A stretch of DNA of 64,000 nucleotides from a virus (lineage: Duplodnaviria; Caudoviricetes), in IMG/VR virus record IMGVR_UViG_2907158113_000012, positions 3,283-67,282 of that record. One strand, 5' to 3'. Numbering within the stretch: position 1 is the stretch's first letter; the number at the start of each line of letters is the position of its first letter. Shown here in pieces: positions 1 through 64,000 of the stretch. A program made the position numbers and the translations under genes. Under the pieces are notes generated by a model that was not told where the DNA came from, did not search any database, and saw nothing but the letters and a program-made list of their open reading frames with translations.

Positions 1-59
1 TTCCCGGCCTTATCGCGCATTGAATTTGCACTATTTCACACACGGAGGTATCAACGCTC

Positions 60-725
60 ATGAACGCTAGATTTCCCGATAACCCGTTACTCGGTCCGCT
101 ATCACGCGCCGACTTCATTACCGATAATTTGCCGCTAGTCGATACGGTCGTCAATCGCCATTTTCGCTCGCAATGCGCCACTACACGAACGCCACTAGCG
201 GACGCAATCAGCGAAGGTTCAATCGGTCTCATTAACGCTTACGACCGCTATAACGATTCGGCTGTACCGTTCGGCGCATTCGCTTTTCCGCACGTATACG
301 GTGAGATCGCAAACGCGCTATCCCGGCGGCCGACTACCGGCATTAAGATACCGGAGTGGTTATATCCGCTTATTAAACAGATAAACGCCGCAGGTTTAAC
401 GGACGAGCAGCCGGAGGTTGTAGCGCAGGAACTCAGCATTACCGCAGATAAAGCGCGCCAGGCTCTCCGTTGTATACGGATTAAGTCTACGGATGCGCTG
501 CCGGAAAAGGATACACGGGGCCATTCGGACGACTATACGTACCTTGACGCGGACACTTTCCTCGCGAGGTTAAAGCCGCAGCCTAAGCAGATCATCCGCA
601 TGTTGATGGCGGACTATTCGCAATCAGAAGTCGGTCGTGCGCTAGGCATGTCGCGCCAATCCGTTCGAGCAACGGTATTACGTGTCCGCGAGAATTACGA
701 ACGCTACGAAAAAATCAGCGCATAA
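60..725 (+). CDS. Phage sigma-70 family factor, SigF/SigG-like
   Basis: Region 2-like DAISEGSIGLINAYDRY..FGAFAFPHVYGEI; C-terminal HTH SQSEVGRALGMSRQSV; RBS GGAGG. Confidence 0.85.
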   Translation: MNARFPDNPLLGPLSRADFITDNLPLVDTVVNRHFRSQCATTRTPLADAISEGSIGLINAYDRYNDSAVPFGAFAFPHVYGEIANALSRRPTTGIKIPEWLYPLIKQINAAGLTDEQPEVVAQELSITADKARQALRCIRIKSTDALPEKDTRGHSDDYTYLDADTFLARLKPQPKQIIRMLMADYSQSEVGRALGMSRQSVRATVLRVRENYERYEKISA

Positions 726-745
726 ATAAACGAAGGGGTGGTCGC

Positions 746-1195
746 ATGAAATTCCGCAAAAAGCCCGTACTTGTCGATGCAGTCCAGTATACGCCGGGCC
801 TCGAAGACGGCTACGCATGTTACGTAATTGACGGAGGCTTACGCGACAGCCGATTCGTCGGCTACCACGATAAAAGGACGCCGATACCGCCAGCATTCCG
901 CAAAGTTCCCGCAATTAAGACGCTCGAAGGATTCCACGAAATCAGCGCGGATGATTGGATTATTACCGGAGTTGCCGGCGAGCGCTATCCGTGTAAGGCG
1001 GAGGTATTTGCGCAAACATACGAAGCCGTCGACGGACCACCACACGAGGAAGAAGCGCACGAAAGGATACGCGAGGCTTACGAGAGTAGCGCGGGCTTAG
1101 CGGACGACCCGTTTGATTCTTACGCGGGGTTTATTAACGGAGTGGATTACGTATTAGAAGCGCTCGGCATAAAAATCGAAGGAGTGAACGCGTAA
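746..1195 (+). CDS. Conserved phage protein
   Basis: MKFRKKPV..IKTLEG..DWIITGVAGERYPCK pattern typical of small phage proteins; RBS AAGGGG. Confidence 0.7.
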   Translation: MKFRKKPVLVDAVQYTPGLEDGYACYVIDGGLRDSRFVGYHDKRTPIPPAFRKVPAIKTLEGFHEISADDWIITGVAGERYPCKAEVFAQTYEAVDGPPHEEEAHERIREAYESSAGLADDPFDSYAGFINGVDYVLEALGIKIEGVNA

Positions 1196-1626
1196 TGAAA
1201 ACAAGCGAAGCAACGATTAAACCGGTAATAATTCCGCGCGAGGCTGCGGACAGAATCGAAGGTTTGCGGAGCTCAGCGCTGAGTAATGAGCGTATCGTAG
1301 ACGTGTATGTTAGCGAAGGTCGCGGAACTCCTCCGTCTACAAGGGGGATACGCTCAATCTCGTTCGACACGCTACTAACCGCGCTAGTTGTCGGGTATGA
1401 ACGTGAGCTGACGGAGGAAGAAGAGCGCGATATAGCAATCGCTAGCCTGCGTGATTATTACGGTTGGCTCGGCGAACAGGCCGGATACGCGCAAATGCGC
1501 ATCGGAGGAAATCCGCTAGAGTTTAAGCGCACACAGAACGCGATTCGACTCACGCTCAACACGCTAGGCATCATAATCCCCGGTATCAACGAAGTTATCA
1601 ACGAAGCAGAAGGAGGCGCAGCCTAA
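1195..1626 (+). CDS. Hypothetical phage protein
   Basis: TAATG coupling, RBS AAGGAG. Confidence 0.7.
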   Translation: MKTSEATIKPVIIPREAADRIEGLRSSALSNERIVDVYVSEGRGTPPSTRGIRSISFDTLLTALVVGYERELTEEEERDIAIASLRDYYGWLGEQAGYAQMRIGGNPLEFKRTQNAIRLTLNTLGIIIPGINEVINEAEGGAA

Positions 1627-2018
1627 TGTTAAACGCACAGCTCACGCCAGATTACGTAATCCAATCGGACGCCAACGCTCAGAACTTCGTTATTAAACGC
1701 CGCCGCATCGTAGACCCGACGCAGGCTCCCGGTTACAAAGCGGTTGAGGGTAACGCAGTCCCGCCGAAACGCGAGGTATGGGACGACGCGGCGTATTATC
1801 CGGTAAATACGGAGGGTCTACGTGCGGCGCTCGATTATGTACGATTCCATGCGGCGGTAAACGCAGACACGGCGTCGCTTAGCGAATTTATGGCGGCGCT
1901 ACATACGGAAACACTTGCGATAGAATCCGCGCTAGATTCGCAACTTCCGTATTGGCCGGACGTTACCGTTGAAATCACGGGGAAGAAGCGCGCAATTAGC
2001 CCCGAAGACGCTGCGTAA
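1626..2018 (+). CDS. Hypothetical phage protein
   Basis: TAATG coupling, RBS AAGGAGG. Confidence 0.7.
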   Translation: MLNAQLTPDYVIQSDANAQNFVIKRRRIVDPTQAPGYKAVEGNAVPPKREVWDDAAYYPVNTEGLRAALDYVRFHAAVNADTASLSEFMAALHTETLAIESALDSQLPYWPDVTVEITGKKRAISPEDAA

Positions 2019-2130
2019 GTGTTAGCGGAAGGGTAGCGGATTTATCGTCTATTTACCGCCGAAAATCAGGCGTTTACACACCTTCGCCATATTTACGCGG
2101 AGTTATTATACGGATAAGGGAGCGAATGAG

Positions 2131-2421
2131 ATGAGTTGCGATAAAATCATCGTAATGGAAAATAAACACGTTCTATACGTAATCTATCACGAAGGTAATC
2201 CTGCATATACCGGATATGACGGTCAACACGCTTACGATAGTAAAGGCGGCGCTAATATCTCGATAGCAAGAATGGCGAAACGTGCCGTACAGGTCGCGCG
2301 AGGTTGGCATTCTCCTCCGATAAGTTCTGCGGAGTTAAAGGCGTTAGTTGACGTGGAAAAGAAGAAATACACAATAGAAACGTACTGTAAAGTGGAGGTG
2401 TCCTCTGATGTGGCCGTTTAA
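2131..2421 (+). CDS. Hypothetical phage protein
   Basis: RBS AAGGGGAG, 96 aa. Confidence 0.6.
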   Translation: MSCDKIIVMENKHVLYVIYHEGNPAYTGYDGQHAYDSKGGANISIARMAKRAVQVARGWHSPPISSAELKALVDVEKKKYTIETYCKVEVSSDVAV

Positions 2422-2641
2422 GCGCACGAAGTCCGTTCCATTCTGCGACCACGATTGGCGGCTGAACGATACGCGGTTAGTGTATACGAGTGTCGGCTCG
2501 ATCGTCGATGTCGACGATTTCTATACGGTAGTGTGTGTCAAGTGTCACAAAAAGCGGGAGATGGACCGCTTTGACTTCGCACATTTACGCAGGCATTTCA
2601 ACGTAAAAATGCCGGAGGTGACCGCTGATGAATCTGCGTAA
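2408..2641 (+). CDS. Small Cys/His phage protein
   Basis: RBS GGAGGTG; CDHDW..CVKC motif. Confidence 0.65.
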   Translation: MWPFKRTKSVPFCDHDWRLNDTRLVYTSVGSIVDVDDFYTVVCVKCHKKREMDRFDFAHLRRHFNVKMPEVTADESA

Positions 2642-2978
2642 ATTTCCCGTAACTGCGCCGAGCGGCAAAGAATATGAAGCGGAGATCAGACGTGGTTACG
2701 GTGGATTCGGAAGTTTCGCGCTTCATTTCAAGTTGTATGAGCGCCAGGCTGTGCGTGGTCTATTCGGAAAGTTACGTGTAAAGCGTATCTGCGTAGCTGA
2801 CGCGACGTATTGTGAAGCCGAGGTTACCGACGTTATTGCGTTAGTAAAGCGGCAGGTTGAGCGCTTGGAAAAACGCAAACTCGCCGATGCGATGCGCGAG
2901 GCTTCGTACCGCGAGTTCAATGCGTGGGACGGACGAATAGAAACGGAGGTGTCTGCCGATGAAGGCGCGAGTATATGA
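2628..2978 (+). CDS. Hypothetical phage protein
   Basis: RBS GGAGGTG; ends in FNAWDG, similar to the next gene's FREWDG. Confidence 0.65.
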   Translation: MNLRKFPVTAPSGKEYEAEIRRGYGGFGSFALHFKLYERQAVRGLFGKLRVKRICVADATYCEAEVTDVIALVKRQVERLEKRKLADAMREASYREFNAWDGRIETEVSADEGASI

Positions 2979-3240
2979 AAGTGACGGAACAGAGTACCGT
3001 GTTAAAATACGCGAGGTTACGTGGGGTATTCAATGGGCGGAGGTTGTCGTATATGCGCGGAGGAAATACTTCGGATGGCGTAGAGTAGCGAAAGAATCGT
3101 TCGGACACGGTAATTGTTTCTACGACGCAGTTAAGCCGGACTTTATACGGATCGCGAGGGTAGCCGTGAGTTTCTACCACGTTCCGCACATTATCCGTAA
3201 AGGTTCAGTCGATAAATTTCGAGAATGGGACGGGAGGTAA
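2959..3240 (+). CDS. Hypothetical phage protein (possible paralog of previous gene)
   Basis: RBS GGAGGTG; G.EY.V.IR N-terminus and WDGR C-terminus shared with 2628..2978. Confidence 0.6.
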   Translation: MKARVYESDGTEYRVKIREVTWGIQWAEVVVYARRKYFGWRRVAKESFGHGNCFYDAVKPDFIRIARVAVSFYHVPHIIRKGSVDKFREWDGR

Positions 3241-3245
3241 TCGCG

Positions 3246-3647
3246 TTGAAGAAAACGGAGCTGCTCGCAGAACAAAGCCGCCTACTAGCGCTCGCTAACG
3301 AACTAGCGCGTAAGCATTGGGGCGTGGAGTATACGGGAACGCTGACGTTGACTAACCGTTATTGGCGCAGGAGATGGGCTATGTATCGCTATCTACGTAA
3401 TGGAGAGCCGATTCAAGACATCTATATGTCCGGCCCGACAAACGGAGAGCGTCCGGAAGAAGACGTTATCGGATCGCTATTGCATGAGCTTGTGCATTGG
3501 CGGTTGCACACGTTAGGACTGCCCGCGTCCGATATTGACCGCGAATTTATCGCAGAGTGCTTGCGGGTAGGCGCGCCGATATCCGGAGCAGGGGCGGCGC
3601 AAAAGGCGTATGAGCGGTATTTACAAGCGGAGAAGGAGGTAGCGTAA
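3246..3647 (+). CDS. SprT-like zinc metalloprotease
   Basis: LLHELVH (HExxH); TTG start after GGGAGG. Confidence 0.7.
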   Translation: MKKTELLAEQSRLLALANELARKHWGVEYTGTLTLTNRYWRRRWAMYRYLRNGEPIQDIYMSGPTNGERPEEDVIGSLLHELVHWRLHTLGLPASDIDREFIAECLRVGAPISGAGAAQKAYERYLQAEKEVA

Positions 3648-3779
3648 GTGAAGACGGTTAACGATATTATTGCACATTATACGAAGGGTAAAAAGTAAAA
3701 AGAATGAGTGTTCGTATTTTTGTTCGCCTTAAGTTGCATTATTTAAATATTCGAAATATACTCGGAGGTGTCACACGGA

Positions 3780-4043
3780 ATGACGACGGAAACGAAACGA
3801 GATTTACGCGCTGACCTTGCGTTTTGTAATAAGTCCAGCGTTATAGGTGTATATGTACACGAAGCGACTAAGGCGTGGCCTCACGCGATTAAACGCGCAC
3901 TCGCATCTGAGGCGGAAGCTAATCGGCTACGCACCGAGCGTGATCAACTCCGCGCAGGCATCGCGGCCGCAATGACGTATCCGCCCGGAATCATTCGCGC
4001 CAAGCTGCGGAAGGTATTGGAGGCGATCGCGGATGGCGCGTAA
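3780..4043 (+). CDS. Hypothetical phage protein
   Basis: RBS GGAGGTG then ATG at 3780. Confidence 0.6.
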   Translation: MTTETKRDLRADLAFCNKSSVIGVYVHEATKAWPHAIKRALASEAEANRLRTERDQLRAGIAAAMTYPPGIIRAKLRKVLEAIADGA

Positions 4044-4206
4044 TGATATATGGTGCGAACTCTGCGAAGACAAAATGAAAACAACCGCCGTATTTGCGCA
4101 AGGAAGTGGGCGTATTGACATCTGTGACCACTGCGCAACCATGTGCGAATATCCTGCGGAAAAGGATGGTGCTGCGGATGACTCCACGCAAGAAAGCGCC
4201 GCCTAA
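4033..4206 (+). CDS. Small zinc-ribbon protein (57 aa, below ORF-track cutoff)
   Basis: RBS GGAGG; CELC..CDHC. Confidence 0.55.
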   Translation: MARNDIWCELCEDKMKTTAVFAQGSGRIDICDHCATMCEYPAEKDGAADDSTQESAA

Positions 4207-4606
4207 ACCGCGTATCACCGGCGACCAACGCAAAGACTGGCGCAATCTACCTCTCGCGGATTGGAATACGCTAACGGTAATGACGCAGATTATCGAGCTC
4301 AACCGCGAGCGCTACGGTGTCGAAACGTACATTCCGGCTGCGGGGGGTTATCGCTTCGAACAAGGCGTAATCAAACGTGCGCTTACGTTGTACGGTGCGG
4401 GTCCTCTACGCGAAACGATCGAACGTGCCTTCGCAGAACATCGCGTAACACCGCAGTATCCGCAGTTAACGGCGGGATTTTTGATAACGTATATGCTGCC
4501 GAGAATAATGCCGCAAGTCCTTGCGAACGGGCAACGTAAGGAACGGGTAAAGGCAGCGGTAGTAAATGGCGGGATGACTGCGGAGGAATTGGTGGAGTTT
4601 TTATAA
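4178..4606 (+). CDS. Putative replication protein (initiator/loader partner)
   Basis: Directly upstream of DnaC-like and DnaB genes; function inferred from position only. Confidence 0.5.
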   Translation: MTPRKKAPPKPRITGDQRKDWRNLPLADWNTLTVMTQIIELNRERYGVETYIPAAGGYRFEQGVIKRALTLYGAGPLRETIERAFAEHRVTPQYPQLTAGFLITYMLPRIMPQVLANGQRKERVKAAVVNGGMTAEELVEFL

Positions 4607-4796
4607 TATAGTCCCCGACATCAATTTACTTTAAATGGGAGTTGTAAAACACAGTTTTGTCGAATGGGTGACCTGATTACCTAGAAACAAGGTAAAAAAT
4701 AGTAAAATAGCCTCATTTATGTGTTTAAAATGTAAAAATAGTCTTAAAGTCTCATTAGGAGAAAAAGGTAGCATTACAAACGTAAGGAGGAACGCT

Positions 4797-5567
4797 ATGT
4801 CACACGCTAAAAACTGCATATTATCCGGATCCTGTACGCTTGCCGACACCGCCAAGTGTAACGCACGCTGTCCGTCCTTTATCGCATGTCACGGATTCAA
4901 CGGACTCGGAGGACGCGTGGGGGCAGCGAATGTGCCGGCGGATTACAAAGGCGTTACGCTCGCCAACTCACCCGCGCGAAATGGACAGGAAGCAGCGTAC
5001 AAACTGGCGGAGCCCTATGCGATCACTTTCGCGCGGCAATTCGGTGATGCAGGAGAGGAACGCATAAAATCGCTATATCTTTATAGCGAGGAGCCTGGAA
5101 CCGGAAAGACTACACTAGCCGCAGCGCTGTTACACGAATGGGAAATCCGCCATTACATCGGTTCTGTCCAGCGCGGATTACAGCCGCTGGAAAGGCCGGC
5201 GTACTTCTTCGACGTAAACGAATGGCAAGAGCTATACACGGAGTTTACTCGACCGAAAATATCGGAGGAGATTGCGGGTCCAGCATCACGTGAATATTAC
5301 CGCCGGATGCAAGCGGTCAAAAGCGCTCCGTTCGCGGTGCTCGACGATATAGGAGTACGTGATGCAACCGATGGCTTTCGCGGAGATTTGCACAGCGTAA
5401 TTAACTATCGCGTAGCAAACCAACTGACAAGCGTGTATACCTCGAACGTATTACGTGGTGATTTGGCGCAAGTCTTCGACAAGCGACTGGCTGACCGCCT
5501 ACGCGAACAGTGCATAGAGATACGATTTGTCGGCGAGAGTAAGCGAGGTCTACGTAAAACAGCGTAA
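4797..5567 (+). CDS. DnaC/IstB-like AAA+ helicase loader
   Basis: EPGTGKTT Walker A, VLDDIG Walker B, YTSN, DRL motifs; N-terminal Cys cluster; RBS AAGGAGG. Confidence 0.85.
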   Translation: MSHAKNCILSGSCTLADTAKCNARCPSFIACHGFNGLGGRVGAANVPADYKGVTLANSPARNGQEAAYKLAEPYAITFARQFGDAGEERIKSLYLYSEEPGTGKTTLAAALLHEWEIRHYIGSVQRGLQPLERPAYFFDVNEWQELYTEFTRPKISEEIAGPASREYYRRMQAVKSAPFAVLDDIGVRDATDGFRGDLHSVINYRVANQLTSVYTSNVLRGDLAQVFDKRLADRLREQCIEIRFVGESKRGLRKTA

Positions 5568-5794
5568 ATAGACGTTAGGATGCGATTTCGGGAGAACGCA
5601 TGGTATTACGTGAAAATCGCGGCTATATTCGACAAATTGCGCTATGATAACGCACTGAGAATACATTAACGTACTTAATTATTTCCTAATGACGTCCAAT
5701 AATTTATAAATAATCCCAACTATGTCGAATGAATATCGTCTTATATGGGAGTTGGGTGTTAGGTTAAGCGAGAGTAAAATAGGAGGTGTACCCT

Positions 5795-7150
5795 ATGGCG
5801 GCGCATGGTCAGCAATTACTATCTAAGATCGTAGACACCGGCGATGTCCTGGCGTTAACGCGGCTCGGCATTAAGCGAACAGACTACGCCACAGAAGGCG
5901 AACAGCGAGCGCATGACTTCGTTGTTAAATACGCGGCAGATAACGGCGGAGTAACGCCATCGTTATCGACTTTCGTAGCGGAGTTTCCAGACGAAGTGTG
6001 CGCATATATACCCGGCGTTACGGACTCATTCGATTATTTAGCGCGGGAGCTAAAGGATGCGGCGGGCAAACGTGCAACTGCGAAGCTTCTAAGTGATCCT
6101 AATATGCAACGCGATTTCGACACGAAGACCACGGAAGAATTTGTCGCATCATTGACGAAACAGCTCGAACGGATTAAACTGGAAACACGAACAAATATTC
6201 GTACATTTACAGACGTTTCCAGTGAAACGGATAAGTTTCTAGCGGAGTATCGAGCACGGAAAGCCGGCACGTCATTTCGTATATGGCGTAGTAAATTCGC
6301 ATCTATTAACGATCAAATTGGCGGTTATTTCTCCGGCAACACTTACGCATGGTATGCGCGATCCGGCCGTGGTAAGTCCGTTCTCGTTATGGAGGACGGC
6401 GCGATCGAAGCAGCGTTCCAAGGCGCAACTGTTCTCGTGTGGGCGCTTGAGATGAGCGAGTTTGAGTGGATGGCGAGGGCATACTCGTCAATTAGCGCAA
6501 GGCTCGGATTAGTGAACGCTAACATCGACGGAGTTGATTATGCGGCAGGCTTCGAAAATAAGGCGCTGCTTATGGGGCGCTTAACCGACGAGTTCGAGAC
6601 GGAATTTGAAACATTCCTCCGGACGCTGAACGAATTGATTCCGGGACGCATCATACTCCGCGCTGCAGATAGCGAAGGTTTTACGGAGCGAGGGATTACG
6701 CAATTAGAGGCAGACATTCGCGAAACAGAGGCGGACGTTGTCGTAGTGGATCCGATATATCTTATGGATTACGAAGCGAATACGTCGCGTGTGGCTGGCG
6801 GAGATGTGGCGGCGACTAGCGTTAAGATTAAGAGACTCGCGGGCCAGACGAAGACCGTTATCCACATCGTGACGCAGGCGGATGAAGATGCGTCAGAGAA
6901 GAACGAAGACGGAACGCGCGAGTTAAGGCCGCCGAAGCGTGCGGAGATTAAGAAGTCGAAAGCGATTCTTGAGGATGCCGCGAACATTTTCGGAATAGAT
7001 ACGCTGGCACACGAAGGGCGCGGCGTAATCGAACTCGGCAAAGGGCGTAATGGCGGCGAGGATACGCGCGTTGAGATCGTATATCTACCGAATTGGGGCA
7101 TCGTACAGGAGACGGATTTAGCGGGTGAAGCTGCGCATTTTGTTGCGTAA
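5795..7150 (+). CDS. DnaB-like replicative helicase
   Basis: ARSGRGKS, ALEM, VVVDPIYLM, KGRNG motifs. Confidence 0.9.
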   Translation: MAAHGQQLLSKIVDTGDVLALTRLGIKRTDYATEGEQRAHDFVVKYAADNGGVTPSLSTFVAEFPDEVCAYIPGVTDSFDYLARELKDAAGKRATAKLLSDPNMQRDFDTKTTEEFVASLTKQLERIKLETRTNIRTFTDVSSETDKFLAEYRARKAGTSFRIWRSKFASINDQIGGYFSGNTYAWYARSGRGKSVLVMEDGAIEAAFQGATVLVWALEMSEFEWMARAYSSISARLGLVNANIDGVDYAAGFENKALLMGRLTDEFETEFETFLRTLNELIPGRIILRAADSEGFTERGITQLEADIRETEADVVVVDPIYLMDYEANTSRVAGGDVAATSVKIKRLAGQTKTVIHIVTQADEDASEKNEDGTRELRPPKRAEIKKSKAILEDAANIFGIDTLAHEGRGVIELGKGRNGGEDTRVEIVYLPNWGIVQETDLAGEAAHFVA

Positions 7151-7180
7151 TCTTGTTGTTTAATATAAATTAAACACGTA

Positions 7181-7209
7181 TTGACATAGTTAAACTTCGG
7201 TTGTAATAT
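7181..7209 (+). promoter_or_regulatory. SigA-type promoter
   Basis: TTGACA-N17-TAATAT with AT-rich upstream region. Confidence 0.7.
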
Positions 7210-7242
7210 TAAGGCATGCTTAAGAGAGAGAGGTTTACGCAC

Positions 7243-7737
7243 ATGCTTACATTCCCTAATATTATGACAAAGTTTAGAGAAGAATCCGGACTAACTTTGC
7301 GCGAGTTATCCGCCATTGTCAATATAAGCGCGGGACAGTTGTCGAATTACGAGAGAGGGACCAGTCGGCCAAAGAAGGAAGCAGTGATTGCGATAGCTAA
7401 AGCAATAGGGATTCCGACAGACACTGCTCTACTTGCATCTGGTTACTCTCCAATGTACTACAGTCAGGGAGATACTGAAGTAATGCAAATTGCAGAAGAA
7501 ACAGCTATTTACTTTGGAGCACTAACTGTCTATAGTCGAGTATCTCCTCTTATAGAGAAAGTGGTTAACGGTGAAGACATGCAGGATTTAAAAATATCCA
7601 TCCTAGATGCTAACGCAGATGCAAACCTACCTCCTTATTTGGCGGCAGCTTTAGCAAAAGCAGATGTAGCTATGAAACTGCTTGAGGATGCAGCTTTCGA
7701 GATTACGAAAGCTCGTAACGATGCTTTTCACCGCTGA
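7243..7737 (+). CDS. XRE/Cro-C1 HTH regulator
   Basis: LTLRELSAIVNISAGQLSNYERG HTH; lower GC than neighbours. Confidence 0.85.
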   Translation: MLTFPNIMTKFREESGLTLRELSAIVNISAGQLSNYERGTSRPKKEAVIAIAKAIGIPTDTALLASGYSPMYYSQGDTEVMQIAEETAIYFGALTVYSRVSPLIEKVVNGEDMQDLKISILDANADANLPPYLAAALAKADVAMKLLEDAAFEITKARNDAFHR

Positions 7738-7777
7738 GCTTTTGGAGTTAGTTATTATGCTTTAAGGAGGTGAATAA

Positions 7778-8731
7778 ATGAACGCAATCAATCACGAACT
7801 GTTCCTTTCCGCAATCGAACGCTACCCCTGGCGCAATCCTCTCTACGCACGCGGACGCTTAATCGCATCTTCACCGTTCGGCTCACGCGCGGATAATACG
7901 CCGTCATTTTCCGTAGTTATCGATCCTGACGCGGAAGGCTTCGGATGCTGGAACGATGCAGGGGCCGTAGATCCGGAGTGGGCACGTGGTTCCCCTGTAA
8001 AAATTTATGCGTTTTTGCGCAACATTACGCTGCGGGAAGCGTTTGAAGAGTTAACGGTTGCTGACGTGGACGAGCGTCCTACGCTACGTATCCGATTGAA
8101 CGCACCCGAACCGCAAGCTGCCATACGTAAGCCGATCGATATGTCCCCGTACATACAACGAGAGATTCCGTACTTAACTAATCGAGGAATAGCGCCAGTT
8201 ATACAGCGGCTTTACAGATGCGGCTACGACGTCGCGAATAACGCGGTAGTTATGCCGTGGACAAGCCCGGTCGGAACGTTCCTTAACGCAAAATTCCGTG
8301 CGACTTGGGGAAAAGCCTTCTGGTACGCGAAAGGTGGAGCGCCAGTTAAGTCGATGATATACGGAATAGATATCGCTTATCGGCGGAATATCAAACGCGC
8401 GGTCATCGGTGAGGCTGAGATCGACGCAATGACGGCGAGTACGGCGGGTACGTTCGGCTTAGCGGTCGGCGGATCGGAGTTTACCGAGGAGAAGGCGAAT
8501 CTACTGCGGCGTAGTCCGATCGAGGAACTTTTGATAGCGGGAGATAACGATGCGGCCGGCGAGAAGCTGCGGTGGGAAATCGAAAAGAAGATGCGCGGGT
8601 ACGTGCGATTGTACAACGTAGAGATTCCGAACAGCGCGAAGGACTTTAACGCGGCGGGGATTGAGGCAACGAGAGAAGCATGCGAGGCAGCAAAACGGAT
8701 AGATGCGATTCGCGTGCGTTTGTGTACGTGA
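7778..8731 (+). CDS. DNA primase (TOPRIM)
   Basis: IGEAEIDAMT and AGDNDAAG motifs, KDFN. Confidence 0.85.
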   Translation: MNAINHELFLSAIERYPWRNPLYARGRLIASSPFGSRADNTPSFSVVIDPDAEGFGCWNDAGAVDPEWARGSPVKIYAFLRNITLREAFEELTVADVDERPTLRIRLNAPEPQAAIRKPIDMSPYIQREIPYLTNRGIAPVIQRLYRCGYDVANNAVVMPWTSPVGTFLNAKFRATWGKAFWYAKGGAPVKSMIYGIDIAYRRNIKRAVIGEAEIDAMTASTAGTFGLAVGGSEFTEEKANLLRRSPIEELLIAGDNDAAGEKLRWEIEKKMRGYVRLYNVEIPNSAKDFNAAGIEATREACEAAKRIDAIRVRLCT

Positions 8732-8752
8732 AATGTCGTAAAATTTGACGAC
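8731..8752. repeat. 22-bp imperfect palindrome, identical copy at 59908..59929
   Basis: AAATGTCGTAAAATTTGACGAC at both places. Confidence 0.85.
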
Positions 8753-8773
8753 TTTTTGTCGGTACGAACGAAA

Positions 8774-9016
8774 TTAATCGTCCGTTGCCTTAACGGGAGC
8801 TTCTTCCCATTCGTACAAGTCGTACGGGGAGTCAAGACCGAGAACTTCCGCAATCGTCCGCGCTTTGTCGAGGCCCATAACGCCCACACGTTTCCGGTCG
8901 TTTATCCAATGACCGATTTGCGAACGGGAGTATCCGGTCCTGCGGCTAAGCTCAGCCTGCGATAGTTTACGTTCTTTGAGTAGCGCCCGAAGTCGGCATT
9001 CACCGACAACGTACAT
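8774..9016 (-). CDS. Small XRE HTH regulator (repressor/Cro-like)
   Basis: LSQAELSRRTGYSRSQIGHW; RBS GGAGG on - strand; divergent from 9170. Confidence 0.85.
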   Translation of the reverse strand: MYVVGECRLRALLKERKLSQAELSRRTGYSRSQIGHWINDRKRVGVMGLDKARTIAEVLGLDSPYDLYEWEEAPVKATDD

Positions 9017-9074
9017 TATAGCGCCTCCGATACTTTGCGAAATGATAACTTAATTATTCTAACATATTTTTCTT

Positions 9075-9123
9075 GTAAAAGTGTGCGGGGCATTTGAGCA
9101 TGTCGGCTTTATATATGTAAGGC
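9075..9123 (+). promoter_or_regulatory. 49-bp motif repeated at 21044..21092 (candidate phage promoter/operator)
   Basis: 43/49 identity between copies; both precede operon starts. Confidence 0.7.
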
Positions 9124-9169
9124 AGACAAGCATTGAAATTATAAATATCTCTTGAGGAGTTGTTGAGTA

Positions 9170-9793
9170 TTGAACTTTGAAAAATTGAATAAGCTCGCCG
9201 CTGCATATTTAGCGGATGGCACGGACGGCACCTTTTCCGAAATGTACAAAGAGGCGGGCGTGCTGTTCCGCCAGATTAACCGTAGCCGGATCGTGTTTTC
9301 CCGAATGGGCGACGCCAACGATGCGGACGAGCTACTGGATTCCGTTATCCTTAAGGTGATCACCAAATCATCGGATAATTTTGGATCGCTACTGCTGAAA
9401 GCACTTCGTGAAGCGCAGTTAGATTATTTCAAGACAGAGCAGCGCCGACGGAAACGTTTCGAACTTTCCATTGATAACGAGTCGCCAAACTCGGAGGTTA
9501 TGGAAAGAGACGGTGATGAGCGTCCCGTAGAAACGGCAGTTGAACTCCGTCAACGTAAAAAAAGAACCGACCAGTTGAAGCTGATCGATTCCCTTACTCG
9601 GTCCGCCAAGACCGATACCGCGACGACTACAATCGTCGAAGCATATTTGTTCGCGCCGCTAGACGCAAAGCCCACGGAGATCGCAAGATCACTTGGGATA
9701 CACCATGAGACAGTTAAACGTAAGCTTCGCAGACTTGCTCGCCGTTACGACGCCAATCGCTTCGGTGACGTCCGCGAATACTTAGCCGTTTAA
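9170..9793 (+). CDS. Sigma-factor-like / HTH transcription regulator
   Basis: DADELLDSVILKV region 2-like segment and C-terminal HTH PTEIARSLGIHHETVKRKL; TTG start after GAGGAG. Confidence 0.65.
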   Translation: MNFEKLNKLAAAYLADGTDGTFSEMYKEAGVLFRQINRSRIVFSRMGDANDADELLDSVILKVITKSSDNFGSLLLKALREAQLDYFKTEQRRRKRFELSIDNESPNSEVMERDGDERPVETAVELRQRKKRTDQLKLIDSLTRSAKTDTATTTIVEAYLFAPLDAKPTEIARSLGIHHETVKRKLRRLARRYDANRFGDVREYLAV

Positions 9794-9802
9794 ATGATTT
9801 TC

Positions 9803-9833
9803 GGAACGGGCTATCGGGCATGATGTCCGTTCC
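9803..9833. terminator. Hairpin after sigma-like gene
   Basis: GGAACGGGC...GTCCGTTCC stem; weak U-tract. Confidence 0.45.
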
Positions 9834-9934
9834 AGTATTAATTATATCACAAAGATTTAAAGATATTCCGGTGGTATTAGTTACCTTATGTATATGATTT
9901 CCTAAATATATCCATTCAATACTTCACGTTTTCA

Positions 9935-9963
9935 ATATTACGCAAAAAATTTGCGGTTGTCAA
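9935..9963 (-). promoter_or_regulatory. SigA-type promoter on minus strand
   Basis: Reverse complement reads TTGACA-N17-TAATAT. Confidence 0.65.
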
Positions 9964-10008
9964 CGCTTATTTAACTGCGCCCACTTTTAATAACCGGAGG
10001 TTAACGCC

Positions 10009-10167
10009 ATGAATCGTATAAAAAACGTTACTCATATAAATACACGCAATCCCCACGTTTCAAACAGGTTGGTCGATCGCATCTATAACGGAGGCTTCGA
10101 AAACTACGAAGATACAGCGGATTATATCGATATCCGCAGCGTTATGAAGGGGCGTGTCATCGCATGA
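10009..10167 (+). CDS. Small phage protein (52 aa)
   Basis: RBS GGAGG; ATGA overlap with next gene. Confidence 0.55.
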   Translation: MNRIKNVTHINTRNPHVSNRLVDRIYNGGFENYEDTADYIDIRSVMKGRVIA

Positions 10168-10730
10168 GTGTCGCGATTGATCCGCAAGCTGGCACGCATT
10201 TTATCGGAAAAATCTTCGTCAGTCCGCACGCTTGCGACCGCGCCGTCGAGCATTTCGGTATCGACCGCTCAAAAGCGCCCATGTACGTAATGGATATGCT
10301 GCGTAAGGCTACGTTAGTTTCACCGCTAGTCGTCGACGAGGACGGTAAGCCTGCGCGCATGTTCGCTTATCGCCGGATTGCGTTTCTCGTACATCCGACA
10401 GAAGCTACGGTCTTTACATTATATCCGCAGCACAAAGCGTCCGAATCGCTGCGTAGTCCAATTGAGCGTATTATTCTACGGGCGGTTAGCGCAGCGGAGC
10501 GCAAGGAAAAACGCGAGTTAAAACGGATTAGCGTCCGTAAAGCGGAGTTATCCGTAGAACGTGCGCAACTTGACCTCCGCCGCGCCAAGTCGGAATCCGC
10601 ACGTGTAGTTGCGGAAATGACCGCGAAAATAGCCGGAATTGATGCGGAGGCAGTGCGCCTGGAACGTGAGTTACTGGAAATTCAACGCGAGAAGACGACG
10701 CTAATGAAAAGCGTTGTAGCGTATGTCTAA
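10164..10730 (+). CDS. Hypothetical protein with C-terminal coiled coil
   Basis: RBS AAGGGG; SPHACDR N-terminal motif, heptad-rich tail. Confidence 0.7.
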   Translation: MSVAIDPQAGTHFIGKIFVSPHACDRAVEHFGIDRSKAPMYVMDMLRKATLVSPLVVDEDGKPARMFAYRRIAFLVHPTEATVFTLYPQHKASESLRSPIERIILRAVSAAERKEKRELKRISVRKAELSVERAQLDLRRAKSESARVVAEMTAKIAGIDAEAVRLERELLEIQREKTTLMKSVVAYV

Positions 10731-10863
10731 TGATGAGCTGCGCGTATATCCTACGCCAGCAACGCGGTATTAACGGCCGATAACAACGATACAAGCGCGT
10801 TAGTGCCGTGTTGCGGACGTAGGAAACTAAGGTCCGAAATAAACCGAAAAGGAACGTGATCGA

Positions 10864-11667
10864 ATGTCGATGTTTACGAAGGTAGGCGCAGAGGCAGCGG
10901 CGGCAGGCAACAACGAAGGGGGCGCGAAGGAGAGTCCGATTACTTCGTTTAAATCCGGAACAACGCTTAAGGTTGGCGTTAAGTCGATTAACGATGTGGC
11001 GGAGTATTACGGTTACAGCATCTTCAAGAAAGTTAACACGTTCGTTCCGAAGAACCCCGCAACACGTAATGCTCGCGGCTATATCGACGCTAATCCGACC
11101 GTATGGGATCAAGCGGCTGCGCTCCTTTATAAAGAGGCGGACACAGCGAAGAATGCCGGAGCTAGTGAGGACGCAGTTAAGAAGATTACGGATGAGGCGT
11201 ATTTGTATCGCGGTAAGAAACGTTTCCTTCGCGCATTCTTCGACTTAGCGACTGGTAAGGACGTAGTAGTCGATCTGAGTCCGAAGCAAGAGGAAACGCT
11301 CAAGGCCGTTATCAAGAAATACGAGAAGAAGCTCGGAACAATCGCGTTCGAACTCGCGAAGACCGGATCGAGCACAAACGCAGTCGTCGCGCTGTCTCCG
11401 ATCATTGACATGGACGAAGACCTCACGCCAGAAGAACGCGCTAACTTCGCTAAGCTCGGGGCGGCTCCGTTTGAACTCGCGGATTTCGAAACGTGCTTAT
11501 ACGTAGCCGATGACGCCGAACAAACGAAGAATCTCGTAGTTGCGGGCTTTGATATCGGACGACTCGGATTGTCTATCGGAGCGAGCGCGGGAACTAGTAC
11601 GCAGACTCCGCCGCCAGCCGACGCCGACGCACCGCTTGAAATTACGGAGGAGGAATTGCCCTTCTAA
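10864..11667 (+). CDS. Phage single-stranded DNA-binding protein
   Basis: Acidic C-terminus EITEEELPF; located in replication module. Confidence 0.7.
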   Translation: MSMFTKVGAEAAAAGNNEGGAKESPITSFKSGTTLKVGVKSINDVAEYYGYSIFKKVNTFVPKNPATRNARGYIDANPTVWDQAAALLYKEADTAKNAGASEDAVKKITDEAYLYRGKKRFLRAFFDLATGKDVVVDLSPKQEETLKAVIKKYEKKLGTIAFELAKTGSSTNAVVALSPIIDMDEDLTPEERANFAKLGAAPFELADFETCLYVADDAEQTKNLVVAGFDIGRLGLSIGASAGTSTQTPPPADADAPLEITEEELPF

Positions 11668-11834
11668 TGCGGAGTCTACGGCGTTATCTCAAACGAATAT
11701 TCCGGAGGTGTCCGCTAGCATGTGCGTAGCAACTTTAGAACGGACGCAGCTCTTAGCGTCAGGTAACAACGGTAATAAACCGCCGGTCCGCGTGTTGGTT
11801 GCGCTGGCTGGCGGAGAATATAACGAGAGAGGAC

Positions 11835-12257
11835 GTGGTTCAGACGGCACATATTTCGGAAGTCGTAGGTAAGTATTCGGAGCTTGCCGCAAGATTAGCG
11901 TTATTGGCGAACGGATGGACGGTACACCAATCGGAGACGGATGAAGCGTACGATGTCCTTGCGCAAGATCCCGTAAGCGGAGATTATGCGCGGATTCAAG
12001 TGAAGACGGTAAGACAGCGGGCCGATCGCGGCGGGGACCTCGTTGTGTATGCCAAGAAGGGAAACGGAACAACTTACGACCTGGCCGACGCTGATTATTT
12101 TATCGGAGTTCTTCCGGATGGAAGCGCGGCTCCTCGTGTATTTATGTTCGAGAACCGGCTAATCGGGGAGTACTGGTGTAACGAGGCGAGGGCCTCCGAG
12201 CGTTGGGTAGAGCTTCCTTTAGCCTTAGACAGGACTACACTCGGCGGCGTAGCGTAG
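11835..12257 (+). CDS. PD-(D/E)XK nuclease-fold protein (start GTG 11835 or ACG 11844)
   Basis: G..SE, YDVL, IQVKT motifs. Confidence 0.7.
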   Translation: MVQTAHISEVVGKYSELAARLALLANGWTVHQSETDEAYDVLAQDPVSGDYARIQVKTVRQRADRGGDLVVYAKKGNGTTYDLADADYFIGVLPDGSAAPRVFMFENRLIGEYWCNEARASERWVELPLALDRTTLGGVA

Positions 12258-12917
12258 ATGGGCACCCTTATTAATCTAACAGGAGAGCGCTTCGGCAGAT
12301 TTACGGTGCTAGAACAGGCTAAGTGTAGCAGGTTCGGGAAGGCACGTTGGGTTTGCGTTTGTGACTGTGGCGCACAGAGGACGGTCCAGAGCCGCGACCT
12401 GAGAAAAGGTAAATCTACCTCATGCGGATGCCTGCATCGAGAGATGACATCTGAGCGCAGAACCACGCACGGCATGTCCAGTAGGTCAAGATTCTACCGC
12501 ATATGGGCGGAAATGAAGCGCAGATGTGCGGACCCAAAGCGTCGCTCATATCGGGATTATGGCGGTAGAGGAATCCGAGTGGATGACCGTTGGCTAAAGT
12601 TTGAGAACTTTAAAGAGGACATGCACGGTGCATATCTTGCCCACGCTGCAGAGTATGGAGAGGACTCGACTACGATCGAGCGGATTGACGTTAATGGTAG
12701 CTACTGCGCTGATAATACTTGCTGGGTAACAAAAGCTGAGCAGGCTCTCAATACCCGTTCAACGCTAAATGCGATCGGAGTTTTTGAGACGAACAGCGGA
12801 AAGTGGTGCGCATACATCAAGCGTAGAGGAAATAAACATTCACGAACGTTTGAGACTAGGGACGAGGCGCTAGAATGGCGCGCCGGAATCGCGGATATGT
12901 ACGCTAAGTCTGTATAA
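12258..12917 (+). CDS. HNH/AP2-type homing endonuclease, free-standing
   Basis: CVCDCG..SCGC, YGGRGI, IERIDVNGSYCADN, C-terminal AP2-like GKWCAYI..A..WR. Confidence 0.85.
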   Translation: MGTLINLTGERFGRFTVLEQAKCSRFGKARWVCVCDCGAQRTVQSRDLRKGKSTSCGCLHREMTSERRTTHGMSSRSRFYRIWAEMKRRCADPKRRSYRDYGGRGIRVDDRWLKFENFKEDMHGAYLAHAAEYGEDSTTIERIDVNGSYCADNTCWVTKAEQALNTRSTLNAIGVFETNSGKWCAYIKRRGNKHSRTFETRDEALEWRAGIADMYAKSV

Positions 12918-12991
12918 TCTCGAAGTCCCGCAGGTACGAACCGGGGCGGAGGCGTCGGAAGACGCAGTCCCAACGAAGGAGACCCGTATAA

Positions 12992-14746
12992 ATGACGAAA
13001 CTAAACGTAGTAATTCCGGCTGTAAACGTAATGGTAGAGATCGGCGGAAGTAACGTAGAGTTCCGCAAAGTTGACCGGAAGGCGCAGGCGGGCGATATCG
13101 TGAAAATTACGGAGGATGATATGCCTCGCTACGTAATAGAGGGCGCATTTTACGAGGTTGACAGCGTAGATTCGCACGGAGATCCGCAGATTATCGACGA
13201 GGACGGAGACGAATACGACCTTTGCGGACATAGCTTCGAAGTCTACGAAGCGCTCACGCCAGTATTCGCCGAGGTCGCCGCCGAATCTACGGGCGAAATC
13301 ACGTTCGAAGGCGCACAATACCGCAAGGTCAACCGCTCAGCTCGCGAAGGTGATGTTATCATCCTACGCTCGGCACCGTTTGAAGAGTACGACATTACGC
13401 AGGGAACTCCGTACGAAGTAACTCTCGTTGACTCTTCGGATGATCCGCATATTAAGGACGACGAAGGTGGCGATTACGATACGTGTGACGACGTGTTCGA
13501 CGTGTACGAAAAGGTAAGCGCAGAGACAACGGTACGCGGTGTGCAATATCTCGAGGTTAAACGCCAAGCCCGCGCCGGTGAGACGATTAAGATGATGGAC
13601 GATGACGGAGCCGACGGATGGGCGGAAGGTGATACGTTTATTGTAACGGAGATTGATTCGGACGGTGACGCTGTATTCGAGGATAACGACGGAGATACGC
13701 GCTATAAGGATACGGATTACTACGTCGTACTCGAACCGGTCAACGCGGAAGCTAAAGCGGAGTCAGCCGCGAAGCCTAAACGTTTGACCGTCGGAGACTA
13801 TGCGAAGGTAGTTAATCCAAAAGGATATCGCGAGCATAGACGCGGACAAATCGTTGAGATTTTCGAAGACGTGCACGATAGACAGCCGTTCAAAGCGCGC
13901 AGTCTGATCGATGGCGGCGAAAATTGGTACTGTGAGCACGAGATTACACTTGCAACTCCCGAAGAGGTAAGCGCAGCAAAAGCAGCAGCACAAGCGGAAG
14001 CTCAGCGTAAAGCCGCAATCGGACCGTTTGCTGGCGGAGGCTTTGCGCAGATCATCGACCGCACAAAATCGTTAGCAATGAGTGCGGCTGACACGGACGG
14101 ATACGTGAAGGTAAGCGTTGAACCGGACGGTAAATATGCGCTTAGCTTGAAGAAGTCTAACGGGGAATATTCCGGATACTGCAACGCGGACGCCCTGCGC
14201 CAGATTACGGAAGAAGAGTATAACGCAGCGGTTGCGCCAAAGCCTACGTTTAGCGTCGGTGATAAAATCCGGATTACGCGTACTCAAGCTAACTGGCCGG
14301 TAGGAACCGTCGCTACAATTACGGAAGTACTGGCGTGTCCTAACCACTCAAGCGGAACAGTTCGGGCTCACGCGTTGGGCGACACGTACCTTGCTGACGG
14401 AAATTGCTTCGAACTGCTGACCGCAGAAGAAGCGTCCGCCATCGAGAAGGAAGCGCAGGAAGCCGAAGAAAAGAGACGCGAGGAGCTTAAATGGGCGACA
14501 ATCGGACGCAAGGTCGGCGAGTTTAAACGTGGAGATATCGTCAGTTTCGTTAAGACTGGCGGAGAGAAAGGCGTAGGCACCGTTGAGGACAGCGGTAGTG
14601 TCGACGATTGCATAGGCGTAAGAGTCGGAGCACAGCCGTATGATGGCGAGAAGTATCGCGGAGTATTTTTCGATGAGGGCGATAGCGCAACGCTTATCAC
14701 TCCGGTCGAACAGCGCTTCGATACAGCGGTTAAAAGCGTAGCCTAA
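12992..14746 (+). CDS. Large modular phage protein with repeated small beta-domains
   Basis: Three (K/E)V.R.A..G(D/E) repeats plus VGD..KV/KI modules. Confidence 0.75.
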   Translation: MTKLNVVIPAVNVMVEIGGSNVEFRKVDRKAQAGDIVKITEDDMPRYVIEGAFYEVDSVDSHGDPQIIDEDGDEYDLCGHSFEVYEALTPVFAEVAAESTGEITFEGAQYRKVNRSAREGDVIILRSAPFEEYDITQGTPYEVTLVDSSDDPHIKDDEGGDYDTCDDVFDVYEKVSAETTVRGVQYLEVKRQARAGETIKMMDDDGADGWAEGDTFIVTEIDSDGDAVFEDNDGDTRYKDTDYYVVLEPVNAEAKAESAAKPKRLTVGDYAKVVNPKGYREHRRGQIVEIFEDVHDRQPFKARSLIDGGENWYCEHEITLATPEEVSAAKAAAQAEAQRKAAIGPFAGGGFAQIIDRTKSLAMSAADTDGYVKVSVEPDGKYALSLKKSNGEYSGYCNADALRQITEEEYNAAVAPKPTFSVGDKIRITRTQANWPVGTVATITEVLACPNHSSGTVRAHALGDTYLADGNCFELLTAEEASAIEKEAQEAEEKRREELKWATIGRKVGEFKRGDIVSFVKTGGEKGVGTVEDSGSVDDCIGVRVGAQPYDGEKYRGVFFDEGDSATLITPVEQRFDTAVKSVA

Positions 14747-14766
14747 TACGAAAGGAGTGAGCGGAC

Positions 14767-17034
14767 ATAGACGTTAAATTAACGCTTAATCTACGCAGTC
14801 CCACCGCAGCCGAAGCGCCGGAAGACGTAACGGAGCGCATAGCCAGCGCGACCAAACGTAAGAAAGCGGCGGAGGAGACGATAGCGGACGCTTGGATTCG
14901 CATACTCGCGCTAAAGAATACGGATGCCGATCGCGATAAGTTACTCGCGGTAAAAGACGCAATGGATACGGGTGTGACGGGCAGACACCCGTCCAGCGTC
15001 GGCAAGCGGTTCAGCAAGGCGGAGGCTATGCGGATTTACGAGGACTTACGCGTTTCGATCCGCGAGGAAAGATTGCGCAGCATGGTCGCGAAGACTCCGG
15101 CGAATTATTTCCTCATCGATAACGAGCGGCTACTCGCGCGGCTCAACGATAGACTACGCAAGGAAACGGAAGTTGCGGTCGATACGGAAACTACTGGAGT
15201 AGACGTTTACACAGACGTGATTGTCGGTCTGTCATTAACGTTGCCTTCCGTAAGCATTCCGCCGCTGGCCGAAAAGGGAATGCACGTCTACATTCCGGTT
15301 AGTCACGATGAAGGCGAACAGTTATCGCGAGATTACGTACTGCAGGAATTGCGTTGGTTCCTTTATAGTGCGGATATCGGCAAGGTTCTTCATAACGCTA
15401 TATTCGATATCGCGATGTTCCGGCGACACGGTTCGGATCTGCGCGGGGTAATTTGGGATACGATGGTCGCGATGCACTTACTTAACGAGAACGAACCATC
15501 GTTCCGTCTCAAAGACTTAGCGCCAAAATATCTCGGAGTTGAGTCAGACACATTTGCGGAGTTATTCGGCAAGACGCCGTTTAACGAAATGCCGCTAGAC
15601 ATTGCGCTGGCTTACGCGGCAAAGGATACCGACCTAACCTGGCGTATGTATCAATTTCAGCGCAAACACTTCGCCTCGCTTCCGACCGTGCTCGAATACT
15701 ACGAGACGGTTGAGGTGCCGCTGCTCTACGTAATCGTAGATTTGGAGGCTAACGGATATATCCTCGACTTAGATTTCGCGAAAGAATACGGTGAGCAACT
15801 GAGCGCTCGCGCCAAAGAGCTGCACACGAAGCTGATCGGAGTCCTGGCGAAACATCACGAAGGTGACGGCGAGCTTAATCTCAATTCTACGCCGCAGATG
15901 AAGGCGGTTCTCTCGAAAGAAATCGGCCGCGACATTCCGAATATGGACGCGAAGAAGACGCTCAAACCGCTGGGCCGTGAGTTCGAAATAATCGCGGACT
16001 TACTCGAATACCGCAAGATAACGAAGCTCAGCGGAACTTACATTGACGCGCTGCCAACGAAGCAGAATCCGACGACTAAGCGCTGGCACTCGCGGTTTAA
16101 TCCGATGGGAACCGTCACTGGCCGCTTTAGCTCCGGCAAAGACGAGGATGCTGCGGATTCCAACCAATTCAACGTTCAGAACCAGCCGGAGGAAGCGCGT
16201 AAGATGTTCCTTGCGCCGGCGGGAAAGGTCTTAGTATCTGCGGACTTTAAGGCGCAAGAGATACGCTGTACCGCGTACATGTCCGGCGAGCCCGTGCTAA
16301 TCGAAGCGTTCGAAAAGGGAATTGATCCGTACGCTAACATGGCGAGCATGTACTACAAGCGCCCTTATCACGAAGTTTACAAGCTGCCGAACGGGGAGGA
16401 TACACCAGAACGTAAAGCGATGAAGGTCGTATGGCTCGCGACACTATACGGGATGAGCGACTTCTCACTCGCGGACATGCTCGGACTAAAGAAACCGGAG
16501 GCGACCGCGTTTAAAGAAGAGCTGTTCGGAAGCATGCCGAAGTTATCCGCGTGGCTCAAGGCTAACGAAGAACACGTCGCCAAGTACGGTTTCGTTTGGG
16601 CAGATAAGCAGCAGCGTAAACGGCGCTTGCCTGACGGAAAACTTAAGCGCAAAGAAATCCCGTACGGTAAGTGGAACGATCCGAAGTACGAAGAGTGGCG
16701 CAAGCATAACGGAAAGATTAATCGTGCTATGCGCCAAGGTACGAATGCTCGCGTTCAGGGGAGTTCCGCCGTTCAAACGAAAGTAACGATGATTAAAGCG
16801 CACGAAGCGTGTGAGGACCGCGAAGGCTGGGCGCTTTGGGGGACGATTCATGACGAATTGGTGTTCGAGCTTCCGGAGGAATTTACGCGGGAGGACATCG
16901 CCGTTATTGAGCGCATTATGACGCAGTCGTATTCGTGGGGCAACGTAGCCAACGGAACGGATATCGCGATTATGCTGCGCTGGGGTAAAGGCGTAACGCC
17001 AGACGAATGGTTCAAAAATAAGGAGGCTGCGTAA
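14767..17034 (+). CDS. polA: DNA polymerase family A with 3'-5' exonuclease (probable ATA start)
   Basis: DTETTG, HNAIFD, TGRFSS, ADFKAQE, IHDE motifs; frame open back to ATA 14767 after AAGGAGTGA. Confidence 0.9.
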   Translation: MDVKLTLNLRSPTAAEAPEDVTERIASATKRKKAAEETIADAWIRILALKNTDADRDKLLAVKDAMDTGVTGRHPSSVGKRFSKAEAMRIYEDLRVSIREERLRSMVAKTPANYFLIDNERLLARLNDRLRKETEVAVDTETTGVDVYTDVIVGLSLTLPSVSIPPLAEKGMHVYIPVSHDEGEQLSRDYVLQELRWFLYSADIGKVLHNAIFDIAMFRRHGSDLRGVIWDTMVAMHLLNENEPSFRLKDLAPKYLGVESDTFAELFGKTPFNEMPLDIALAYAAKDTDLTWRMYQFQRKHFASLPTVLEYYETVEVPLLYVIVDLEANGYILDLDFAKEYGEQLSARAKELHTKLIGVLAKHHEGDGELNLNSTPQMKAVLSKEIGRDIPNMDAKKTLKPLGREFEIIADLLEYRKITKLSGTYIDALPTKQNPTTKRWHSRFNPMGTVTGRFSSGKDEDAADSNQFNVQNQPEEARKMFLAPAGKVLVSADFKAQEIRCTAYMSGEPVLIEAFEKGIDPYANMASMYYKRPYHEVYKLPNGEDTPERKAMKVVWLATLYGMSDFSLADMLGLKKPEATAFKEELFGSMPKLSAWLKANEEHVAKYGFVWADKQQRKRRLPDGKLKRKEIPYGKWNDPKYEEWRKHNGKINRAMRQGTNARVQGSSAVQTKVTMIKAHEACEDREGWALWGTIHDELVFELPEEFTREDIAVIERIMTQSYSWGNVANGTDIAIMLRWGKGVTPDEWFKNKEAA

Positions 17035-17036
17035 TT

Positions 17037-17678
17037 ATGGCGATATCACAAGCGAAGAAACTCGAACTTATCACGAAGCACGCGAAGAAATTTACGGTTA
17101 AGCCGGGCGGAGGCACTCCCGTACTAGAAGGCGTACGTTACCTCGATGATGGATCCGTAGTCGCAACGGATCGCCACACGCTGTTACGGATCGGCGGCGC
17201 GCATAACTTTGCGGAGGCATTCACGTCTCACGCTAAAACAGGCGCGCCCGTTGACGGTCAGTATCCGGACACTTCGCGCTTAATTCCGATGGAGTTTACG
17301 TCCCAAATTACGTTAAGCGCCACGAACTTGAAGGACTCGATTGCCTGCGTAAAGGTGGCGCTTGAAGCCGCGAAACTATCCGCCGGCGATAGGCGGAATC
17401 TCGCGCTACTTAGGTACGCGGACGATGCCGCCACACTCTCCGTTACGAGCGATAATCCTACGCTGACGTTTAGCGCAGGAATCAACGCGGACCTATTCGG
17501 GCCGGATATGGCGGTTGCGTTCAACGCGGAGTACATGCTTAACGCGCTTAACGTATTCAAGGACGCGGGATCTCAGCGTGTGATTATCGGATTGAGCGGC
17601 AATTTACAGCCGATCATTCTGCGCGATGAAGATAACGAGATCGACGTAATTGTGCTTCCGTATCGGATCGCGTCATGA
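17037..17678 (+). CDS. Beta sliding clamp-like protein, about two domains
   Basis: VATDRHTL, GQYPDTSRLIP, AFNAEYMLNAL, VLPYR motifs resembling DnaN domains II-III. Confidence 0.8.
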   Translation: MAISQAKKLELITKHAKKFTVKPGGGTPVLEGVRYLDDGSVVATDRHTLLRIGGAHNFAEAFTSHAKTGAPVDGQYPDTSRLIPMEFTSQITLSATNLKDSIACVKVALEAAKLSAGDRRNLALLRYADDAATLSVTSDNPTLTFSAGINADLFGPDMAVAFNAEYMLNALNVFKDAGSQRVIIGLSGNLQPIILRDEDNEIDVIVLPYRIAS

Positions 17679-17893
17679 GGGCGCCGTTACTCACCGAAGA
17701 CGACTACGCCGACCTCCGCGCAGCCGTCCGCCAATACGTAAGCTGCGCGATTGATAACGGAGATTACCCGGAGTATCCGGATGAGGCGGCGGAAACATTT
17801 TGCGCAGACTATCGCGTGGATTACGCACGGCTCGGCGATATGGTCGAGCGGATAATAAACGAGGAGGTTATACGTTATGGAAAACGTTATTGA
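17675..17893 (+). CDS. Hypothetical phage protein
   Basis: ATGA overlap. Confidence 0.55.
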   Translation: MRAPLLTEDDYADLRAAVRQYVSCAIDNGDYPEYPDEAAETFCADYRVDYARLGDMVERIINEEVIRYGKRY

Positions 17894-18230
17894 TAAGCTG
17901 CGCGAGTTAGAGGCGAAGGCTTCCAGCTACTATAGAATGGTCGGGGATGATGACTGGCGCGAGATTGACGATATTCTCGACGCCTACAAGCCGGAAGGCT
18001 ACGAGATAGACGAAGTAGAATCGCGGCAAGGCGAGGGAGGCCGTTGGACTACGCGAGAAATTACTACGTACAAGATTACGCAGACTGACGGGAAGGTTGC
18101 GCACTTTAAAATCGACCGCGAGTGTCCGGCTACGGAAATGCAGGAAGGCGGAGACTTTGCGTTCGAAATATGGGAAGTAGTTCCGCGCGAAGTCACCGTT
18201 ACAAAATACATTCCGGGGAGGGCTGCGTAA
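17877..18230 (+). CDS. Hypothetical phage protein
   Basis: RBS GAGGAGG. Confidence 0.7.
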   Translation: MENVIDKLRELEAKASSYYRMVGDDDWREIDDILDAYKPEGYEIDEVESRQGEGGRWTTREITTYKITQTDGKVAHFKIDRECPATEMQEGGDFAFEIWEVVPREVTVTKYIPGRAA

Positions 18231-18556
18231 TGGCATATCGAAAGATTAAGGTTCCCGTTTGCCCGCAGTGTGGCACAGAGATTGTAAACGGATATTGCTA
18301 CGATTGTCGTTGCTTATGTCAGATGGTTAAACGAGACCGATGCCAAGCGTCTGGAAATTTTACAGTAGTCGACTGGTTTTCATCACGATCGAGTGCTGGT
18401 CTTATCTTAGAAGATACGGACGGTAACCGATATCCGATCTATATGTCTGATGTGTTTATGCATTTGAACGGTACGGATTTCAGAAGCCTGACGCTTGAGG
18501 AGACTAAAAAGGGATCCGCGTACGGATGGAAGATAATTACGAAGGAGGCGGCTTAA
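18230..18556 (+). CDS. Cys-rich phage protein
   Basis: CPQCG..CYDC; TAATG coupling. Confidence 0.65.
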   Translation: MAYRKIKVPVCPQCGTEIVNGYCYDCRCLCQMVKRDRCQASGNFTVVDWFSSRSSAGLILEDTDGNRYPIYMSDVFMHLNGTDFRSLTLEETKKGSAYGWKIITKEAA

Positions 18557-18557
18557 T

Positions 18558-19601
18558 ATTACGCAATCAATCGCTAATCAAATCGCGCAAGACTTTACGC
18601 AGTATCTTAATTCCTGGCATTCCGCACCGGAAGTATACGACGACGCACTCGACGCGCAGATTCACGCGTGGTATCAAAACGTCCTCACGGATAAATCGCG
18701 CAAGGTATGGCCTCCGCGTAATGTCCCGTACTTCTCGCCATCATCCGCTAACTCCGACCCGCGTGGACTCTACGAAAAGCTGCGCGGAGCTAAAAAGGAG
18801 CGCGCCGGTCAGCCTCCGCACCAAGGGCGCTGGACAAGACTCGGCACAGCGATCGGCGATACGATTCAGCGCGATATCTTATTCGCGGAGAAACATGATC
18901 GAGTCAGAGGAACTGGAAACCGTCCGCAGTTTACGTTTGAATACAACGAGCACCTCGAACCGATGTTCGAAGACTTCGCGAAAGTTGGCACGGTTATTGA
19001 ACATAGCGATAAGAAATTCGCGCTGTACGGAACGTGTGACGGCGTCATGAAATACGTTTCTGATGACGGAACGGTTTTACGCGTAGGTTTGGAGATCAAG
19101 TCCAAACAGGGAACGTATGCGCAAACTTCTGGCTACTCAACGCGCAACGGTCCAAAGGAAGACCACGTTAAGCAGTGCGTATGTTACTCGATTATGTACG
19201 GAACCGTCGCTGAGCCAATCGACTATTACGTTCTTCTTTACGTAAACGGATCGAAGAAAGGCTGGACCATGACGCCGGAAGAGTTCGCAAAGAATCCGGA
19301 TATCTGCGCGTTCGGACTGCACATTACGGACAAGATGCGCGCGGACATACTCGACCATTTCGCCGGAATTGTTGACGCTGCGGATAAAGGCGAGCCACCT
19401 ACGCTTGACCTCGATAAGTGGCTTTTTAATGACTTCAAGCGTGCGATTGCGCTATCTCTCTCCGCGGAAGAACTTGCGTCCCTACAGCGTAAGGTATCCG
19501 CGACATTACGGTCATCTCTACCGGATAAACAGAAACGTGATTATGCGGAGGCGCTGGCATTCATCGAGAGTGTACGCGCTGAAACGAAGGAGGCCGCCTA
19601 A
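18558..19601 (+). CDS. PD-(D/E)XK (Cas4/YqaJ-like) exonuclease (probable ATT start)
   Basis: FSPSS, GTAIG, GTCDG, LEIKSK, KQCVCY; 135 open codons upstream of first ATG, RBS AAGGAGG 9 nt before ATT. Confidence 0.8.
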   Translation: MTQSIANQIAQDFTQYLNSWHSAPEVYDDALDAQIHAWYQNVLTDKSRKVWPPRNVPYFSPSSANSDPRGLYEKLRGAKKERAGQPPHQGRWTRLGTAIGDTIQRDILFAEKHDRVRGTGNRPQFTFEYNEHLEPMFEDFAKVGTVIEHSDKKFALYGTCDGVMKYVSDDGTVLRVGLEIKSKQGTYAQTSGYSTRNGPKEDHVKQCVCYSIMYGTVAEPIDYYVLLYVNGSKKGWTMTPEEFAKNPDICAFGLHITDKMRADILDHFAGIVDAADKGEPPTLDLDKWLFNDFKRAIALSLSAEELASLQRKVSATLRSSLPDKQKRDYAEALAFIESVRAETKEAA

Positions 19602-19602
19602 T

Positions 19603-19869
19603 TTGCAGACACCGCAATCATACGTAATCGAATCCATACGCAATTTTGACGGAACCGCGCACGAACGCGAGGGTACGGAGAAAGGCCAGCGCGTAGAGAT
19701 CTTACGCTGCGGGGTCGGCGCGCCTATGCTCGTATGTTACCGCGATGACGGCAATAAGATTCTGCGGACATCCCCGATCGTCAGCATAGGAGGTACGTGG
19801 AAGTATCCGGGCGGACTCGTTGTCACTACGAAGAATACCGTTTACACATTCGGAAAGGGGGCGGAATAA
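19603..19869 (+). CDS. Hypothetical phage protein
   Basis: TTG after AAGGAGG; ends TTKNTVYTF. Confidence 0.6.
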   Translation: MQTPQSYVIESIRNFDGTAHEREGTEKGQRVEILRCGVGAPMLVCYRDDGNKILRTSPIVSIGGTWKYPGGLVVTTKNTVYTFGKGAE

Positions 19870-20081
19870 TGACTAAACGTATAATTAACGGAATCCTCTA
19901 CGTGTTACTTATTGGCGCGCTAATGGTCGGCGGTTTCGTGTGGATTACGTTGCTAACCGGAGGTCCGTGGTACATGACCGTAATCTTCGCAATCATGGCG
20001 CTGGCCGCGTTTTCACTCGGATATTCAGCGGAAGGAGGCGGAAGCGATCGCAGCAAAGACGAAGAAACCCGCGCTTCCTAA
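19869..20081 (+). CDS. Small two-TM membrane protein
   Basis: Two hydrophobic stretches; TAATG coupling. Confidence 0.6.
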   Translation: MTKRIINGILYVLLIGALMVGGFVWITLLTGGPWYMTVIFAIMALAAFSLGYSAEGGGSDRSKDEETRAS

Positions 20082-20604
20082 CTTCCGTGTTCTCGGACTC
20101 GACTTATCGCTAAGTCCCGGAATCGCTGTGGTAGAGGTTCGAGGGCGCACGCCCTACCTCATCGCATGTGATTCCGTAGCGACTTCGACCGCCGATACGG
20201 ACGCCGTACGCAACTACACGGTCGAAACGTTTGTCGGTCACTTCGTTCGGGAGCATCGTCCGTTCGATATCGTAGTTCGCGAAGACTTTACGTCCGGACG
20301 GAATAAACGCGCGACTCAAACGATATTCAGCGCATGGGCAGCGGCAGACAGAGCGCTCGCGGCGTACGGATATTACGCGGAGGACTTGAAGCCCGCGCTT
20401 GCCCCAACGTCGGTTAAGAAATACGTAACCGGCAACGGGAAGGCGGAGAAACCGGAAGTCGCGGAAGCGGTGCGGAAGTACCTGCGGTTGCCTGCGGATA
20501 CTAAGTGGCGGACGGGATACGATGACGCGGACGCATGCGCAGTGTGTCTGTCGTATTTACTGCGCGAGAACCTAATCGATGAAATCGGAGGGATTGCGGC
20601 ATGA
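20047..20604 (+). CDS. RuvC-like Holliday junction resolvase (probable ATC start)
   Basis: RVLGLDLS, VVRE, PTSVKKYVTGNGKAEK, DDADA; the first acidic motif lies upstream of any ATG/GTG/TTG. Confidence 0.85.
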   Translation: MAAKTKKPALPNFRVLGLDLSLSPGIAVVEVRGRTPYLIACDSVATSTADTDAVRNYTVETFVGHFVREHRPFDIVVREDFTSGRNKRATQTIFSAWAAADRALAAYGYYAEDLKPALAPTSVKKYVTGNGKAEKPEVAEAVRKYLRLPADTKWRTGYDDADACAVCLSYLLRENLIDEIGGIAA

Positions 20605-20786
20605 GGGAATACATTGGATATACACACATTTCGCAGGGAGTTGAGAGCTTTGGTCCGGCGGTTAGCGAAGCGCTGAGCGGTTACGCAAATAGCGGGTACG
20701 ACATTGACGTACATTACTCGCAATCGACGGAACCTCGCGGACGTATTATGTTCTCAGCGTTAATAACCGCCTGGACGCAGACATGA
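20601..20786 (+). CDS. Hypothetical phage protein
   Basis: RBS GGAGG, ATGA overlap. Confidence 0.55.
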   Translation: MREYIGYTHISQGVESFGPAVSEALSGYANSGYDIDVHYSQSTEPRGRIMFSALITAWTQT

Positions 20787-20935
20787 CGCGTATTCCAGAC
20801 CGCCTCACTACGCAACTCGAACGCGCCCAGCTCGCCGAGATCGCGGAACTTGAACGTGCGGTCGAAGTGCATCGCGGACTGGCGGCGAAGTATGAACGGA
20901 AACTAGCGGAGGCACAACGGAGAGTTAGCGATTAA
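20783..20935 (+). CDS. Small coiled-coil protein (50 aa)
   Basis: ATGA overlap, ends inside terminator. Confidence 0.45.
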   Translation: MTRIPDRLTTQLERAQLAEIAELERAVEVHRGLAAKYERKLAEAQRRVSD

Positions 20936-20959
20936 TTTCGCCGACTCTCCGTTTTTTTT
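20916..20959 (+). terminator. Intrinsic terminator
   Basis: AACGGAGAGT..ACTCTCCGTT stem plus T8. Confidence 0.8.
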
Positions 20960-21043
20960 CGTTTAATTTTAACGTTTTGGTGCGGGAGCTCTTACTCATT
21001 ACGGATATTAACATATAAGACGCGGACGACGAAAAAAGTTTCC

Positions 21044-21092
21044 GTAAAAGTGTGCGGGACTTCCGAGCACGTCGGCTTTATCTATGTAAGGC
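21044..21092 (+). promoter_or_regulatory. Second copy of 49-bp motif
   Basis: Matches 9075..9123; follows a terminator and precedes an operon. Confidence 0.7.
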
Positions 21093-21131
21093 GCAGATGC
21101 CGCGCAATATAAACGAGGAGGCGGTTCAGTA

Positions 21132-22028
21132 ATGACAACGCAACAATATCGCGAAGTTAAACGTAAGGCAGCGGTGGGAGAACGCGTAAGAGTCTTCGGT
21201 CACCACGATAACAAGCAGAACACGGAGCATGTCGTATTGCGTACGGAGGATAACGGTCACATTTTCTACGCGGCAGGCGGACGTCTACCAGGAGGATACG
21301 TAGTCCTCGAACCAATCGCAGAGCCCGCCGCACCTTCACCGCTATCGACCGATCCCCTCTACGCCGCCTTCCGCCAGTTCGTCACGGACAATGCGGATGA
21401 ATTGCGAAAGTTACTTCCGGAGATTAATCCGCCGGCACACGCGCCATTGTTTACGGTTGCTGACGGTAAACTCGCGCCGATTACTCCGAAGTTGGCCCGC
21501 GCACAGGTTATCGCGAAGGCGACTGCTGACGTTACGGAGTTGCTGCGGACTGGGCTCGATGATGACGCGTTTCTGAATGAGGACGGACACTTTCACGGCC
21601 GTTGGTTCGATGTCACGTTCGTGGTTAATCGCGAGAAGAGAGCGGTCACAGCGCTTATATACGAATTGGACGGATTCGCATATAAGCGAAAAAGTGGCGG
21701 TCCTCACGCGAAGTTCACCGCAAAGTGTTCGCCAGCCGACGTATTCCACGCGGAAATCGGCAAAGCGATCGCGCTACGTAAGGCGCTTGGGCTGACGGTG
21801 CCTAACGAATATACGGACGCGCCGCAACCGGAGAAGGCGGAAGTTGGCGCTATAATCGAATACGACAGTTGCCGCGTAAACGTCATGCCTGTAAATCCGC
21901 ATGTCATATACGCGTACCGGATTAAAGGCACGTGCAGCGTGCGAAGTACCGTCGCTAATGACGGGAAAATACTCGACGACACCGACGTTGACTATAGCGC
22001 TGTCTCCGCGAAGGGAGTTGCTGCCTAA
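21132..22028 (+). CDS. Modular phage protein, paralog of 24053..25642
   Basis: YREVKRKA.VGE..YVVLEP and AKC.P..F.A.IG.AIAL..ALG modules. Confidence 0.75.
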   Translation: MTTQQYREVKRKAAVGERVRVFGHHDNKQNTEHVVLRTEDNGHIFYAAGGRLPGGYVVLEPIAEPAAPSPLSTDPLYAAFRQFVTDNADELRKLLPEINPPAHAPLFTVADGKLAPITPKLARAQVIAKATADVTELLRTGLDDDAFLNEDGHFHGRWFDVTFVVNREKRAVTALIYELDGFAYKRKSGGPHAKFTAKCSPADVFHAEIGKAIALRKALGLTVPNEYTDAPQPEKAEVGAIIEYDSCRVNVMPVNPHVIYAYRIKGTCSVRSTVANDGKILDDTDVDYSAVSAKGVAA

Positions 22029-22255
22029 TGGATCGCGCAATGATTAAGCGTCTTATGACGCTACAAATGATTACGCAAGCATACGAAAAGCTCGGCGGTA
22101 ATGTCAGCGATCTTACCACGGAGCGCATGGCGCAGAGTATTGTACCGTTATTCGAAGCCGCACCAATACGTACGGATGCAGAGAAGCGCGCTAGTCTCGA
22201 AGCGCTATTTCACGAAACGGTAGCGGAGATTATATTCGCGAAGGAAGTGGCGTAG
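22028..22255 (+). CDS. Hypothetical phage protein
   Basis: TAATG coupling. Confidence 0.55.
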   Translation: MDRAMIKRLMTLQMITQAYEKLGGNVSDLTTERMAQSIVPLFEAAPIRTDAEKRASLEALFHETVAEIIFAKEVA

Positions 22256-22257
22256 TT

Positions 22258-22944
22258 ATGGCGTCGGCTGAACGCATCATCGACCGCCCGCAAGTCGAAA
22301 TCATGGCGGACAGAAAACGTAAGCGTACGGAGATGCTCGATAAATTACGGAGGGGTGAGCGGAGAGTGGAACGCAGTAACGCAGTCAACGTTAAGATAGC
22401 GCTATTACCTGGCGCAGAGTTGCCGCAATACGCTAAGCCGAACGATAGTGGCTTCGACTTAGTGGCACAAGAGGATTACGTAGTCGAACCGGGTCAAACG
22501 GTCAAGGTGCGGACGGGTATCTGCGTAGAGCTTCCGGTCGGCTACGAATTGCAGGTGCGGCCGCGTTCGGGAATCAGCGCTAACACGAAGTTGCGCGTAG
22601 CTAATTCGCCAGGCAGCGTAGATAATTCGTATCGCGGAGAGATTTGCGTATTGATCGATAATATTGCGCAAGTTGAATACGACGTCGTGCGGGATGAAGA
22701 TACAAACGCTATGACTGGCGTTGAGGTGGCGCAATCTGGCGCGGCTGATACGTTAGATGGCAGTTATGTGCTCGGAGTGTTCCCGCAAGGAACGTATATC
22801 ATCCGCAAAGGTGATCGAATTGCGCAAGCAGTTATCGCGCCAGTCTACCTCGCAGCCTTCGAAGTCGTCACGGAATTAGCGGAGAGCGAGCGTGGGGCTG
22901 GCGGATTCGGACATAGCGGAGTACGGACGGAGGCGAGCGTATGA
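22258..22944 (+). CDS. dut: Trimeric dUTPase (start may be GTG 22366)
   Basis: SGFDL, RPRSG, GSVDNSYRGE, GDRIAQ, RGAGGFGHSG. Confidence 0.92.
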   Translation: MASAERIIDRPQVEIMADRKRKRTEMLDKLRRGERRVERSNAVNVKIALLPGAELPQYAKPNDSGFDLVAQEDYVVEPGQTVKVRTGICVELPVGYELQVRPRSGISANTKLRVANSPGSVDNSYRGEICVLIDNIAQVEYDVVRDEDTNAMTGVEVAQSGAADTLDGSYVLGVFPQGTYIIRKGDRIAQAVIAPVYLAAFEVVTELAESERGAGGFGHSGVRTEASV

Positions 22945-23192
22945 GCGAAGTTATCTACGTAATGCTTATCAATGGGCGGCCTAGACGGAAAGACGGCGGT
23001 GCTATCCGTACGTATAAAACGCGTGAACGTGCGGAGAAAGAAGCGCGCGAGCTCGCAACCTACTGGTCATATCGTGCGGTTACGTTCCAAGTCGGCGTGT
23101 TCACAACGGAACAACTTACGGAAGTTACCGTCGAGCTGCCTGTTATTCCGCCGATTCCCTACGCACCACCCACGGAGGCGATCGCGGAATGA
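22941..23192 (+). CDS. Hypothetical phage protein
   Basis: RBS GGAGG. Confidence 0.6.
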   Translation: MSEVIYVMLINGRPRRKDGGAIRTYKTRERAEKEARELATYWSYRAVTFQVGVFTTEQLTEVTVELPVIPPIPYAPPTEAIAE

Positions 23193-23284
23193 AACGCCTT
23201 AACTTCGGATTCATCGCGGTATGGTCCGCCGTAATCATCGGATGCGCGGCGTTCTGGTACGGAGTATTCACGTTATTAACGTAG
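23189..23284 (+). CDS. 31-aa membrane peptide
   Basis: RBS GGAGG; single hydrophobic helix. Confidence 0.45.
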   Translation: MKRLNFGFIAVWSAVIIGCAAFWYGVFTLLT

Positions 23285-23299
23285 AGGAGGCGCATTAAT

Positions 23300-23551
23300 A
23301 TGACTACGCAACAAACCGCACAAATAATCCCGTTCCCATGCGTTCAGAACGAAATCGCCGCGGCATTCGACGCAATGGCAGCGCAGGCACGCGCCGGCCT
23401 AATCACCGGAGCCATGTTCGCAATTAGCGGACCGAACGCCGATCCACACGCAATTATGACGGGATGGCACGGCGTTGATATAGCCGAGCGCTCCGTAATG
23501 CTGACGCATATGCAATTCGATTTAATCGCGGGCTTCATCGGAGAGGAGTGA
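23300..23551 (+). CDS. Hypothetical phage protein
   Basis: RBS GAGGAGG. Confidence 0.6.
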   Translation: MTTQQTAQIIPFPCVQNEIAAAFDAMAAQARAGLITGAMFAISGPNADPHAIMTGWHGVDIAERSVMLTHMQFDLIAGFIGEE

Positions 23552-23555
23552 TTAC

Positions 23556-24056
23556 GTAGATATCCGCATATTACTCGCGTTAATATTCGCGGCAACATCA
23601 CTAAGCGTTGGGCTCACGGACTCAACGGGCAAGATTCCGTCAGCGCCTACGCAAGAAATAACGCAAGTATCACCGCAAGTTACCGCCGAAGCTACGCCAA
23701 TAGCTACGCGGGAAACTACGGAGGAACCGGCCGAGTGGACAACGTTCGAAGCGACCGCTTATATCGCGCTGTGCGATACGGGCTGCAGCGGGTTTACAGC
23801 TACGGAATATGACGTACGCCACACGGTTGAATACGAAGGCCGCCGAGTAGTTGCGGTTGATCCTGCGGTGATAGCGCTCGGCACAGCGGTCGAAGTACGC
23901 ACGGCTGACGGATCGATTATCGAAGCGATTGCGCTCGATACAGGCGGCGCGATAAAGGGACGCAAGATTGACGTATTGATGGCGGACCTTGATGACGCAT
24001 GGGATTTCGGTAGGCAGGCGGTACAAATACGCATCTTAAAGGAGACGGTTAAATGA
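23556..24056 (+). CDS. Secreted 3D-domain protein (lytic-transglycosylase-like); non-canonical start at 23556 or 23562
   Basis: Signal-like IRILLALIFAA, then FEATAY..VAVDP..ALDTGGAIKGRKIDV. Confidence 0.75.
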   Translation, partial: VDIRILLALIFAATSLSVGLTDSTGKIPSAPTQEITQVSPQVTAEATPIATRETTEEPAEWTTFEATAYIALCDTGCSGFTATEYDVRHTVEYEGRRVVAVDPAVIALGTAVEVRTADGSIIEAIALDTGGAIKGRKIDVLMADLDDAWDFGRQAVQIRILKETVK

Positions 24057-25642
24057 CGAAGATTATTGACGGTAGAAAAGCGGAGATTGTACACCCAGGA
24101 CAACGGTGGACTTCGTATCAAGCGCTTGCTAATTCGCTCGGATACCCAGACGCTGCAATTGAGTACGGAAAGGACCGCAGGAAATATCCGTCCGCTGGCG
24201 AGACTGTGACAGTACTGTCCGCGACGGATAGCTTAGGCCAGCCGGTTACTCACGATGGTAATCGCGTTTACATCGTTGAGTGTACGAATGGAGATCGCCA
24301 TATTTTCAGCGAAAAAGGATTGCGTATATTGGACGCCGACTCCGCACCGATCACCGTTCTCCCCGACGAATCGCTCGGCGGTGTCTCACGTGAATATCGC
24401 GAGGTCAAGCGGAAGGCGAGCGTAGGCGAGACTATCCACGTGTTTGGTCATTGTGACCAACGCGCGAACGGTGTGTTTACGGTTGACTCTGTGATCGACT
24501 GCCGCGATGGTTACGGGGATACCTATTACTATACCGTTGACGGTGGCTCGCGTTACGGAACTCCGTACTATAACGGAAAAGCCTACGTTGTCCTCGAACC
24601 TACGGAAATCCTGCGCATCGACGATAAGGACGGAGTTAATCGCGCGTACCGAATGGTCGACCGTAAGGCTGCGGTGGGCGAGCGCGTGATTATCGTAGAT
24701 GACCGCGAGGGGACCGGCGGTATGGACGGAATTTATTTCCGTGTTGGTAACGTTGCAACTAGTTTAGGAAGCGCGGGTTTCAATTTTAACGGAAATCCCT
24801 ACGTTAGAGGAAACGGACGGTGGGGCGTTAGGGCTGGCGCTTACCGCGTACTCGAACCGCTAACCTCCGCGGAACTAGCGCCGAATCCTACGCCTCTATC
24901 TGCGCTACCAATCGCCGACCAATACGCGGAGAACATTACGGTGCTCACGCGTAAGATTGCGCAATTGGAAAAGCGCAATACCGCGCTTGAGAGCCGCATC
25001 CTCGCGCTCGAAACGGACAGCTCGCCGTCTTACGTTAAAGTCGCGTCCGGTCCCGTTGATAACACGCTGCCGACGTTCAGTAAAGCGCCTAAGTCCGCGC
25101 AGCAAATCCGCGACGAAATCGTTGAGCGTGCAAAGGCTGACATTAGCAATCCGCACAAATTCGCCGGGACTCCGATTGCGCGCGAAGAATTACGCTTCTG
25201 GCCTCGCGGGTCTGGTATCGTGACACATACGGTCGAATATGTCGTGAGTTCGGATAAACGGACGGTAGTAGCGCTCGTTATCGAGACGTACGGTGGGCGT
25301 AAGATTGTTGCGCGTGGTATCGCGAAATGTGCGCCAGGCGAAACGTTCAACGCGCATATCGGACGAGCTATCGCGTTATATAGAGCGCTGGGCCTCGAAG
25401 TGCCAACGGAGTATCTAACGTGTCCACAGCCGGAGGAAGTGCGCGTCGGTGACGTTGTTCTTTGGACGAATAGTTATGACGCAGCAGATACGCAAGTATT
25501 CACGATTGCTTCCGTTCTGTCCGAAGGCTACCGGTTTGTTGGCGGAGAGTGGGACGGATTCGAGACAGTACGCGTTATTGATGACTCACGTGAGGACGAT
25601 GGCATTTCCGCTGCTTCCTCCGCGCTGAAAGGAGCTGCGTAA
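24053..25642 (+). CDS. Large modular phage protein
   Basis: Two KRKA.VGE..VLEP repeats, coiled coil, AKCAP..IALYRALG module. Confidence 0.75.
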   Translation: MTKIIDGRKAEIVHPGQRWTSYQALANSLGYPDAAIEYGKDRRKYPSAGETVTVLSATDSLGQPVTHDGNRVYIVECTNGDRHIFSEKGLRILDADSAPITVLPDESLGGVSREYREVKRKASVGETIHVFGHCDQRANGVFTVDSVIDCRDGYGDTYYYTVDGGSRYGTPYYNGKAYVVLEPTEILRIDDKDGVNRAYRMVDRKAAVGERVIIVDDREGTGGMDGIYFRVGNVATSLGSAGFNFNGNPYVRGNGRWGVRAGAYRVLEPLTSAELAPNPTPLSALPIADQYAENITVLTRKIAQLEKRNTALESRILALETDSSPSYVKVASGPVDNTLPTFSKAPKSAQQIRDEIVERAKADISNPHKFAGTPIAREELRFWPRGSGIVTHTVEYVVSSDKRTVVALVIETYGGRKIVARGIAKCAPGETFNAHIGRAIALYRALGLEVPTEYLTCPQPEEVRVGDVVLWTNSYDAADTQVFTIASVLSEGYRFVGGEWDGFETVRVIDDSREDDGISAASSALKGAA

Positions 25643-25643
25643 T

Positions 25644-25841
25644 ATGAAGCGCCCGGTCAACGAAGTAATCGCGATGCTCAATGCGCTACCGCTCGACGCG
25701 GAGATCGACGTACTCAACGTGTGGTCGAACGGTCGGAAAATCCGCCGGCTCTGCGGTCAAGACGAAGATAGCGTATGGCATCCCGCGAGTAAGTTCCGCA
25801 AGATGACCGCAATATTAATTCCGGAGGTGAGCGCAGAATGA
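25644..25841 (+). CDS. Hypothetical phage protein
   Basis: RBS AAGGAG. Confidence 0.55.
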   Translation: MKRPVNEVIAMLNALPLDAEIDVLNVWSNGRKIRRLCGQDEDSVWHPASKFRKMTAILIPEVSAE

Positions 25842-26404
25842 CGTTACCTAATATCGGTCTCATCGGCAAGCTCCGTTCAGGAAAGTCCGCTGCTGGCGAT
25901 TACCTTGCGTCCAAATACGGATATACGCAGTTCGCGTTCGGCGACGAACTCAAACGCTATGCTCACGAATTGTTCGGAGAGCCTGCGCCGGGAACGAAGC
26001 CGCGCGAACTGTATCAATGGTTCGGACAGGCGGTGCGGGAACGCGATCCGGACGTATGGGTGCGGAAATGTTTCGAACGAATTACGTGGTTCAATTACGT
26101 CTACGCGCTGGCGGTTCCTGCGCGACCTGTAGTTATCACGGATGTCCGCCAGCCTAACGAATTTACCGCGCTCCAATCCGCCGGCTACGTCCTCCTCCGC
26201 GTAGAAGCACCGGACGGCCTACGCATCGAACGCGCCGTCAACTCGGGCGATACGTTCAATTACGCCGACCTCGCGCACGGAACGGAAACGGCGCTCGACG
26301 GATACGCAGCGGATTTTACCGTAGTGAATGACGCGGGGCTGGCGGAGCTGTATGCGCAGATTGACGAGATTATGGCGGAGTTGAGCGCGAAGGAGGCGGT
26401 TTGA
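25838..26404 (+). CDS. Deoxynucleoside monophosphate kinase
   Basis: GKLRSGKS P-loop, FGDELK, VITDVRQPNE, H.TE. Confidence 0.85.
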   Translation: MTLPNIGLIGKLRSGKSAAGDYLASKYGYTQFAFGDELKRYAHELFGEPAPGTKPRELYQWFGQAVRERDPDVWVRKCFERITWFNYVYALAVPARPVVITDVRQPNEFTALQSAGYVLLRVEAPDGLRIERAVNSGDTFNYADLAHGTETALDGYAADFTVVNDAGLAELYAQIDEIMAELSAKEAV

Positions 26405-27574
26405 TTGACGGAAATTAACGTAGTTTTATGCGGAGATAGCACGGAGGTTTTGCGCGGCTATCCGGACGCGTTCTTTGATAGCGTCGTATGTGATCCTCCG
26501 TACGGACTATCGAAGGAACCGGACATCGCGGAAGTATTAACGAAATGGCTGGCGGGAGAACCGTACGACCACGGACACGGCGGATTCATGGGCAAGGCGT
26601 GGGACTCGTTCGTACCGCATCCGGATTTATGGCGCGAGGTGTTCCGCGTATTAAAGCCGGGCGGACATGCGCTGGTATTTGCGGGAACGCGCACGCAGGA
26701 CTTAATGACGATAGCGCTGCGGCTCGGCGGGTTTGAGATACGCGACGTTATCGAGTGGTTATATTTTAGCGGCTTTCCGAAATCTTACGATATATCCAAG
26801 GCGTTTGATAAAAGGGCCGGGGCCGAACGTGAGGTGATCGGAGTAAGGTACGACGGCGTTGGTTCAGACAGTGGCGAGGGGCGGTATAACTGGAACAACG
26901 GGAGCAGCGCGCAGTCAAACGAGGTCAAAATAACCGCGCCAGCAACCGAACTCGCCCGTAAATGGGACGGATGGGGAACCGCACTCAAGCCCGCACACGA
27001 ACCGATTATCGTCGCGCGTAAGCCGCTAATCTCTACCGTAGCCGCCAACGTTGAGGCACACGGAACTGGCGCTATTAACATCGACGGCTGCCGTATCGGT
27101 CGCGCTGCAGGAGATCGCGCGGATTATGGCGTTACCGGCGACGAAGGTAGCCCAACGGTCAATACGTTCGGTCAACGTGAACGCGTCGCATATGTTCCGG
27201 ACGAAGCAGGGCGCTTCCCTGCTAACGCGATCACTACGGACACCGATGCGTTTTACTCTCCGTACTTTAACGTTAGCCCGGCGGAATTATCGAAGAAAGC
27301 GTCGAAACGCGACCGTAATACCTGCGCTGGTGGTTCCATATTATCCGGACTAAACGTACACCCGACGGTTAAGCCGATCGACCTTATGCGCTGGCTTATT
27401 ACGTTAGTGACTCCGCCGGGCGGTACGCTCTTGGACCCGTTTGCCGGTTCCGGTACAACGCTGGTCGCGGCGGCACAGGGCGGTTTCAATTACGTAGGCA
27501 TCGAAATGCTGCCGGAGCATGTCGCGATTATCAACACGAGACTCGGCGAAGGTGCCGGACAGGAGGCGGCGTAA
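26405..27574 (+). CDS. DNA N4/N6 methyltransferase (beta-type order)
   Basis: DPPY near N-terminus; HPTVKP and LDPFAGSGT near C-terminus. Confidence 0.9.
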   Translation: MTEINVVLCGDSTEVLRGYPDAFFDSVVCDPPYGLSKEPDIAEVLTKWLAGEPYDHGHGGFMGKAWDSFVPHPDLWREVFRVLKPGGHALVFAGTRTQDLMTIALRLGGFEIRDVIEWLYFSGFPKSYDISKAFDKRAGAEREVIGVRYDGVGSDSGEGRYNWNNGSSAQSNEVKITAPATELARKWDGWGTALKPAHEPIIVARKPLISTVAANVEAHGTGAINIDGCRIGRAAGDRADYGVTGDEGSPTVNTFGQRERVAYVPDEAGRFPANAITTDTDAFYSPYFNVSPAELSKKASKRDRNTCAGGSILSGLNVHPTVKPIDLMRWLITLVTPPGGTLLDPFAGSGTTLVAAAQGGFNYVGIEMLPEHVAIINTRLGEGAGQEAA

Positions 27575-27703
27575 TGACTACGGAAGAATATCGCGCAGCC
27601 TTTGAATCCGGTTATTTTTACGGACGCATTGACGCGATTAATGCGCTCCCTTACGACGATCGGACTCCGCTGGCGAAACGGGAGAGTACGGAGGTGATTG
27701 CGA

Positions 27704-27907
27704 GTGAGTCGGATGACAACGGATTACGACCGCTTCCAGCCGCCGACTGAACCGCGCGTCTCCGCAATATGCACGTACTGCGGCGGTGAAATTTACGTAG
27801 GCGACGAGCTTACGCGATATGCGAACGGAGACTCTACTCACGAAGGCGATTGCGAGAACGGATATGTTGCGGCGGAACTCGGAATAATGCGAGAAATCGC
27901 ATCTTGA
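27704..27907 (+). CDS. Small Cys/His protein
   Basis: CTYCGGEI..HEGDC; RBS GGAGGTG. Confidence 0.55.
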   Translation: MSRMTTDYDRFQPPTEPRVSAICTYCGGEIYVGDELTRYANGDSTHEGDCENGYVAAELGIMREIAS

Positions 27908-28037
27908 GCGGACGATTGCGGAGTAGTATTCGCAAGTTTCAACGTTAGAAAAATTCATAATAGCGGCGGCTACTACGTGCGGCATCGTTCATATAACGTG
28001 GGGCCGACGCTCAAATACGGATAAAGGGGCGATTGAT

Positions 28038-29621
28038 TTGATATACACAGATAACAAAGACTTTTACCCAACACCGCGCAAATTGTTCGATGATCTAGTT
28101 AGAAACACCAGACACTTTAGTGGAAGAATCCTCGAACCTAGCGCGGGAAAAGGGGACATAATCCAGTTTATACGCGCTACAAGGAACGGCCGCGACGCTA
28201 AGGTAGACGCGATAGAGAATGATCAGCGGCTGGTTGGTATCCTAATGGGCGAAGGGATCAGCGTTGTGTGGGACGATTTCCTTACGTACGAAACGTATAA
28301 GGAATACGACTACATTATAATGAATCCTCCGTTCTCTAACGGAGTCGATCACGTTTTAAAGGCGCTAGAAATGGCAGAGACGCAGCTTTCCCGGTGTGAA
28401 ATTTTCGCAATAGTGAACAAGGAGACGTTAAATAATGCGTTTTCTACGAAAAGACAAGAATTACTGCGAAAATTGGACGAACATGGGGCGGAGGTTCGGT
28501 ATATAAGTCATGCATTCAGCGATGCCGAGCGGAAAACTGACGTAGAAGTTGCGTTAATTCACGTAAAAGTCGAGAAGGCTAACGCAGGTAAATCTATTTA
28601 CGATAAAATTCCGTTCCTTAACGCGAGGAAGTCCGAGGAAACGGCTGCAGAAATAGGCTCCGTGTTATCTACTTACGTTAAACCTTCGGAGATACAGGCG
28701 AAACTCAACGATATCGAGCGATTGGTACTCGAATACGAAACGGCCTGCGAGCTAGCGCGAGATACGTTTGAGGTAATCCGTGCGAAAGCGTCCTTTTTCG
28801 GATATATTTCAACGGTAAATAAGCGCGAAGGGAAGTCGCACTCACCTCTGTATTCCATTACTCCGTATAGTAAAGAGTTTACGAGGGCGGATTTAAGTGA
28901 GGAATTGGACAAGTTACGACGCGGCTACTGGGAATTGGTCCTTGATACAGACGAATTCCGGAAAATACTAACGAATGACGCTATTCAAAAGCTTAACCGC
29001 AGGATTGAGTCGGCTAACGAAATGGAAATTAATCTCACGAATATTAGAATGCTACTTATGGCTCTCGGCGCAAACCAACGCGACATATTAATAGAGAGTG
29101 TAGTGTCCATATTCCAAAAGATAACGGACCGACACCAGACAAGCTACTCGTCAAATGTCCATTACTACAACGGTTGGAAAACAAATAGCTCCTATAAAAT
29201 AAATAAGAAAATCGTTATCCCTATAAAATACTATGCATTCGATAGCTGGGATTTTAGGGATGATTACGGAAAGATCAATACGGATGTCCGCTGCTGGATT
29301 GACGATATTATCAAGGCGCTCCAAATCATTGATCCTAGCGTAAGTGGCAAATTTGTATCACTATCTTCGAAAGAGTTCGAAAACGAAACGCTACGGTTTA
29401 AGATGTTCGGCAAAGGTACGGTGCACGTTTGGTTTAAGGACGAGCAGTTACTTTCGCAGCTTAATTATATTTGTGGAAGTCATTTCGGATGGATACCAAG
29501 CGAAGGCGAACAAGCCCAAAGTCCAGAAGCCCGCGAATGGGTAGCGCGAGAGTTTGGTGATATGGGCAACGTTACATTATTACAAGAGGTGTCCGATTGT
29601 GGCGGATTGGAGGCGGCCTAA
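28038..29621 (+). CDS. SAM-dependent DNA methyltransferase-like protein with long C-terminal (DUF4942-like) domain
   Basis: DFYPTP, ILEPSAGKG, MNPPF; C-terminal GWKTN..F..GTVH. Confidence 0.8.
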   Translation: MIYTDNKDFYPTPRKLFDDLVRNTRHFSGRILEPSAGKGDIIQFIRATRNGRDAKVDAIENDQRLVGILMGEGISVVWDDFLTYETYKEYDYIIMNPPFSNGVDHVLKALEMAETQLSRCEIFAIVNKETLNNAFSTKRQELLRKLDEHGAEVRYISHAFSDAERKTDVEVALIHVKVEKANAGKSIYDKIPFLNARKSEETAAEIGSVLSTYVKPSEIQAKLNDIERLVLEYETACELARDTFEVIRAKASFFGYISTVNKREGKSHSPLYSITPYSKEFTRADLSEELDKLRRGYWELVLDTDEFRKILTNDAIQKLNRRIESANEMEINLTNIRMLLMALGANQRDILIESVVSIFQKITDRHQTSYSSNVHYYNGWKTNSSYKINKKIVIPIKYYAFDSWDFRDDYGKINTDVRCWIDDIIKALQIIDPSVSGKFVSLSSKEFENETLRFKMFGKGTVHVWFKDEQLLSQLNYICGSHFGWIPSEGEQAQSPEAREWVAREFGDMGNVTLLQEVSDCGGLEAA

Positions 29622-29686
29622 CGGTCAGTCAAGCTTGATATAGAATAGAAGGAACGCCAATACAACGATAAAAGGGGCGGATTACT

Positions 29687-30097
29687 ATCGGATCAGTAAA
29701 AATTGACGTAGACAAAGGCGCACGCATGTACGAAGTTAAATACGCATTGAACTCGGCGGATGGCGTTAAAAAACTACTTCGCGATCGCCATCATATAAGT
29801 AGCGCACGTTTTCAATCTGGCGACTATAACGCCGTAGATATGTTGGTCGACTTGAGTAGCGCTATTAATTCGGCGGGGCTCTCGGAAGTTCAGGCAGAAG
29901 TAGTTGCGTGGATATCCGGAGCAGATATGACGCAGCAACAGACGTCCGAGATCATGCATGTAACTCGCCAGGCAATTACAAAAGCTTACGAGGTGGCGTG
30001 CGAAAAAATAGCGGCCGTCTACCGCAAATGGGAATATGGCGAGGTTTGCGTAGGCTACCTGCTAGAGGACGAAGACTACGAAGGGGAGGCGGCTTAA
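29687..30097 (+). CDS. Sigma region-4-like HTH protein (ATC 29687 or ATG 29726 start)
   Basis: MTQQQTSEIMHVTRQAI HTH; RBS AAGGGG 9 nt before ATC. Confidence 0.7.
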   Translation: MGSVKIDVDKGARMYEVKYALNSADGVKKLLRDRHHISSARFQSGDYNAVDMLVDLSSAINSAGLSEVQAEVVAWISGADMTQQQTSEIMHVTRQAITKAYEVACEKIAAVYRKWEYGEVCVGYLLEDEDYEGEAA

Positions 30098-30756
30098 TGA
30101 CGAAAACCTATCGGGAAGATTTCGCAACGGCTGTCTCTACGATGGAGTCCACGATGTGGTCATCGTTTAAAGCGGAAGGCGCGCCACCGATACCGTTTAT
30201 TTACGGAGGGCGTACGTTTGACCTGCGTAAAAGAGATGAACGCGGAGATGCGGCTCGTGTTGTTACGGACACTTACGTGAGGGAACACGCGGAGTTTAAT
30301 GACGCGGCTATGAGTAGATACCGAGAGCGCGGAGGTACTGGCGAGGGTCCTGCGGTCGTATTGACGGATGCCGCGCTTCTTGAGCGTATAGCTAACGTAA
30401 TCCTTTACGATGAGATTGCGGACGAGAATCCGTATAAATCGCAGCATAACGAGTATCCGATTATGAGCGAGATTCAACTCGCCCGAAGGCGCGAAGGAAA
30501 GCACCAAGGCAAGCGCGAAGGCGTCTCCGCGCGAGAGGTAGCGTTTGGGCAGGCGTATTCTATCGGAACGGACGGAAGGAGCTACGCTGAACCTATCCGC
30601 AGGGAGCGCTCGAATAAGGAAAATATCTTTATGGACGAGGCGACTACTTCGCGAGTAAGAGAGCAGCGCGAGGCGTACGCAGACTTCATCGCTGAGAAGC
30701 CCGTAGTCACCTATGTGATGTCTCAGGCAGAAAGGGAGGCTAGAGGATGGCAGTAG
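30097..30756 (+). CDS. Hypothetical phage protein
   Basis: RBS GGGGAGG, TAATG coupling. Confidence 0.7.
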   Translation: MTKTYREDFATAVSTMESTMWSSFKAEGAPPIPFIYGGRTFDLRKRDERGDAARVVTDTYVREHAEFNDAAMSRYRERGGTGEGPAVVLTDAALLERIANVILYDEIADENPYKSQHNEYPIMSEIQLARRREGKHQGKREGVSAREVAFGQAYSIGTDGRSYAEPIRRERSNKENIFMDEATTSRVREQREAYADFIAEKPVVTYVMSQAEREARGWQ

Positions 30757-31406
30757 CAATCACGATGCCTACCGACACCCTGACGATTCCTATTGCGGAC
30801 GTCGGGAGTGTCCTCGAAGCGCTGCGGTTTCGTCCGGGAGGAGTATACGTGTTCTATGACGGGCTCGGCGAGTGCTTATACGTCGGTCAGTCGAAGACAC
30901 TTCCGGACAGACTGCGCAAACATCTAACGTCTTCTCCCTTCGCACATGAGATCGCCAGTGTTACGCTCTATTTCGTAAGTGATCCGTATGAGCGAGAAAT
31001 ATACGAGACTTACGCGATCACTACATTTAACGGCAAGTATAATCGAGCGAAAAAGTTCGAGCAACGCACGGCTAATCCGTTGGTCAGCGAGGAGATTGAC
31101 GAGGCGTATTTCGAGATAGACGAGCTTATGCGTGAAAAGAACGACCTTGATGCGGCCATTAAGGATATAGATGAGCGACACATAAGGAGACCGCCGCGTA
31201 GAAAAATTAACCGTAGGGGATACCTTACTCGGAGATACTTGGAGTATTTAGCGGAAATGTCCGAGCGCACCGAGGAGGAAAAAGCGGAGATGTGGAGGGA
31301 GCAGTGTGAGAGAAAAAGAATGGTGAGGAGGGTGGTAGAAATTGACTCGGAATTTCGAGAAATTAAGGATAAAATAACCCGATTATTACGAAAATTAGCT
31401 GTTTAA
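30747..31406 (+). CDS. GIY-YIG nuclease-domain protein
   Basis: GVYVFY..LYVGQS..L..RL..H..E..I..YN. Confidence 0.8.
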   Translation: MAVAITMPTDTLTIPIADVGSVLEALRFRPGGVYVFYDGLGECLYVGQSKTLPDRLRKHLTSSPFAHEIASVTLYFVSDPYEREIYETYAITTFNGKYNRAKKFEQRTANPLVSEEIDEAYFEIDELMREKNDLDAAIKDIDERHIRRPPRRKINRRGYLTRRYLEYLAEMSERTEEEKAEMWREQCERKRMVRRVVEIDSEFREIKDKITRLLRKLAV

Positions 31407-31471
31407 AAAGTTGCTTTTTATCGGGTTTCTTATCGGGATATATGTAATCCTATGAAGGATTTTTCGTTCTT

Positions 31472-31500
31472 AGATCGCGCTGTCTCAGGCGGTCTTTTTT
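31472..31500 (+). terminator. Intrinsic terminator
   Basis: AGATCGC..GCGGTCT plus T-run. Confidence 0.55.
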
Positions 31501-31579
31501 GCGCGTTTTTGGAGGAATACGAATGTTGCGGGTATACTCCGCACGTCCTTACGTTATTTTAACGACGAGGAGACGAATA

Positions 31580-32461
31580 ATGAATAACGGATACATGCAC
31601 GTTTATTACGACGAAGCGCTCGGACAGTACCGCGAGAGTTATCCGGTCGATGGCTACGTGCACGAGTCGGTCGAATCACGCAGGCGCAAACAGGAATACG
31701 CGCAGCGTGAGGACGCTAGAACGCGTAATACGCGCCATTACATAACGTCCTACCACGAGCCCGTCCGCGAGCTTGCGCTTATGCTTGAAATCAACGAGCT
31801 CGGCGCGATTATGAAGCTCATTCCTTATATGAGACGGGATAAGGGCGGCGATCTATTCGTAGAGAGTAAGCGGATGGGGATCGCGGAGATTGCGAAGGCA
31901 GTCGGTAAGGCTCAGCGTTGGGCCGAGGGCGTAGTTAAAACGCTGGTTACCTGTGGAGTCTTGACGGAGAAAAAGGACGGCCGGCGAAAGGTATACGGAG
32001 TAAATCCGGCATACCATACGATGGGCGAGACGGTGCCTGGCGCACGTTACACGAAAGTATATCAGACAAAAACGAGATCGGACGTTAAGAACCTTTCGGT
32101 TCAAGCGGCCGGTCTTTTATATTGCATGATTCCGCACATACACTACGAGCGCCTATACCTCGTACACAATCCGGATGAGCGCGATTACGATGCGCTGCAG
32201 CACATGAGGCAGGCGGACCTGGCCCGCGCTATTGGCGTAGAGGAGCAGACGGTAACACGCGCGATGAAAGAGCTCAGCCGCTGCGGATTCGTGATGCGTT
32301 CGGAAGCTTACGGGGCTATCGTTATTAAGATGAATCCGGACGTAATGTACCGTAAGAAGTATGATGACGATGAATATACGCAGGGAGTACGTTACGAGTT
32401 CGAGCAGAACGCGAAGGCGGCGGAGTCGTTCGGATTGACTGACGCTGATCTTCCGTATTAA
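31580..32461 (+). CDS. Rep-like protein with two winged-HTH domains
   Basis: IAEIAKAVGK..VNP and QADLARAIGV..MNPDV tandem HTH pattern like RepL-type initiators; direct repeats follow. Confidence 0.65.
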   Translation: MNNGYMHVYYDEALGQYRESYPVDGYVHESVESRRRKQEYAQREDARTRNTRHYITSYHEPVRELALMLEINELGAIMKLIPYMRRDKGGDLFVESKRMGIAEIAKAVGKAQRWAEGVVKTLVTCGVLTEKKDGRRKVYGVNPAYHTMGETVPGARYTKVYQTKTRSDVKNLSVQAAGLLYCMIPHIHYERLYLVHNPDERDYDALQHMRQADLARAIGVEEQTVTRAMKELSRCGFVMRSEAYGAIVIKMNPDVMYRKKYDDDEYTQGVRYEFEQNAKAAESFGLTDADLPY

Positions 32462-32464
32462 AAA

Positions 32465-32516
32465 CGTTCCATATACTGCGGAGTTAGGGCGATTTCGTTC
32501 CATATACTGCGGAGTT
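32465..32516 (+). repeat. Two 21-bp direct repeats (iteron-like)
   Basis: CGTTCCATATACTGCGGAGTT at 32465 and 32496; partial ATATACTGCG at 32586. Confidence 0.85.
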
Positions 32517-32915
32517 CAAAAGTGGCTTCGGCCTTAGAGCGGCGTGGGTTTGAGGCTGTTTTGGGGTCGGGGCAACTCTTATCTTATATACTGCGTAATA
32601 AGACGCCTAATGATTACGGAGAAGAGCGCTCCGACACTGCGGCTAAAACCGTGCCTTGTGTAACTGTTATCTTAACTCCGCTGATCTTTAATAAAAGCTT
32701 GAGCGCAGTTAAATAACATGTTCCGAAGACGCGACAGCGGCAAGGTGTGAAGCCTGCTTTTGGCTGAACAGGCACTATGTTGAAACCTTTGTCTGATAGA
32801 TACATGAAGCTTAATCGAAGAAGTATCTCATGTAGACAACACAAAGAATAGCGCGGATGTTAAAGCGCTAGTAAGCGCGAAGCGAACGTACAGTGAGCGG
32901 AGGGATAACGTTAAT

Positions 32916-33113
32916 ATGAGCGTTATAGTAGGCGAGGATATCGCGAGAGATGCGGATAACGAACGTGTGATTAAGCGTTATTCAGGCGGAATTGTACCTC
33001 CGGACGATAACGGTAACTACGTAAGGGTACATCGCGATGATTACGTATCTCACGATTATGCGCGTAAGTTAATAGCGCAGACTTTGTATAAAACGGAGGG
33101 GTCACGCATATGA
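32916..33113 (+). CDS. Hypothetical phage protein
   Basis: RBS GGAGGG. Confidence 0.55.
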   Translation: MSVIVGEDIARDADNERVIKRYSGGIVPPDDNGNYVRVHRDDYVSHDYARKLIAQTLYKTEGSRI

Positions 33114-33280
33114 ACGATTTATCAACGGTAAGTACAGCGGCTTTACAAGCGGAGTTATCACGTAGGGAAGGCGTTACGACTTACGTATTTGGGCCGGAGG
33201 ATAACGTTGTTCTAGCTAGCGGAGATGGCGTTATATTAGATGACTACGGACCTGTTACGATTACTGTTAACGTAGATTAA
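33110..33280 (+). CDS. Small phage protein (BC1881-like)
   Basis: LSTVSTAALQAELSRREGV motif; RBS GGAGGG. Confidence 0.6.
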   Translation: MNDLSTVSTAALQAELSRREGVTTYVFGPEDNVVLASGDGVILDDYGPVTITVNVD

Positions 33281-33402
33281 ACGTAACAGTTGACGTTGTT
33301 CTTACGCTTTGCCCGAGCGTATGAGCAACGTTTAAAGTACGTAAGTATAAGCGTTAGGGTAGCGTAGATGATCGTTAATTCAACGGAAGGGAGACGGTTA
33401 TA

Positions 33403-33810
33403 ATGGCGAAGACATTAACGCCCGAACAGTATATCGCGATCGAATGGTTGTCTATACCGGGTAAAGGCGGTAAGACATACGAAGAGATAGCGGACATATG
33501 TGACGTGCACTTTAATACGCTCGGTAACTGGCGCAAGGATAAGGCGTTCGATGCGGAGCTTAAGCGTGCGATTGTACGGAACAATAGCGCTAAGCTGCCG
33601 GAAGTAGTCGAGTCTATGGCGGATTGGGCTATACGGGAGGGTAACGCAGCAGCAGCGAAGTTAGTCCTGCAGATTAACGGAATGCTTATGGATAAACTCG
33701 AAGTGGAGACGAAGCTTGATAGCGGAACAGACGTAGCCGCGTTGACAGCACGTATCAAGGCGTTGCAGGTGCGTAAGGGTGACGAGGATGGCGCGGACTC
33801 ACAAGGATAG
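33403..33810 (+). CDS. Terminase small subunit-like HTH protein
   Basis: TYEEIADICDVHFNTLGNW HTH, GNAAAAKL; upstream of TerL. Confidence 0.75.
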   Translation: MAKTLTPEQYIAIEWLSIPGKGGKTYEEIADICDVHFNTLGNWRKDKAFDAELKRAIVRNNSAKLPEVVESMADWAIREGNAAAAKLVLQINGMLMDKLEVETKLDSGTDVAALTARIKALQVRKGDEDGADSQG

Positions 33811-34503
33811 CGCGTGGTGTGCGCATATAATGAAGGAACGCGATGGATGACGGTGTGATTGCGTGTGAACTGCGCCTATTTAGTCTGCACGGGTCGCCTG
33901 ACGCGCACCCTCCGCAAAACTTTCGGACTTCACCGTAGTACAGCGGATTTAACGTTGCATAAGCGTTGTATAAACGTATGGATAGGCGCTGAACTAGCGC
34001 TGCATAAACTGGAAACGGGACATCGCGTTAAATGGCGTTAAGCCGCGTGGCTACAACGTTCTTGCTGCGCGGGTACTGGTAAATGTATATACGTTGCATA
34101 CGGCGTGTTTATGCACCGCGTACGAACCGCGTAGTGGTGCGGGCTGGCGGCGTTGACATCTGCATCATATACGTATTTTGTGCACATGTCTTGCATAAAC
34201 GTTGCATAATTTAATCTATTTTATTTACTTCAATGCTTTAGTGCTGTGAAGCCCCAACGCCCCAAAGCAATAAAGTGAATTCTGGTGCTACAGATTTCCG
34301 CGTATCAAAAATAACGTTTGGGTTTCGGAGCATCAACGCAGCCTCACGTAATTTCACCGTTAAATCACCGTCGAATTAGCGCGCCTACCTCTTTCCGAGT
34401 ATAAGCGGAAGGGTCCCGTAGTTCAAGCGCTAATTCAACGGTAAAATCACGAAGCACTCAAGGCGCGGTCTTTTCGTGCCTACGCGGAAGGGAGGCGATA
34501 TCT

Positions 34504-36285
34504 ATCGCATGGATTGACGGTAAATGGAACGGGCGAGACGAACGCAACACGGTAATCAGCGGCATTAACGGACTCATTGATTCGTTGGCCGGCGTAGATA
34601 TCGCGTCTCTTTCGGAAGAAGATCAGCGCTTGATCGACGAACAGGTTGCGGAGCTTGAGCGGTTAGAGCGTATTAACCGTTGCGAACGTAATCTACTCGA
34701 ATTTTCATTAGAGTATTTCTCGGAAGCGCGCAATCCCGGCAATGACGGTAACTGGGACGGATTCGATATTGCAGATATATCGGAAGCGCCCGATTTTCAC
34801 CGTGAAATCGCCGAGATAATCGACGACATATCTAACGTTAACCTTAACGATAAGGTAGCGGTCGCAGCGCCCCGTTCACACGCGAAATCAACGTATTTAT
34901 CGAAGGCGGAACCCTTACGCGAGATCGTTTACCGCAAACGTAAATACGAAATCATCATATCAGAGACGCCGGCGGTATCCAGCGCTAACCTCGATTGGAT
35001 CGCGGCACAGTTAAAGAGTAACGCGAAGCTGCGGGCGGACTTTGGACCGTTATTATCACCGAAGCAGCAAGAAAATCCGAAGGATAACAGCTCAGAGTTT
35101 ATCGCATGGGAACCGCGCGAAGACGGAACAAAGAAGCTACTCACGAAAGTCGAAGCGGCATCAACGGGACAGGCGCTACGTGGACGTAACTGGAACGGAG
35201 TACGCCCAGACTTAATTATCTGCGATGACCTCGAAGACATTAAATCTAACGCCGCAACTCCGGAACTTCGACGCAAGCTTAAAGACTGGTTCGCACAAAC
35301 CGTCGTACCACTCGGTGATCCGCGCGGTAAGAAGACGGCGTTTATCTACATGGGAACAACGGTGCATCACGAAGCATTGCTCGTTGACGTGCTATATAAT
35401 CGCTCGGACTTTAAGAGCCGCGTATATCGCGCAATTAAGACGTGGCCTGAGCGTATGGACTTATGGGAAGCGTGTCGACTCGTATATAAAGATCCGGACT
35501 TACCGAAGGAACAGCGTGTCAAGGATGCGCAGGCCTTATACGAATTGAATCGCGCTGAAATGGATCGTGGAGCCGTCGTATTGTGGCCGGAAGCACAGCC
35601 GATATGGACGCTAATGACGTGGAAATGGAATAACGGAAGCAAGGCGTTTAATACGGAGTATATGAATAATCCGGTCGATGAGGAATCAATGATATTCAAT
35701 CCGGAGACATTCACGTATTGGGATAGCGACCAGTTAAAAGACGCGCTATCGCAATATCCGCGACCGGCTGACGCAGTTTACGATATTTACATGGGCGTTG
35801 ACTTCGCGATGGGCAAAACACGCGGAGACTATAGCGCTATTGTCGTAATAGCACGCGATAAACAGACGGGAACAAAATACGTTATTGACGCGTTCGGTGA
35901 ACGGATAAAGCCGGACGCTTTTTTGCGTGTAATCGTAGAGAAGGCGCTACGGTTTCAACCGAACGCAATCGCAGCGGAAGCACAAGCGGCGCAAGAGTTC
36001 TTCGTAACGCAACTAAAGACCGCGCTTAAAACTGCGGGATATCCGGCGCAAACTCGCGTCAAGGAAATATACCAACGTTCGCGTAAGGGGCTGCGGATTG
36101 AGGCGTTAATGCCGGCGGTTGAAAGCGGAGAAATCCAATTCTCACGGAAGCACGCGCTTTTACTTGAGCAATTCGAAATGTATCCGACAGGAACGCATGA
36201 CGACCTCCCGGACGCTTTGGAAATGGCGGTCAGCATCGCGAAAACAGGACGCAAGAAGATACGCAATAAACCATCCGGAATGTAA
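34504..36285 (+). CDS. terL: Terminase large subunit (probable ATC start)
   Basis: APRSHAKST, IICDDLED, MGVDFA, HDDLPDA; RBS GGAGG 8 nt before ATC. Confidence 0.9.
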   Translation: MAWIDGKWNGRDERNTVISGINGLIDSLAGVDIASLSEEDQRLIDEQVAELERLERINRCERNLLEFSLEYFSEARNPGNDGNWDGFDIADISEAPDFHREIAEIIDDISNVNLNDKVAVAAPRSHAKSTYLSKAEPLREIVYRKRKYEIIISETPAVSSANLDWIAAQLKSNAKLRADFGPLLSPKQQENPKDNSSEFIAWEPREDGTKKLLTKVEAASTGQALRGRNWNGVRPDLIICDDLEDIKSNAATPELRRKLKDWFAQTVVPLGDPRGKKTAFIYMGTTVHHEALLVDVLYNRSDFKSRVYRAIKTWPERMDLWEACRLVYKDPDLPKEQRVKDAQALYELNRAEMDRGAVVLWPEAQPIWTLMTWKWNNGSKAFNTEYMNNPVDEESMIFNPETFTYWDSDQLKDALSQYPRPADAVYDIYMGVDFAMGKTRGDYSAIVVIARDKQTGTKYVIDAFGERIKPDAFLRVIVEKALRFQPNAIAAEAQAAQEFFVTQLKTALKTAGYPAQTRVKEIYQRSRKGLRIEALMPAVESGEIQFSRKHALLLEQFEMYPTGTHDDLPDALEMAVSIAKTGRKKIRNKPSGM

Positions 36286-36305
36286 ACGAAAGGAGGACGA
36301 TTAGC

Positions 36306-37868
36306 ATATCGAAGCTATTCGAACCCGGCGCTTATTACCCGCCACCTGCACACATACCGCGCCTCGCCAACTATAAACGCGGCAAGACGATATTCGACGG
36401 ACGCCATCCGGAAATCTACGATCGCGCCTCGTCTCTACTAAAGGATACGCCACACGCCGCGCAGCTTAAAACGCTGTTCATCGCGGTTAACTTGATGGAT
36501 ATATTGCTGACGAAGCCGGCGGATTTGCTGACCGGAGAGCCCCCGACATACGAAGCGGGAACCGGCGCAGGTACACGCGAGCAGGAACGCCTTGACTCGA
36601 TCGTTGAAGAAAACGACTTAACGCAGATGGTTCACGAAATGGTAATCGGCGCAGGCTATCGGGGCGACTCGTTTATTAAGACGTATTATGACGCGCGAGC
36701 GGACGTCAGTGAAACGGAGGCACTCGGATTAGAACCGCCGAAGCCCGTACTCGAACCAATTATCGAATCTGTACGCGCGGATATCGTATTTCCAGAGTTG
36801 TCGACCGGCTCGCGGAAGAAATTTAAGGCGATTAATATCGCGTGGGTCGATTGGGTTGAGGAACCAGGCGGAAAAATTGTCCGTTGGCTCTACGGTAAAG
36901 CTGCATCCTATGTGCCTTATCTCGTCGTTGAGCGCCATATTCCGGGCTATATCGTACATGAGCGTTATGAGCTTTCGGAGGCTGGCGTTAACAGCGATTG
37001 GGGAGTTCCAATTTCAACGTATTTAATCGGCGATAAAATTGCGACAGGACGCGAGGAAGACATAGAGCCTACCGGAACTGACCGATTACTCGTGCACCAT
37101 ATTCCGTATAAAAGCGTTGACGACCGTTGGGAAGGCATTAACGGAGTTGAGAAGCTAGAAAGCGTACTGAGCGCGATTAACGAGCGGTTAGTACAGATCG
37201 ATTATATCCTTTGGAAGCACAGCGACCCGTGGATGTATGGACCGGAAGACATCGGAGATGACGGCGAAGACAATGCGGGAACACTCCGCGGAGGCGGACG
37301 TTATATACCGGTTGCCAAGGAAGACGCGACGCCAGGTTACATGGTATGGGAAGGTCAGCTAACCTCCGCTTTTACGGAACTAGACGTACTACTCGGACTC
37401 GTGTACCAAATGTCGGAAACGCCGCAATGGTTATTCGGAACAACGCTTGCCTCAGATAAGGGCGGAACCGGCACGTCTCATACGGATAGTGGCGCAATTA
37501 AAGCGCGCTTCATGCCGATATTAGCAAAAGTTAACCGTATCCGCGCGCATGTTGATCGCGCTTTACGTGACGCAATATGGACCGCCATGCAACTCGAAAA
37601 CTACGCTAATAAAGACGTTGCCGGCTTCGTAAAGTACGATCCTGTTTACCCGAAGATCGAGTGGAGAGACGGGATTCCGTCCGATCCCAAAGAGGAAGCT
37701 GAGGTCTATCAGATACGCACAGGGGGAAAGCCTACGATCGACGTGCTCAGCGCGGTTAAACGATTGGACTCTATGTCAGACGCCCAAGCCGTAGAGGTAG
37801 TCAGCAGGATTGACGAAGACGAGCAGAAGGCGACCGGTACAGTAGACGCTTCTGTTTTTAATAGTTAG
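36306..37868 (+). CDS. Portal protein (probable ATA start)
   Basis: Follows TerL; frame open 62 codons upstream of first TTG; AGGAGG 9 nt before ATA. Confidence 0.85.
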   Translation: MSKLFEPGAYYPPPAHIPRLANYKRGKTIFDGRHPEIYDRASSLLKDTPHAAQLKTLFIAVNLMDILLTKPADLLTGEPPTYEAGTGAGTREQERLDSIVEENDLTQMVHEMVIGAGYRGDSFIKTYYDARADVSETEALGLEPPKPVLEPIIESVRADIVFPELSTGSRKKFKAINIAWVDWVEEPGGKIVRWLYGKAASYVPYLVVERHIPGYIVHERYELSEAGVNSDWGVPISTYLIGDKIATGREEDIEPTGTDRLLVHHIPYKSVDDRWEGINGVEKLESVLSAINERLVQIDYILWKHSDPWMYGPEDIGDDGEDNAGTLRGGGRYIPVAKEDATPGYMVWEGQLTSAFTELDVLLGLVYQMSETPQWLFGTTLASDKGGTGTSHTDSGAIKARFMPILAKVNRIRAHVDRALRDAIWTAMQLENYANKDVAGFVKYDPVYPKIEWRDGIPSDPKEEAEVYQIRTGGKPTIDVLSAVKRLDSMSDAQAVEVVSRIDEDEQKATGTVDASVFNS

Positions 37869-37881
37869 GGGGACTGCGGAC

Positions 37882-38856
37882 GTGGCGGGAAAAGCCAGCA
37901 AGTGGAGCAAGGAGAAGGTAGTAGCGGCGATCCTTGCGCGAAGAGACGCGGGTCTTGGTGTGACAAGTAGTGAGATACGCAAGGATGACACACCTCTTCG
38001 AGGAGCTATTGCGACACATTTTGGAGGCACAGACGCGGCACTGCTTGCTGCGGGAATCGATCCAATAAGCGTTAAGCCGCTAACTTACTGGAATAAGCAG
38101 ATGATCCGGACGGAGTTCTTACGAATTAGGGGCTCCGTTTCGTCTGTAAACGACCTGTCGCGGCAATATAGATCACTGGACCACGCGATAAGAAAGCATT
38201 ATGGGACTTATGATGCACTATGCGATGACCTTGGGATTGATGTTACTACTATCCGAAAGCAAGTACGTGAGTGGAGCGGCGATGATCTTCTTGCGGTGCT
38301 TAGGGAGATGCGTGACGAGGGGCAGCCACTCAATATAACAAATGTACACGCCAGGTTTCCATCTATTCATCCGGTCGCTGTTAGGTGTTTTGGAAGCTAC
38401 GAGAATGCTTTGGCGGAAATTGGTGAGAAGATACAAGACCATATATGCGAGATGAAGTTTGGGTCTTACCTCGGAAAGAAGTTCGAACGAAAGCTTAACG
38501 AAGCATTCGAAGCTTTGAATATGGGATACAAGTACCAGAAGAGGCTATGTGGCGGCAGTATAATGCCGGATTTTTGGGACGAGTCACAGAGGACATTCAT
38601 TGACGCGAAGCTATCTTCTTGGACGGTATTTTGTTCATCGTCTATAGAGAAGTATTTACCGCATTGTAACAAACTCATTGTGGTGTATTTGCGCGGAGAG
38701 GAAATCGCACATGAGATTCCTAACTTAGAACTTAGACACGTTAGCCATTACTACCCAGCATTAGTTGAGACCGGAAATGAGGAACTCGTCAGTCAGTTTG
38801 AGGATATTCTGCGGGAAGCTTCTACCGAGCCCACTACGGAGGTGCTCGCAGCATGA
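37882..38856 (+). CDS. Putative homing endonuclease: three helical repeats plus PD-(D/E)XK domain
   Basis: W(S/N)..repeats ending in G...AL...G; MPDFW..IDAK. Confidence 0.65.
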   Translation: MAGKASKWSKEKVVAAILARRDAGLGVTSSEIRKDDTPLRGAIATHFGGTDAALLAAGIDPISVKPLTYWNKQMIRTEFLRIRGSVSSVNDLSRQYRSLDHAIRKHYGTYDALCDDLGIDVTTIRKQVREWSGDDLLAVLREMRDEGQPLNITNVHARFPSIHPVAVRCFGSYENALAEIGEKIQDHICEMKFGSYLGKKFERKLNEAFEALNMGYKYQKRLCGGSIMPDFWDESQRTFIDAKLSSWTVFCSSSIEKYLPHCNKLIVVYLRGEEIAHEIPNLELRHVSHYYPALVETGNEELVSQFEDILREASTEPTTEVLAA

Positions 38857-39686
38857 TCACGCCGCCAACGTACGATTACGAAGTCACCGTCCTCGTCCGC
38901 GCATATAAATCCGCCATACTCGCAATCTCCTCGGAGCTCTCACGTTTAGACTTAACGGATTTATCCCGCGCTAATTCACGCGCCGCACTCGCCGAGGTTG
39001 CGGCTATTTTGCGTTCGCTTAACGCCGAGTCCGCCGAATGGGTCGCGAAGCATATTCCGCTGGCGGCTACGGACGGCGTGGCGCTCGCTATCGTTCAGCT
39101 CGGCGCGGCGGATACGCTAGAAGATGCGCAGAAGATCGTTAAGTTTAATCGGATTAATCGCGAATTTGTAGCGTCAGCCGTTGCGGATACTCAGGCGGAT
39201 TTACTTGCGGTAACAAATAACGTAAGCCGCCGCGTTAAGCAAGTCGTCCGCCAGGTAACCGCCGATTCAATGCGGGCGAACCTTACGCGTGGTATTAACG
39301 GTAATCGTACACTTAACGCCGACATTTTGCAGCGCATGAAAAGCACGCTAGGCAGCGCGGTTGATACCGGAATTATCGACGCGGCAGGACGGCGCTGGCG
39401 ACCGGAAACCTACGTTGAGATGCTAACGCGTACGAAGATGGGCGCGACACAGCGCGAATCTACGATAAATGAGGCGATTGGTCGCGGTGCTTATTACGGA
39501 GTGATTTCGAAGCATAACGCGGTCGATAAATGCCGCGAGTACGAAGGGATGATCGCTAAACTTACGCCGGATGCACCGGGGAATTACCGTTATATTGGCG
39601 ACTTACCGCGCAACGAAATTTTCCATCCTTGTTGTGCCCATGTTGTAACCGCGATACGAGATCCGAAACTACTGACCGCCGAATAG
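38853..39686 (+). CDS. Minor head (capsid morphogenesis) protein
   Basis: DAAGRRW..YVEM..RT, C..YEG, FHPCCAH. Confidence 0.8.
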   Translation: MITPPTYDYEVTVLVRAYKSAILAISSELSRLDLTDLSRANSRAALAEVAAILRSLNAESAEWVAKHIPLAATDGVALAIVQLGAADTLEDAQKIVKFNRINREFVASAVADTQADLLAVTNNVSRRVKQVVRQVTADSMRANLTRGINGNRTLNADILQRMKSTLGSAVDTGIIDAAGRRWRPETYVEMLTRTKMGATQRESTINEAIGRGAYYGVISKHNAVDKCREYEGMIAKLTPDAPGNYRYIGDLPRNEIFHPCCAHVVTAIRDPKLLTAE

Positions 39687-39696
39687 GGCGGTTTTT
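39675..39696 (+). terminator. Intrinsic terminator
   Basis: ACCGCC..GGCGGT plus T-run. Confidence 0.6.
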
Positions 39697-39789
39697 CCTT
39701 TGCCGCGATAGGCTGATCACCGAAAAGGCGTGACCTTGACGCTCTGCGCGGCTTTTACTCAAGGAATCGAGCCGAAGGGGTTTGGTAAT

Positions 39790-40572
39790 TTGGGGGATTT
39801 AATACGCAAGATACACAGTGTTAATGAGGACTTCTTTAAGGTGTGGAATAGAGAAAACGCTTGGGTGTTTGGGTGGTTAGTTACAGACGGCTCTGTTAAT
39901 GAGAAGAGTGGGCAGATTCGCCTAATGCTTAAATCGCATGATATTGACGTGCTCGAAAAGATAAAAAAAGCAATGCGATTTACTGGCCCTGTTTTCCAGG
40001 GAGAGCATGAAGATGGTAGACAGTTCGCTTATCTTCGGATTTGTCGCAAGAGTATGACTGAGGACTTATTCACACATGGAATGGCGAGGAACGATAAGAC
40101 GTTCAATACCTCCGTACCCAATCTTCCCGATTTTCTATTCTGGGACTTTACGCGGGGCGTGTTCGAAGGTGACGGAAATATAAAACACGGAAAACAGTGG
40201 AATGACCTTCAACTCTCGATATGTGGTGCGACAAAGAACTTCTTTGAGGAGATGCAGGAGGCGCTTCTAAAGAGAGGGATTAATACAACGCTTAAAGAGC
40301 ACCCCTCCGGTCAGTCAGGTCGTAAAAGCCCACTATTTACGTTAACTACCAAATCAAACGCCGACGCTTTACGTTGGTGTCTTTTTATGTACGCAGATAC
40401 TCCGAAATACTTACGCCTGGATCGTAAGTTCCAAGTATTCACGAATTACGTGCACGGATACTACGATCGAAACCGTAGATCGCGTCCCTGCATTGAAGCT
40501 ATCGAACTCATCCGTATATCAATTCCGGAATGCGCTGTAACTACGCAAACTCAGGAACTACTCGCAGCTTAA
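39790..40572 (+). CDS. Two-motif LAGLIDADG homing endonuclease, free-standing
   Basis: WVFGWLVTDG and FTRGVFEGDG motifs; L.RK end. Confidence 0.85.
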   Translation: MGDLIRKIHSVNEDFFKVWNRENAWVFGWLVTDGSVNEKSGQIRLMLKSHDIDVLEKIKKAMRFTGPVFQGEHEDGRQFAYLRICRKSMTEDLFTHGMARNDKTFNTSVPNLPDFLFWDFTRGVFEGDGNIKHGKQWNDLQLSICGATKNFFEEMQEALLKRGINTTLKEHPSGQSGRKSPLFTLTTKSNADALRWCLFMYADTPKYLRLDRKFQVFTNYVHGYYDRNRRSRPCIEAIELIRISIPECAVTTQTQELLAA

Positions 40573-40691
40573 TAGGAGCAATAAGGCTCCGCGTCCAGAC
40601 GTGAATTGACGCGATAAACTTTACGGTTACTGACGCAACCTGCGTCAGACACACGATAGCCGACGGGCTCAAAACGGACGGAGGACAAACG

Positions 40692-41360
40692 ATGGAAAAC
40701 GAAATTAAACGCTCACGATATCCGCTTAATCTTCAACTATTTGCAGAAGGCGACCCCGATCCGGACCCAACGCCGGATAAGACGTTTACGCAGGCGGAAC
40801 TCGACTTAATCGTAGCGGACAGACTCGCACGTGAACGTAAGAAAGCGGAGAAATTCGCAGATTACGACGAATTGAAAACGAAGTTGACTGCGCTAGAGCA
40901 GGCGGAAGCCGAACGTGCTAAATCGGACTTGACGGAGGCGGAGCGCTTAACTGCCGATCTCGAAGCCGCACGCATAAAAGCGCAGGAAGCGGAGGAACGC
41001 GGATCCGCCGCAATTACAACCGCTAATAAACGTTTGATTAATGCGGAGTTTAAGGCGTTGGCGCGCGAGATGAACGTACCGGCTGACCGTTTAGCGGCGG
41101 CATTGAAACTGGCGGACTTAGGCGCCGCATCCGTTGATGACGAAGGTAATCCGGTTGGCGTAAAAGAAGCGGTCGAGGCGCTTATAGCGGCGGAGCCATA
41201 CTTAGTTGCGGAGACAAAGCCGAAGCCTATCGGCGGTGGTGGCGGAGGTAATCCGGATGAGGACGAGAGGAAGACGCTTGAGGCGCAGCTCTCAGAAGCA
41301 CGAAAGGCGAAGGACTTCTCAAAGGTTATCGAAATCTCAAACAAACTAAACAAGAAGTAA
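40692..41360 (+). CDS. Capsid scaffolding protein
   Basis: LNLQLFAE (Prp-type cleavage motif), KTFTQAELD, coiled coil. Confidence 0.85.
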   Translation: MENEIKRSRYPLNLQLFAEGDPDPDPTPDKTFTQAELDLIVADRLARERKKAEKFADYDELKTKLTALEQAEAERAKSDLTEAERLTADLEAARIKAQEAEERGSAAITTANKRLINAEFKALAREMNVPADRLAAALKLADLGAASVDDEGNPVGVKEAVEALIAAEPYLVAETKPKPIGGGGGGNPDEDERKTLEAQLSEARKAKDFSKVIEISNKLNKK

Positions 41361-41363
41361 GCC

Positions 41364-41391
41364 AAGGCTACGGATAATTCCGAGCCTTTTT
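41364..41391 (+). terminator. Terminator-like hairpin between scaffold and capsid genes
   Basis: AAGGCT.CGG..CCGAGCCTT plus T-run. Confidence 0.55.
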
Positions 41392-41422
41392 ATTTTAACC
41401 AAACTCAAGGGGGAACTCATTA

Positions 41423-42541
41423 ATGTTAAAATCTTATGACTTTCAGGATCAGGTACGCCAGCTTGAAGCAGGTATTTCGCTTATTATCGACGATGCTCCA
41501 ACGTTGCTCGGTCTTATCGGAATCGGCACCACTCCGCTATACCAAACGAAATACGAATGGATGTCGGATAACCTGAACTCTAACCGTGCTACAGCGGCTG
41601 CAGCGGCGCTAGTCGGCGCAACCTCGATTACGGTAGCGGAAGGCGATGGACTGAAATTCCGCGTCAACGCAATCGTAGTTATCGGCGAAGAGTATCTCCG
41701 TGTAACAGCCGTAGTGGGTGATGTAATCACGGTAGTACGTGGGTATGACGGAACAACCGCAGCAGCGGTAGCTAATGGCGCAGAAATCCGCATCGTTTCC
41801 CGTCCGCAACTTGAAGGGGCGCTACCAGGCGTTGACGAAGGACATGACCGTCTGGTTGATTTCAACTACGCGCAGATTATCGAGCGATATGCTGCCGTTT
41901 CTGGTACGCAGCAAAATGTCCGCACTTATAACGTTACCAACGAGCTCAACTACCAGGTGCAGCTTCGCTTGAAAGAGATCGCGCGTGAACAAAATGACTG
42001 GTTGATTTACGGCCGTCGTATTGACGCAGGCGCGGGAACTCCGCGTACAACTGGCGGTCTGCTTTACTTTGCTGACAAGAAAGGCTCAGCTAAACAGAAC
42101 GCAGAAGGTAGCGAAATCACACCGAAGATGCTGAATGACCTTGCGGAAAAAGTATATCAACGCGGCGGCTCCGTAAATACGATTCTGACCAACACCGCAG
42201 GTGCTCGTCAGATTACGAAGTTCGCTTCTGACACTATCCGCACTGAACGTACTGACACCGCAACTGGACACAAGATTCAAACGTTCGTGTCCGATATCGT
42301 AGGCGGTTCCGTAGCTACTGTAGTAGTCGATCCAAACTTCCCGAAAAATAAGATCGCGTTGTTCGACCGAGATATCTTGTCGATTAATCCGTTGAGTGGT
42401 CGTGGTCTTTTTGACATGGATGCAACCGTTCCGGGAGCTGACTTTGTAGCACGCCAGATTCGTGGAGAGTACGGCGTAACGGTGAAAAATGCGGCTGAAA
42501 AAATCGCAATCCTTGAGAATATCTCTACGTCAGTATCTTAA
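41423..42541 (+). CDS. Major capsid protein
   Basis: Position after scaffold; KYEW..D, NYAQI, TGGL, GEYG..VKN. Confidence 0.85.
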   Translation: MLKSYDFQDQVRQLEAGISLIIDDAPTLLGLIGIGTTPLYQTKYEWMSDNLNSNRATAAAAALVGATSITVAEGDGLKFRVNAIVVIGEEYLRVTAVVGDVITVVRGYDGTTAAAVANGAEIRIVSRPQLEGALPGVDEGHDRLVDFNYAQIIERYAAVSGTQQNVRTYNVTNELNYQVQLRLKEIAREQNDWLIYGRRIDAGAGTPRTTGGLLYFADKKGSAKQNAEGSEITPKMLNDLAEKVYQRGGSVNTILTNTAGARQITKFASDTIRTERTDTATGHKIQTFVSDIVGGSVATVVVDPNFPKNKIALFDRDILSINPLSGRGLFDMDATVPGADFVARQIRGEYGVTVKNAAEKIAILENISTSVS

Positions 42542-42548
42542 TAACGCG

Positions 42549-42567
42549 GGGAGCTTCGGCTCCCTTT
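42549..42567 (+). terminator. UUCG hairpin terminator
   Basis: GGGAGC-TTCG-GCTCCC-TTT. Confidence 0.7.
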
Positions 42568-42590
42568 AATCTTACGGAGGTGAACGAATA

Positions 42591-42977
42591 GTGGCAATAT
42601 CAGACCGCGACAAAGAGCGCCTAAACCTCGTTAGCCCCGCAGCTAATGATTTAGGGCTTGGCGATATCATCCAAGATTTGCAGGAAGGTGCGGGAGGCGG
42701 CGGTGCTAGTACCGTAACGGCTGCGAATATCACAGATGCAACTACAGTCGGACGTAACGTTATCAAAGCAGTAGATGCAGCAGCCGCTCGTACAGCAATT
42801 GGCGCAGGAACGTCCTCACTAGCACTCGGTACCACCGCAGCAACAGCGGCCGCCGGAAACCACGTACACGCGGCGAACACGATAACCGCGACGGCGATCG
42901 GACCAGGAACCGCGACCAATGTACAGGGAATTCTCGCGGAATTGGCTGCGCGAGTTGTGGCGTTGGAGGCGAAGTAA
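42591..42977 (+). CDS. Head fibre/decoration-like protein
   Basis: ITDATTVGR..AARTAIGAG..AAAGNH fibre-like motif. Confidence 0.55.
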   Translation: MAISDRDKERLNLVSPAANDLGLGDIIQDLQEGAGGGGASTVTAANITDATTVGRNVIKAVDAAAARTAIGAGTSSLALGTTAATAAAGNHVHAANTITATAIGPGTATNVQGILAELAARVVALEAK

Positions 42978-43180
42978 TGGCTAAGTACAGCGCAAGCCCA
43001 TTATACTCCGTTGCTAGCGGAATTGAATTTAGCGCGGACGGCACATATGAAACGGAAGTCGCGGAGGAGATAGCGTTGTTAGACTCGCTGGCCCCAACGT
43101 GGATAAAACGAGAAGATCCGGAGGAACCCGTTAAGCCAGCGCCTAAACCGCGAAAGGCTGCGAATACCTCCGCAAAATAA
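42977..43180 (+). CDS. Small virion-module protein
   Basis: RBS GGAGG, TAATG coupling. Confidence 0.6.
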   Translation: MAKYSASPLYSVASGIEFSADGTYETEVAEEIALLDSLAPTWIKREDPEEPVKPAPKPRKAANTSAK

Positions 43181-43194
43181 CGGGAGGTGTTTAC

Positions 43195-43584
43195 GTGGCT
43201 CTAACGGTAGAAGACGCAACGGCGTATATAAACGTGAATTGTATTAGCATTGACGACTGGACGGACGCAGACGACGCCAAAAAACTACGGATAGTTAACG
43301 TGGCAGGACGGACGCTGACGAACAAATACGCTCAATATACGATACCGGACGCGGCTGTATACGAATATGCGAACGAACTCGCGATCGCGTTTAACGATAC
43401 GAACGCGTTGCAGCAACAAGGCGTAGCGAGCTTCGGATTAACGGGCGTCGCTAATTTTACGTTTAAGGATTGGGCGAAAACGGGCCTTGACGCATGGATA
43501 CCGGACATCGCGCTCGAACTTATTAGCGCGGAGAATGGCGGAGTTAAACTCGGACGTAAGACCGCGAAGTGGGTGACGATGTAA
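43195..43584 (+). CDS. Head-tail adaptor
   Basis: Synteny; VEDATAYI..W..A..KLR. Confidence 0.6.
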   Translation: MALTVEDATAYINVNCISIDDWTDADDAKKLRIVNVAGRTLTNKYAQYTIPDAAVYEYANELAIAFNDTNALQQQGVASFGLTGVANFTFKDWAKTGLDAWIPDIALELISAENGGVKLGRKTAKWVTM

Positions 43585-43904
43585 TGGCGCTCATACCGCT
43601 GAGGCAAACGGTCACAATTACACCGGTTACCGGATATGATCCGGATTATAACGAGCCGGAATACGGTACTCCTTACACGCAGAAATGCCGCTTTAGTGAG
43701 GCGGTAAAACTCGTACGCAATCAACATGGCGCGGAAGTCGTAAGCGTCGGCACGTTTTATTTCGATAAGCTGGCGGACATATCGCTTGACGACCGCCTCA
43801 CGTACACCAACGAACTATTAGCGGAGACAACGTACACGCCAATCGCAATCAGCGTAAAACGGGCGCTCAACGGTAATCCGCTAATAACGGAGGTGGATGT
43901 ATAG
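43584..43904 (+). CDS. Head closure protein
   Basis: Synteny; beta-rich, VRNQHGAEVVS. Confidence 0.6.
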   Translation: MALIPLRQTVTITPVTGYDPDYNEPEYGTPYTQKCRFSEAVKLVRNQHGAEVVSVGTFYFDKLADISLDDRLTYTNELLAETTYTPIAISVKRALNGNPLITEVDV

Positions 43905-44284
43905 TGGCGCTATTAACAGTCGCAGATATTAACGCAACCATCCGCTTAATCGTTCCGGGGTTTACCGTAGTCGGCAACGATTTTACAACGGCTAATCCGG
44001 ATGATTGCGCATATACGCGGATAACAGGCGGACCGCCTCCGAAAGAGTGGTCGTCCGTTGCATATCCGTCATTTCAAGTCGTGATTCGCGCGAAGTCATC
44101 CGCAACGGCTGAAACGAAGGCTAACGCTATATTCGAAGCGCTACACGGTAAGGCGGAATTTATGATCGGGACTACGCGCGCCGTTAAGTGCCTGGCGGAT
44201 CAGTCGGCGCCGTGGTATCTCGGTCCTGACGCGAATAACCGAGCGCTATATTCCGTTAATTTTACGTTAACAACATCGCTATAA
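43904..44284 (+). CDS. Tail terminator/completion protein
   Basis: PSFQVVIR..LG.D.NNR..YSVNF. Confidence 0.7.
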   Translation: MALLTVADINATIRLIVPGFTVVGNDFTTANPDDCAYTRITGGPPPKEWSSVAYPSFQVVIRAKSSATAETKANAIFEALHGKAEFMIGTTRAVKCLADQSAPWYLGPDANNRALYSVNFTLTTSL

Positions 44285-44288
44285 ACGC

Positions 44289-44318
44289 AGGGCTGTCCGT
44301 TACTGGGCGGCTCTTTTT
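44289..44318 (+). terminator. Intrinsic terminator
   Basis: GGGCTGTCC..GGGCGGCTC plus T5. Confidence 0.55.
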
Positions 44319-44365
44319 GTTGTGCTACGCAGTACACAAATATAAACATAAGGGGACCTGTGAGA

Positions 44366-44896
44366 ATGTCACAAAACTTTAGCAAGATCGAGGTAGGCCC
44401 GGCGATAGTCGAATACGGCACAGGACTAACGGCGGTCAAATTCGAAACGACCATCGGCGGCGTCGTTTTCAATACGGAGACTACTTATCGCGAACAGAAG
44501 ACGGACCAAACCGGAGAAACCATCGTCGGCAAGCGTGTAACAGGGCGTAATGTCAGCGTAACGGTACCGTTCGGTGAGTACGATCTGCCGACTATTCCGA
44601 AGATCATGGCAGGCGCGGAAGTCGTAACAGGCGCAGGTGGTTCGAAGGTTGTTGTTAAGACTGGCGTAGGCCTTAACTTGATTGACACCGCAAAGCAAGC
44701 CGTCATTAAGCCATTGGCGAAACTGACTGATCCGGACTTTTGGATTACGATTCCGCTGGCGTACAGCGAGACGGATTTATCTTATTCGTTCAACAACGAA
44801 AATGAGCGCATCACAAACGTAACACTCCGGTCAACTCCGGATGAAGACGGAGTTATTGCGATTCTCGGTGACGAAACAATCACTGCAACACCGTAA
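44366..44896 (+). CDS. Major tail tube protein
   Basis: IEVGPA.V..G, TIGGV, DQTGET; synteny. Confidence 0.75.
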   Translation: MSQNFSKIEVGPAIVEYGTGLTAVKFETTIGGVVFNTETTYREQKTDQTGETIVGKRVTGRNVSVTVPFGEYDLPTIPKIMAGAEVVTGAGGSKVVVKTGVGLNLIDTAKQAVIKPLAKLTDPDFWITIPLAYSETDLSYSFNNENERITNVTLRSTPDEDGVIAILGDETITATP

Positions 44897-44955
44897 ATAT
44901 CACGTTGAAAGGGGCGCTTAATTGCGCCTCTATTTCTTTATAAGGAGCGAATATA

Positions 44956-45390
44956 ATGCAGATTTTTAAGCGTTCAGATAAAGCGGAAGTACCCGCGCCA
45001 AATATCGTAATTGACCCCAACGTAATCCAGCTCGGAGACAGAACGGTAAAGGTGCGGAAGGTAGCGGTCGGACAATGGCGCGAACTATTTGCCGCTGTTA
45101 ATATGCTACCGGAATTGATTATGGGCGTTATGTCAGCGCCAGCCGAGAACCGCGTAGCTTACTTATTCGCGTTCATCGAGCACGCGCTAAATGACGTCGT
45201 TCAAGTGGTCAGCGTATTGACCGGATTCGAACCGGAGTGGATCGAGGCAAACGTAGCGCCGGACGAATTGATGGAGTATTTTACCGCCGTTGCGCGCGTT
45301 AACAACTTCGGCGGCCTCTTAAAAAACGTGCAAGGCGCTCTGCAACTCGCGAACCTGCAGACGGGAGTAGCGGAAGCGAGCGCCGAGTAA
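44956..45390 (+). CDS. Tail assembly chaperone (G)
   Basis: Between tube and TMP; slippery A AAA AAC at 45321..45327. Confidence 0.75.
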   Translation: MQIFKRSDKAEVPAPNIVIDPNVIQLGDRTVKVRKVAVGQWRELFAAVNMLPELIMGVMSAPAENRVAYLFAFIEHALNDVVQVVSVLTGFEPEWIEANVAPDELMEYFTAVARVNNFGGLLKNVQGALQLANLQTGVAEASAE

Positions 45391-45692
45391 CGATAGACGA
45401 ATTTTTTATTGACGCAGCCGTACGCCTCGGTAAAACGCAGGTCGAGTTCGAACGCGGATATTACGTTATGGATTTACTCGACGTGTTGGATGCGGACAAG
45501 CGACGTAAGGCTGGCGAAACACTCGACGCGCTAAATGTTAATGTCATGTCGCATACGACTAACGTGGAGGACTACCGCAAGTTTACGACGGGGCTGCAAC
45601 GTGAAGCCGGATTCGCAACGCAGAGCAAGCCGAAGTTTGACGAAGCCGGATTTAAACTATTACGCGATCAGATGAGCGCGGGGAGGGTGTGA
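45321..45692 (+). CDS. Tail chaperone -1 frameshift extension (T)
   Basis: -1 frame is open from the slippery heptamer through ORF 45468..45692. Confidence 0.7.
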   Translation, partial: KKRARRSATREPADGSSGSERRVTIDEFFIDAAVRLGKTQVEFERGYYVMDLLDVLDADKRRKAGETLDALNVNVMSHTTNVEDYRKFTTGLQREAGFATQSKPKFDEAGFKLLRDQMSAGRV

Positions 45693-45699
45693 CGGACGT

Positions 45700-46101
45700 A
45701 TGGATTTTCGTATGGAAACGGCGGCGCTACGTCAGTTTTTAGAGCGCCAGAAAACGCGAGTACTCGACGGGGCAACCCTCGGATTACATGACGCTACCGA
45801 CCACCTACTCGCGGCATCACGTAATGAGGCTCCGTTAAAGTCGGGTACGTTGCGGATGACGGCAGGCAAGGAGGTCGTAAATAGGGACGGACGGATATAC
45901 GGTGAGGTATTTTATTCCGCAACGGAAACGGGTTCCTCTGGTGCGCGCTTTAATTATGCGCTACGTGTACACGAGATGGGCGAGTATAAGAATCCGACAA
46001 CGCCTGGCACTCGTCCGAAGTTCTTATCGCGACCACTCCGAACGAATGAACGGATATATAAACAGTTTATCGCGGATGCAGTAAGGAGGGCGCTAAGATG
46101 A
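45700..46101 (+). CDS. HK97 gp10-like tail-completion protein
   Basis: APLKSGTLR, NYALRVHE, PKFLSRP. Confidence 0.75.
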   Translation: MDFRMETAALRQFLERQKTRVLDGATLGLHDATDHLLAASRNEAPLKSGTLRMTAGKEVVNRDGRIYGEVFYSATETGSSGARFNYALRVHEMGEYKNPTTPGTRPKFLSRPLRTNERIYKQFIADAVRRALR

Positions 46102-49100
46102 GTACGGGCGGTACAAACGTAGGTGAAATTCAGGCGCGGATTACGCTTGATATAGCGGAGTTTCGGCGTAACTTAGACGAAGCGAGGCGCCGGATACAGG
46201 AACTCGAAGATCAAAGCAGACGCGGTGCGGACGGCATGCGCGATATGTCATCGGCGCTTGCGGGGATAGGTGTAGGCGCGGCCCTTACGAAGCTCGTTTC
46301 GGAGATGAAACAAGCGGTTGACGCAGCTACGAAGTTGTATAACGCTTTTCAAGGTTTAAACGCTGTGGCAAAGGGCTTCGGAGTTCAGACGAAAGACGCG
46401 CAACAGGCCGCGCAGGATTTAGCCAAGCGTGGGTTCTTATCTCTGACCGAATCGGTATTAGCGTATAAAACCGCCATGTCAACCGGTTTAGGGTTGGAGC
46501 AGTCTACAAAGCTCATTAACTCCCTCGCGGATTCAGCAGCCTACAATAGACAATCCTTCTACACAATGGGCGGCGCTATCCAAGCGTCACTTGATGGTAT
46601 CAAGAACGGTAACTCGGTACTGTCTGATGCGGTCGGCGTTACGAAGAATCTATCCGTTATGCAAAAGGAATACGCACGAACGATCGGAACGACGGCGGGC
46701 AGATTGACCGATGCGCAAAAAATTCAAGCAGCATATAACGGGTTTATCAACGAAGGCGCGATCTTTACCGGAAATGCGGACCAAGCGATGCAAGATTTCA
46801 CCGGCACACAAGCGCGGTTCACTGCCGCAACGGACGAAGCAACGGTTGCGTTCGGACAAGCGTTCACACCGCTGTTTAAAACTGTACTCGAAACGTTGAC
46901 TCCGACAATCATTGCGCTCGCCGAGTTTACCACCGAAAATAAAGCGCTTGTCTCCGCTGCCGCTGCGAGTTCGGTCGGTGTATTAGGACTCGTTGCAATA
47001 CTCGCGACTGTACCGCCACTTCTCAAACTCATTGCGGCCGGTTTGAAGGAGATGCAGCTTGCGGCGGGACCTATCGGCTGGATTACGCTAGCCGTCGGCG
47101 CATTAGCGGGAGGTATCGCCTATCTAACAACAGCGCAATCAGAAGCCGCTAATTCAGCGAAGGAACTCGCGAAGGCACAGTCCGACCTCAATGCGGTATT
47201 AAATAAGCGGGATATTGATCGCACGGCTGCGGATGTCGAAGAGTTAAAGGTAAAAACGGAGGAGCTAACGCCTGTCCTCGAAGAACGCGCGCGGCTACAA
47301 GAGCGGTTAAACGAGCTTCAGGCGGCTCAAAAGGCAGGCACAGCACTTCCGGAAATGTATACGGAACTTCCCGATATTATCGATGCAATCAGTATACTCG
47401 ACGATAAGCTCGAAGACCTCGGTTACACTGGCGTAGAGAATGCGACGCAGAAGCTCGGAGAAATGAACGCGGTCATAGATAAAGGTGTTATCGCGATATC
47501 CGCTCAGGATAAAGCGGAGTATGCAGCCCTTGCTACGAAAAAGCAGACGCTAAAGGAAATGTCCGCAATGGCTGCGGAATTTAAAACGCTTAACGCAGCG
47601 CAGGATCTGGACGCATCGCAGAAAAGCCGCCTCGTTGATATTACGCAGAAGTTAGTCGAGCAGTATCCGGAATTGAACGCTCAACAAGGCGAGGACGGAA
47701 GAATTCGCGCTAGTAACATCGATGTAATTATCGACCAAATTGCGACGGACAAGCGTTTTACAGACATGGCCGCCGATAACAGCGTGGCGCGTATACGTAA
47801 TTCCGCTAAAGAAAGTGAAGCGGTAGCGAAATCAATACAGACGCAAATTGATAACTACACGCGGCTGATAAAGGCGATGGCAGCCGTATCCGGCACAAAG
47901 GCAGGAACTTTTGAGGAAGATATGGCGGCAAAGGCGGAGGCTGACAAGCGCAAAAAATCGGGCAACGTTATGGACATCGTGACTAATGGCGCGCTGGGGA
48001 TGATGGTGGGGTCCGGAGCATCTAAAGAACTTGAAAAGCAACGAGACGACGCACTTAAAGAGCAGCAGAAGTATTCCGACGCAGCTCGTGATCTCGAAAA
48101 GCTGGCCGCCGAGGTTGAAACGGGAACCCAAACGTTCACGAAGGATATCATCACGCCAGATGCCCCGAAAGCGGCGAAGGAGAAGAAGGAAAAGACGGGT
48201 AAAACTCCGGCTGAACTCGCTGCTGAGCTACGCGAGAAGTTATACAATGCTGACCTAAAGACCGTCCAGTTCCAAGCGGACTTTTACGATATGACGGCTG
48301 ATGCGCAGATTAAGAAATATGAAGAGTTGCGCAAGAAGCACGCTACTTTCCTCAAAGAGTCCGTAGATGATGCGCGCACACTAGCGCTACAGCTTAAACG
48401 ACTCGGAGAAGACAGCGCCCAATCACGCTATGACTTTTCGGCTACGTGGATTGATGCGGAGTCGAAACGGATGGAAGACAGCGGAAAGTCCGAACTCAAG
48501 ATCGCGGAAATGAAACTCGCAAGCTGGACGCGACTACGTAATCGTTACGCCAAGGACAGCGCAGAGTATATTGCCGCCGATGATCAAGTTCGCCAATCGC
48601 GCAAGAACGTAGCCACCGCAACCGAAGCGGAAGCGCGCGCTCAATATAACGCCTCGTCGAAATGGATCAGCGCAGAGGAACGCCGGATGTCTGACGCAGG
48701 CAAATCGGAAACAGATATCGCGCAAATGAAGATCGACGCGTGGACTCGCGTACGTGATCGATACGCTAAGGACTCGGAGTATTATGCGCAGGCTGACGAA
48801 CAACTCTACAACCTCCGGAAATCACTAACGAAGCTGACGCAGGATCTCGCAACCGACCTCGTTAAGACGCAGAAAGCCGCAATTAAGGACGCAAAGGATG
48901 CGGAGCTTAAAGCGATCGAGGAACGTAAGGACGCCGCGTTAGCTGATTATGACGCGCGGATTGACGCTATCCAGCGGTTACGTGACGCCAACAAAGAGCT
49001 TAATGTTGACGCTGATTACGCAACGCAATTAGCAGAGAAACAAACGCGCTTAGCGGAGTTATCGAGTGCAGTCGGTCCGGAAGGAATAGCGGAACGTGAC

Positions 49101-49880
49101 GCGCTGCTTAAAGAGATCGCGCGCATGCAACTCGAACACGACCGCGAATTAACCGACCGTACGCTCTCGGATCAACAAGACGCGCTTAAGGACGAAAAGG
49201 ATGCGCAGACGAAAGCGTACGAAGCGGAGAAGACCGCAGCCGAAGCGCAATACAGCGTATTAACGGCGGCATTTGATGCGTACTCAGGCGATATCAAATC
49301 GATAGAGGACGGAATCGCAGCGTACCGTGTTAGCGCAAGTGGTAGCGCGAATACTGCGATCCTTACGGAGCTTGACGGATTCCTGACGCAATATCGCGCG
49401 AAGATGGCGTCGATTACGCAGATTAATGCGGAGTCGAAGAAGGCGTCCGACCTCGCTGAATACAACGCGAATAAAACCGCATGGACCGCGGCGAAGGCGA
49501 GCGGCAATACGGCGGAGATGGCGCGGCTTAACGCACGTAACGAGGAGCTACGGAAATTGTACGGAGTATCTTCGGATACCGGCGCGTTGCAGGCGTTTAA
49601 GGACGGCGGCATCGTTAAGGGCGCACCCGGCGCGGCTGTTCCGGTTATTGCGCACGCGAACGAGATGTACTTAAATCCGCAGCAGCAAGCGACGCTATTC
49701 GATATGATCGCAAGCCCGCGTATGTCACCGCAAGCACCTGCGTCAGTAACGAATATTGTGCAGAATATTGACCTCGGCGTGGATGAGGTAACACTCGCGG
49801 ATAAAGCCGACATTGCTACGTTTTATGATGAACGGACTCGCGCGCTATCCCGTCTGCAATCGATGGGGGTGAAAGAGTAA
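46098..49880 (+). CDS. Tape measure protein
   Basis: 1260 aa, Ala-rich helical, hydrophobic middle, FKDGGIV..HANE near C-terminus. Confidence 0.9.
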   Translation: MSTGGTNVGEIQARITLDIAEFRRNLDEARRRIQELEDQSRRGADGMRDMSSALAGIGVGAALTKLVSEMKQAVDAATKLYNAFQGLNAVAKGFGVQTKDAQQAAQDLAKRGFLSLTESVLAYKTAMSTGLGLEQSTKLINSLADSAAYNRQSFYTMGGAIQASLDGIKNGNSVLSDAVGVTKNLSVMQKEYARTIGTTAGRLTDAQKIQAAYNGFINEGAIFTGNADQAMQDFTGTQARFTAATDEATVAFGQAFTPLFKTVLETLTPTIIALAEFTTENKALVSAAAASSVGVLGLVAILATVPPLLKLIAAGLKEMQLAAGPIGWITLAVGALAGGIAYLTTAQSEAANSAKELAKAQSDLNAVLNKRDIDRTAADVEELKVKTEELTPVLEERARLQERLNELQAAQKAGTALPEMYTELPDIIDAISILDDKLEDLGYTGVENATQKLGEMNAVIDKGVIAISAQDKAEYAALATKKQTLKEMSAMAAEFKTLNAAQDLDASQKSRLVDITQKLVEQYPELNAQQGEDGRIRASNIDVIIDQIATDKRFTDMAADNSVARIRNSAKESEAVAKSIQTQIDNYTRLIKAMAAVSGTKAGTFEEDMAAKAEADKRKKSGNVMDIVTNGALGMMVGSGASKELEKQRDDALKEQQKYSDAARDLEKLAAEVETGTQTFTKDIITPDAPKAAKEKKEKTGKTPAELAAELREKLYNADLKTVQFQADFYDMTADAQIKKYEELRKKHATFLKESVDDARTLALQLKRLGEDSAQSRYDFSATWIDAESKRMEDSGKSELKIAEMKLASWTRLRNRYAKDSAEYIAADDQVRQSRKNVATATEAEARAQYNASSKWISAEERRMSDAGKSETDIAQMKIDAWTRVRDRYAKDSEYYAQADEQLYNLRKSLTKLTQDLATDLVKTQKAAIKDAKDAELKAIEERKDAALADYDARIDAIQRLRDANKELNVDADYATQLAEKQTRLAELSSAVGPEGIAERDALLKEIARMQLEHDRELTDRTLSDQQDALKDEKDAQTKAYEAEKTAAEAQYSVLTAAFDAYSGDIKSIEDGIAAYRVSASGSANTAILTELDGFLTQYRAKMASITQINAESKKASDLAEYNANKTAWTAAKASGNTAEMARLNARNEELRKLYGVSSDTGALQAFKDGGIVKGAPGAAVPVIAHANEMYLNPQQQATLFDMIASPRMSPQAPASVTNIVQNIDLGVDEVTLADKADIATFYDERTRALSRLQSMGVKE

Positions 49881-50440
49881 TGACTACGTCTTTTTCGTAC
49901 GATGTAGCGGTAAATGGCGTTTGGTTGTCGGAGCATGGAGCTGCGCTATATGAACGTAACTTGCCGGTCTTGCCGGAAACCGAAGATAATACGGTCAAGC
50001 TCGCGAATACGGACGGCGTCGTTGATTTCGGCGCTTCCTACGGACCGCGTACGATTGGATTGACGTTCGAGATTACGTCATCGGCTGCGGAATTTCACCG
50101 GACTTTGGCGTATTTAGCGCGGACGTTTAACGCTAAGCGCGGAGAGATTACGCTTGAGTTTGCGGATATGCCCGGCAAGTATTACGTAGCGACTTACGCG
50201 GGAACGCTCGCGCTCGGTGCGACTGGATCGCGGTTGATTGACGTTAATCTGCGCATGAATGATCCGTGGCCGACCGGAAGCGAAGTGCTTACGGAGTATA
50301 CGATAGATGCGTCATGGCAAGCGGTGGCGATCGAATCGGAAGCAGATGTGAGGGCGCGGCCGGTTATTACGATGGCGAACACGGGAGTTACGACAGTTAA
50401 CGGATTTACGCTAATGAACGAATATACACTCGAAGATTAA
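49880..50440 (+). CDS. Distal tail protein, N-terminal part
   Basis: Follows TMP; DG..DFG.SY.PR.I, L.F.D.PGKYY.A, DPW. Confidence 0.7.
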   Translation: MTTSFSYDVAVNGVWLSEHGAALYERNLPVLPETEDNTVKLANTDGVVDFGASYGPRTIGLTFEITSSAAEFHRTLAYLARTFNAKRGEITLEFADMPGKYYVATYAGTLALGATGSRLIDVNLRMNDPWPTGSEVLTEYTIDASWQAVAIESEADVRARPVITMANTGVTTVNGFTLMNEYTLED

Positions 50441-50456
50441 ACGAAGGAAGCGCGGA

Positions 50457-50485
50457 GGGTTCGGCAAATATGCCGGGCCTTTTTT
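50457..50485 (+). terminator. Intrinsic terminator
   Basis: GGTTCGGCA..TGCCGGGCC plus T6. Confidence 0.65.
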
Positions 50486-50537
50486 GCGTTGTCAAAAAAG
50501 CGTGATCATGACGCTTAAAAATAGGAGGAAACGAATA

Positions 50538-50942
50538 ATGGCGATGCAAATTTCGAACTATCTGAGCGCGGCGCTACTTAACGCGTCTTTACGCAATACG
50601 GCGTTTACCGGACCGGCTACGGTCTATATCGCGCTATATACGTCCGATCCAACGGCGGCGGATACCGGCACGGAAGTAAGCGGAGGCTCATACGCACGGC
50701 AGGCGGTTACCTTCGGAGCGCCGACGCTCGTCAGCGGACAACAATCCGTAGCAAATACCGCAGAAGTAGTATTTCCCGTTGCTACTGCGGATTGGGGACT
50801 CGTAACGCATATCGGATTACGTACGGCGGCGACTGGCGGTTCTTTACTATGGACGAAACCACTCGATAATCCGCGTACATTACTCGTCGGTGACCGTCCG
50901 AGATTCGCGGTATCAAGTACGTCGGTTAAATTCACGCAATAA
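50538..50942 (+). CDS. Tail/baseplate protein
   Basis: VYIALYTSDP..EVSGGSYARQ..WG.VTH motif. Confidence 0.7.
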   Translation: MAMQISNYLSAALLNASLRNTAFTGPATVYIALYTSDPTAADTGTEVSGGSYARQAVTFGAPTLVSGQQSVANTAEVVFPVATADWGLVTHIGLRTAATGGSLLWTKPLDNPRTLLVGDRPRFAVSSTSVKFTQ

Positions 50943-50964
50943 TAGCGGAGAGGGGAACGAATAG

Positions 50965-52593
50965 ATGGCGCAAATGGAAATGTTTCCCGCGGTCGCGAAC
51001 AGTCCGGCTACGGAACTATCGGCAGCAATTACGGATATTCAGACGACAATTACGTTGCTCGATGCGTCGAAGCTACCGGACGCTCCGAATATTGCGACGA
51101 TTGGCGTAGATGAGAGCGCGGAAACAGTACGATACGCAGGGAAAAGCGGAAATGACTTAACGGGAGTAACGCGCGGTTTTAGCGGGACATTAGCGAAGGC
51201 GTGGGGAATCGGCGTAGGAGTGGCGCGGTACTTTACGGCGTACGATGCGGATGCGCTGCGTGGGAATGTGGCGGAGCATAGTGCGCAGTTGGCGGAAATT
51301 GAGAAGGTAACACCAACTGTTGTAAATCTTAAATTTTTCCCCAGATTAGTCGGAGAAATAGATGATACAAACCGATTCAGGCGTGCAATAGCTTATATGA
51401 AGGTAAATGCGAACAAAGCTCTATTTGTACCACCACAAACAGGGAATTATCAGATTTCTGGAGAAATCGTTATTGATATTTTAGCATTTAAAATGTCAGG
51501 TCAAAACACAAAAACAACACGTATTGAGTACACCACTCCTGAAGCTGTATTCAAAATTGTACCGCTTGAGGGGTATGGCTATCACGCATATGATATTATC
51601 ATTGAGAACATGCAGTTTTACGGTAATAATATTGCCAAAAAGGGTTTGTGGTTTGATGTATCTTCTCAAATAGACCTATCTCGTATTGAGTGTAATGTTT
51701 TCACTGAATGTGCTATTGACATGTACAAAGGAGGTATTAACAGTCTTTATCATGTTGTACTTTCTCATTCTCCCGTAGGAATTAGATTAACAGAAACAAA
51801 TAATATATCTATGTATTCAATGAACTTCTACAAAAACGTCAAAGACGTTCAATTCGTAGGATTAAATGACAATGTATCTGTTTATGGTTCATGGTCTGAG
51901 GAATCATACGAGTGTGTTTTCTACATGTCCAATGTTAATGAAAATGCCCGCATTAACAATTTGAATGTAGATGGGATAAACTTTTCAGGTGATCCGACAT
52001 TCAACTCACGTTTGATAAAATTCGAAAGTTCTGAGACGGGTAATATTCATCGAAGTGTTGTAAAAATTAAAGATTCTCACATATACGCTCCGGATGCAGA
52101 TTATCTTATCGAGGTAAATGTTAATGGAAACACTAGACCAGAATCTATCCATAATATTGTTTTTGAAGGGAATACTCTTCGAAAACCACTTTTAGCGATA
52201 ATGAAAGCACATTCAACCAACAACAAAGTTCGATTTATCTACAGAGATAATATTGAGAGTTCAAATGCAACTTTGTTGGACGGAGATGCTTTATTATCTG
52301 GATTAAATTCAGGTGGTTCCGCCTTATCCCCTTTCAATAAGGTTAGTGGTGAATTAATTTTAGGAACTTCAAGGATTGAATCTCTAATTGGTGGGGCTCT
52401 TACTTGGGATACAACCAAAAAACATATCAAAATGTATGATGAGTCTAAAAATGTTTACCTGTTAAAAGGCGAAAGCGGTACTACTCGCCCATCAGGGACG
52501 TTTGTGGGGCAAATATTCTTTGATGCGAATTTGAAGAAGCCAATTTGGTTTACGGGTACAAGTTGGGTGGACGCTACAGGAACTGTAGTATAA
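50965..52593 (+). CDS. Tail fibre/receptor-binding protein with putative beta-helix head
   Basis: Backbone-like N-terminus of about 110 aa, then AT-rich pectate-lyase-like region (DDTNRFRRAI) and KPIW..WVDATG end. Confidence 0.75.
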   Translation: MAQMEMFPAVANSPATELSAAITDIQTTITLLDASKLPDAPNIATIGVDESAETVRYAGKSGNDLTGVTRGFSGTLAKAWGIGVGVARYFTAYDADALRGNVAEHSAQLAEIEKVTPTVVNLKFFPRLVGEIDDTNRFRRAIAYMKVNANKALFVPPQTGNYQISGEIVIDILAFKMSGQNTKTTRIEYTTPEAVFKIVPLEGYGYHAYDIIIENMQFYGNNIAKKGLWFDVSSQIDLSRIECNVFTECAIDMYKGGINSLYHVVLSHSPVGIRLTETNNISMYSMNFYKNVKDVQFVGLNDNVSVYGSWSEESYECVFYMSNVNENARINNLNVDGINFSGDPTFNSRLIKFESSETGNIHRSVVKIKDSHIYAPDADYLIEVNVNGNTRPESIHNIVFEGNTLRKPLLAIMKAHSTNNKVRFIYRDNIESSNATLLDGDALLSGLNSGGSALSPFNKVSGELILGTSRIESLIGGALTWDTTKKHIKMYDESKNVYLLKGESGTTRPSGTFVGQIFFDANLKKPIWFTGTSWVDATGTVV

Positions 52594-52612
52594 AAAAAGA
52601 GGGAGTGATAAA

Positions 52613-52891
52613 ATGGCATTGCTATTAACACTAACGAGTGCAACGGGTTACGAAGTTCAAGATGCGTATATCAAAGTTGACGAGTATGGTTGTTACGGTA
52701 ATACAGTACACGCTCGTTTAAGAGCATGTGTATCAAAAGAGTTAGCAGACAATGGTGCTTCATCAATCGAGGGTAGCGAGGATATTATCACCCTAACAGT
52801 TGACTATAGTGATAATGCTGCTAACGCAAAAAAGCAAATTTATGAACACGTAAAGAAACTAGATAAATACGTCAATTCCGTGGATATCTAG
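52613..52891 (+). CDS. Small fibre-associated protein (chaperone-like)
   Basis: Follows RBP; AYIKV..KQIYEHVK; AT-rich. Confidence 0.6.
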   Translation: MALLLTLTSATGYEVQDAYIKVDEYGCYGNTVHARLRACVSKELADNGASSIEGSEDIITLTVDYSDNAANAKKQIYEHVKKLDKYVNSVDI

Positions 52892-52939
52892 TTTCTCAAC
52901 TGGACTAATTCGAACACCAAGATAGTGACAAATTAGTAG

Positions 52940-53005
52940 TTGGCGGATATAGCGATTAACGTAAAAAACTTCGGAGCAGTCGGAGGCAGCTTTGGTGGTC
53001 TGTAG
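52940..53005 (+). pseudogene. Relic start of a second pectate-lyase-like RBP head
   Basis: Translates LADIAINVKNFGAVGG after a copy of the AGTTGGCGGA junction. Confidence 0.55.
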
Positions 53006-53105
53006 AATTGTGATTGTATACTCTTCCATTAAATTCATAGACATATTATTATTATCCTTATAATATTAAGTAGTTAAAAAAATAAATACTAATGGGGATT
53101 AGGTT

Positions 53106-54290
53106 ATGTCTAAAAGAGGATTGGTAACATTTTTGCTTGTAATAACATTTTTATCCGGTAACTTTACTTTAGCTAGACTTCAATTATCTCATAATTTTGA
53201 GGTAAGGTATTTTTTATACGGAGTATTTTTTCTTGCGTTGATTATTATAAGTCCTCACCGGGGACTGCAGGATCGCATGAAAATAAACACTAGGTTAATA
53301 TCTTTTTTTATTTTAAGTTTTTTTTACTTTTTAATTTCAATATTTTCGTTTTTCTACAGTTCTAACAAAGATATTTCATTTGAAAAAGTAACTTCTATTT
53401 TATTTATTATAGCCTTAGTATTAGGAGTTATTTATGTAATGAGATTATTTGAAGCAACTGACTATTATAAATTTATATCTCATATATTTATTTGTTTCGG
53501 CCTTATATATGCTATACCAATATTTTCAAGTGTTTTTTCCGGATCTCTCAGGGGTTCTATTGATTTTGGTGGTCCAAATGTTGCAACAAGAATAATGTTT
53601 TTTGCTTCAATGTGCTCCATGTTTTTATACAAAGAGAAAAAGAAACTAAAGTACTTACTTTCTACAATTATTTTCTTAGCAGCAATCATTTTTTTAGGGT
53701 CCAGAGGTGGAGTTGTTGGTGCTTGTGGAACTTTAGTGTTATTGTGGATTATTAAAAATGTTTTACGTAAACCGAGGTTCAAAAAATTCACCATGTCTAT
53801 GCCAAGGTTGTTTTATTCTGTAATCGGTATTATTGTAGTTTTTTTTATATATGAACCAGTAAAACGAATATTTTTGTACAGGGTTATAAACACAACATTT
53901 CAAAGTAACGGAATTTACACAGCTGGTAGAGATATATTGTATGCTGAATCAATTAGGATGATAAAAGATAAGCCTATATTTGGTTATGGTATAAACGGAT
54001 TTAAGATAGAAACAGGGGAAGAATACCCACATAATTTGATTTTGGAATTAATGAACGATATTGGACTGTTCGGACTTTTGTTTTTTGTGTGTATAACATT
54101 AATATCATTACTTTTAGTTTTTAAATCTAAAAAGACAAATATTTATATTTTTAGTGGTATTCCGGTGTATATGCTGATCGTCGAGATGTTCTCAGGTGGT
54201 GTGTATGATTTCAGATACTTTTTCTTTTGGATCATACCATCGCTATACTATTCTTACGGTAATGAAAAGGGCGATCCTAGGATTATATAA
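53106..54290 (+). CDS. O-antigen ligase/polymerase-like (Wzy_C) membrane protein, moron
   Basis: About 10 hydrophobic segments, GSRGG, PIFGYG, YPHNLILE..GLFG; very AT-rich. Confidence 0.85.
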   Translation: MSKRGLVTFLLVITFLSGNFTLARLQLSHNFEVRYFLYGVFFLALIIISPHRGLQDRMKINTRLISFFILSFFYFLISIFSFFYSSNKDISFEKVTSILFIIALVLGVIYVMRLFEATDYYKFISHIFICFGLIYAIPIFSSVFSGSLRGSIDFGGPNVATRIMFFASMCSMFLYKEKKKLKYLLSTIIFLAAIIFLGSRGGVVGACGTLVLLWIIKNVLRKPRFKKFTMSMPRLFYSVIGIIVVFFIYEPVKRIFLYRVINTTFQSNGIYTAGRDILYAESIRMIKDKPIFGYGINGFKIETGEEYPHNLILELMNDIGLFGLLFFVCITLISLLLVFKSKKTNIYIFSGIPVYMLIVEMFSGGVYDFRYFFFWIIPSLYYSYGNEKGDPRII

Positions 54291-54309
54291 AATCAGAGGG
54301 CGGATAATT

Positions 54310-54483
54310 TTGACAAAGGACAATGGAAAATCTAATGTAGTTGAATTTAAAAGGAACATATCAGAAAGCGAGAAGTTAGGGCTCGCAAACAAAATTCAAG
54401 TAGTAACTGATCTTGCGAACGATGGTATCATTTCGCAAAAAGAAAGGTTGCGTATTGTAAAAATTTTAGTAGAGGGTTGTTAG
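54310..54483 (+). CDS. Small hypothetical protein (57 aa)
   Basis: TTG after AGAGGG; AT-rich. Confidence 0.4.
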   Translation: MTKDNGKSNVVEFKRNISESEKLGLANKIQVVTDLANDGIISQKERLRIVKILVEGC

Positions 54484-54524
54484 ACACTTGGATGATACTG
54501 CGCACTAACCCGCCATCAAACGCA

Positions 54525-54556
54525 AGCCCTCGCCGCCACAAGCGGGGGCTATTTTT
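54525..54556 (+). terminator. Intrinsic terminator
   Basis: AGCCCTCGC..GCGGGGGCT plus ATTTTT. Confidence 0.65.
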
Positions 54557-54595
54557 GCGTAGCAATTATTTACGTTAGAAAGGAGGCGCACGCCT

Positions 54596-55117
54596 ATGTC
54601 ATTTCTCGGCGCATTCAATCGCGCGCCCTTTAATCGCCCTTACGTAATCCAGACGTTCTTTAACGTTACGATCGCATCGGAAACGGACGTATCCGCACGC
54701 CTAAACGCTGACTTTGCGATCGGCATCGTATTTGACACTGCGACGGAATTTAACGGAGCCCCAACGCGCGACATCCCGTCTGCCGCAGTATTCGAATCAG
54801 CTACGGAGTTGCTCACGTCAATGATCCGCGAACGCCTACACACGGCGGGCATCCGGTCAGCTACACAATTCAGCGCAAAAGTTCGCTATATGCACGTTGA
54901 TAAGCTCGCGTTTACTGGCGGCTTTAATCCCGGCGATAAACTCGTCATCGACGTTAAGAAGCAGACGATTACGCTAAACGGAGTTAACGCGATCCATTTA
55001 CTCGACGGAGATTTCTTCGAACTCGGCCTCGGACTTAACGAAGTCACCTACGCGGACAACGAAGCTGCTCGCGAAATCTTAACGCGCATTACGCATCGCG
55101 ACCGTTATCTATATTAA
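54596..55117 (+). CDS. Tail protein carrying Dit C-terminal-like domain
   Basis: PGDKLVID...LNG.N..GDFFEL..G.NEV.Y. Confidence 0.65.
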   Translation: MSFLGAFNRAPFNRPYVIQTFFNVTIASETDVSARLNADFAIGIVFDTATEFNGAPTRDIPSAAVFESATELLTSMIRERLHTAGIRSATQFSAKVRYMHVDKLAFTGGFNPGDKLVIDVKKQTITLNGVNAIHLLDGDFFELGLGLNEVTYADNEAAREILTRITHRDRYLY

Positions 55118-55130
55118 AGGAGGCGCGCAT

Positions 55131-57308
55131 TTGATTAACGCACTACAATCTTACGACCGTTTCCGCAAGCGCATCGGCATCCTACGCGATGCATACGATA
55201 TCACACGAACGCGGCGGATTAACGCAGATTATACGCTGACTTTTACCGTTCCGATGACGTCCGATGATTTCCGCGATAAGTTGCCGCTGAAAGGTCACGT
55301 AATGGACGAGCGCGGTCAATACTACGTAATTAACAAGCGCGAACGATCGCGTGAGGACCGTAAGTTAACCGCACAAATATCATGTTCGCACGTCATGTTT
55401 AAACTCGCGGACTATAAATTTCCGTACGCTTCGTATATAAAGGAAGGCTACGGAATCCAAATCACGCAATTAACAGCGCTCATCTCGGCGGCAACCGGCG
55501 GGCGCTTTTCTATTGCGGTCGATGATACGTTCGATCTCGCGGATGTTAAAGCGTTCGGCGGCGGCAACTGTCTCGAAGCGCTCAACGCGGTTATCGACCT
55601 ATACGGCGCGGAGGTTGAGCCGGATAACTTTACGCTTCATCTGCGCAAAAAGATCGGCAATCCCGCGTCAGACTATCGGATTCAAGTAACGCGCAATTTG
55701 ATCGCGGCGTCCTTTACTGATAGCGCATCGTCATTATGCACGCGGCTTTATGCGGAAATGAAAGATTCGCGGACTTGGATCGGTCAGCCTGCGTCGATAT
55801 TAACCGCGGAGGAACAGGCGCGGCTTAGCGTGATTCCTGGTGCAATTACTGACGGAATCCTCCGCGTCAATTATCTCATATCTCCGTATGCTGACGCGTG
55901 GGCTTCGGATAGTGTGCCGTTTTACGACGATCTATTAACGGAGCAAGACGTAACCGATCCGCTTAAACTCGTAGCTGCCGCGAGATTGCGCTTAGCCGAG
56001 CGCGAAGTGCCGGCGCTTGAGGTGTCCGTTAGCGCTGCGGATTTATTTAAGATCGATAAGCAAGAAGCGCGGCCCGGCCTCGGCGACACCGTTACGCTCG
56101 TAGATCCAGCGCTCGGCTTAACGGGCATCACAGCGCGGATTACGGAAATGACGGAGTATCCGTATGCGCCCGATAAACATACGCAGCTAACCGTTGCTAA
56201 CGTAATGAAACGTGACTATACGCAGATACTCGCGGACTTGGAGGCGGGACGGCGCGCGATTGAGAACGTGTTTAGCGGTGGGCGAATCAGAGCGGAAGTA
56301 TTCGAAGAGTTCGCGCGGTTGGCGGTTAATGAGATTAACGCGAGTAAGACGGAGATTAAATACGATGAGCGCGGTATCGTTCTGCAGTCGAAAACGGACC
56401 CGTCCGATCAAGTCATATTAACGTCAAACGGACTTATCTTAACGACGGATGCCGGAGCGACTGCGCGGACGGCGATAACGGCGACCGGAATAGCAGCGGA
56501 GGTAATCGCGGGACAACTCGGTAGCTTCGTATCGATGGTTATCGGCAGCGGTAATAACGTAGTCAAGATTAATACGAACGGTATCAGCGCAGGTCATGAC
56601 GATTTTAGCTCCGCGCCCTTCCGCTTAGACATGGCGGGTAACTTAATCGCGAATAGTCTGACCGCAAACTCTGCGAATATCCTATCGTCCAACTTTACGA
56701 ATGGCGCAATCGTCGGATCTTCGATTAACGTTGGGAACGGGGTATTCACGGTAGACACCGCCGGTAATATGCGAGCGACGAGCGGTGACTTTAGCGGATT
56801 TATTAGCGCATCCTCCATTACTGGTACGACTATTACGGGCGGTACGATAACGGGTGCTAAGATACAGACGTCTGCCTCCGTTTATCCGCGCGTAGTGATC
56901 GATCCGGCATCCGTAGCATTCAGCGTTTATGCAAGCGCTGATAGCGGAATTCAGATTCCGGCATTTGACGGAGGATTAAGTAAGATCATATTTAATGCAG
57001 GAGGAGGTCGTCAGTCTACGTTATATAACTCGCCGTCATCCGGGCTAACTATAAGCGGAGATCCCGACGTGACGTTGAGCGGAACAAATATCAGATTATC
57101 TACATCGTCGTCCGGACAGGTGATCATCGCAGGTTGGGGGCGGTTGTACAACGGAGCTACTACACTTGCGGAGGAATTAGCAGCAATATGGACTGAGCTA
57201 AATAAAAAGTCTAATATCGGACACGGGCATACGGTTACCTTGCAAAACCATAATCATGGAAGTGCGACTCTTACTCCATCTGGTGGTGGAACCTTCCCAG
57301 TCTCCTAA
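55131..57308 (+). CDS. Tail hub/spike (Tal, endopeptidase-family) protein
   Basis: R.INADYTL.F, TRLYA, LGDTV..D, followed by beta-repeat spike. Confidence 0.8.
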   Translation: MINALQSYDRFRKRIGILRDAYDITRTRRINADYTLTFTVPMTSDDFRDKLPLKGHVMDERGQYYVINKRERSREDRKLTAQISCSHVMFKLADYKFPYASYIKEGYGIQITQLTALISAATGGRFSIAVDDTFDLADVKAFGGGNCLEALNAVIDLYGAEVEPDNFTLHLRKKIGNPASDYRIQVTRNLIAASFTDSASSLCTRLYAEMKDSRTWIGQPASILTAEEQARLSVIPGAITDGILRVNYLISPYADAWASDSVPFYDDLLTEQDVTDPLKLVAAARLRLAEREVPALEVSVSAADLFKIDKQEARPGLGDTVTLVDPALGLTGITARITEMTEYPYAPDKHTQLTVANVMKRDYTQILADLEAGRRAIENVFSGGRIRAEVFEEFARLAVNEINASKTEIKYDERGIVLQSKTDPSDQVILTSNGLILTTDAGATARTAITATGIAAEVIAGQLGSFVSMVIGSGNNVVKINTNGISAGHDDFSSAPFRLDMAGNLIANSLTANSANILSSNFTNGAIVGSSINVGNGVFTVDTAGNMRATSGDFSGFISASSITGTTITGGTITGAKIQTSASVYPRVVIDPASVAFSVYASADSGIQIPAFDGGLSKIIFNAGGGRQSTLYNSPSSGLTISGDPDVTLSGTNIRLSTSSSGQVIIAGWGRLYNGATTLAEELAAIWTELNKKSNIGHGHTVTLQNHNHGSATLTPSGGGTFPVS

Positions 57309-57351
57309 CGTAATGGTACTATTAGGTAAATACTATTACGGAGGTCATCAT

Positions 57352-57858
57352 ATGAAAAAGTTTATTTCCGGTATAATCGTCGGAGCGCCTTTATTTTCAG
57401 GTGCTTCGGTTTTCGCGGGTTCCGCTAGTTTAATAGGACAGAAAGTACAAGGTATCTTTGTAATAGAAAAAGGCGGATCGAAATTAGCGGAGGCTGTAGT
57501 TATTAACGGCACGGCATACGCGCCTATACGTGCAGTTTCAGAAGCTACCGGAACTAAGCTATCCGTGGAGGGGAAGAAAATAATAATGGACGAAACGACT
57601 ACTGCGTCATCTGGCAATAGCATTACGGAGCGTGATCGTATAGTATCAGAAATCGCGCGCTATGATAAACAGATCGCTGGATATAAAGCGGATATCCTGC
57701 CGACGTATAAATTGCAGGCGGAAGAACTCGCCAATAACGGTGATCTCGGAAAAAGAGCCGCTGAGACGTACGCTGACTTTAAGGCGCAAGTTGACGCTTG
57801 GGAAAAGGAACGCGCGGCGCTACAGGCTCAACTCGCTGAGATCGACGGTAATAAATAA
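57352..57858 (+). CDS. Secreted hypothetical protein
   Basis: Signal peptide MKKFISGIIVG..VFA; NGTAYAPIRAVSEA; coiled coil. Confidence 0.7.
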   Translation: MKKFISGIIVGAPLFSGASVFAGSASLIGQKVQGIFVIEKGGSKLAEAVVINGTAYAPIRAVSEATGTKLSVEGKKIIMDETTTASSGNSITERDRIVSEIARYDKQIAGYKADILPTYKLQAEELANNGDLGKRAAETYADFKAQVDAWEKERAALQAQLAEIDGNK

Positions 57859-57872
57859 ACGAATATATCACG

Positions 57873-57904
57873 AAGAGTCTCGCATCCATTGCGGGGCTCT
57901 TTTT
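57873..57904 (+). terminator. Intrinsic terminator
   Basis: AAGAGTCTCGCA..TGCGGGGCTCTT plus T-run. Confidence 0.7.
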
Positions 57905-57922
57905 ACGTAGAGGAGACGTTAT

Positions 57923-58117
57923 ATGAAAGTACGCGCATTACTCGAATGTACGATAGATACCGCTAATCCCGCGCCAGAACTCGCCGCAACTATCAGCGCA
58001 GTCCTGGCCGCACTACCTAACGCTGAATCCCGCCTATCTGTACTCCAAACGCTCGACGACGAGATCGGCCGCGCGCTAGCGGATTATCTCGCGCCTGAAA
58101 CGGAGGCGACCGCTTAA
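57923..58117 (+). CDS. Hypothetical protein
   Basis: RBS GAGGAG. Confidence 0.55.
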   Translation: MKVRALLECTIDTANPAPELAATISAVLAALPNAESRLSVLQTLDDEIGRALADYLAPETEATA

Positions 58118-58431
58118 TGGACGGAACACTTTGGGCGGAGGTCGCCAAGAACGGAATATTTGCGGTAGCAGCCGCAGTCATCGCGTGGACACTATGGAAA
58201 GAGATGCGCCGAATGTCCGACGAAGCTCGCGCGCGTGAAGAACGCATAAGCACGGAAGCCAAGACGGAACGCGAACGGATGCACAGCGAAGCTATCGCGC
58301 GTGAAGACCGCTTGATGAAGCTGGCGGAAGGACTGACGGATCGATTCGAAGCGCTGGCCGGTCAATACGAAGGGCTGGCGCAAGACGTTCATGAAATTAA
58401 ATCGAGTATTAACGGAAAGGATGTTGCGTAA
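58117..58431 (+). CDS. Holin-like (BhlA/UviB-like) protein
   Basis: NGIFAV N-terminal TM, REERI/REDRL coiled coil; before endolysin. Confidence 0.65.
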   Translation: MDGTLWAEVAKNGIFAVAAAVIAWTLWKEMRRMSDEARAREERISTEAKTERERMHSEAIAREDRLMKLAEGLTDRFEALAGQYEGLAQDVHEIKSSINGKDVA

Positions 58432-58433
58432 TA

Positions 58434-59207
58434 ATGACGCTCACAATCGAACAGGTACGTGCGAAGTCCGCCGCTAAGTTGGTCGGGCTTATTCCGTGTG
58501 TCAAAGCGGCAGCCGAAGCGCTTATCGATCGGTCATTTGCGCTAGGTATTCCGATCGTCGTTACGCAAGGGCTCCGTACATTTGCGGAGCAGAACGCACT
58601 ATACGAACAGGGCCGCACGAAGCCGGGAAGTATCGTAACGAATGCGCGCGGAGGGTATTCGAATCATAACTTCGGCGTAGCGATTGATTTCGCGTTACTT
58701 ACGAATGACGGGCGCGCAGTATCGTGGGATACGAAGCTCGACGGTAATCGGAACGGTAAAGCGGATTGGAACGAAGTAGTTACGTTAGCAAAGGCGCTCG
58801 GCTTTACGTGGGGTGGCGATTGGAAGACGTTCCTTGACCTGCCGCATTTCGAAATGACATTCGGATTAACCACGGCGCAATATCGCGCTGGAAAATGTCC
58901 GACACAGGCGCAGATAAATGCGGTACTAATATTAATCGAAGGGGATGACGCAATGATTGCGGAGCAGATTAGCGCGTTACAGAAAACGGTAGAGGAACAG
59001 GCTGCGGTTGTTCAGGCGCAAGCTAAACGGATTGAATCGCTCGAAGGCAGGGCGAAGTTGGGCGCAATTCCGGTATGGGCAACACAGGCGTGCGTCAACG
59101 CGAAGGCTGCGGGCTTTATCGATACGTCTGCAGACGGAAGCTACGACTTTTACCGAATGGTGACGCTATTAGATCGCGCAGGGTTATTCGCAAAGGAGGC
59201 GAAATAA
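58434..59207 (+). CDS. Endolysin, M15 L-Ala-D-Glu peptidase family
   Basis: GLRT..EQ..LY.QGR, SNHNFG.A.D, WGGDW..D.PHFE. Confidence 0.9.
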   Translation: MTLTIEQVRAKSAAKLVGLIPCVKAAAEALIDRSFALGIPIVVTQGLRTFAEQNALYEQGRTKPGSIVTNARGGYSNHNFGVAIDFALLTNDGRAVSWDTKLDGNRNGKADWNEVVTLAKALGFTWGGDWKTFLDLPHFEMTFGLTTAQYRAGKCPTQAQINAVLILIEGDDAMIAEQISALQKTVEEQAAVVQAQAKRIESLEGRAKLGAIPVWATQACVNAKAAGFIDTSADGSYDFYRMVTLLDRAGLFAKEAK

Positions 59208-59211
59208 TACG

Positions 59212-59421
59212 ATGAGCAAAAACGATATCTTACGTAAATTATCCTCGCGGAAGTTTTGGGCGTTGTTGGCTGCGTTAGCTACTTCGGTACTTACGGCTTC
59301 GGGCGCGGGCGATAATACGGTGCTGCACGTGACTGGCGTCATTGGCGCGGTTGGTGCGTGTGTTGCGTATATGCTGGCGGAAGGTATTTCTGACGCAGCG
59401 AACAAAGATAAGACGGAATAG
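59212..59421 (+). CDS. Holin
   Basis: KLSSRKFW..two TMs..YMLAEG..D. Confidence 0.75.
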   Translation: MSKNDILRKLSSRKFWALLAALATSVLTASGAGDNTVLHVTGVIGAVGACVAYMLAEGISDAANKDKTE

Positions 59422-59495
59422 GCTACGCATATTTACAAAATGCGGAAACTCTCCGATAATGAAGTATAACGGAAATTAACGGAGGTCGATCGAAT

Positions 59496-59699
59496 ATGTT
59501 CTTAGGCGTAATCGTATTCGGAGTTGTAGTCGGGATAATCATCGCGGTAGTAATCGCAATTAAACAGACCGCAGCTGCGGAGAAAGTCGATTGCCCTACG
59601 TGCGGACGTACGACTCTGTTACCGGGCGGAAGCGCAAAATGTCCGAAGTGTAAAACGCTGATTGTGCGGACATCGAGTGGCCAACTAATAACGAAGTAA
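59496..59699 (+). CDS. Membrane-anchored zinc-ribbon protein
   Basis: N-terminal TM; CPTCG..CPKC. Confidence 0.65.
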   Translation: MFLGVIVFGVVVGIIIAVVIAIKQTAAAEKVDCPTCGRTTLLPGGSAKCPKCKTLIVRTSSGQLITK

Positions 59700-59710
59700 T
59701 AACGTAGTAT

Positions 59711-59760
59711 AAGGCGCAGTCTTTGCGGAGTAATATCCGTAGGGGCTGCGCCTTTTTTTT
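59711..59760 (+). terminator. Strong intrinsic terminator
   Basis: AAGGCGCAGTC..GGCTGCGCCTT plus T-run. Confidence 0.8.
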
Positions 59761-59784
59761 CGTTTATTTTCGCGAGTTCGTCCG

Positions 59785-59814
59785 GCATAACGTACAAGCG
59801 CGCCGTCATACGCT
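59785..59814 (+). promoter_or_regulatory. Sporulation sigma (sigmaE-like) promoter candidate
   Basis: GCATA-N17-CATACGCT; B. subtilis sigmaE consensus is ATA-N16-18-CATAcanT. Confidence 0.45.
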
Positions 59815-59907
59815 AGGGGTAAAGCGGTCGCCTACGCGATCCGCGCTTTGGGAGCGAGGGTGGATACCTGCGCTCCTTTTCGTTGTCTACCGCCTGTCTA
59901 CCCGTAA

Positions 59908-59929
59908 AAATGTCGTAAAATTTGACGAC
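59908..59929. repeat. Second copy of 22-bp palindrome
   Basis: Identical to 8731..8752. Confidence 0.85.
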
Positions 59930-59988
59930 ATATAGACCGAGCTACTCCGCATAACATCAAACATACGTAAAACGTAGGAGGCGGTAAT

Positions 59989-60312
59989 GTGGCAGCGTTA
60001 GTAAACAAAGCGTTATTGAAACGTATGGCTGGTGAGGTATCCGTTGGAATACTTGCTGAGATGATCGCTGATTTTGCGCAAGGTATTACGGATGCGGACG
60101 ATGTTGACGACGGTGTGCTCGAAGTAGTTAGCGCGATTGAAACGTTGACGGCGGAGACTAAGAGCCGTAGTGGTGCGCCGAAAGTTGATCGGTCGAAGCG
60201 TAAGAAGACAGCTGCAGTAGTAGCGGAGCCTACGGAATCAAAGTCCGCCGACGGTCCGAATACTCAACCGGTAACTATGCGCCCAATAGGAAACGGTAGT
60301 CATCGTGAGTAA
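59989..60312 (+). CDS. Hypothetical protein
   Basis: RBS AGGAGG, GTG start. Confidence 0.65.
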   Translation: MAALVNKALLKRMAGEVSVGILAEMIADFAQGITDADDVDDGVLEVVSAIETLTAETKSRSGAPKVDRSKRKKTAAVVAEPTESKSADGPNTQPVTMRPIGNGSHRE

Positions 60313-60493
60313 GTACGTACGTAAGGGCGTGAATTTCAACGTCGACAACGAGCACCAACGCAAGATACTCGAATGGGCAGCGCGAAAGGGTCGCGATAAC
60401 TTTAGCGGATTTGTAAAGACGATATTGTACGCGGCGATGACCGCTGAATTAAAACAGAAGCGTGATCGCTCCGACAGCACCGCCGACGATTAA
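60305..60493 (+). CDS. Small ribbon-helix-helix-like DNA-binding protein
   Basis: KGVNFN strand then helices ..NFSGFVK.IL. Confidence 0.55.
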   Translation: MSKYVRKGVNFNVDNEHQRKILEWAARKGRDNFSGFVKTILYAAMTAELKQKRDRSDSTADD

Positions 60494-60574
60494 TCCGATA
60501 ACAAACGCCATGAATAACAACTCCTTTGCGTTAAATTTACGCCTAGTATATCCAACCCGAAAGGAATGATACGT

Positions 60575-60934
60575 ATGACTAAAACCGTTGCGCTCGAATG
60601 GGGCGCATTCCAGTCCGGTATTATATCGCCGAAAGTTCGCGCACCTCACGTGCCGACTCCGTTAACAAAAACGGCCGCCACCGTTCACCTCGCGTTGATT
60701 CCTAAAACCGTATTCGCATCGTCAGTCGCGGCCGGTTCCGCAACGTGGGTAACGGTTTTTTCAACGGTACTCGGTATCGCCGATTGGCTCTGCGTCGGCA
60801 TCATCGTATACGCGGGCATTACGTGGATGTTCGGTAATCGAACGAAGGCGATCGAATTCCTAATGGGCGGAAGCATCGGTTACATTATCGTGCGCCATGC
60901 GGTCGATATCCGTAATTGGCTGCGGATGTTATAG
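60575..60934 (+). CDS. TrbC/VirB2 pilin-like membrane protein
   Basis: Leader ending VFA, then two hydrophobic helices separated by GNRTKA. Confidence 0.55.
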   Translation: MTKTVALEWGAFQSGIISPKVRAPHVPTPLTKTAATVHLALIPKTVFASSVAAGSATWVTVFSTVLGIADWLCVGIIVYAGITWMFGNRTKAIEFLMGGSIGYIIVRHAVDIRNWLRML

Positions 60935-60946
60935 GAGGTGGGCGCG

Positions 60947-61228
60947 ATGATAATACGTATAAATGGCGCAGCACTACCGGACATTGGCGGCGGCGCTATC
61001 GATAATATAACGGAGACGATAACCGGAATAATGTCGCGCGCATTGGGAGAGACAGTGCACGGTATTTTCGCGGCGCTTAACGCATACTCTCCGGAAATCA
61101 TTACGTTCGGCATTATCGTATGTGCGCTCGGAATGATGGTCGCGCCAATCGTCGGCAACAACGGTAAGTGGCTGGGGCGCATGTTTATAACGTTTTGGGT
61201 CGGCGTAATCTGGCGTGTATTAACGTGA
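60947..61228 (+). CDS. Small membrane protein
   Basis: RBS AGGAGGTG; two TMs. Confidence 0.65.
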   Translation: MIIRINGAALPDIGGGAIDNITETITGIMSRALGETVHGIFAALNAYSPEIITFGIIVCALGMMVAPIVGNNGKWLGRMFITFWVGVIWRVLT

Positions 61229-63657
61229 GCGCGTACGTCGTATATAAAATCATCCCGCATGTATCCGCACTAAACTCCGCCTCCCGTAACTTCCAACGCT
61301 CACTCTACGAGCTATTCTCCGCGCGCACTAAACCCCGCCGCGAAGGTTACCGAATTGTCACGAAGTCGGCTCCGGACTTTTGGTGGATTACGCAAATGGC
61401 TGCCGATTCAATTACGTTCTACTGCGCTATGCCCGCCGAGTTTGCCGAATCATTCCGTGTTAAATTCCGTAACCACGAACAATGGCGGAAGGCAACGTTA
61501 GAACTGGCGGACGACTTCATGTTTCCGGACGCTGACGATACGGATATGTACGCGCTCAAATACCGCCGACACGATATGTTTTCGTTGGACTTCCGCTATA
61601 ACGAGCAGACGACGCCAATACGCGAATTACTCGGCGTAACGAACGAATTAAACGCAGGTGAAGCGGTCAGCGTATTTATCCGCACGGAAACGGTATCTCG
61701 CGCTAAATGGAAGAAACTCGCGGACTATGCGTGGGAAACGTGGGAAGGTGGAGGGCTCGCGTACCGACCCGGATTTGATCCGATGCGGCTCATGCGTACA
61801 ATAGCGATGGGTGCGGCGCATATCTTTTACGAAGTCAAAACGCTACTAGAAGACGTAATGGCCGGCGTGGAGAAATCGCTATATCATGGCGCAGGTCCAG
61901 CGGTTAAGTCCGAACGGAGGTCGTTACCTAATCCGGATCGCGCGGAGCTACTCGTTAACGGTGATTTGTCTACGCAGACAAAAAATAAGCGTAATTTACC
62001 CGTATTTAAAACGTCGATTCGCTGCGCAGTAACGTCCGCCGATCCAATTAAGCGCGAGATGTTGGCGCGATCAGTAGCGAGTGCATACGGTGGTCTCTCG
62101 GGCGATAATCGGCTTGAATGCGTAAAGGTTAACGTAAGAGCACGCGCGGATTTGAGCGAATGGAAAGTGCGCGAAATCGCTCCGAATATAATGAGCGTAG
62201 ATGAGCTCGGTAAATTAACGCAGCTACCGACCGCGGACTTACAAGCGGAGTTTAGCGAAGTCCTGGCGTCGAATCGGCGCGTTGAGATCGAGTTGCCGCG
62301 CACATTCTTAGATGATAGCGGAATACTCGCGGGCACGGCTACGGATCGCGGCGTAGAGTATAATATACACATCCCGACTAACAACGCAGATAAACTGTAT
62401 ATGCCGCGCGCTGTTAACGGATCGCCGCGTATGGGCAAGGATCAGCACGTCGTCAATCTCGTAGTCGAAGCGAAGAGGAACCACGGAATCGGCGCAGTTA
62501 TACCGGATTTCATCGACGAGCACAATCGGGACAGCGCCGGCAATCAACGCGGCATGGCGGACGCAATCCGTGACCACTTAGCGCCAGAAGACGTTATCGA
62601 CATTAACTTAGCGGATACAGCTTACGCGCCATATCTCGGACTGCAGACCGTGCTCCACAACGTTAGCGATAAGCGGATTGCCGCCGATGCGATAGCGGAG
62701 TATCTGACGGATTTCTTACTATCGGATGGCGACGAGGATAAGTTCCAAACGTCGGAATTTACGCGTGATGCGGCGAAAGTGTGTAACGGGGATTTAACGG
62801 ATATGAAGGCGATGTTTACTTCGTCGGCCTTCCGTAAGCAGAAGATAGCGGAGTTAGACGATGTATTCGATATGGATACGTGGCGCGATTACGATAAGAT
62901 GAGCGAGGGCAAGCAGGGGCAAATATACGGACCGGTCCTGCGGCGGATAACGCAGATTACGAGTAGCGAGTTTTTGAAGCCGATGTTTTGTCAGACGTAT
63001 AATCCCGCGATGGATTTATACCGATGGGTTGCGGAGGGTAAAGTCGTGATTATCCGCTGTGTGATGCCGGAGGGCGTGCCGATGCCGGAGCGCGTTAAGG
63101 AGATGCTCGGATACTGGATCGTAATGCTGACGCTTCTTATTAAACTCGCGCAGGCGGGTAAGGGCGCGGGTACGCTTTTAATACTCAACGAGCCTCACCA
63201 GTTTATGTCGCGCGGACTCGTTCACTTTACTAAACGGATGCTACGCGAAGGTCCGAAGTATAAACTCGCGCCGATCATCGCGTTCCATGATTTCAGCGCA
63301 TTCCATCCGTATCCTGGCTTCGTTGATACGTTGCTCGCCGCGTCTGTTAACTGGCATCTATTCCGGAATACTCACGTTGATACGTATAAGCGCTTGATGC
63401 CGTATCTCTCGAAAACGTTCGACGATCCGCAGCAAGCGTTCGAGGCTACGCGCCAGTATCAATTTATCGCGTGTTGGCTACGTGAAGGGGAATACGAAGC
63501 GCCATTCGTAGCGGATGCGCTGGATCCCGTCGGCAAGCGCTATGCGTCCATAGATAACGCAGCTCTCACGGCGGAACACTCGCGGAAATACGGTCGCCCG
63601 ATTGCGGAAGTGTTGGCGGAGATTAAGGCGCGGGAACGGAGTTATCGAAAAGCGTAA
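61225..63657 (+). CDS. VirB4/VirD4/HerA-FtsK superfamily ATPase
   Basis: Walker A-like GSPRMGKD, Walker B-like LILNEPHQF, REGPKY; GTGA overlap. Confidence 0.7.
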   Translation: MSAYVVYKIIPHVSALNSASRNFQRSLYELFSARTKPRREGYRIVTKSAPDFWWITQMAADSITFYCAMPAEFAESFRVKFRNHEQWRKATLELADDFMFPDADDTDMYALKYRRHDMFSLDFRYNEQTTPIRELLGVTNELNAGEAVSVFIRTETVSRAKWKKLADYAWETWEGGGLAYRPGFDPMRLMRTIAMGAAHIFYEVKTLLEDVMAGVEKSLYHGAGPAVKSERRSLPNPDRAELLVNGDLSTQTKNKRNLPVFKTSIRCAVTSADPIKREMLARSVASAYGGLSGDNRLECVKVNVRARADLSEWKVREIAPNIMSVDELGKLTQLPTADLQAEFSEVLASNRRVEIELPRTFLDDSGILAGTATDRGVEYNIHIPTNNADKLYMPRAVNGSPRMGKDQHVVNLVVEAKRNHGIGAVIPDFIDEHNRDSAGNQRGMADAIRDHLAPEDVIDINLADTAYAPYLGLQTVLHNVSDKRIAADAIAEYLTDFLLSDGDEDKFQTSEFTRDAAKVCNGDLTDMKAMFTSSAFRKQKIAELDDVFDMDTWRDYDKMSEGKQGQIYGPVLRRITQITSSEFLKPMFCQTYNPAMDLYRWVAEGKVVIIRCVMPEGVPMPERVKEMLGYWIVMLTLLIKLAQAGKGAGTLLILNEPHQFMSRGLVHFTKRMLREGPKYKLAPIIAFHDFSAFHPYPGFVDTLLAASVNWHLFRNTHVDTYKRLMPYLSKTFDDPQQAFEATRQYQFIACWLREGEYEAPFVADALDPVGKRYASIDNAALTAEHSRKYGRPIAEVLAEIKARERSYRKA

Positions 63658-64000
63658 GATACGCGCGCATAACGTCCATGCCGCCGTTTATATCGACCGT
63701 GACTTCTCCGCTGTGACCGCGACAGAGATAGTGCGCTATAACATTTGCGCCAACACGCTCGGTGGAAACTACGCGTAAACCGCGCCGATAGATATCGCGT
63801 TTAGCTACGTCGAGATCCGCAGTCGCGCGAGCAATGGCGGTATCAATTACGTCGGTATACGGGGACGGCGTCTTTAAGAGACCGGGCTCCATAAATACGA
63901 GGCGATCCCGTTTAAGCGCGGCGATAACTAATGGAAGAGTGACCGCCGGTGCGATGAGAGCGAGGTCATCCGAAGAAGGTGGCGCGGGTAGATTTTTCAT
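63623..64000 (-). CDS. Hypothetical protein (start at window edge)
   Basis: 125-aa ORF converging on ATPase; upstream context missing. Confidence 0.55.
   Translation of the reverse strand: MKNLPAPPSSDDLALIAPAVTLPLVIAALKRDRLVFMEPGLLKTPSPYTDVIDTAIARATADLDVAKRDIYRRGLRVVSTERVGANVIAHYLCRGHSGEVTVDINGGMDVMRAYLTLFDNSVPAP

Follow-up and report, generated by a model that had tools for sequence, protein, structure and literature searches.

Probable AUA, AUC and AUU start codons behind strong Shine-Dalgarno sequences in seven genes of one phage genome, with a conserved AUC at the large terminase

The autoregulation of infC by IF3 is established. In E. coli, AUA, AUC and AUU were reported to support 1-2% of the expression obtained from AUG, and the same report describes an AUC-started protein carrying an N-terminal Met (bioRxiv 063800). 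In S. aureus, the reported AUU and AUA starts were all placed behind extended Shine-Dalgarno sequences (SDs) and yielded about 10% of the AUG reporter output, with one case reaching 30% (PMC13009471). Similarly, the ATT start of the E. faecalis ebpA gene is reported to lower expression (PMC4447247). In Bacillota other than the host group considered here, initiation at these codons falls below that at AUG by a factor of several to about ten. Phage annotation has worked with narrower codon sets: the re-annotation of SPP1 listed only AUG, UUG and GUG starts, and the annotators of PMC12007190 weighed only ATG, GTG, CTG and TTG. Among the papers searched, none joined a terminase with an ATC start codon or described ATA, ATC or ATT (ATH) starts in the phage group analyzed here. 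The mechanism of ATH starts is already known in Bacillota, and what is new in this phage is their density, their conservation and the widespread mis-annotation that accompanies them.

Inspection of the sequence of the window (the whole stretch of Paenibacillus phage DNA analyzed, 64,000 nt, to which all coordinates refer) revealed that all seven main genes, every one on the + strand, presented a ribosome-binding site followed by ATA, ATC or ATT, with ATG, GTG and TTG absent for 13-135 codons. The SD cores were of the GGAGG type with a spacer of 8-9 nt at six of the seven sites. An earlier note on this DNA had reported seven near-cognate sites behind strong ribosome-binding sites, and the codons, the SDs and the open frames were all found as it described. 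It had also raised an ACG as a possible further start, which is given last:

14753-17034, + strand: family A DNA polymerase (Pol) gene with its SD (core AGGAG, 14753-14757; spacer 9 nt), start ATA 14767, 755 aa; frame open from 14761, earliest canonical codon ATG 14962, 65 codons downstream.
18544-19601, + strand: Cas4-like exonuclease gene (phrog_1706) with its SD (GGAGG, 18544-18548; spacer 9 nt), start ATT 18558, 347 aa; earliest canonical codon ATG 18963, 135 codons downstream.
20034-20604, + strand: RuvC-like resolvase gene with its SD (GGAGG, 20034-20038; spacer 8 nt), start ATC 20047, 185 aa; frame open from 19984, earliest canonical codon GTG 20128, 27 codons downstream.
23544-24056, + strand: gene of a 3D-domain protein whose N-terminus is hydrophobic, with its SD (AGGAG, 23544-23548), start GTA 23556 (spacer 7 nt) or ATC 23562 (spacer 13 nt); earliest canonical codon GTG 23868.
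29673-30097, + strand: gene of a sigma-factor-like HTH protein (phrog_3512, Sigma70_r4) with its SD (AGGGG, 29673-29677; spacer 9 nt), start ATC 29687, 136 aa; ATG 29726 lies 13 codons downstream.
34491-36285, + strand: large terminase (TerL) gene with its SD (GGAGG, 34491-34495; spacer 8 nt), start ATC 34504, 593 aa; earliest canonical codon TTG 34585, 27 codons downstream.
36293-37868, + strand: portal gene with its SD (AAAGGAGGA, core 36293-36297; spacer 8 nt), start ATA 36306, 520 aa; earliest canonical codon TTG 36492, 62 codons downstream.
11829-12257, + strand: gene of a PD-(D/E)XK-type protein (phrog_5018), start ACG 11844 (10-nt spacer) or GTG 11835 (1-nt spacer).

These are very probably genuine starts, and they are probably made by initiator tRNA at near-cognate codons with the aid of an extended SD, which would throttle the output of each gene. 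According to the proposed mechanism, the host 30S subunit would be held on an unusually long and strong SD duplex, the initiator fMet-tRNA would then pair imperfectly with AUA, AUC or AUU 8-9 nt downstream, and the proteins would begin with Met at the ATH positions. To the observed codons and spacing, and to the N-terminal homology, recurrence in relatives and enrichment over the host described below, this reading would add a Met N-terminus, a lower yield, sensitivity to IF3 and a selective reason. Weak starts would provide a built-in throttle on proteins needed in small amounts or harmful when a prophage leaks, namely TerL, RuvC, the Cas4-like exonuclease, the polymerase, the wall-hydrolase-like 3D protein, the sigma-like regulator and the portal. 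The suggestion that low-dose or toxic proteins are kept down in this way holds in part: a low dose is plausible for the nucleases, the polymerase, the cell-wall-hydrolase-like protein, the sigma-like regulator and the portal, but the last is not obviously toxic or of very low dose.

The TerL SD duplex was the strongest in the genome, and the codon behind it was widely shared. Among 76 distinct full-length relatives, the TerL start was ATC in 56, ATT in one, ATA in one, ATG in 11, GTG in four and TTG in three, the ATC being found in prophages of Paenibacillaceae and as far afield as cultured phages of B. subtilis. Similarly, 32 named bacterial genomes presented ATC (27), ATT (1), GTG (2), ATG (1) or TTG (1). 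In the TerL tree, ATH was kept over a clade of 70 rows, and the seven switches between ATH and canonical codons compared with a mean of 16.3 after shuffling, none of the 500 shuffles being as low as seven. Moreover, ATC occupied the start in 56 of the 58 ATH rows, whereas it made up 46% of the codons in 14 conserved Ile columns inside the protein, and the start codon underwent two changes, versus 6-21 in those 14 columns. These comparisons suggest that the ATC of the TerL start is under selection, its C changing less often than synonymous Ile sites do. Simple attenuation leaves the preference for ATC over ATT and ATA unexplained. An AUC kept over such deep divergence would be a clear-cut example from nature of a weak start codon favored by selection.

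A putative hairpin sequestering the TerL start showed no covariation: a 5-bp leader stem was pairable in 92% of the cells scored, yet none of its pairs had changed on both sides. RNAalifold predicted nothing on 58 leaders and did predict the hairpin in a closer set of 17 sequences, and the upstream arm of the stem doubles as part of the extended SD.

The frequency of such starts was compared with that of the host by counting ORFs of at least 150 codons whose first SD was at least as strong as -11 kcal/mol and that had no canonical codon within 25 codons. The phage gave seven ATH calls at six distinct sites versus 15 canonical ones, while the counts for the four sets of decoy codons were 0, 1, 0 and 1, both decoy matches adjoining real sites. 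The ATH starts are more frequent than chance would give. The Paenibacillus host chromosome, examined over 380 kb, yielded one ATH call versus 94 canonical ones and no decoys (Fisher p = 1.1e-4 for phage versus host), and five complete relatives of the phage gave 4, 3, 4, 1 and 2 ATH calls, not always in the same genes. The habit of starting at ATH is specific to the phage, and related phages share it. The median SD duplex was -16.1 kcal/mol for the seven ATH genes versus -12.05 kcal/mol for 86 canonical ones (permutation p = 1e-4), a comparison that is partly circular, as ATH starts with a weak SD would escape notice. The 16S tail of the host was confirmed in three of three host genomes.

Megablast against GenBank phages gave no match, but a search at the protein level did. 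Among relatives, the start codons of the remaining genes were less constant. In 12 IMG/VR loci whose alignment begins at residue 1, the Pol start was ATA in three, ATC in two, ATG in two, GTG in two and TTG in three. For the exonuclease, ATT, ATC, ATA or CTG was the sole SD-backed start in 10 of 27 related loci, and one relative (L020) had TTG at the same codon. The RuvC start with the best SD was ATC, ATT, ATA or CTG in 10 of 26 related loci, and its orthologues with a canonical start begin 6-12 codons further in. The portal start with the best SD was ATA, ATC or CTG in 7 of 46 loci, and relatives presented TTG, ATG or GTG at the same codon. The codon of the HTH gene was ATC in two, ATG in four and GTG in one of seven relatives. 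A canonical codon at the same place in homologues, the check that the earlier note had suggested, was found for Pol, the exonuclease, the sigma-like gene, TerL and the portal. A pattern scan for relatives of the 3D protein found none; a search of the relatives' records did recover two, one (L127) with AGGAGG, 7 nt and then ATC at the aligned codon, and the other (L128) likewise without a canonical start. The proposed ACG 11844 found support only in part: it aligned with the ATG, TTG or ATC start of relatives (M-A-H...), and one of these (L024) carried a strong SD followed 8-9 nt later, as read by eye, by ACG; however, an in-frame GTG lies three codons upstream in the window, and Lietuvens presented TCG at the aligned codon with a GTG three codons upstream.

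Such frequent switching in Pol, exonuclease, RuvC, portal and sigma-like genes would fit tuning and would equally fit near-neutral drift, in which a long SD makes the identity of the start codon unimportant, ATG, GTG, TTG, ATH and CTG interconvert, and the cluster of seven is a chance accumulation. Drift gains from the flips of these five starts among close relatives and from the inconstant set of one to four ATH genes that relatives carry. On the other hand, host genes read by the same ribosome gave a single ATH call, the strongest SDs belong to the ATH genes, and the TerL start remained ATC with fewer changes than any of the 14 synonymous Ile columns, and drift as the whole explanation is unlikely.

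The earlier note had considered the starts as a coordinated layer of control over core replication and packaging genes, for which a phage-encoded modulator of initiation was predicted. As a regulon, the replication and packaging enzymes would respond jointly to host IF3 or to such a modulator and be unlocked at a set stage, which we regard as quite improbable. A related proposal, to which we give the same low credence, is that the prophage lineage reads the initiation fidelity of its host, the TerL AUC and the genes with AUH, ACG or CUG being translated well only as IF3 per ribosome falls, like infC, possibly with a contribution of a second IF3-like paralogue; if so, induction or the physiological state would unlock replication and packaging at translation. 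In fact, infC started at ATC or ATT behind GGAGGTGGA in three of three Paenibacillus genomes, the hosts carry a second IF3-like gene, and the efficiency of one S. aureus AUA start varied with the medium (PMC13009471). Because host infC also starts at ATC or ATT, discrimination of the IF3 type probably acts on the phage ATH starts as well.

Neither a coordinated layer nor a phage-encoded modulator is supported by the phage itself. ARAGORN detected no tRNA gene in the window or in the whole phage genome, Rfam gave no match in the window, and the Pfam profiles IF3_N, IF3_C, eIF-1a and Ribosomal_S21 gave no match in the phage at E up to 1, with positive controls. A private tRNA or an altered code was rejected for the lack of tRNA genes in the genome and of Rfam matches in the window, and the predicted modulator did not appear as a tRNA, IF3, IF1 or S21, while one of another type might be encoded among the many unannotated small ORFs. 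Moreover, the start codon of each gene switches independently among relatives, contrary to a coordinated layer: two loci (L059 and L060) had portal ATC but TerL ATG, and most loci had TerL ATC with portal TTG. The proposed functional class is not supported either, as Pol, TerL and the portal start at ATH but the helicase, the primase, the TerS-like protein and the major capsid protein start at ATG.

Initiation at the downstream canonical codons, with the open upstream stretches untranslated, is very improbable, although gene callers and GenBank annotators pick such codons. For example, TerL of the B. subtilis phage 268TH007 was annotated from an ATG 105 codons downstream and is hence 105 codons short. 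The strong SDs precede the ATH codons and not the downstream ones, and relatives that have ATG in place of the ATH codon show protein-level conservation of the N-terminal stretches. The alignments that tblastn gave for TerL and Pol in cultured phages begin at residues 1-4, the Pol orthologues of Lietuvens and phi18-2 have their initial M one codon away from the phage start, and the PHROG profile of the HTH protein aligns from residue 2. A truncated RuvC would lose the beginning of its Pfam domain, as the profile match begins at residue 16, before the first canonical GTG (residue 28). Errors in sequencing or assembly, or a dead prophage with pseudogenes in decay, can be dismissed as scarcely credible even though the record is a single assembly classed as a provirus and was checked at the level of contigs, since the same ATH codons occur in dozens of independent assemblies, cultured B. 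subtilis phages included, and the seven reading frames are all intact and full length. One Logan contig of 67,723 bases, which may be the source itself, was identical over 34400-36400, and contigs of three relatives spanned the TerL start, with none of the substitutions among the 40 of 391 listed placed at 34504-34506, which, for so short a listing, carries little weight.

The near-cognate starts have consequences for annotation, since standard callers and GenBank records shorten or wrongly extend essential phage proteins. In addition to the shortened 268TH007 terminase, TerL of phi18-2 was annotated 25 codons too long, from a TTG without an SD, and the portals of these two phages are near-identical, yet annotated from different codons. 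In both phages, an SD followed by ATC is present at TerL and at the portal. Such mis-annotation distorts protein databases and structure predictions. The conserved AUC of the terminase also suggests that temperate phages of Bacillota set the dose of their nucleases at translation, which can be tested in cultured B. subtilis phages.

Compared with the systems described to date, the phage genes share with E. coli infC and pcnB, whose AUU starts are named in bioRxiv 063800, a near-cognate AUH that is proposed to limit expression. The infC loop has no evident autoregulatory counterpart in the phage genes, and the phage is without IF3. The S. aureus genes infC, cvfC1, ccpN and citZ (PMC13009471) resemble the phage genes in presenting, in a member of the Bacillota, AUH at normal spacing behind a long and strong SD, with the odd codon conserved in orthologues and attenuation as its effect. 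The same source describes single host genes, demonstrated by Ribo-Ret and reporters, whereas the phage presents seven genes in one 67-kb genome, known from sequence; and AUC is favored at the phage TerL, whereas the S. aureus starts it describes are AUU and AUA. E. faecalis ebpA (PMC4447247) is likewise a Gram-positive gene that had been mis-annotated at a downstream ATG, with a true start at ATT and a lower output, and it differs in being a single host pilus gene, the phage case being a set of genes.

A stop-to-stop scan showed that long open stretches before the first canonical codon (ATG, GTG or TTG) occurred in exactly the genes named in the earlier note, and that each opens directly downstream of a GGAGG-type core with ATA, ATC or ATT (collectively ATH) after it. 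The codon counts up to the first canonical codon agreed with those first reported.

Anatomy of the ATH starts: window position and codon; gene; spacer from the Shine-Dalgarno (SD) sequence; distance to the first canonical codon
14767, ATA; family A DNA polymerase; 9 nt; 65 codons
18558, ATT; Cas4-like exonuclease; 9 nt; 135 codons
20047, ATC; RuvC; 8 nt; 27 codons
23556, GTA, or 23562, ATC; 3D-domain protein; 7 nt (GTA) or 13 nt (ATC); ~102 codons
29687, ATC; sigma-factor-like HTH protein; 9 nt; 13 codons
34504, ATC; large terminase (TerL); 8 nt; 27 codons
36306, ATA; portal; 8 nt; 62 codons

A single criterion was applied to all sequences: ORFs had to span at least 150 codons, with a first SD at least as strong as –11 kcal/mol, and to lack both a canonical codon over the next 25 codons and an SD-backed one upstream. 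The phage yielded seven ATH calls, representing six distinct sites because one SD was counted in two frames, versus 15 canonical calls, and four decoy codon sets gave 0, 1, 0 and 1 calls, both decoy codons adjoining real sites. In 380 kb of a Paenibacillus chromosome, a control that itself carries a related prophage, one ATH call was obtained versus 94 canonical ones and no decoys, and this sole call lay 153 codons inside its ORF (phage versus host, Fisher p = 1.1e-4). Five complete relatives of the phage presented 4, 3, 4, 1 and 2 ATH calls.

The stretches preceding the canonical codons also aligned as protein. Counted from the ATC start, the Pfam RuvC domain begins at residue 16 and the first canonical codon is residue 28; a start at the latter would remove a stretch that presumably includes the first catalytic Asp. 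PHROGs families aligned from residue 2 of the HTH protein (sigma factor), residue 10 of the portal and residue 7 of the exonuclease (Cas4-like), and tblastn matches of TerL and polymerase in cultured phages began at query residues 1–4. The polymerases of Lietuvens and phi18-2 have an ATG one codon from the ATA of the window, followed by a common peptide. For ACG 11844, proposed by the earlier note as a possible further case, the evidence was divided: it falls at exactly the alignment position of the ATG, TTG or ATC with which the M-A-H... N-terminus of relatives begins, and in one relative an ACG at this codon follows a strong SD at 8–9 nt (read by eye), but in the window a GTG stands three codons upstream, only 1 nt from the SD core, and the aligned codon of Lietuvens is TCG. 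The PD-(D/E)XK protein encoded there may also belong to the weak-start set.

Among 49 IMG/VR loci whose alignment began at residue 1, the TerL start was ATC in 35, ATG in 8, GTG in 3, and ATT, ATA and TTG in one each; among 32 named genomes it was ATC in 27, GTG in 2, and ATT, ATG and TTG in one each, two of 34 loci having been left out (one matching only from residue 50 and one weak Chitinophagales match). Pooling with GenBank phages gave 88 sequences, 77 after duplicate removal and 76 of full length, with ATC in 56, ATG in 11, GTG in 4, TTG in 3, and ATT and ATA in one each. On a quick maximum-likelihood tree, which contained a 38-row clade wholly ATH, this state switched 7 times, versus a shuffled mean of 16.3 (0/500 shuffles as low). 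Moreover, the start column was 97% ATC, versus a mean of 46% (maximum 89%) over 14 conserved internal Ile columns, and it changed twice in the 58 ATH rows, versus 6–21 times in the Ile columns and 11 in the adjacent Ala codon. This ATC excess, the fewer changes and the few tree switches indicate, at the level of sequence comparison, that the C of the TerL start is under selection beyond mere inheritance. A 5-bp hairpin of post-SD bases with the start codon was pairable in 92% of cells, with 0 compensatory changes; its upstream arm also precedes ATG-started relatives and lengthens SD complementarity.

When homologues of the other genes were aligned, as had been proposed, many relatives presented a canonical codon at the matching position of the polymerase, exonuclease, sigma-like and portal genes, while canonical RuvC orthologues started 6–12 codons further in. 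The polymerase start was ATA in 3, ATC in 2, ATG in 2, GTG in 2 and TTG in 3 of the 12 IMG/VR loci that could be matched from the first residue, and the best-SD start was ATH in 6/28 loci examined. The exonuclease had only ATT, ATC, ATA or CTG in 10/27 loci, TTG or ATG in 15, and 2 were ambiguous. Non-canonical starts were found for RuvC in 10/26 loci and for the portal in 7/46, including the P. larvae phage Tripp (probable CTG). Seven relatives of the sigma-like gene had ATC (2), ATG (4) or GTG (1), and of two relatives of the 3D gene, one presented AGGAGG, 7 nt and ATC and the other lacked a canonical start. Extra SD-backed ATC starts were observed at G001:C1 ~7204 (– strand) and G003:C1 ~55564 (+ strand), genome and contig of relatives, for 319-aa and 223-aa proteins whose genes either have canonical starts in the window or are missing from it.

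Start-codon states were uncoupled across genes in relatives, which argues against the coordinated regulon first envisaged, and the predicted phage-encoded initiation modulator was not found, IF3, IF1, S21 and tRNA all being absent from the phage genome searched (tRNA genes in both window and whole genome). ATG opens the helicase, primase, TerS-like and major capsid protein genes, and TTG those of two DNA methylases and one tail protein, while the ATH set comprises TerL, RuvC, the Cas4-like exonuclease, the polymerase with its 3′-5′ exonuclease domain, the 3D-domain protein, the sigma-like regulator and the portal. Nucleases, and proteins that might hurt the lysogen or set off the lytic programme if their expression leaked, make up most of this set; weak starts would dose them down.

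The window covers bases 3283–67282 of a 67,282-base record classed by IMG/VR as a complete provirus, and nearly all its genes lie on the + strand; it had no Rfam matches. In isolate-type sequencing runs X1, X4 and X5, compared over window 34400–36400, the element formed near-full-length stand-alone contigs of 65.5–67.7 kb despite the provirus call; it may be episomal, or contig breaks may coincide with its ends. TerL relatives came mainly from Paenibacillus genomes, with others in Cohnella, Fontibacillus, Brevibacillus, Neobacillus, Bacillus, Mesobacillus and Sporosarcina, and in cultured phages of B. subtilis, Sporosarcina and P. larvae. A conserved inverted repeat (34365–34444) lies ~60–140 nt upstream of TerL, with outer arms ACCGT..ATTAGCG and CGCTAAT..ACGG and a variable inner hairpin with TATAAG in its loop; region 34350–34530 had a fold z of –3.4, and the outer stem was kept in 14–15/17 relatives. 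Its possible roles include those of late promoter or operator, packaging site and RNA element. Directly after the portal gene, 37882–38853 encodes a protein of 324 aa that starts at GTG and weakly matches a homing-endonuclease-associated repeat (25.4 bits, below the Pfam cut-off of 26). The overlapping frames 44956–45390 and 45303–45692, the latter open and without an early start, resemble a typical –1 frameshift pair of tail chaperones and shortly precede a 1260-aa gene (46098–49880) taken, from length and position, as the tape-measure gene. Within the tail-fibre region, 52001–54000 has a G+C of 0.33 versus ~0.50 elsewhere.

Such starts have affected the annotation of cultured phages. In 268TH007 (ON210834.1), SD-backed ATC codons occur at TerL 1753 and portal 3524, and the annotated ATG starts lie 105 and 64 codons downstream. 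Similarly, phi18-2 (OR208547.1) has them at TerL 1638 and portal 3409, with annotated starts at a TTG 25 codons upstream and a GTG 14 codons downstream, respectively. The Tripp portal (KT755656.1) probably begins at CTG ~3131, 42 codons ahead of the annotated GTG.

Since the codons all belong to the classical AUG near-cognates and no tRNA is encoded by the phage, the simplest reading is that host fMet-tRNA initiates at them. The usual Bacillota anti-SD sequence terminates the host 16S tail. Computed with this tail, SD duplexes had a median of –16.1 kcal/mol in the seven ATH genes versus –12.05 in 86 canonical ones (permutation p = 1e-4), a partly circular test as the sites had been recognized partly through their strong SDs, and that of TerL (–19.4 kcal/mol) was the strongest in the genome. 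ATH genes were also longer (median 347 aa versus canonical medians of 128–148 aa by start codon; p = 0.016). Host infC starts at ATC or ATT after GGAGGTGGA in 3/3 Paenibacillus genomes, and therefore the host probably discriminates against ATH codons through IF3. A second, weaker IF3_C match (46–54 bits) was seen in 3/3 searched Paenibacillus host genomes (G006, G007, G008); in G006 (G006:C4:5151501-5154000) it is an ATG-started frame with an IF3-like N-terminal stretch, apart from infC.

AUH starts behind extended SDs are already known in Bacillota; their density within one small genome, the selected, lineage-wide AUC on TerL and the resulting mis-annotation of cultured phages are new, and a literature search found no account of any of these in such phages. 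In E. coli, one study gives AUA, AUC and AUU 1–2% of AUG output and reports N-terminal Met on an AUC-started protein (bioRxiv 063800). In S. aureus, according to another, mapped AUU/AUA starts all had extended SDs and ~10% of AUG output, one gene reaching 30% in rich medium (PMC13009471); like them, the ATH starts of the phage sit behind extended SDs.
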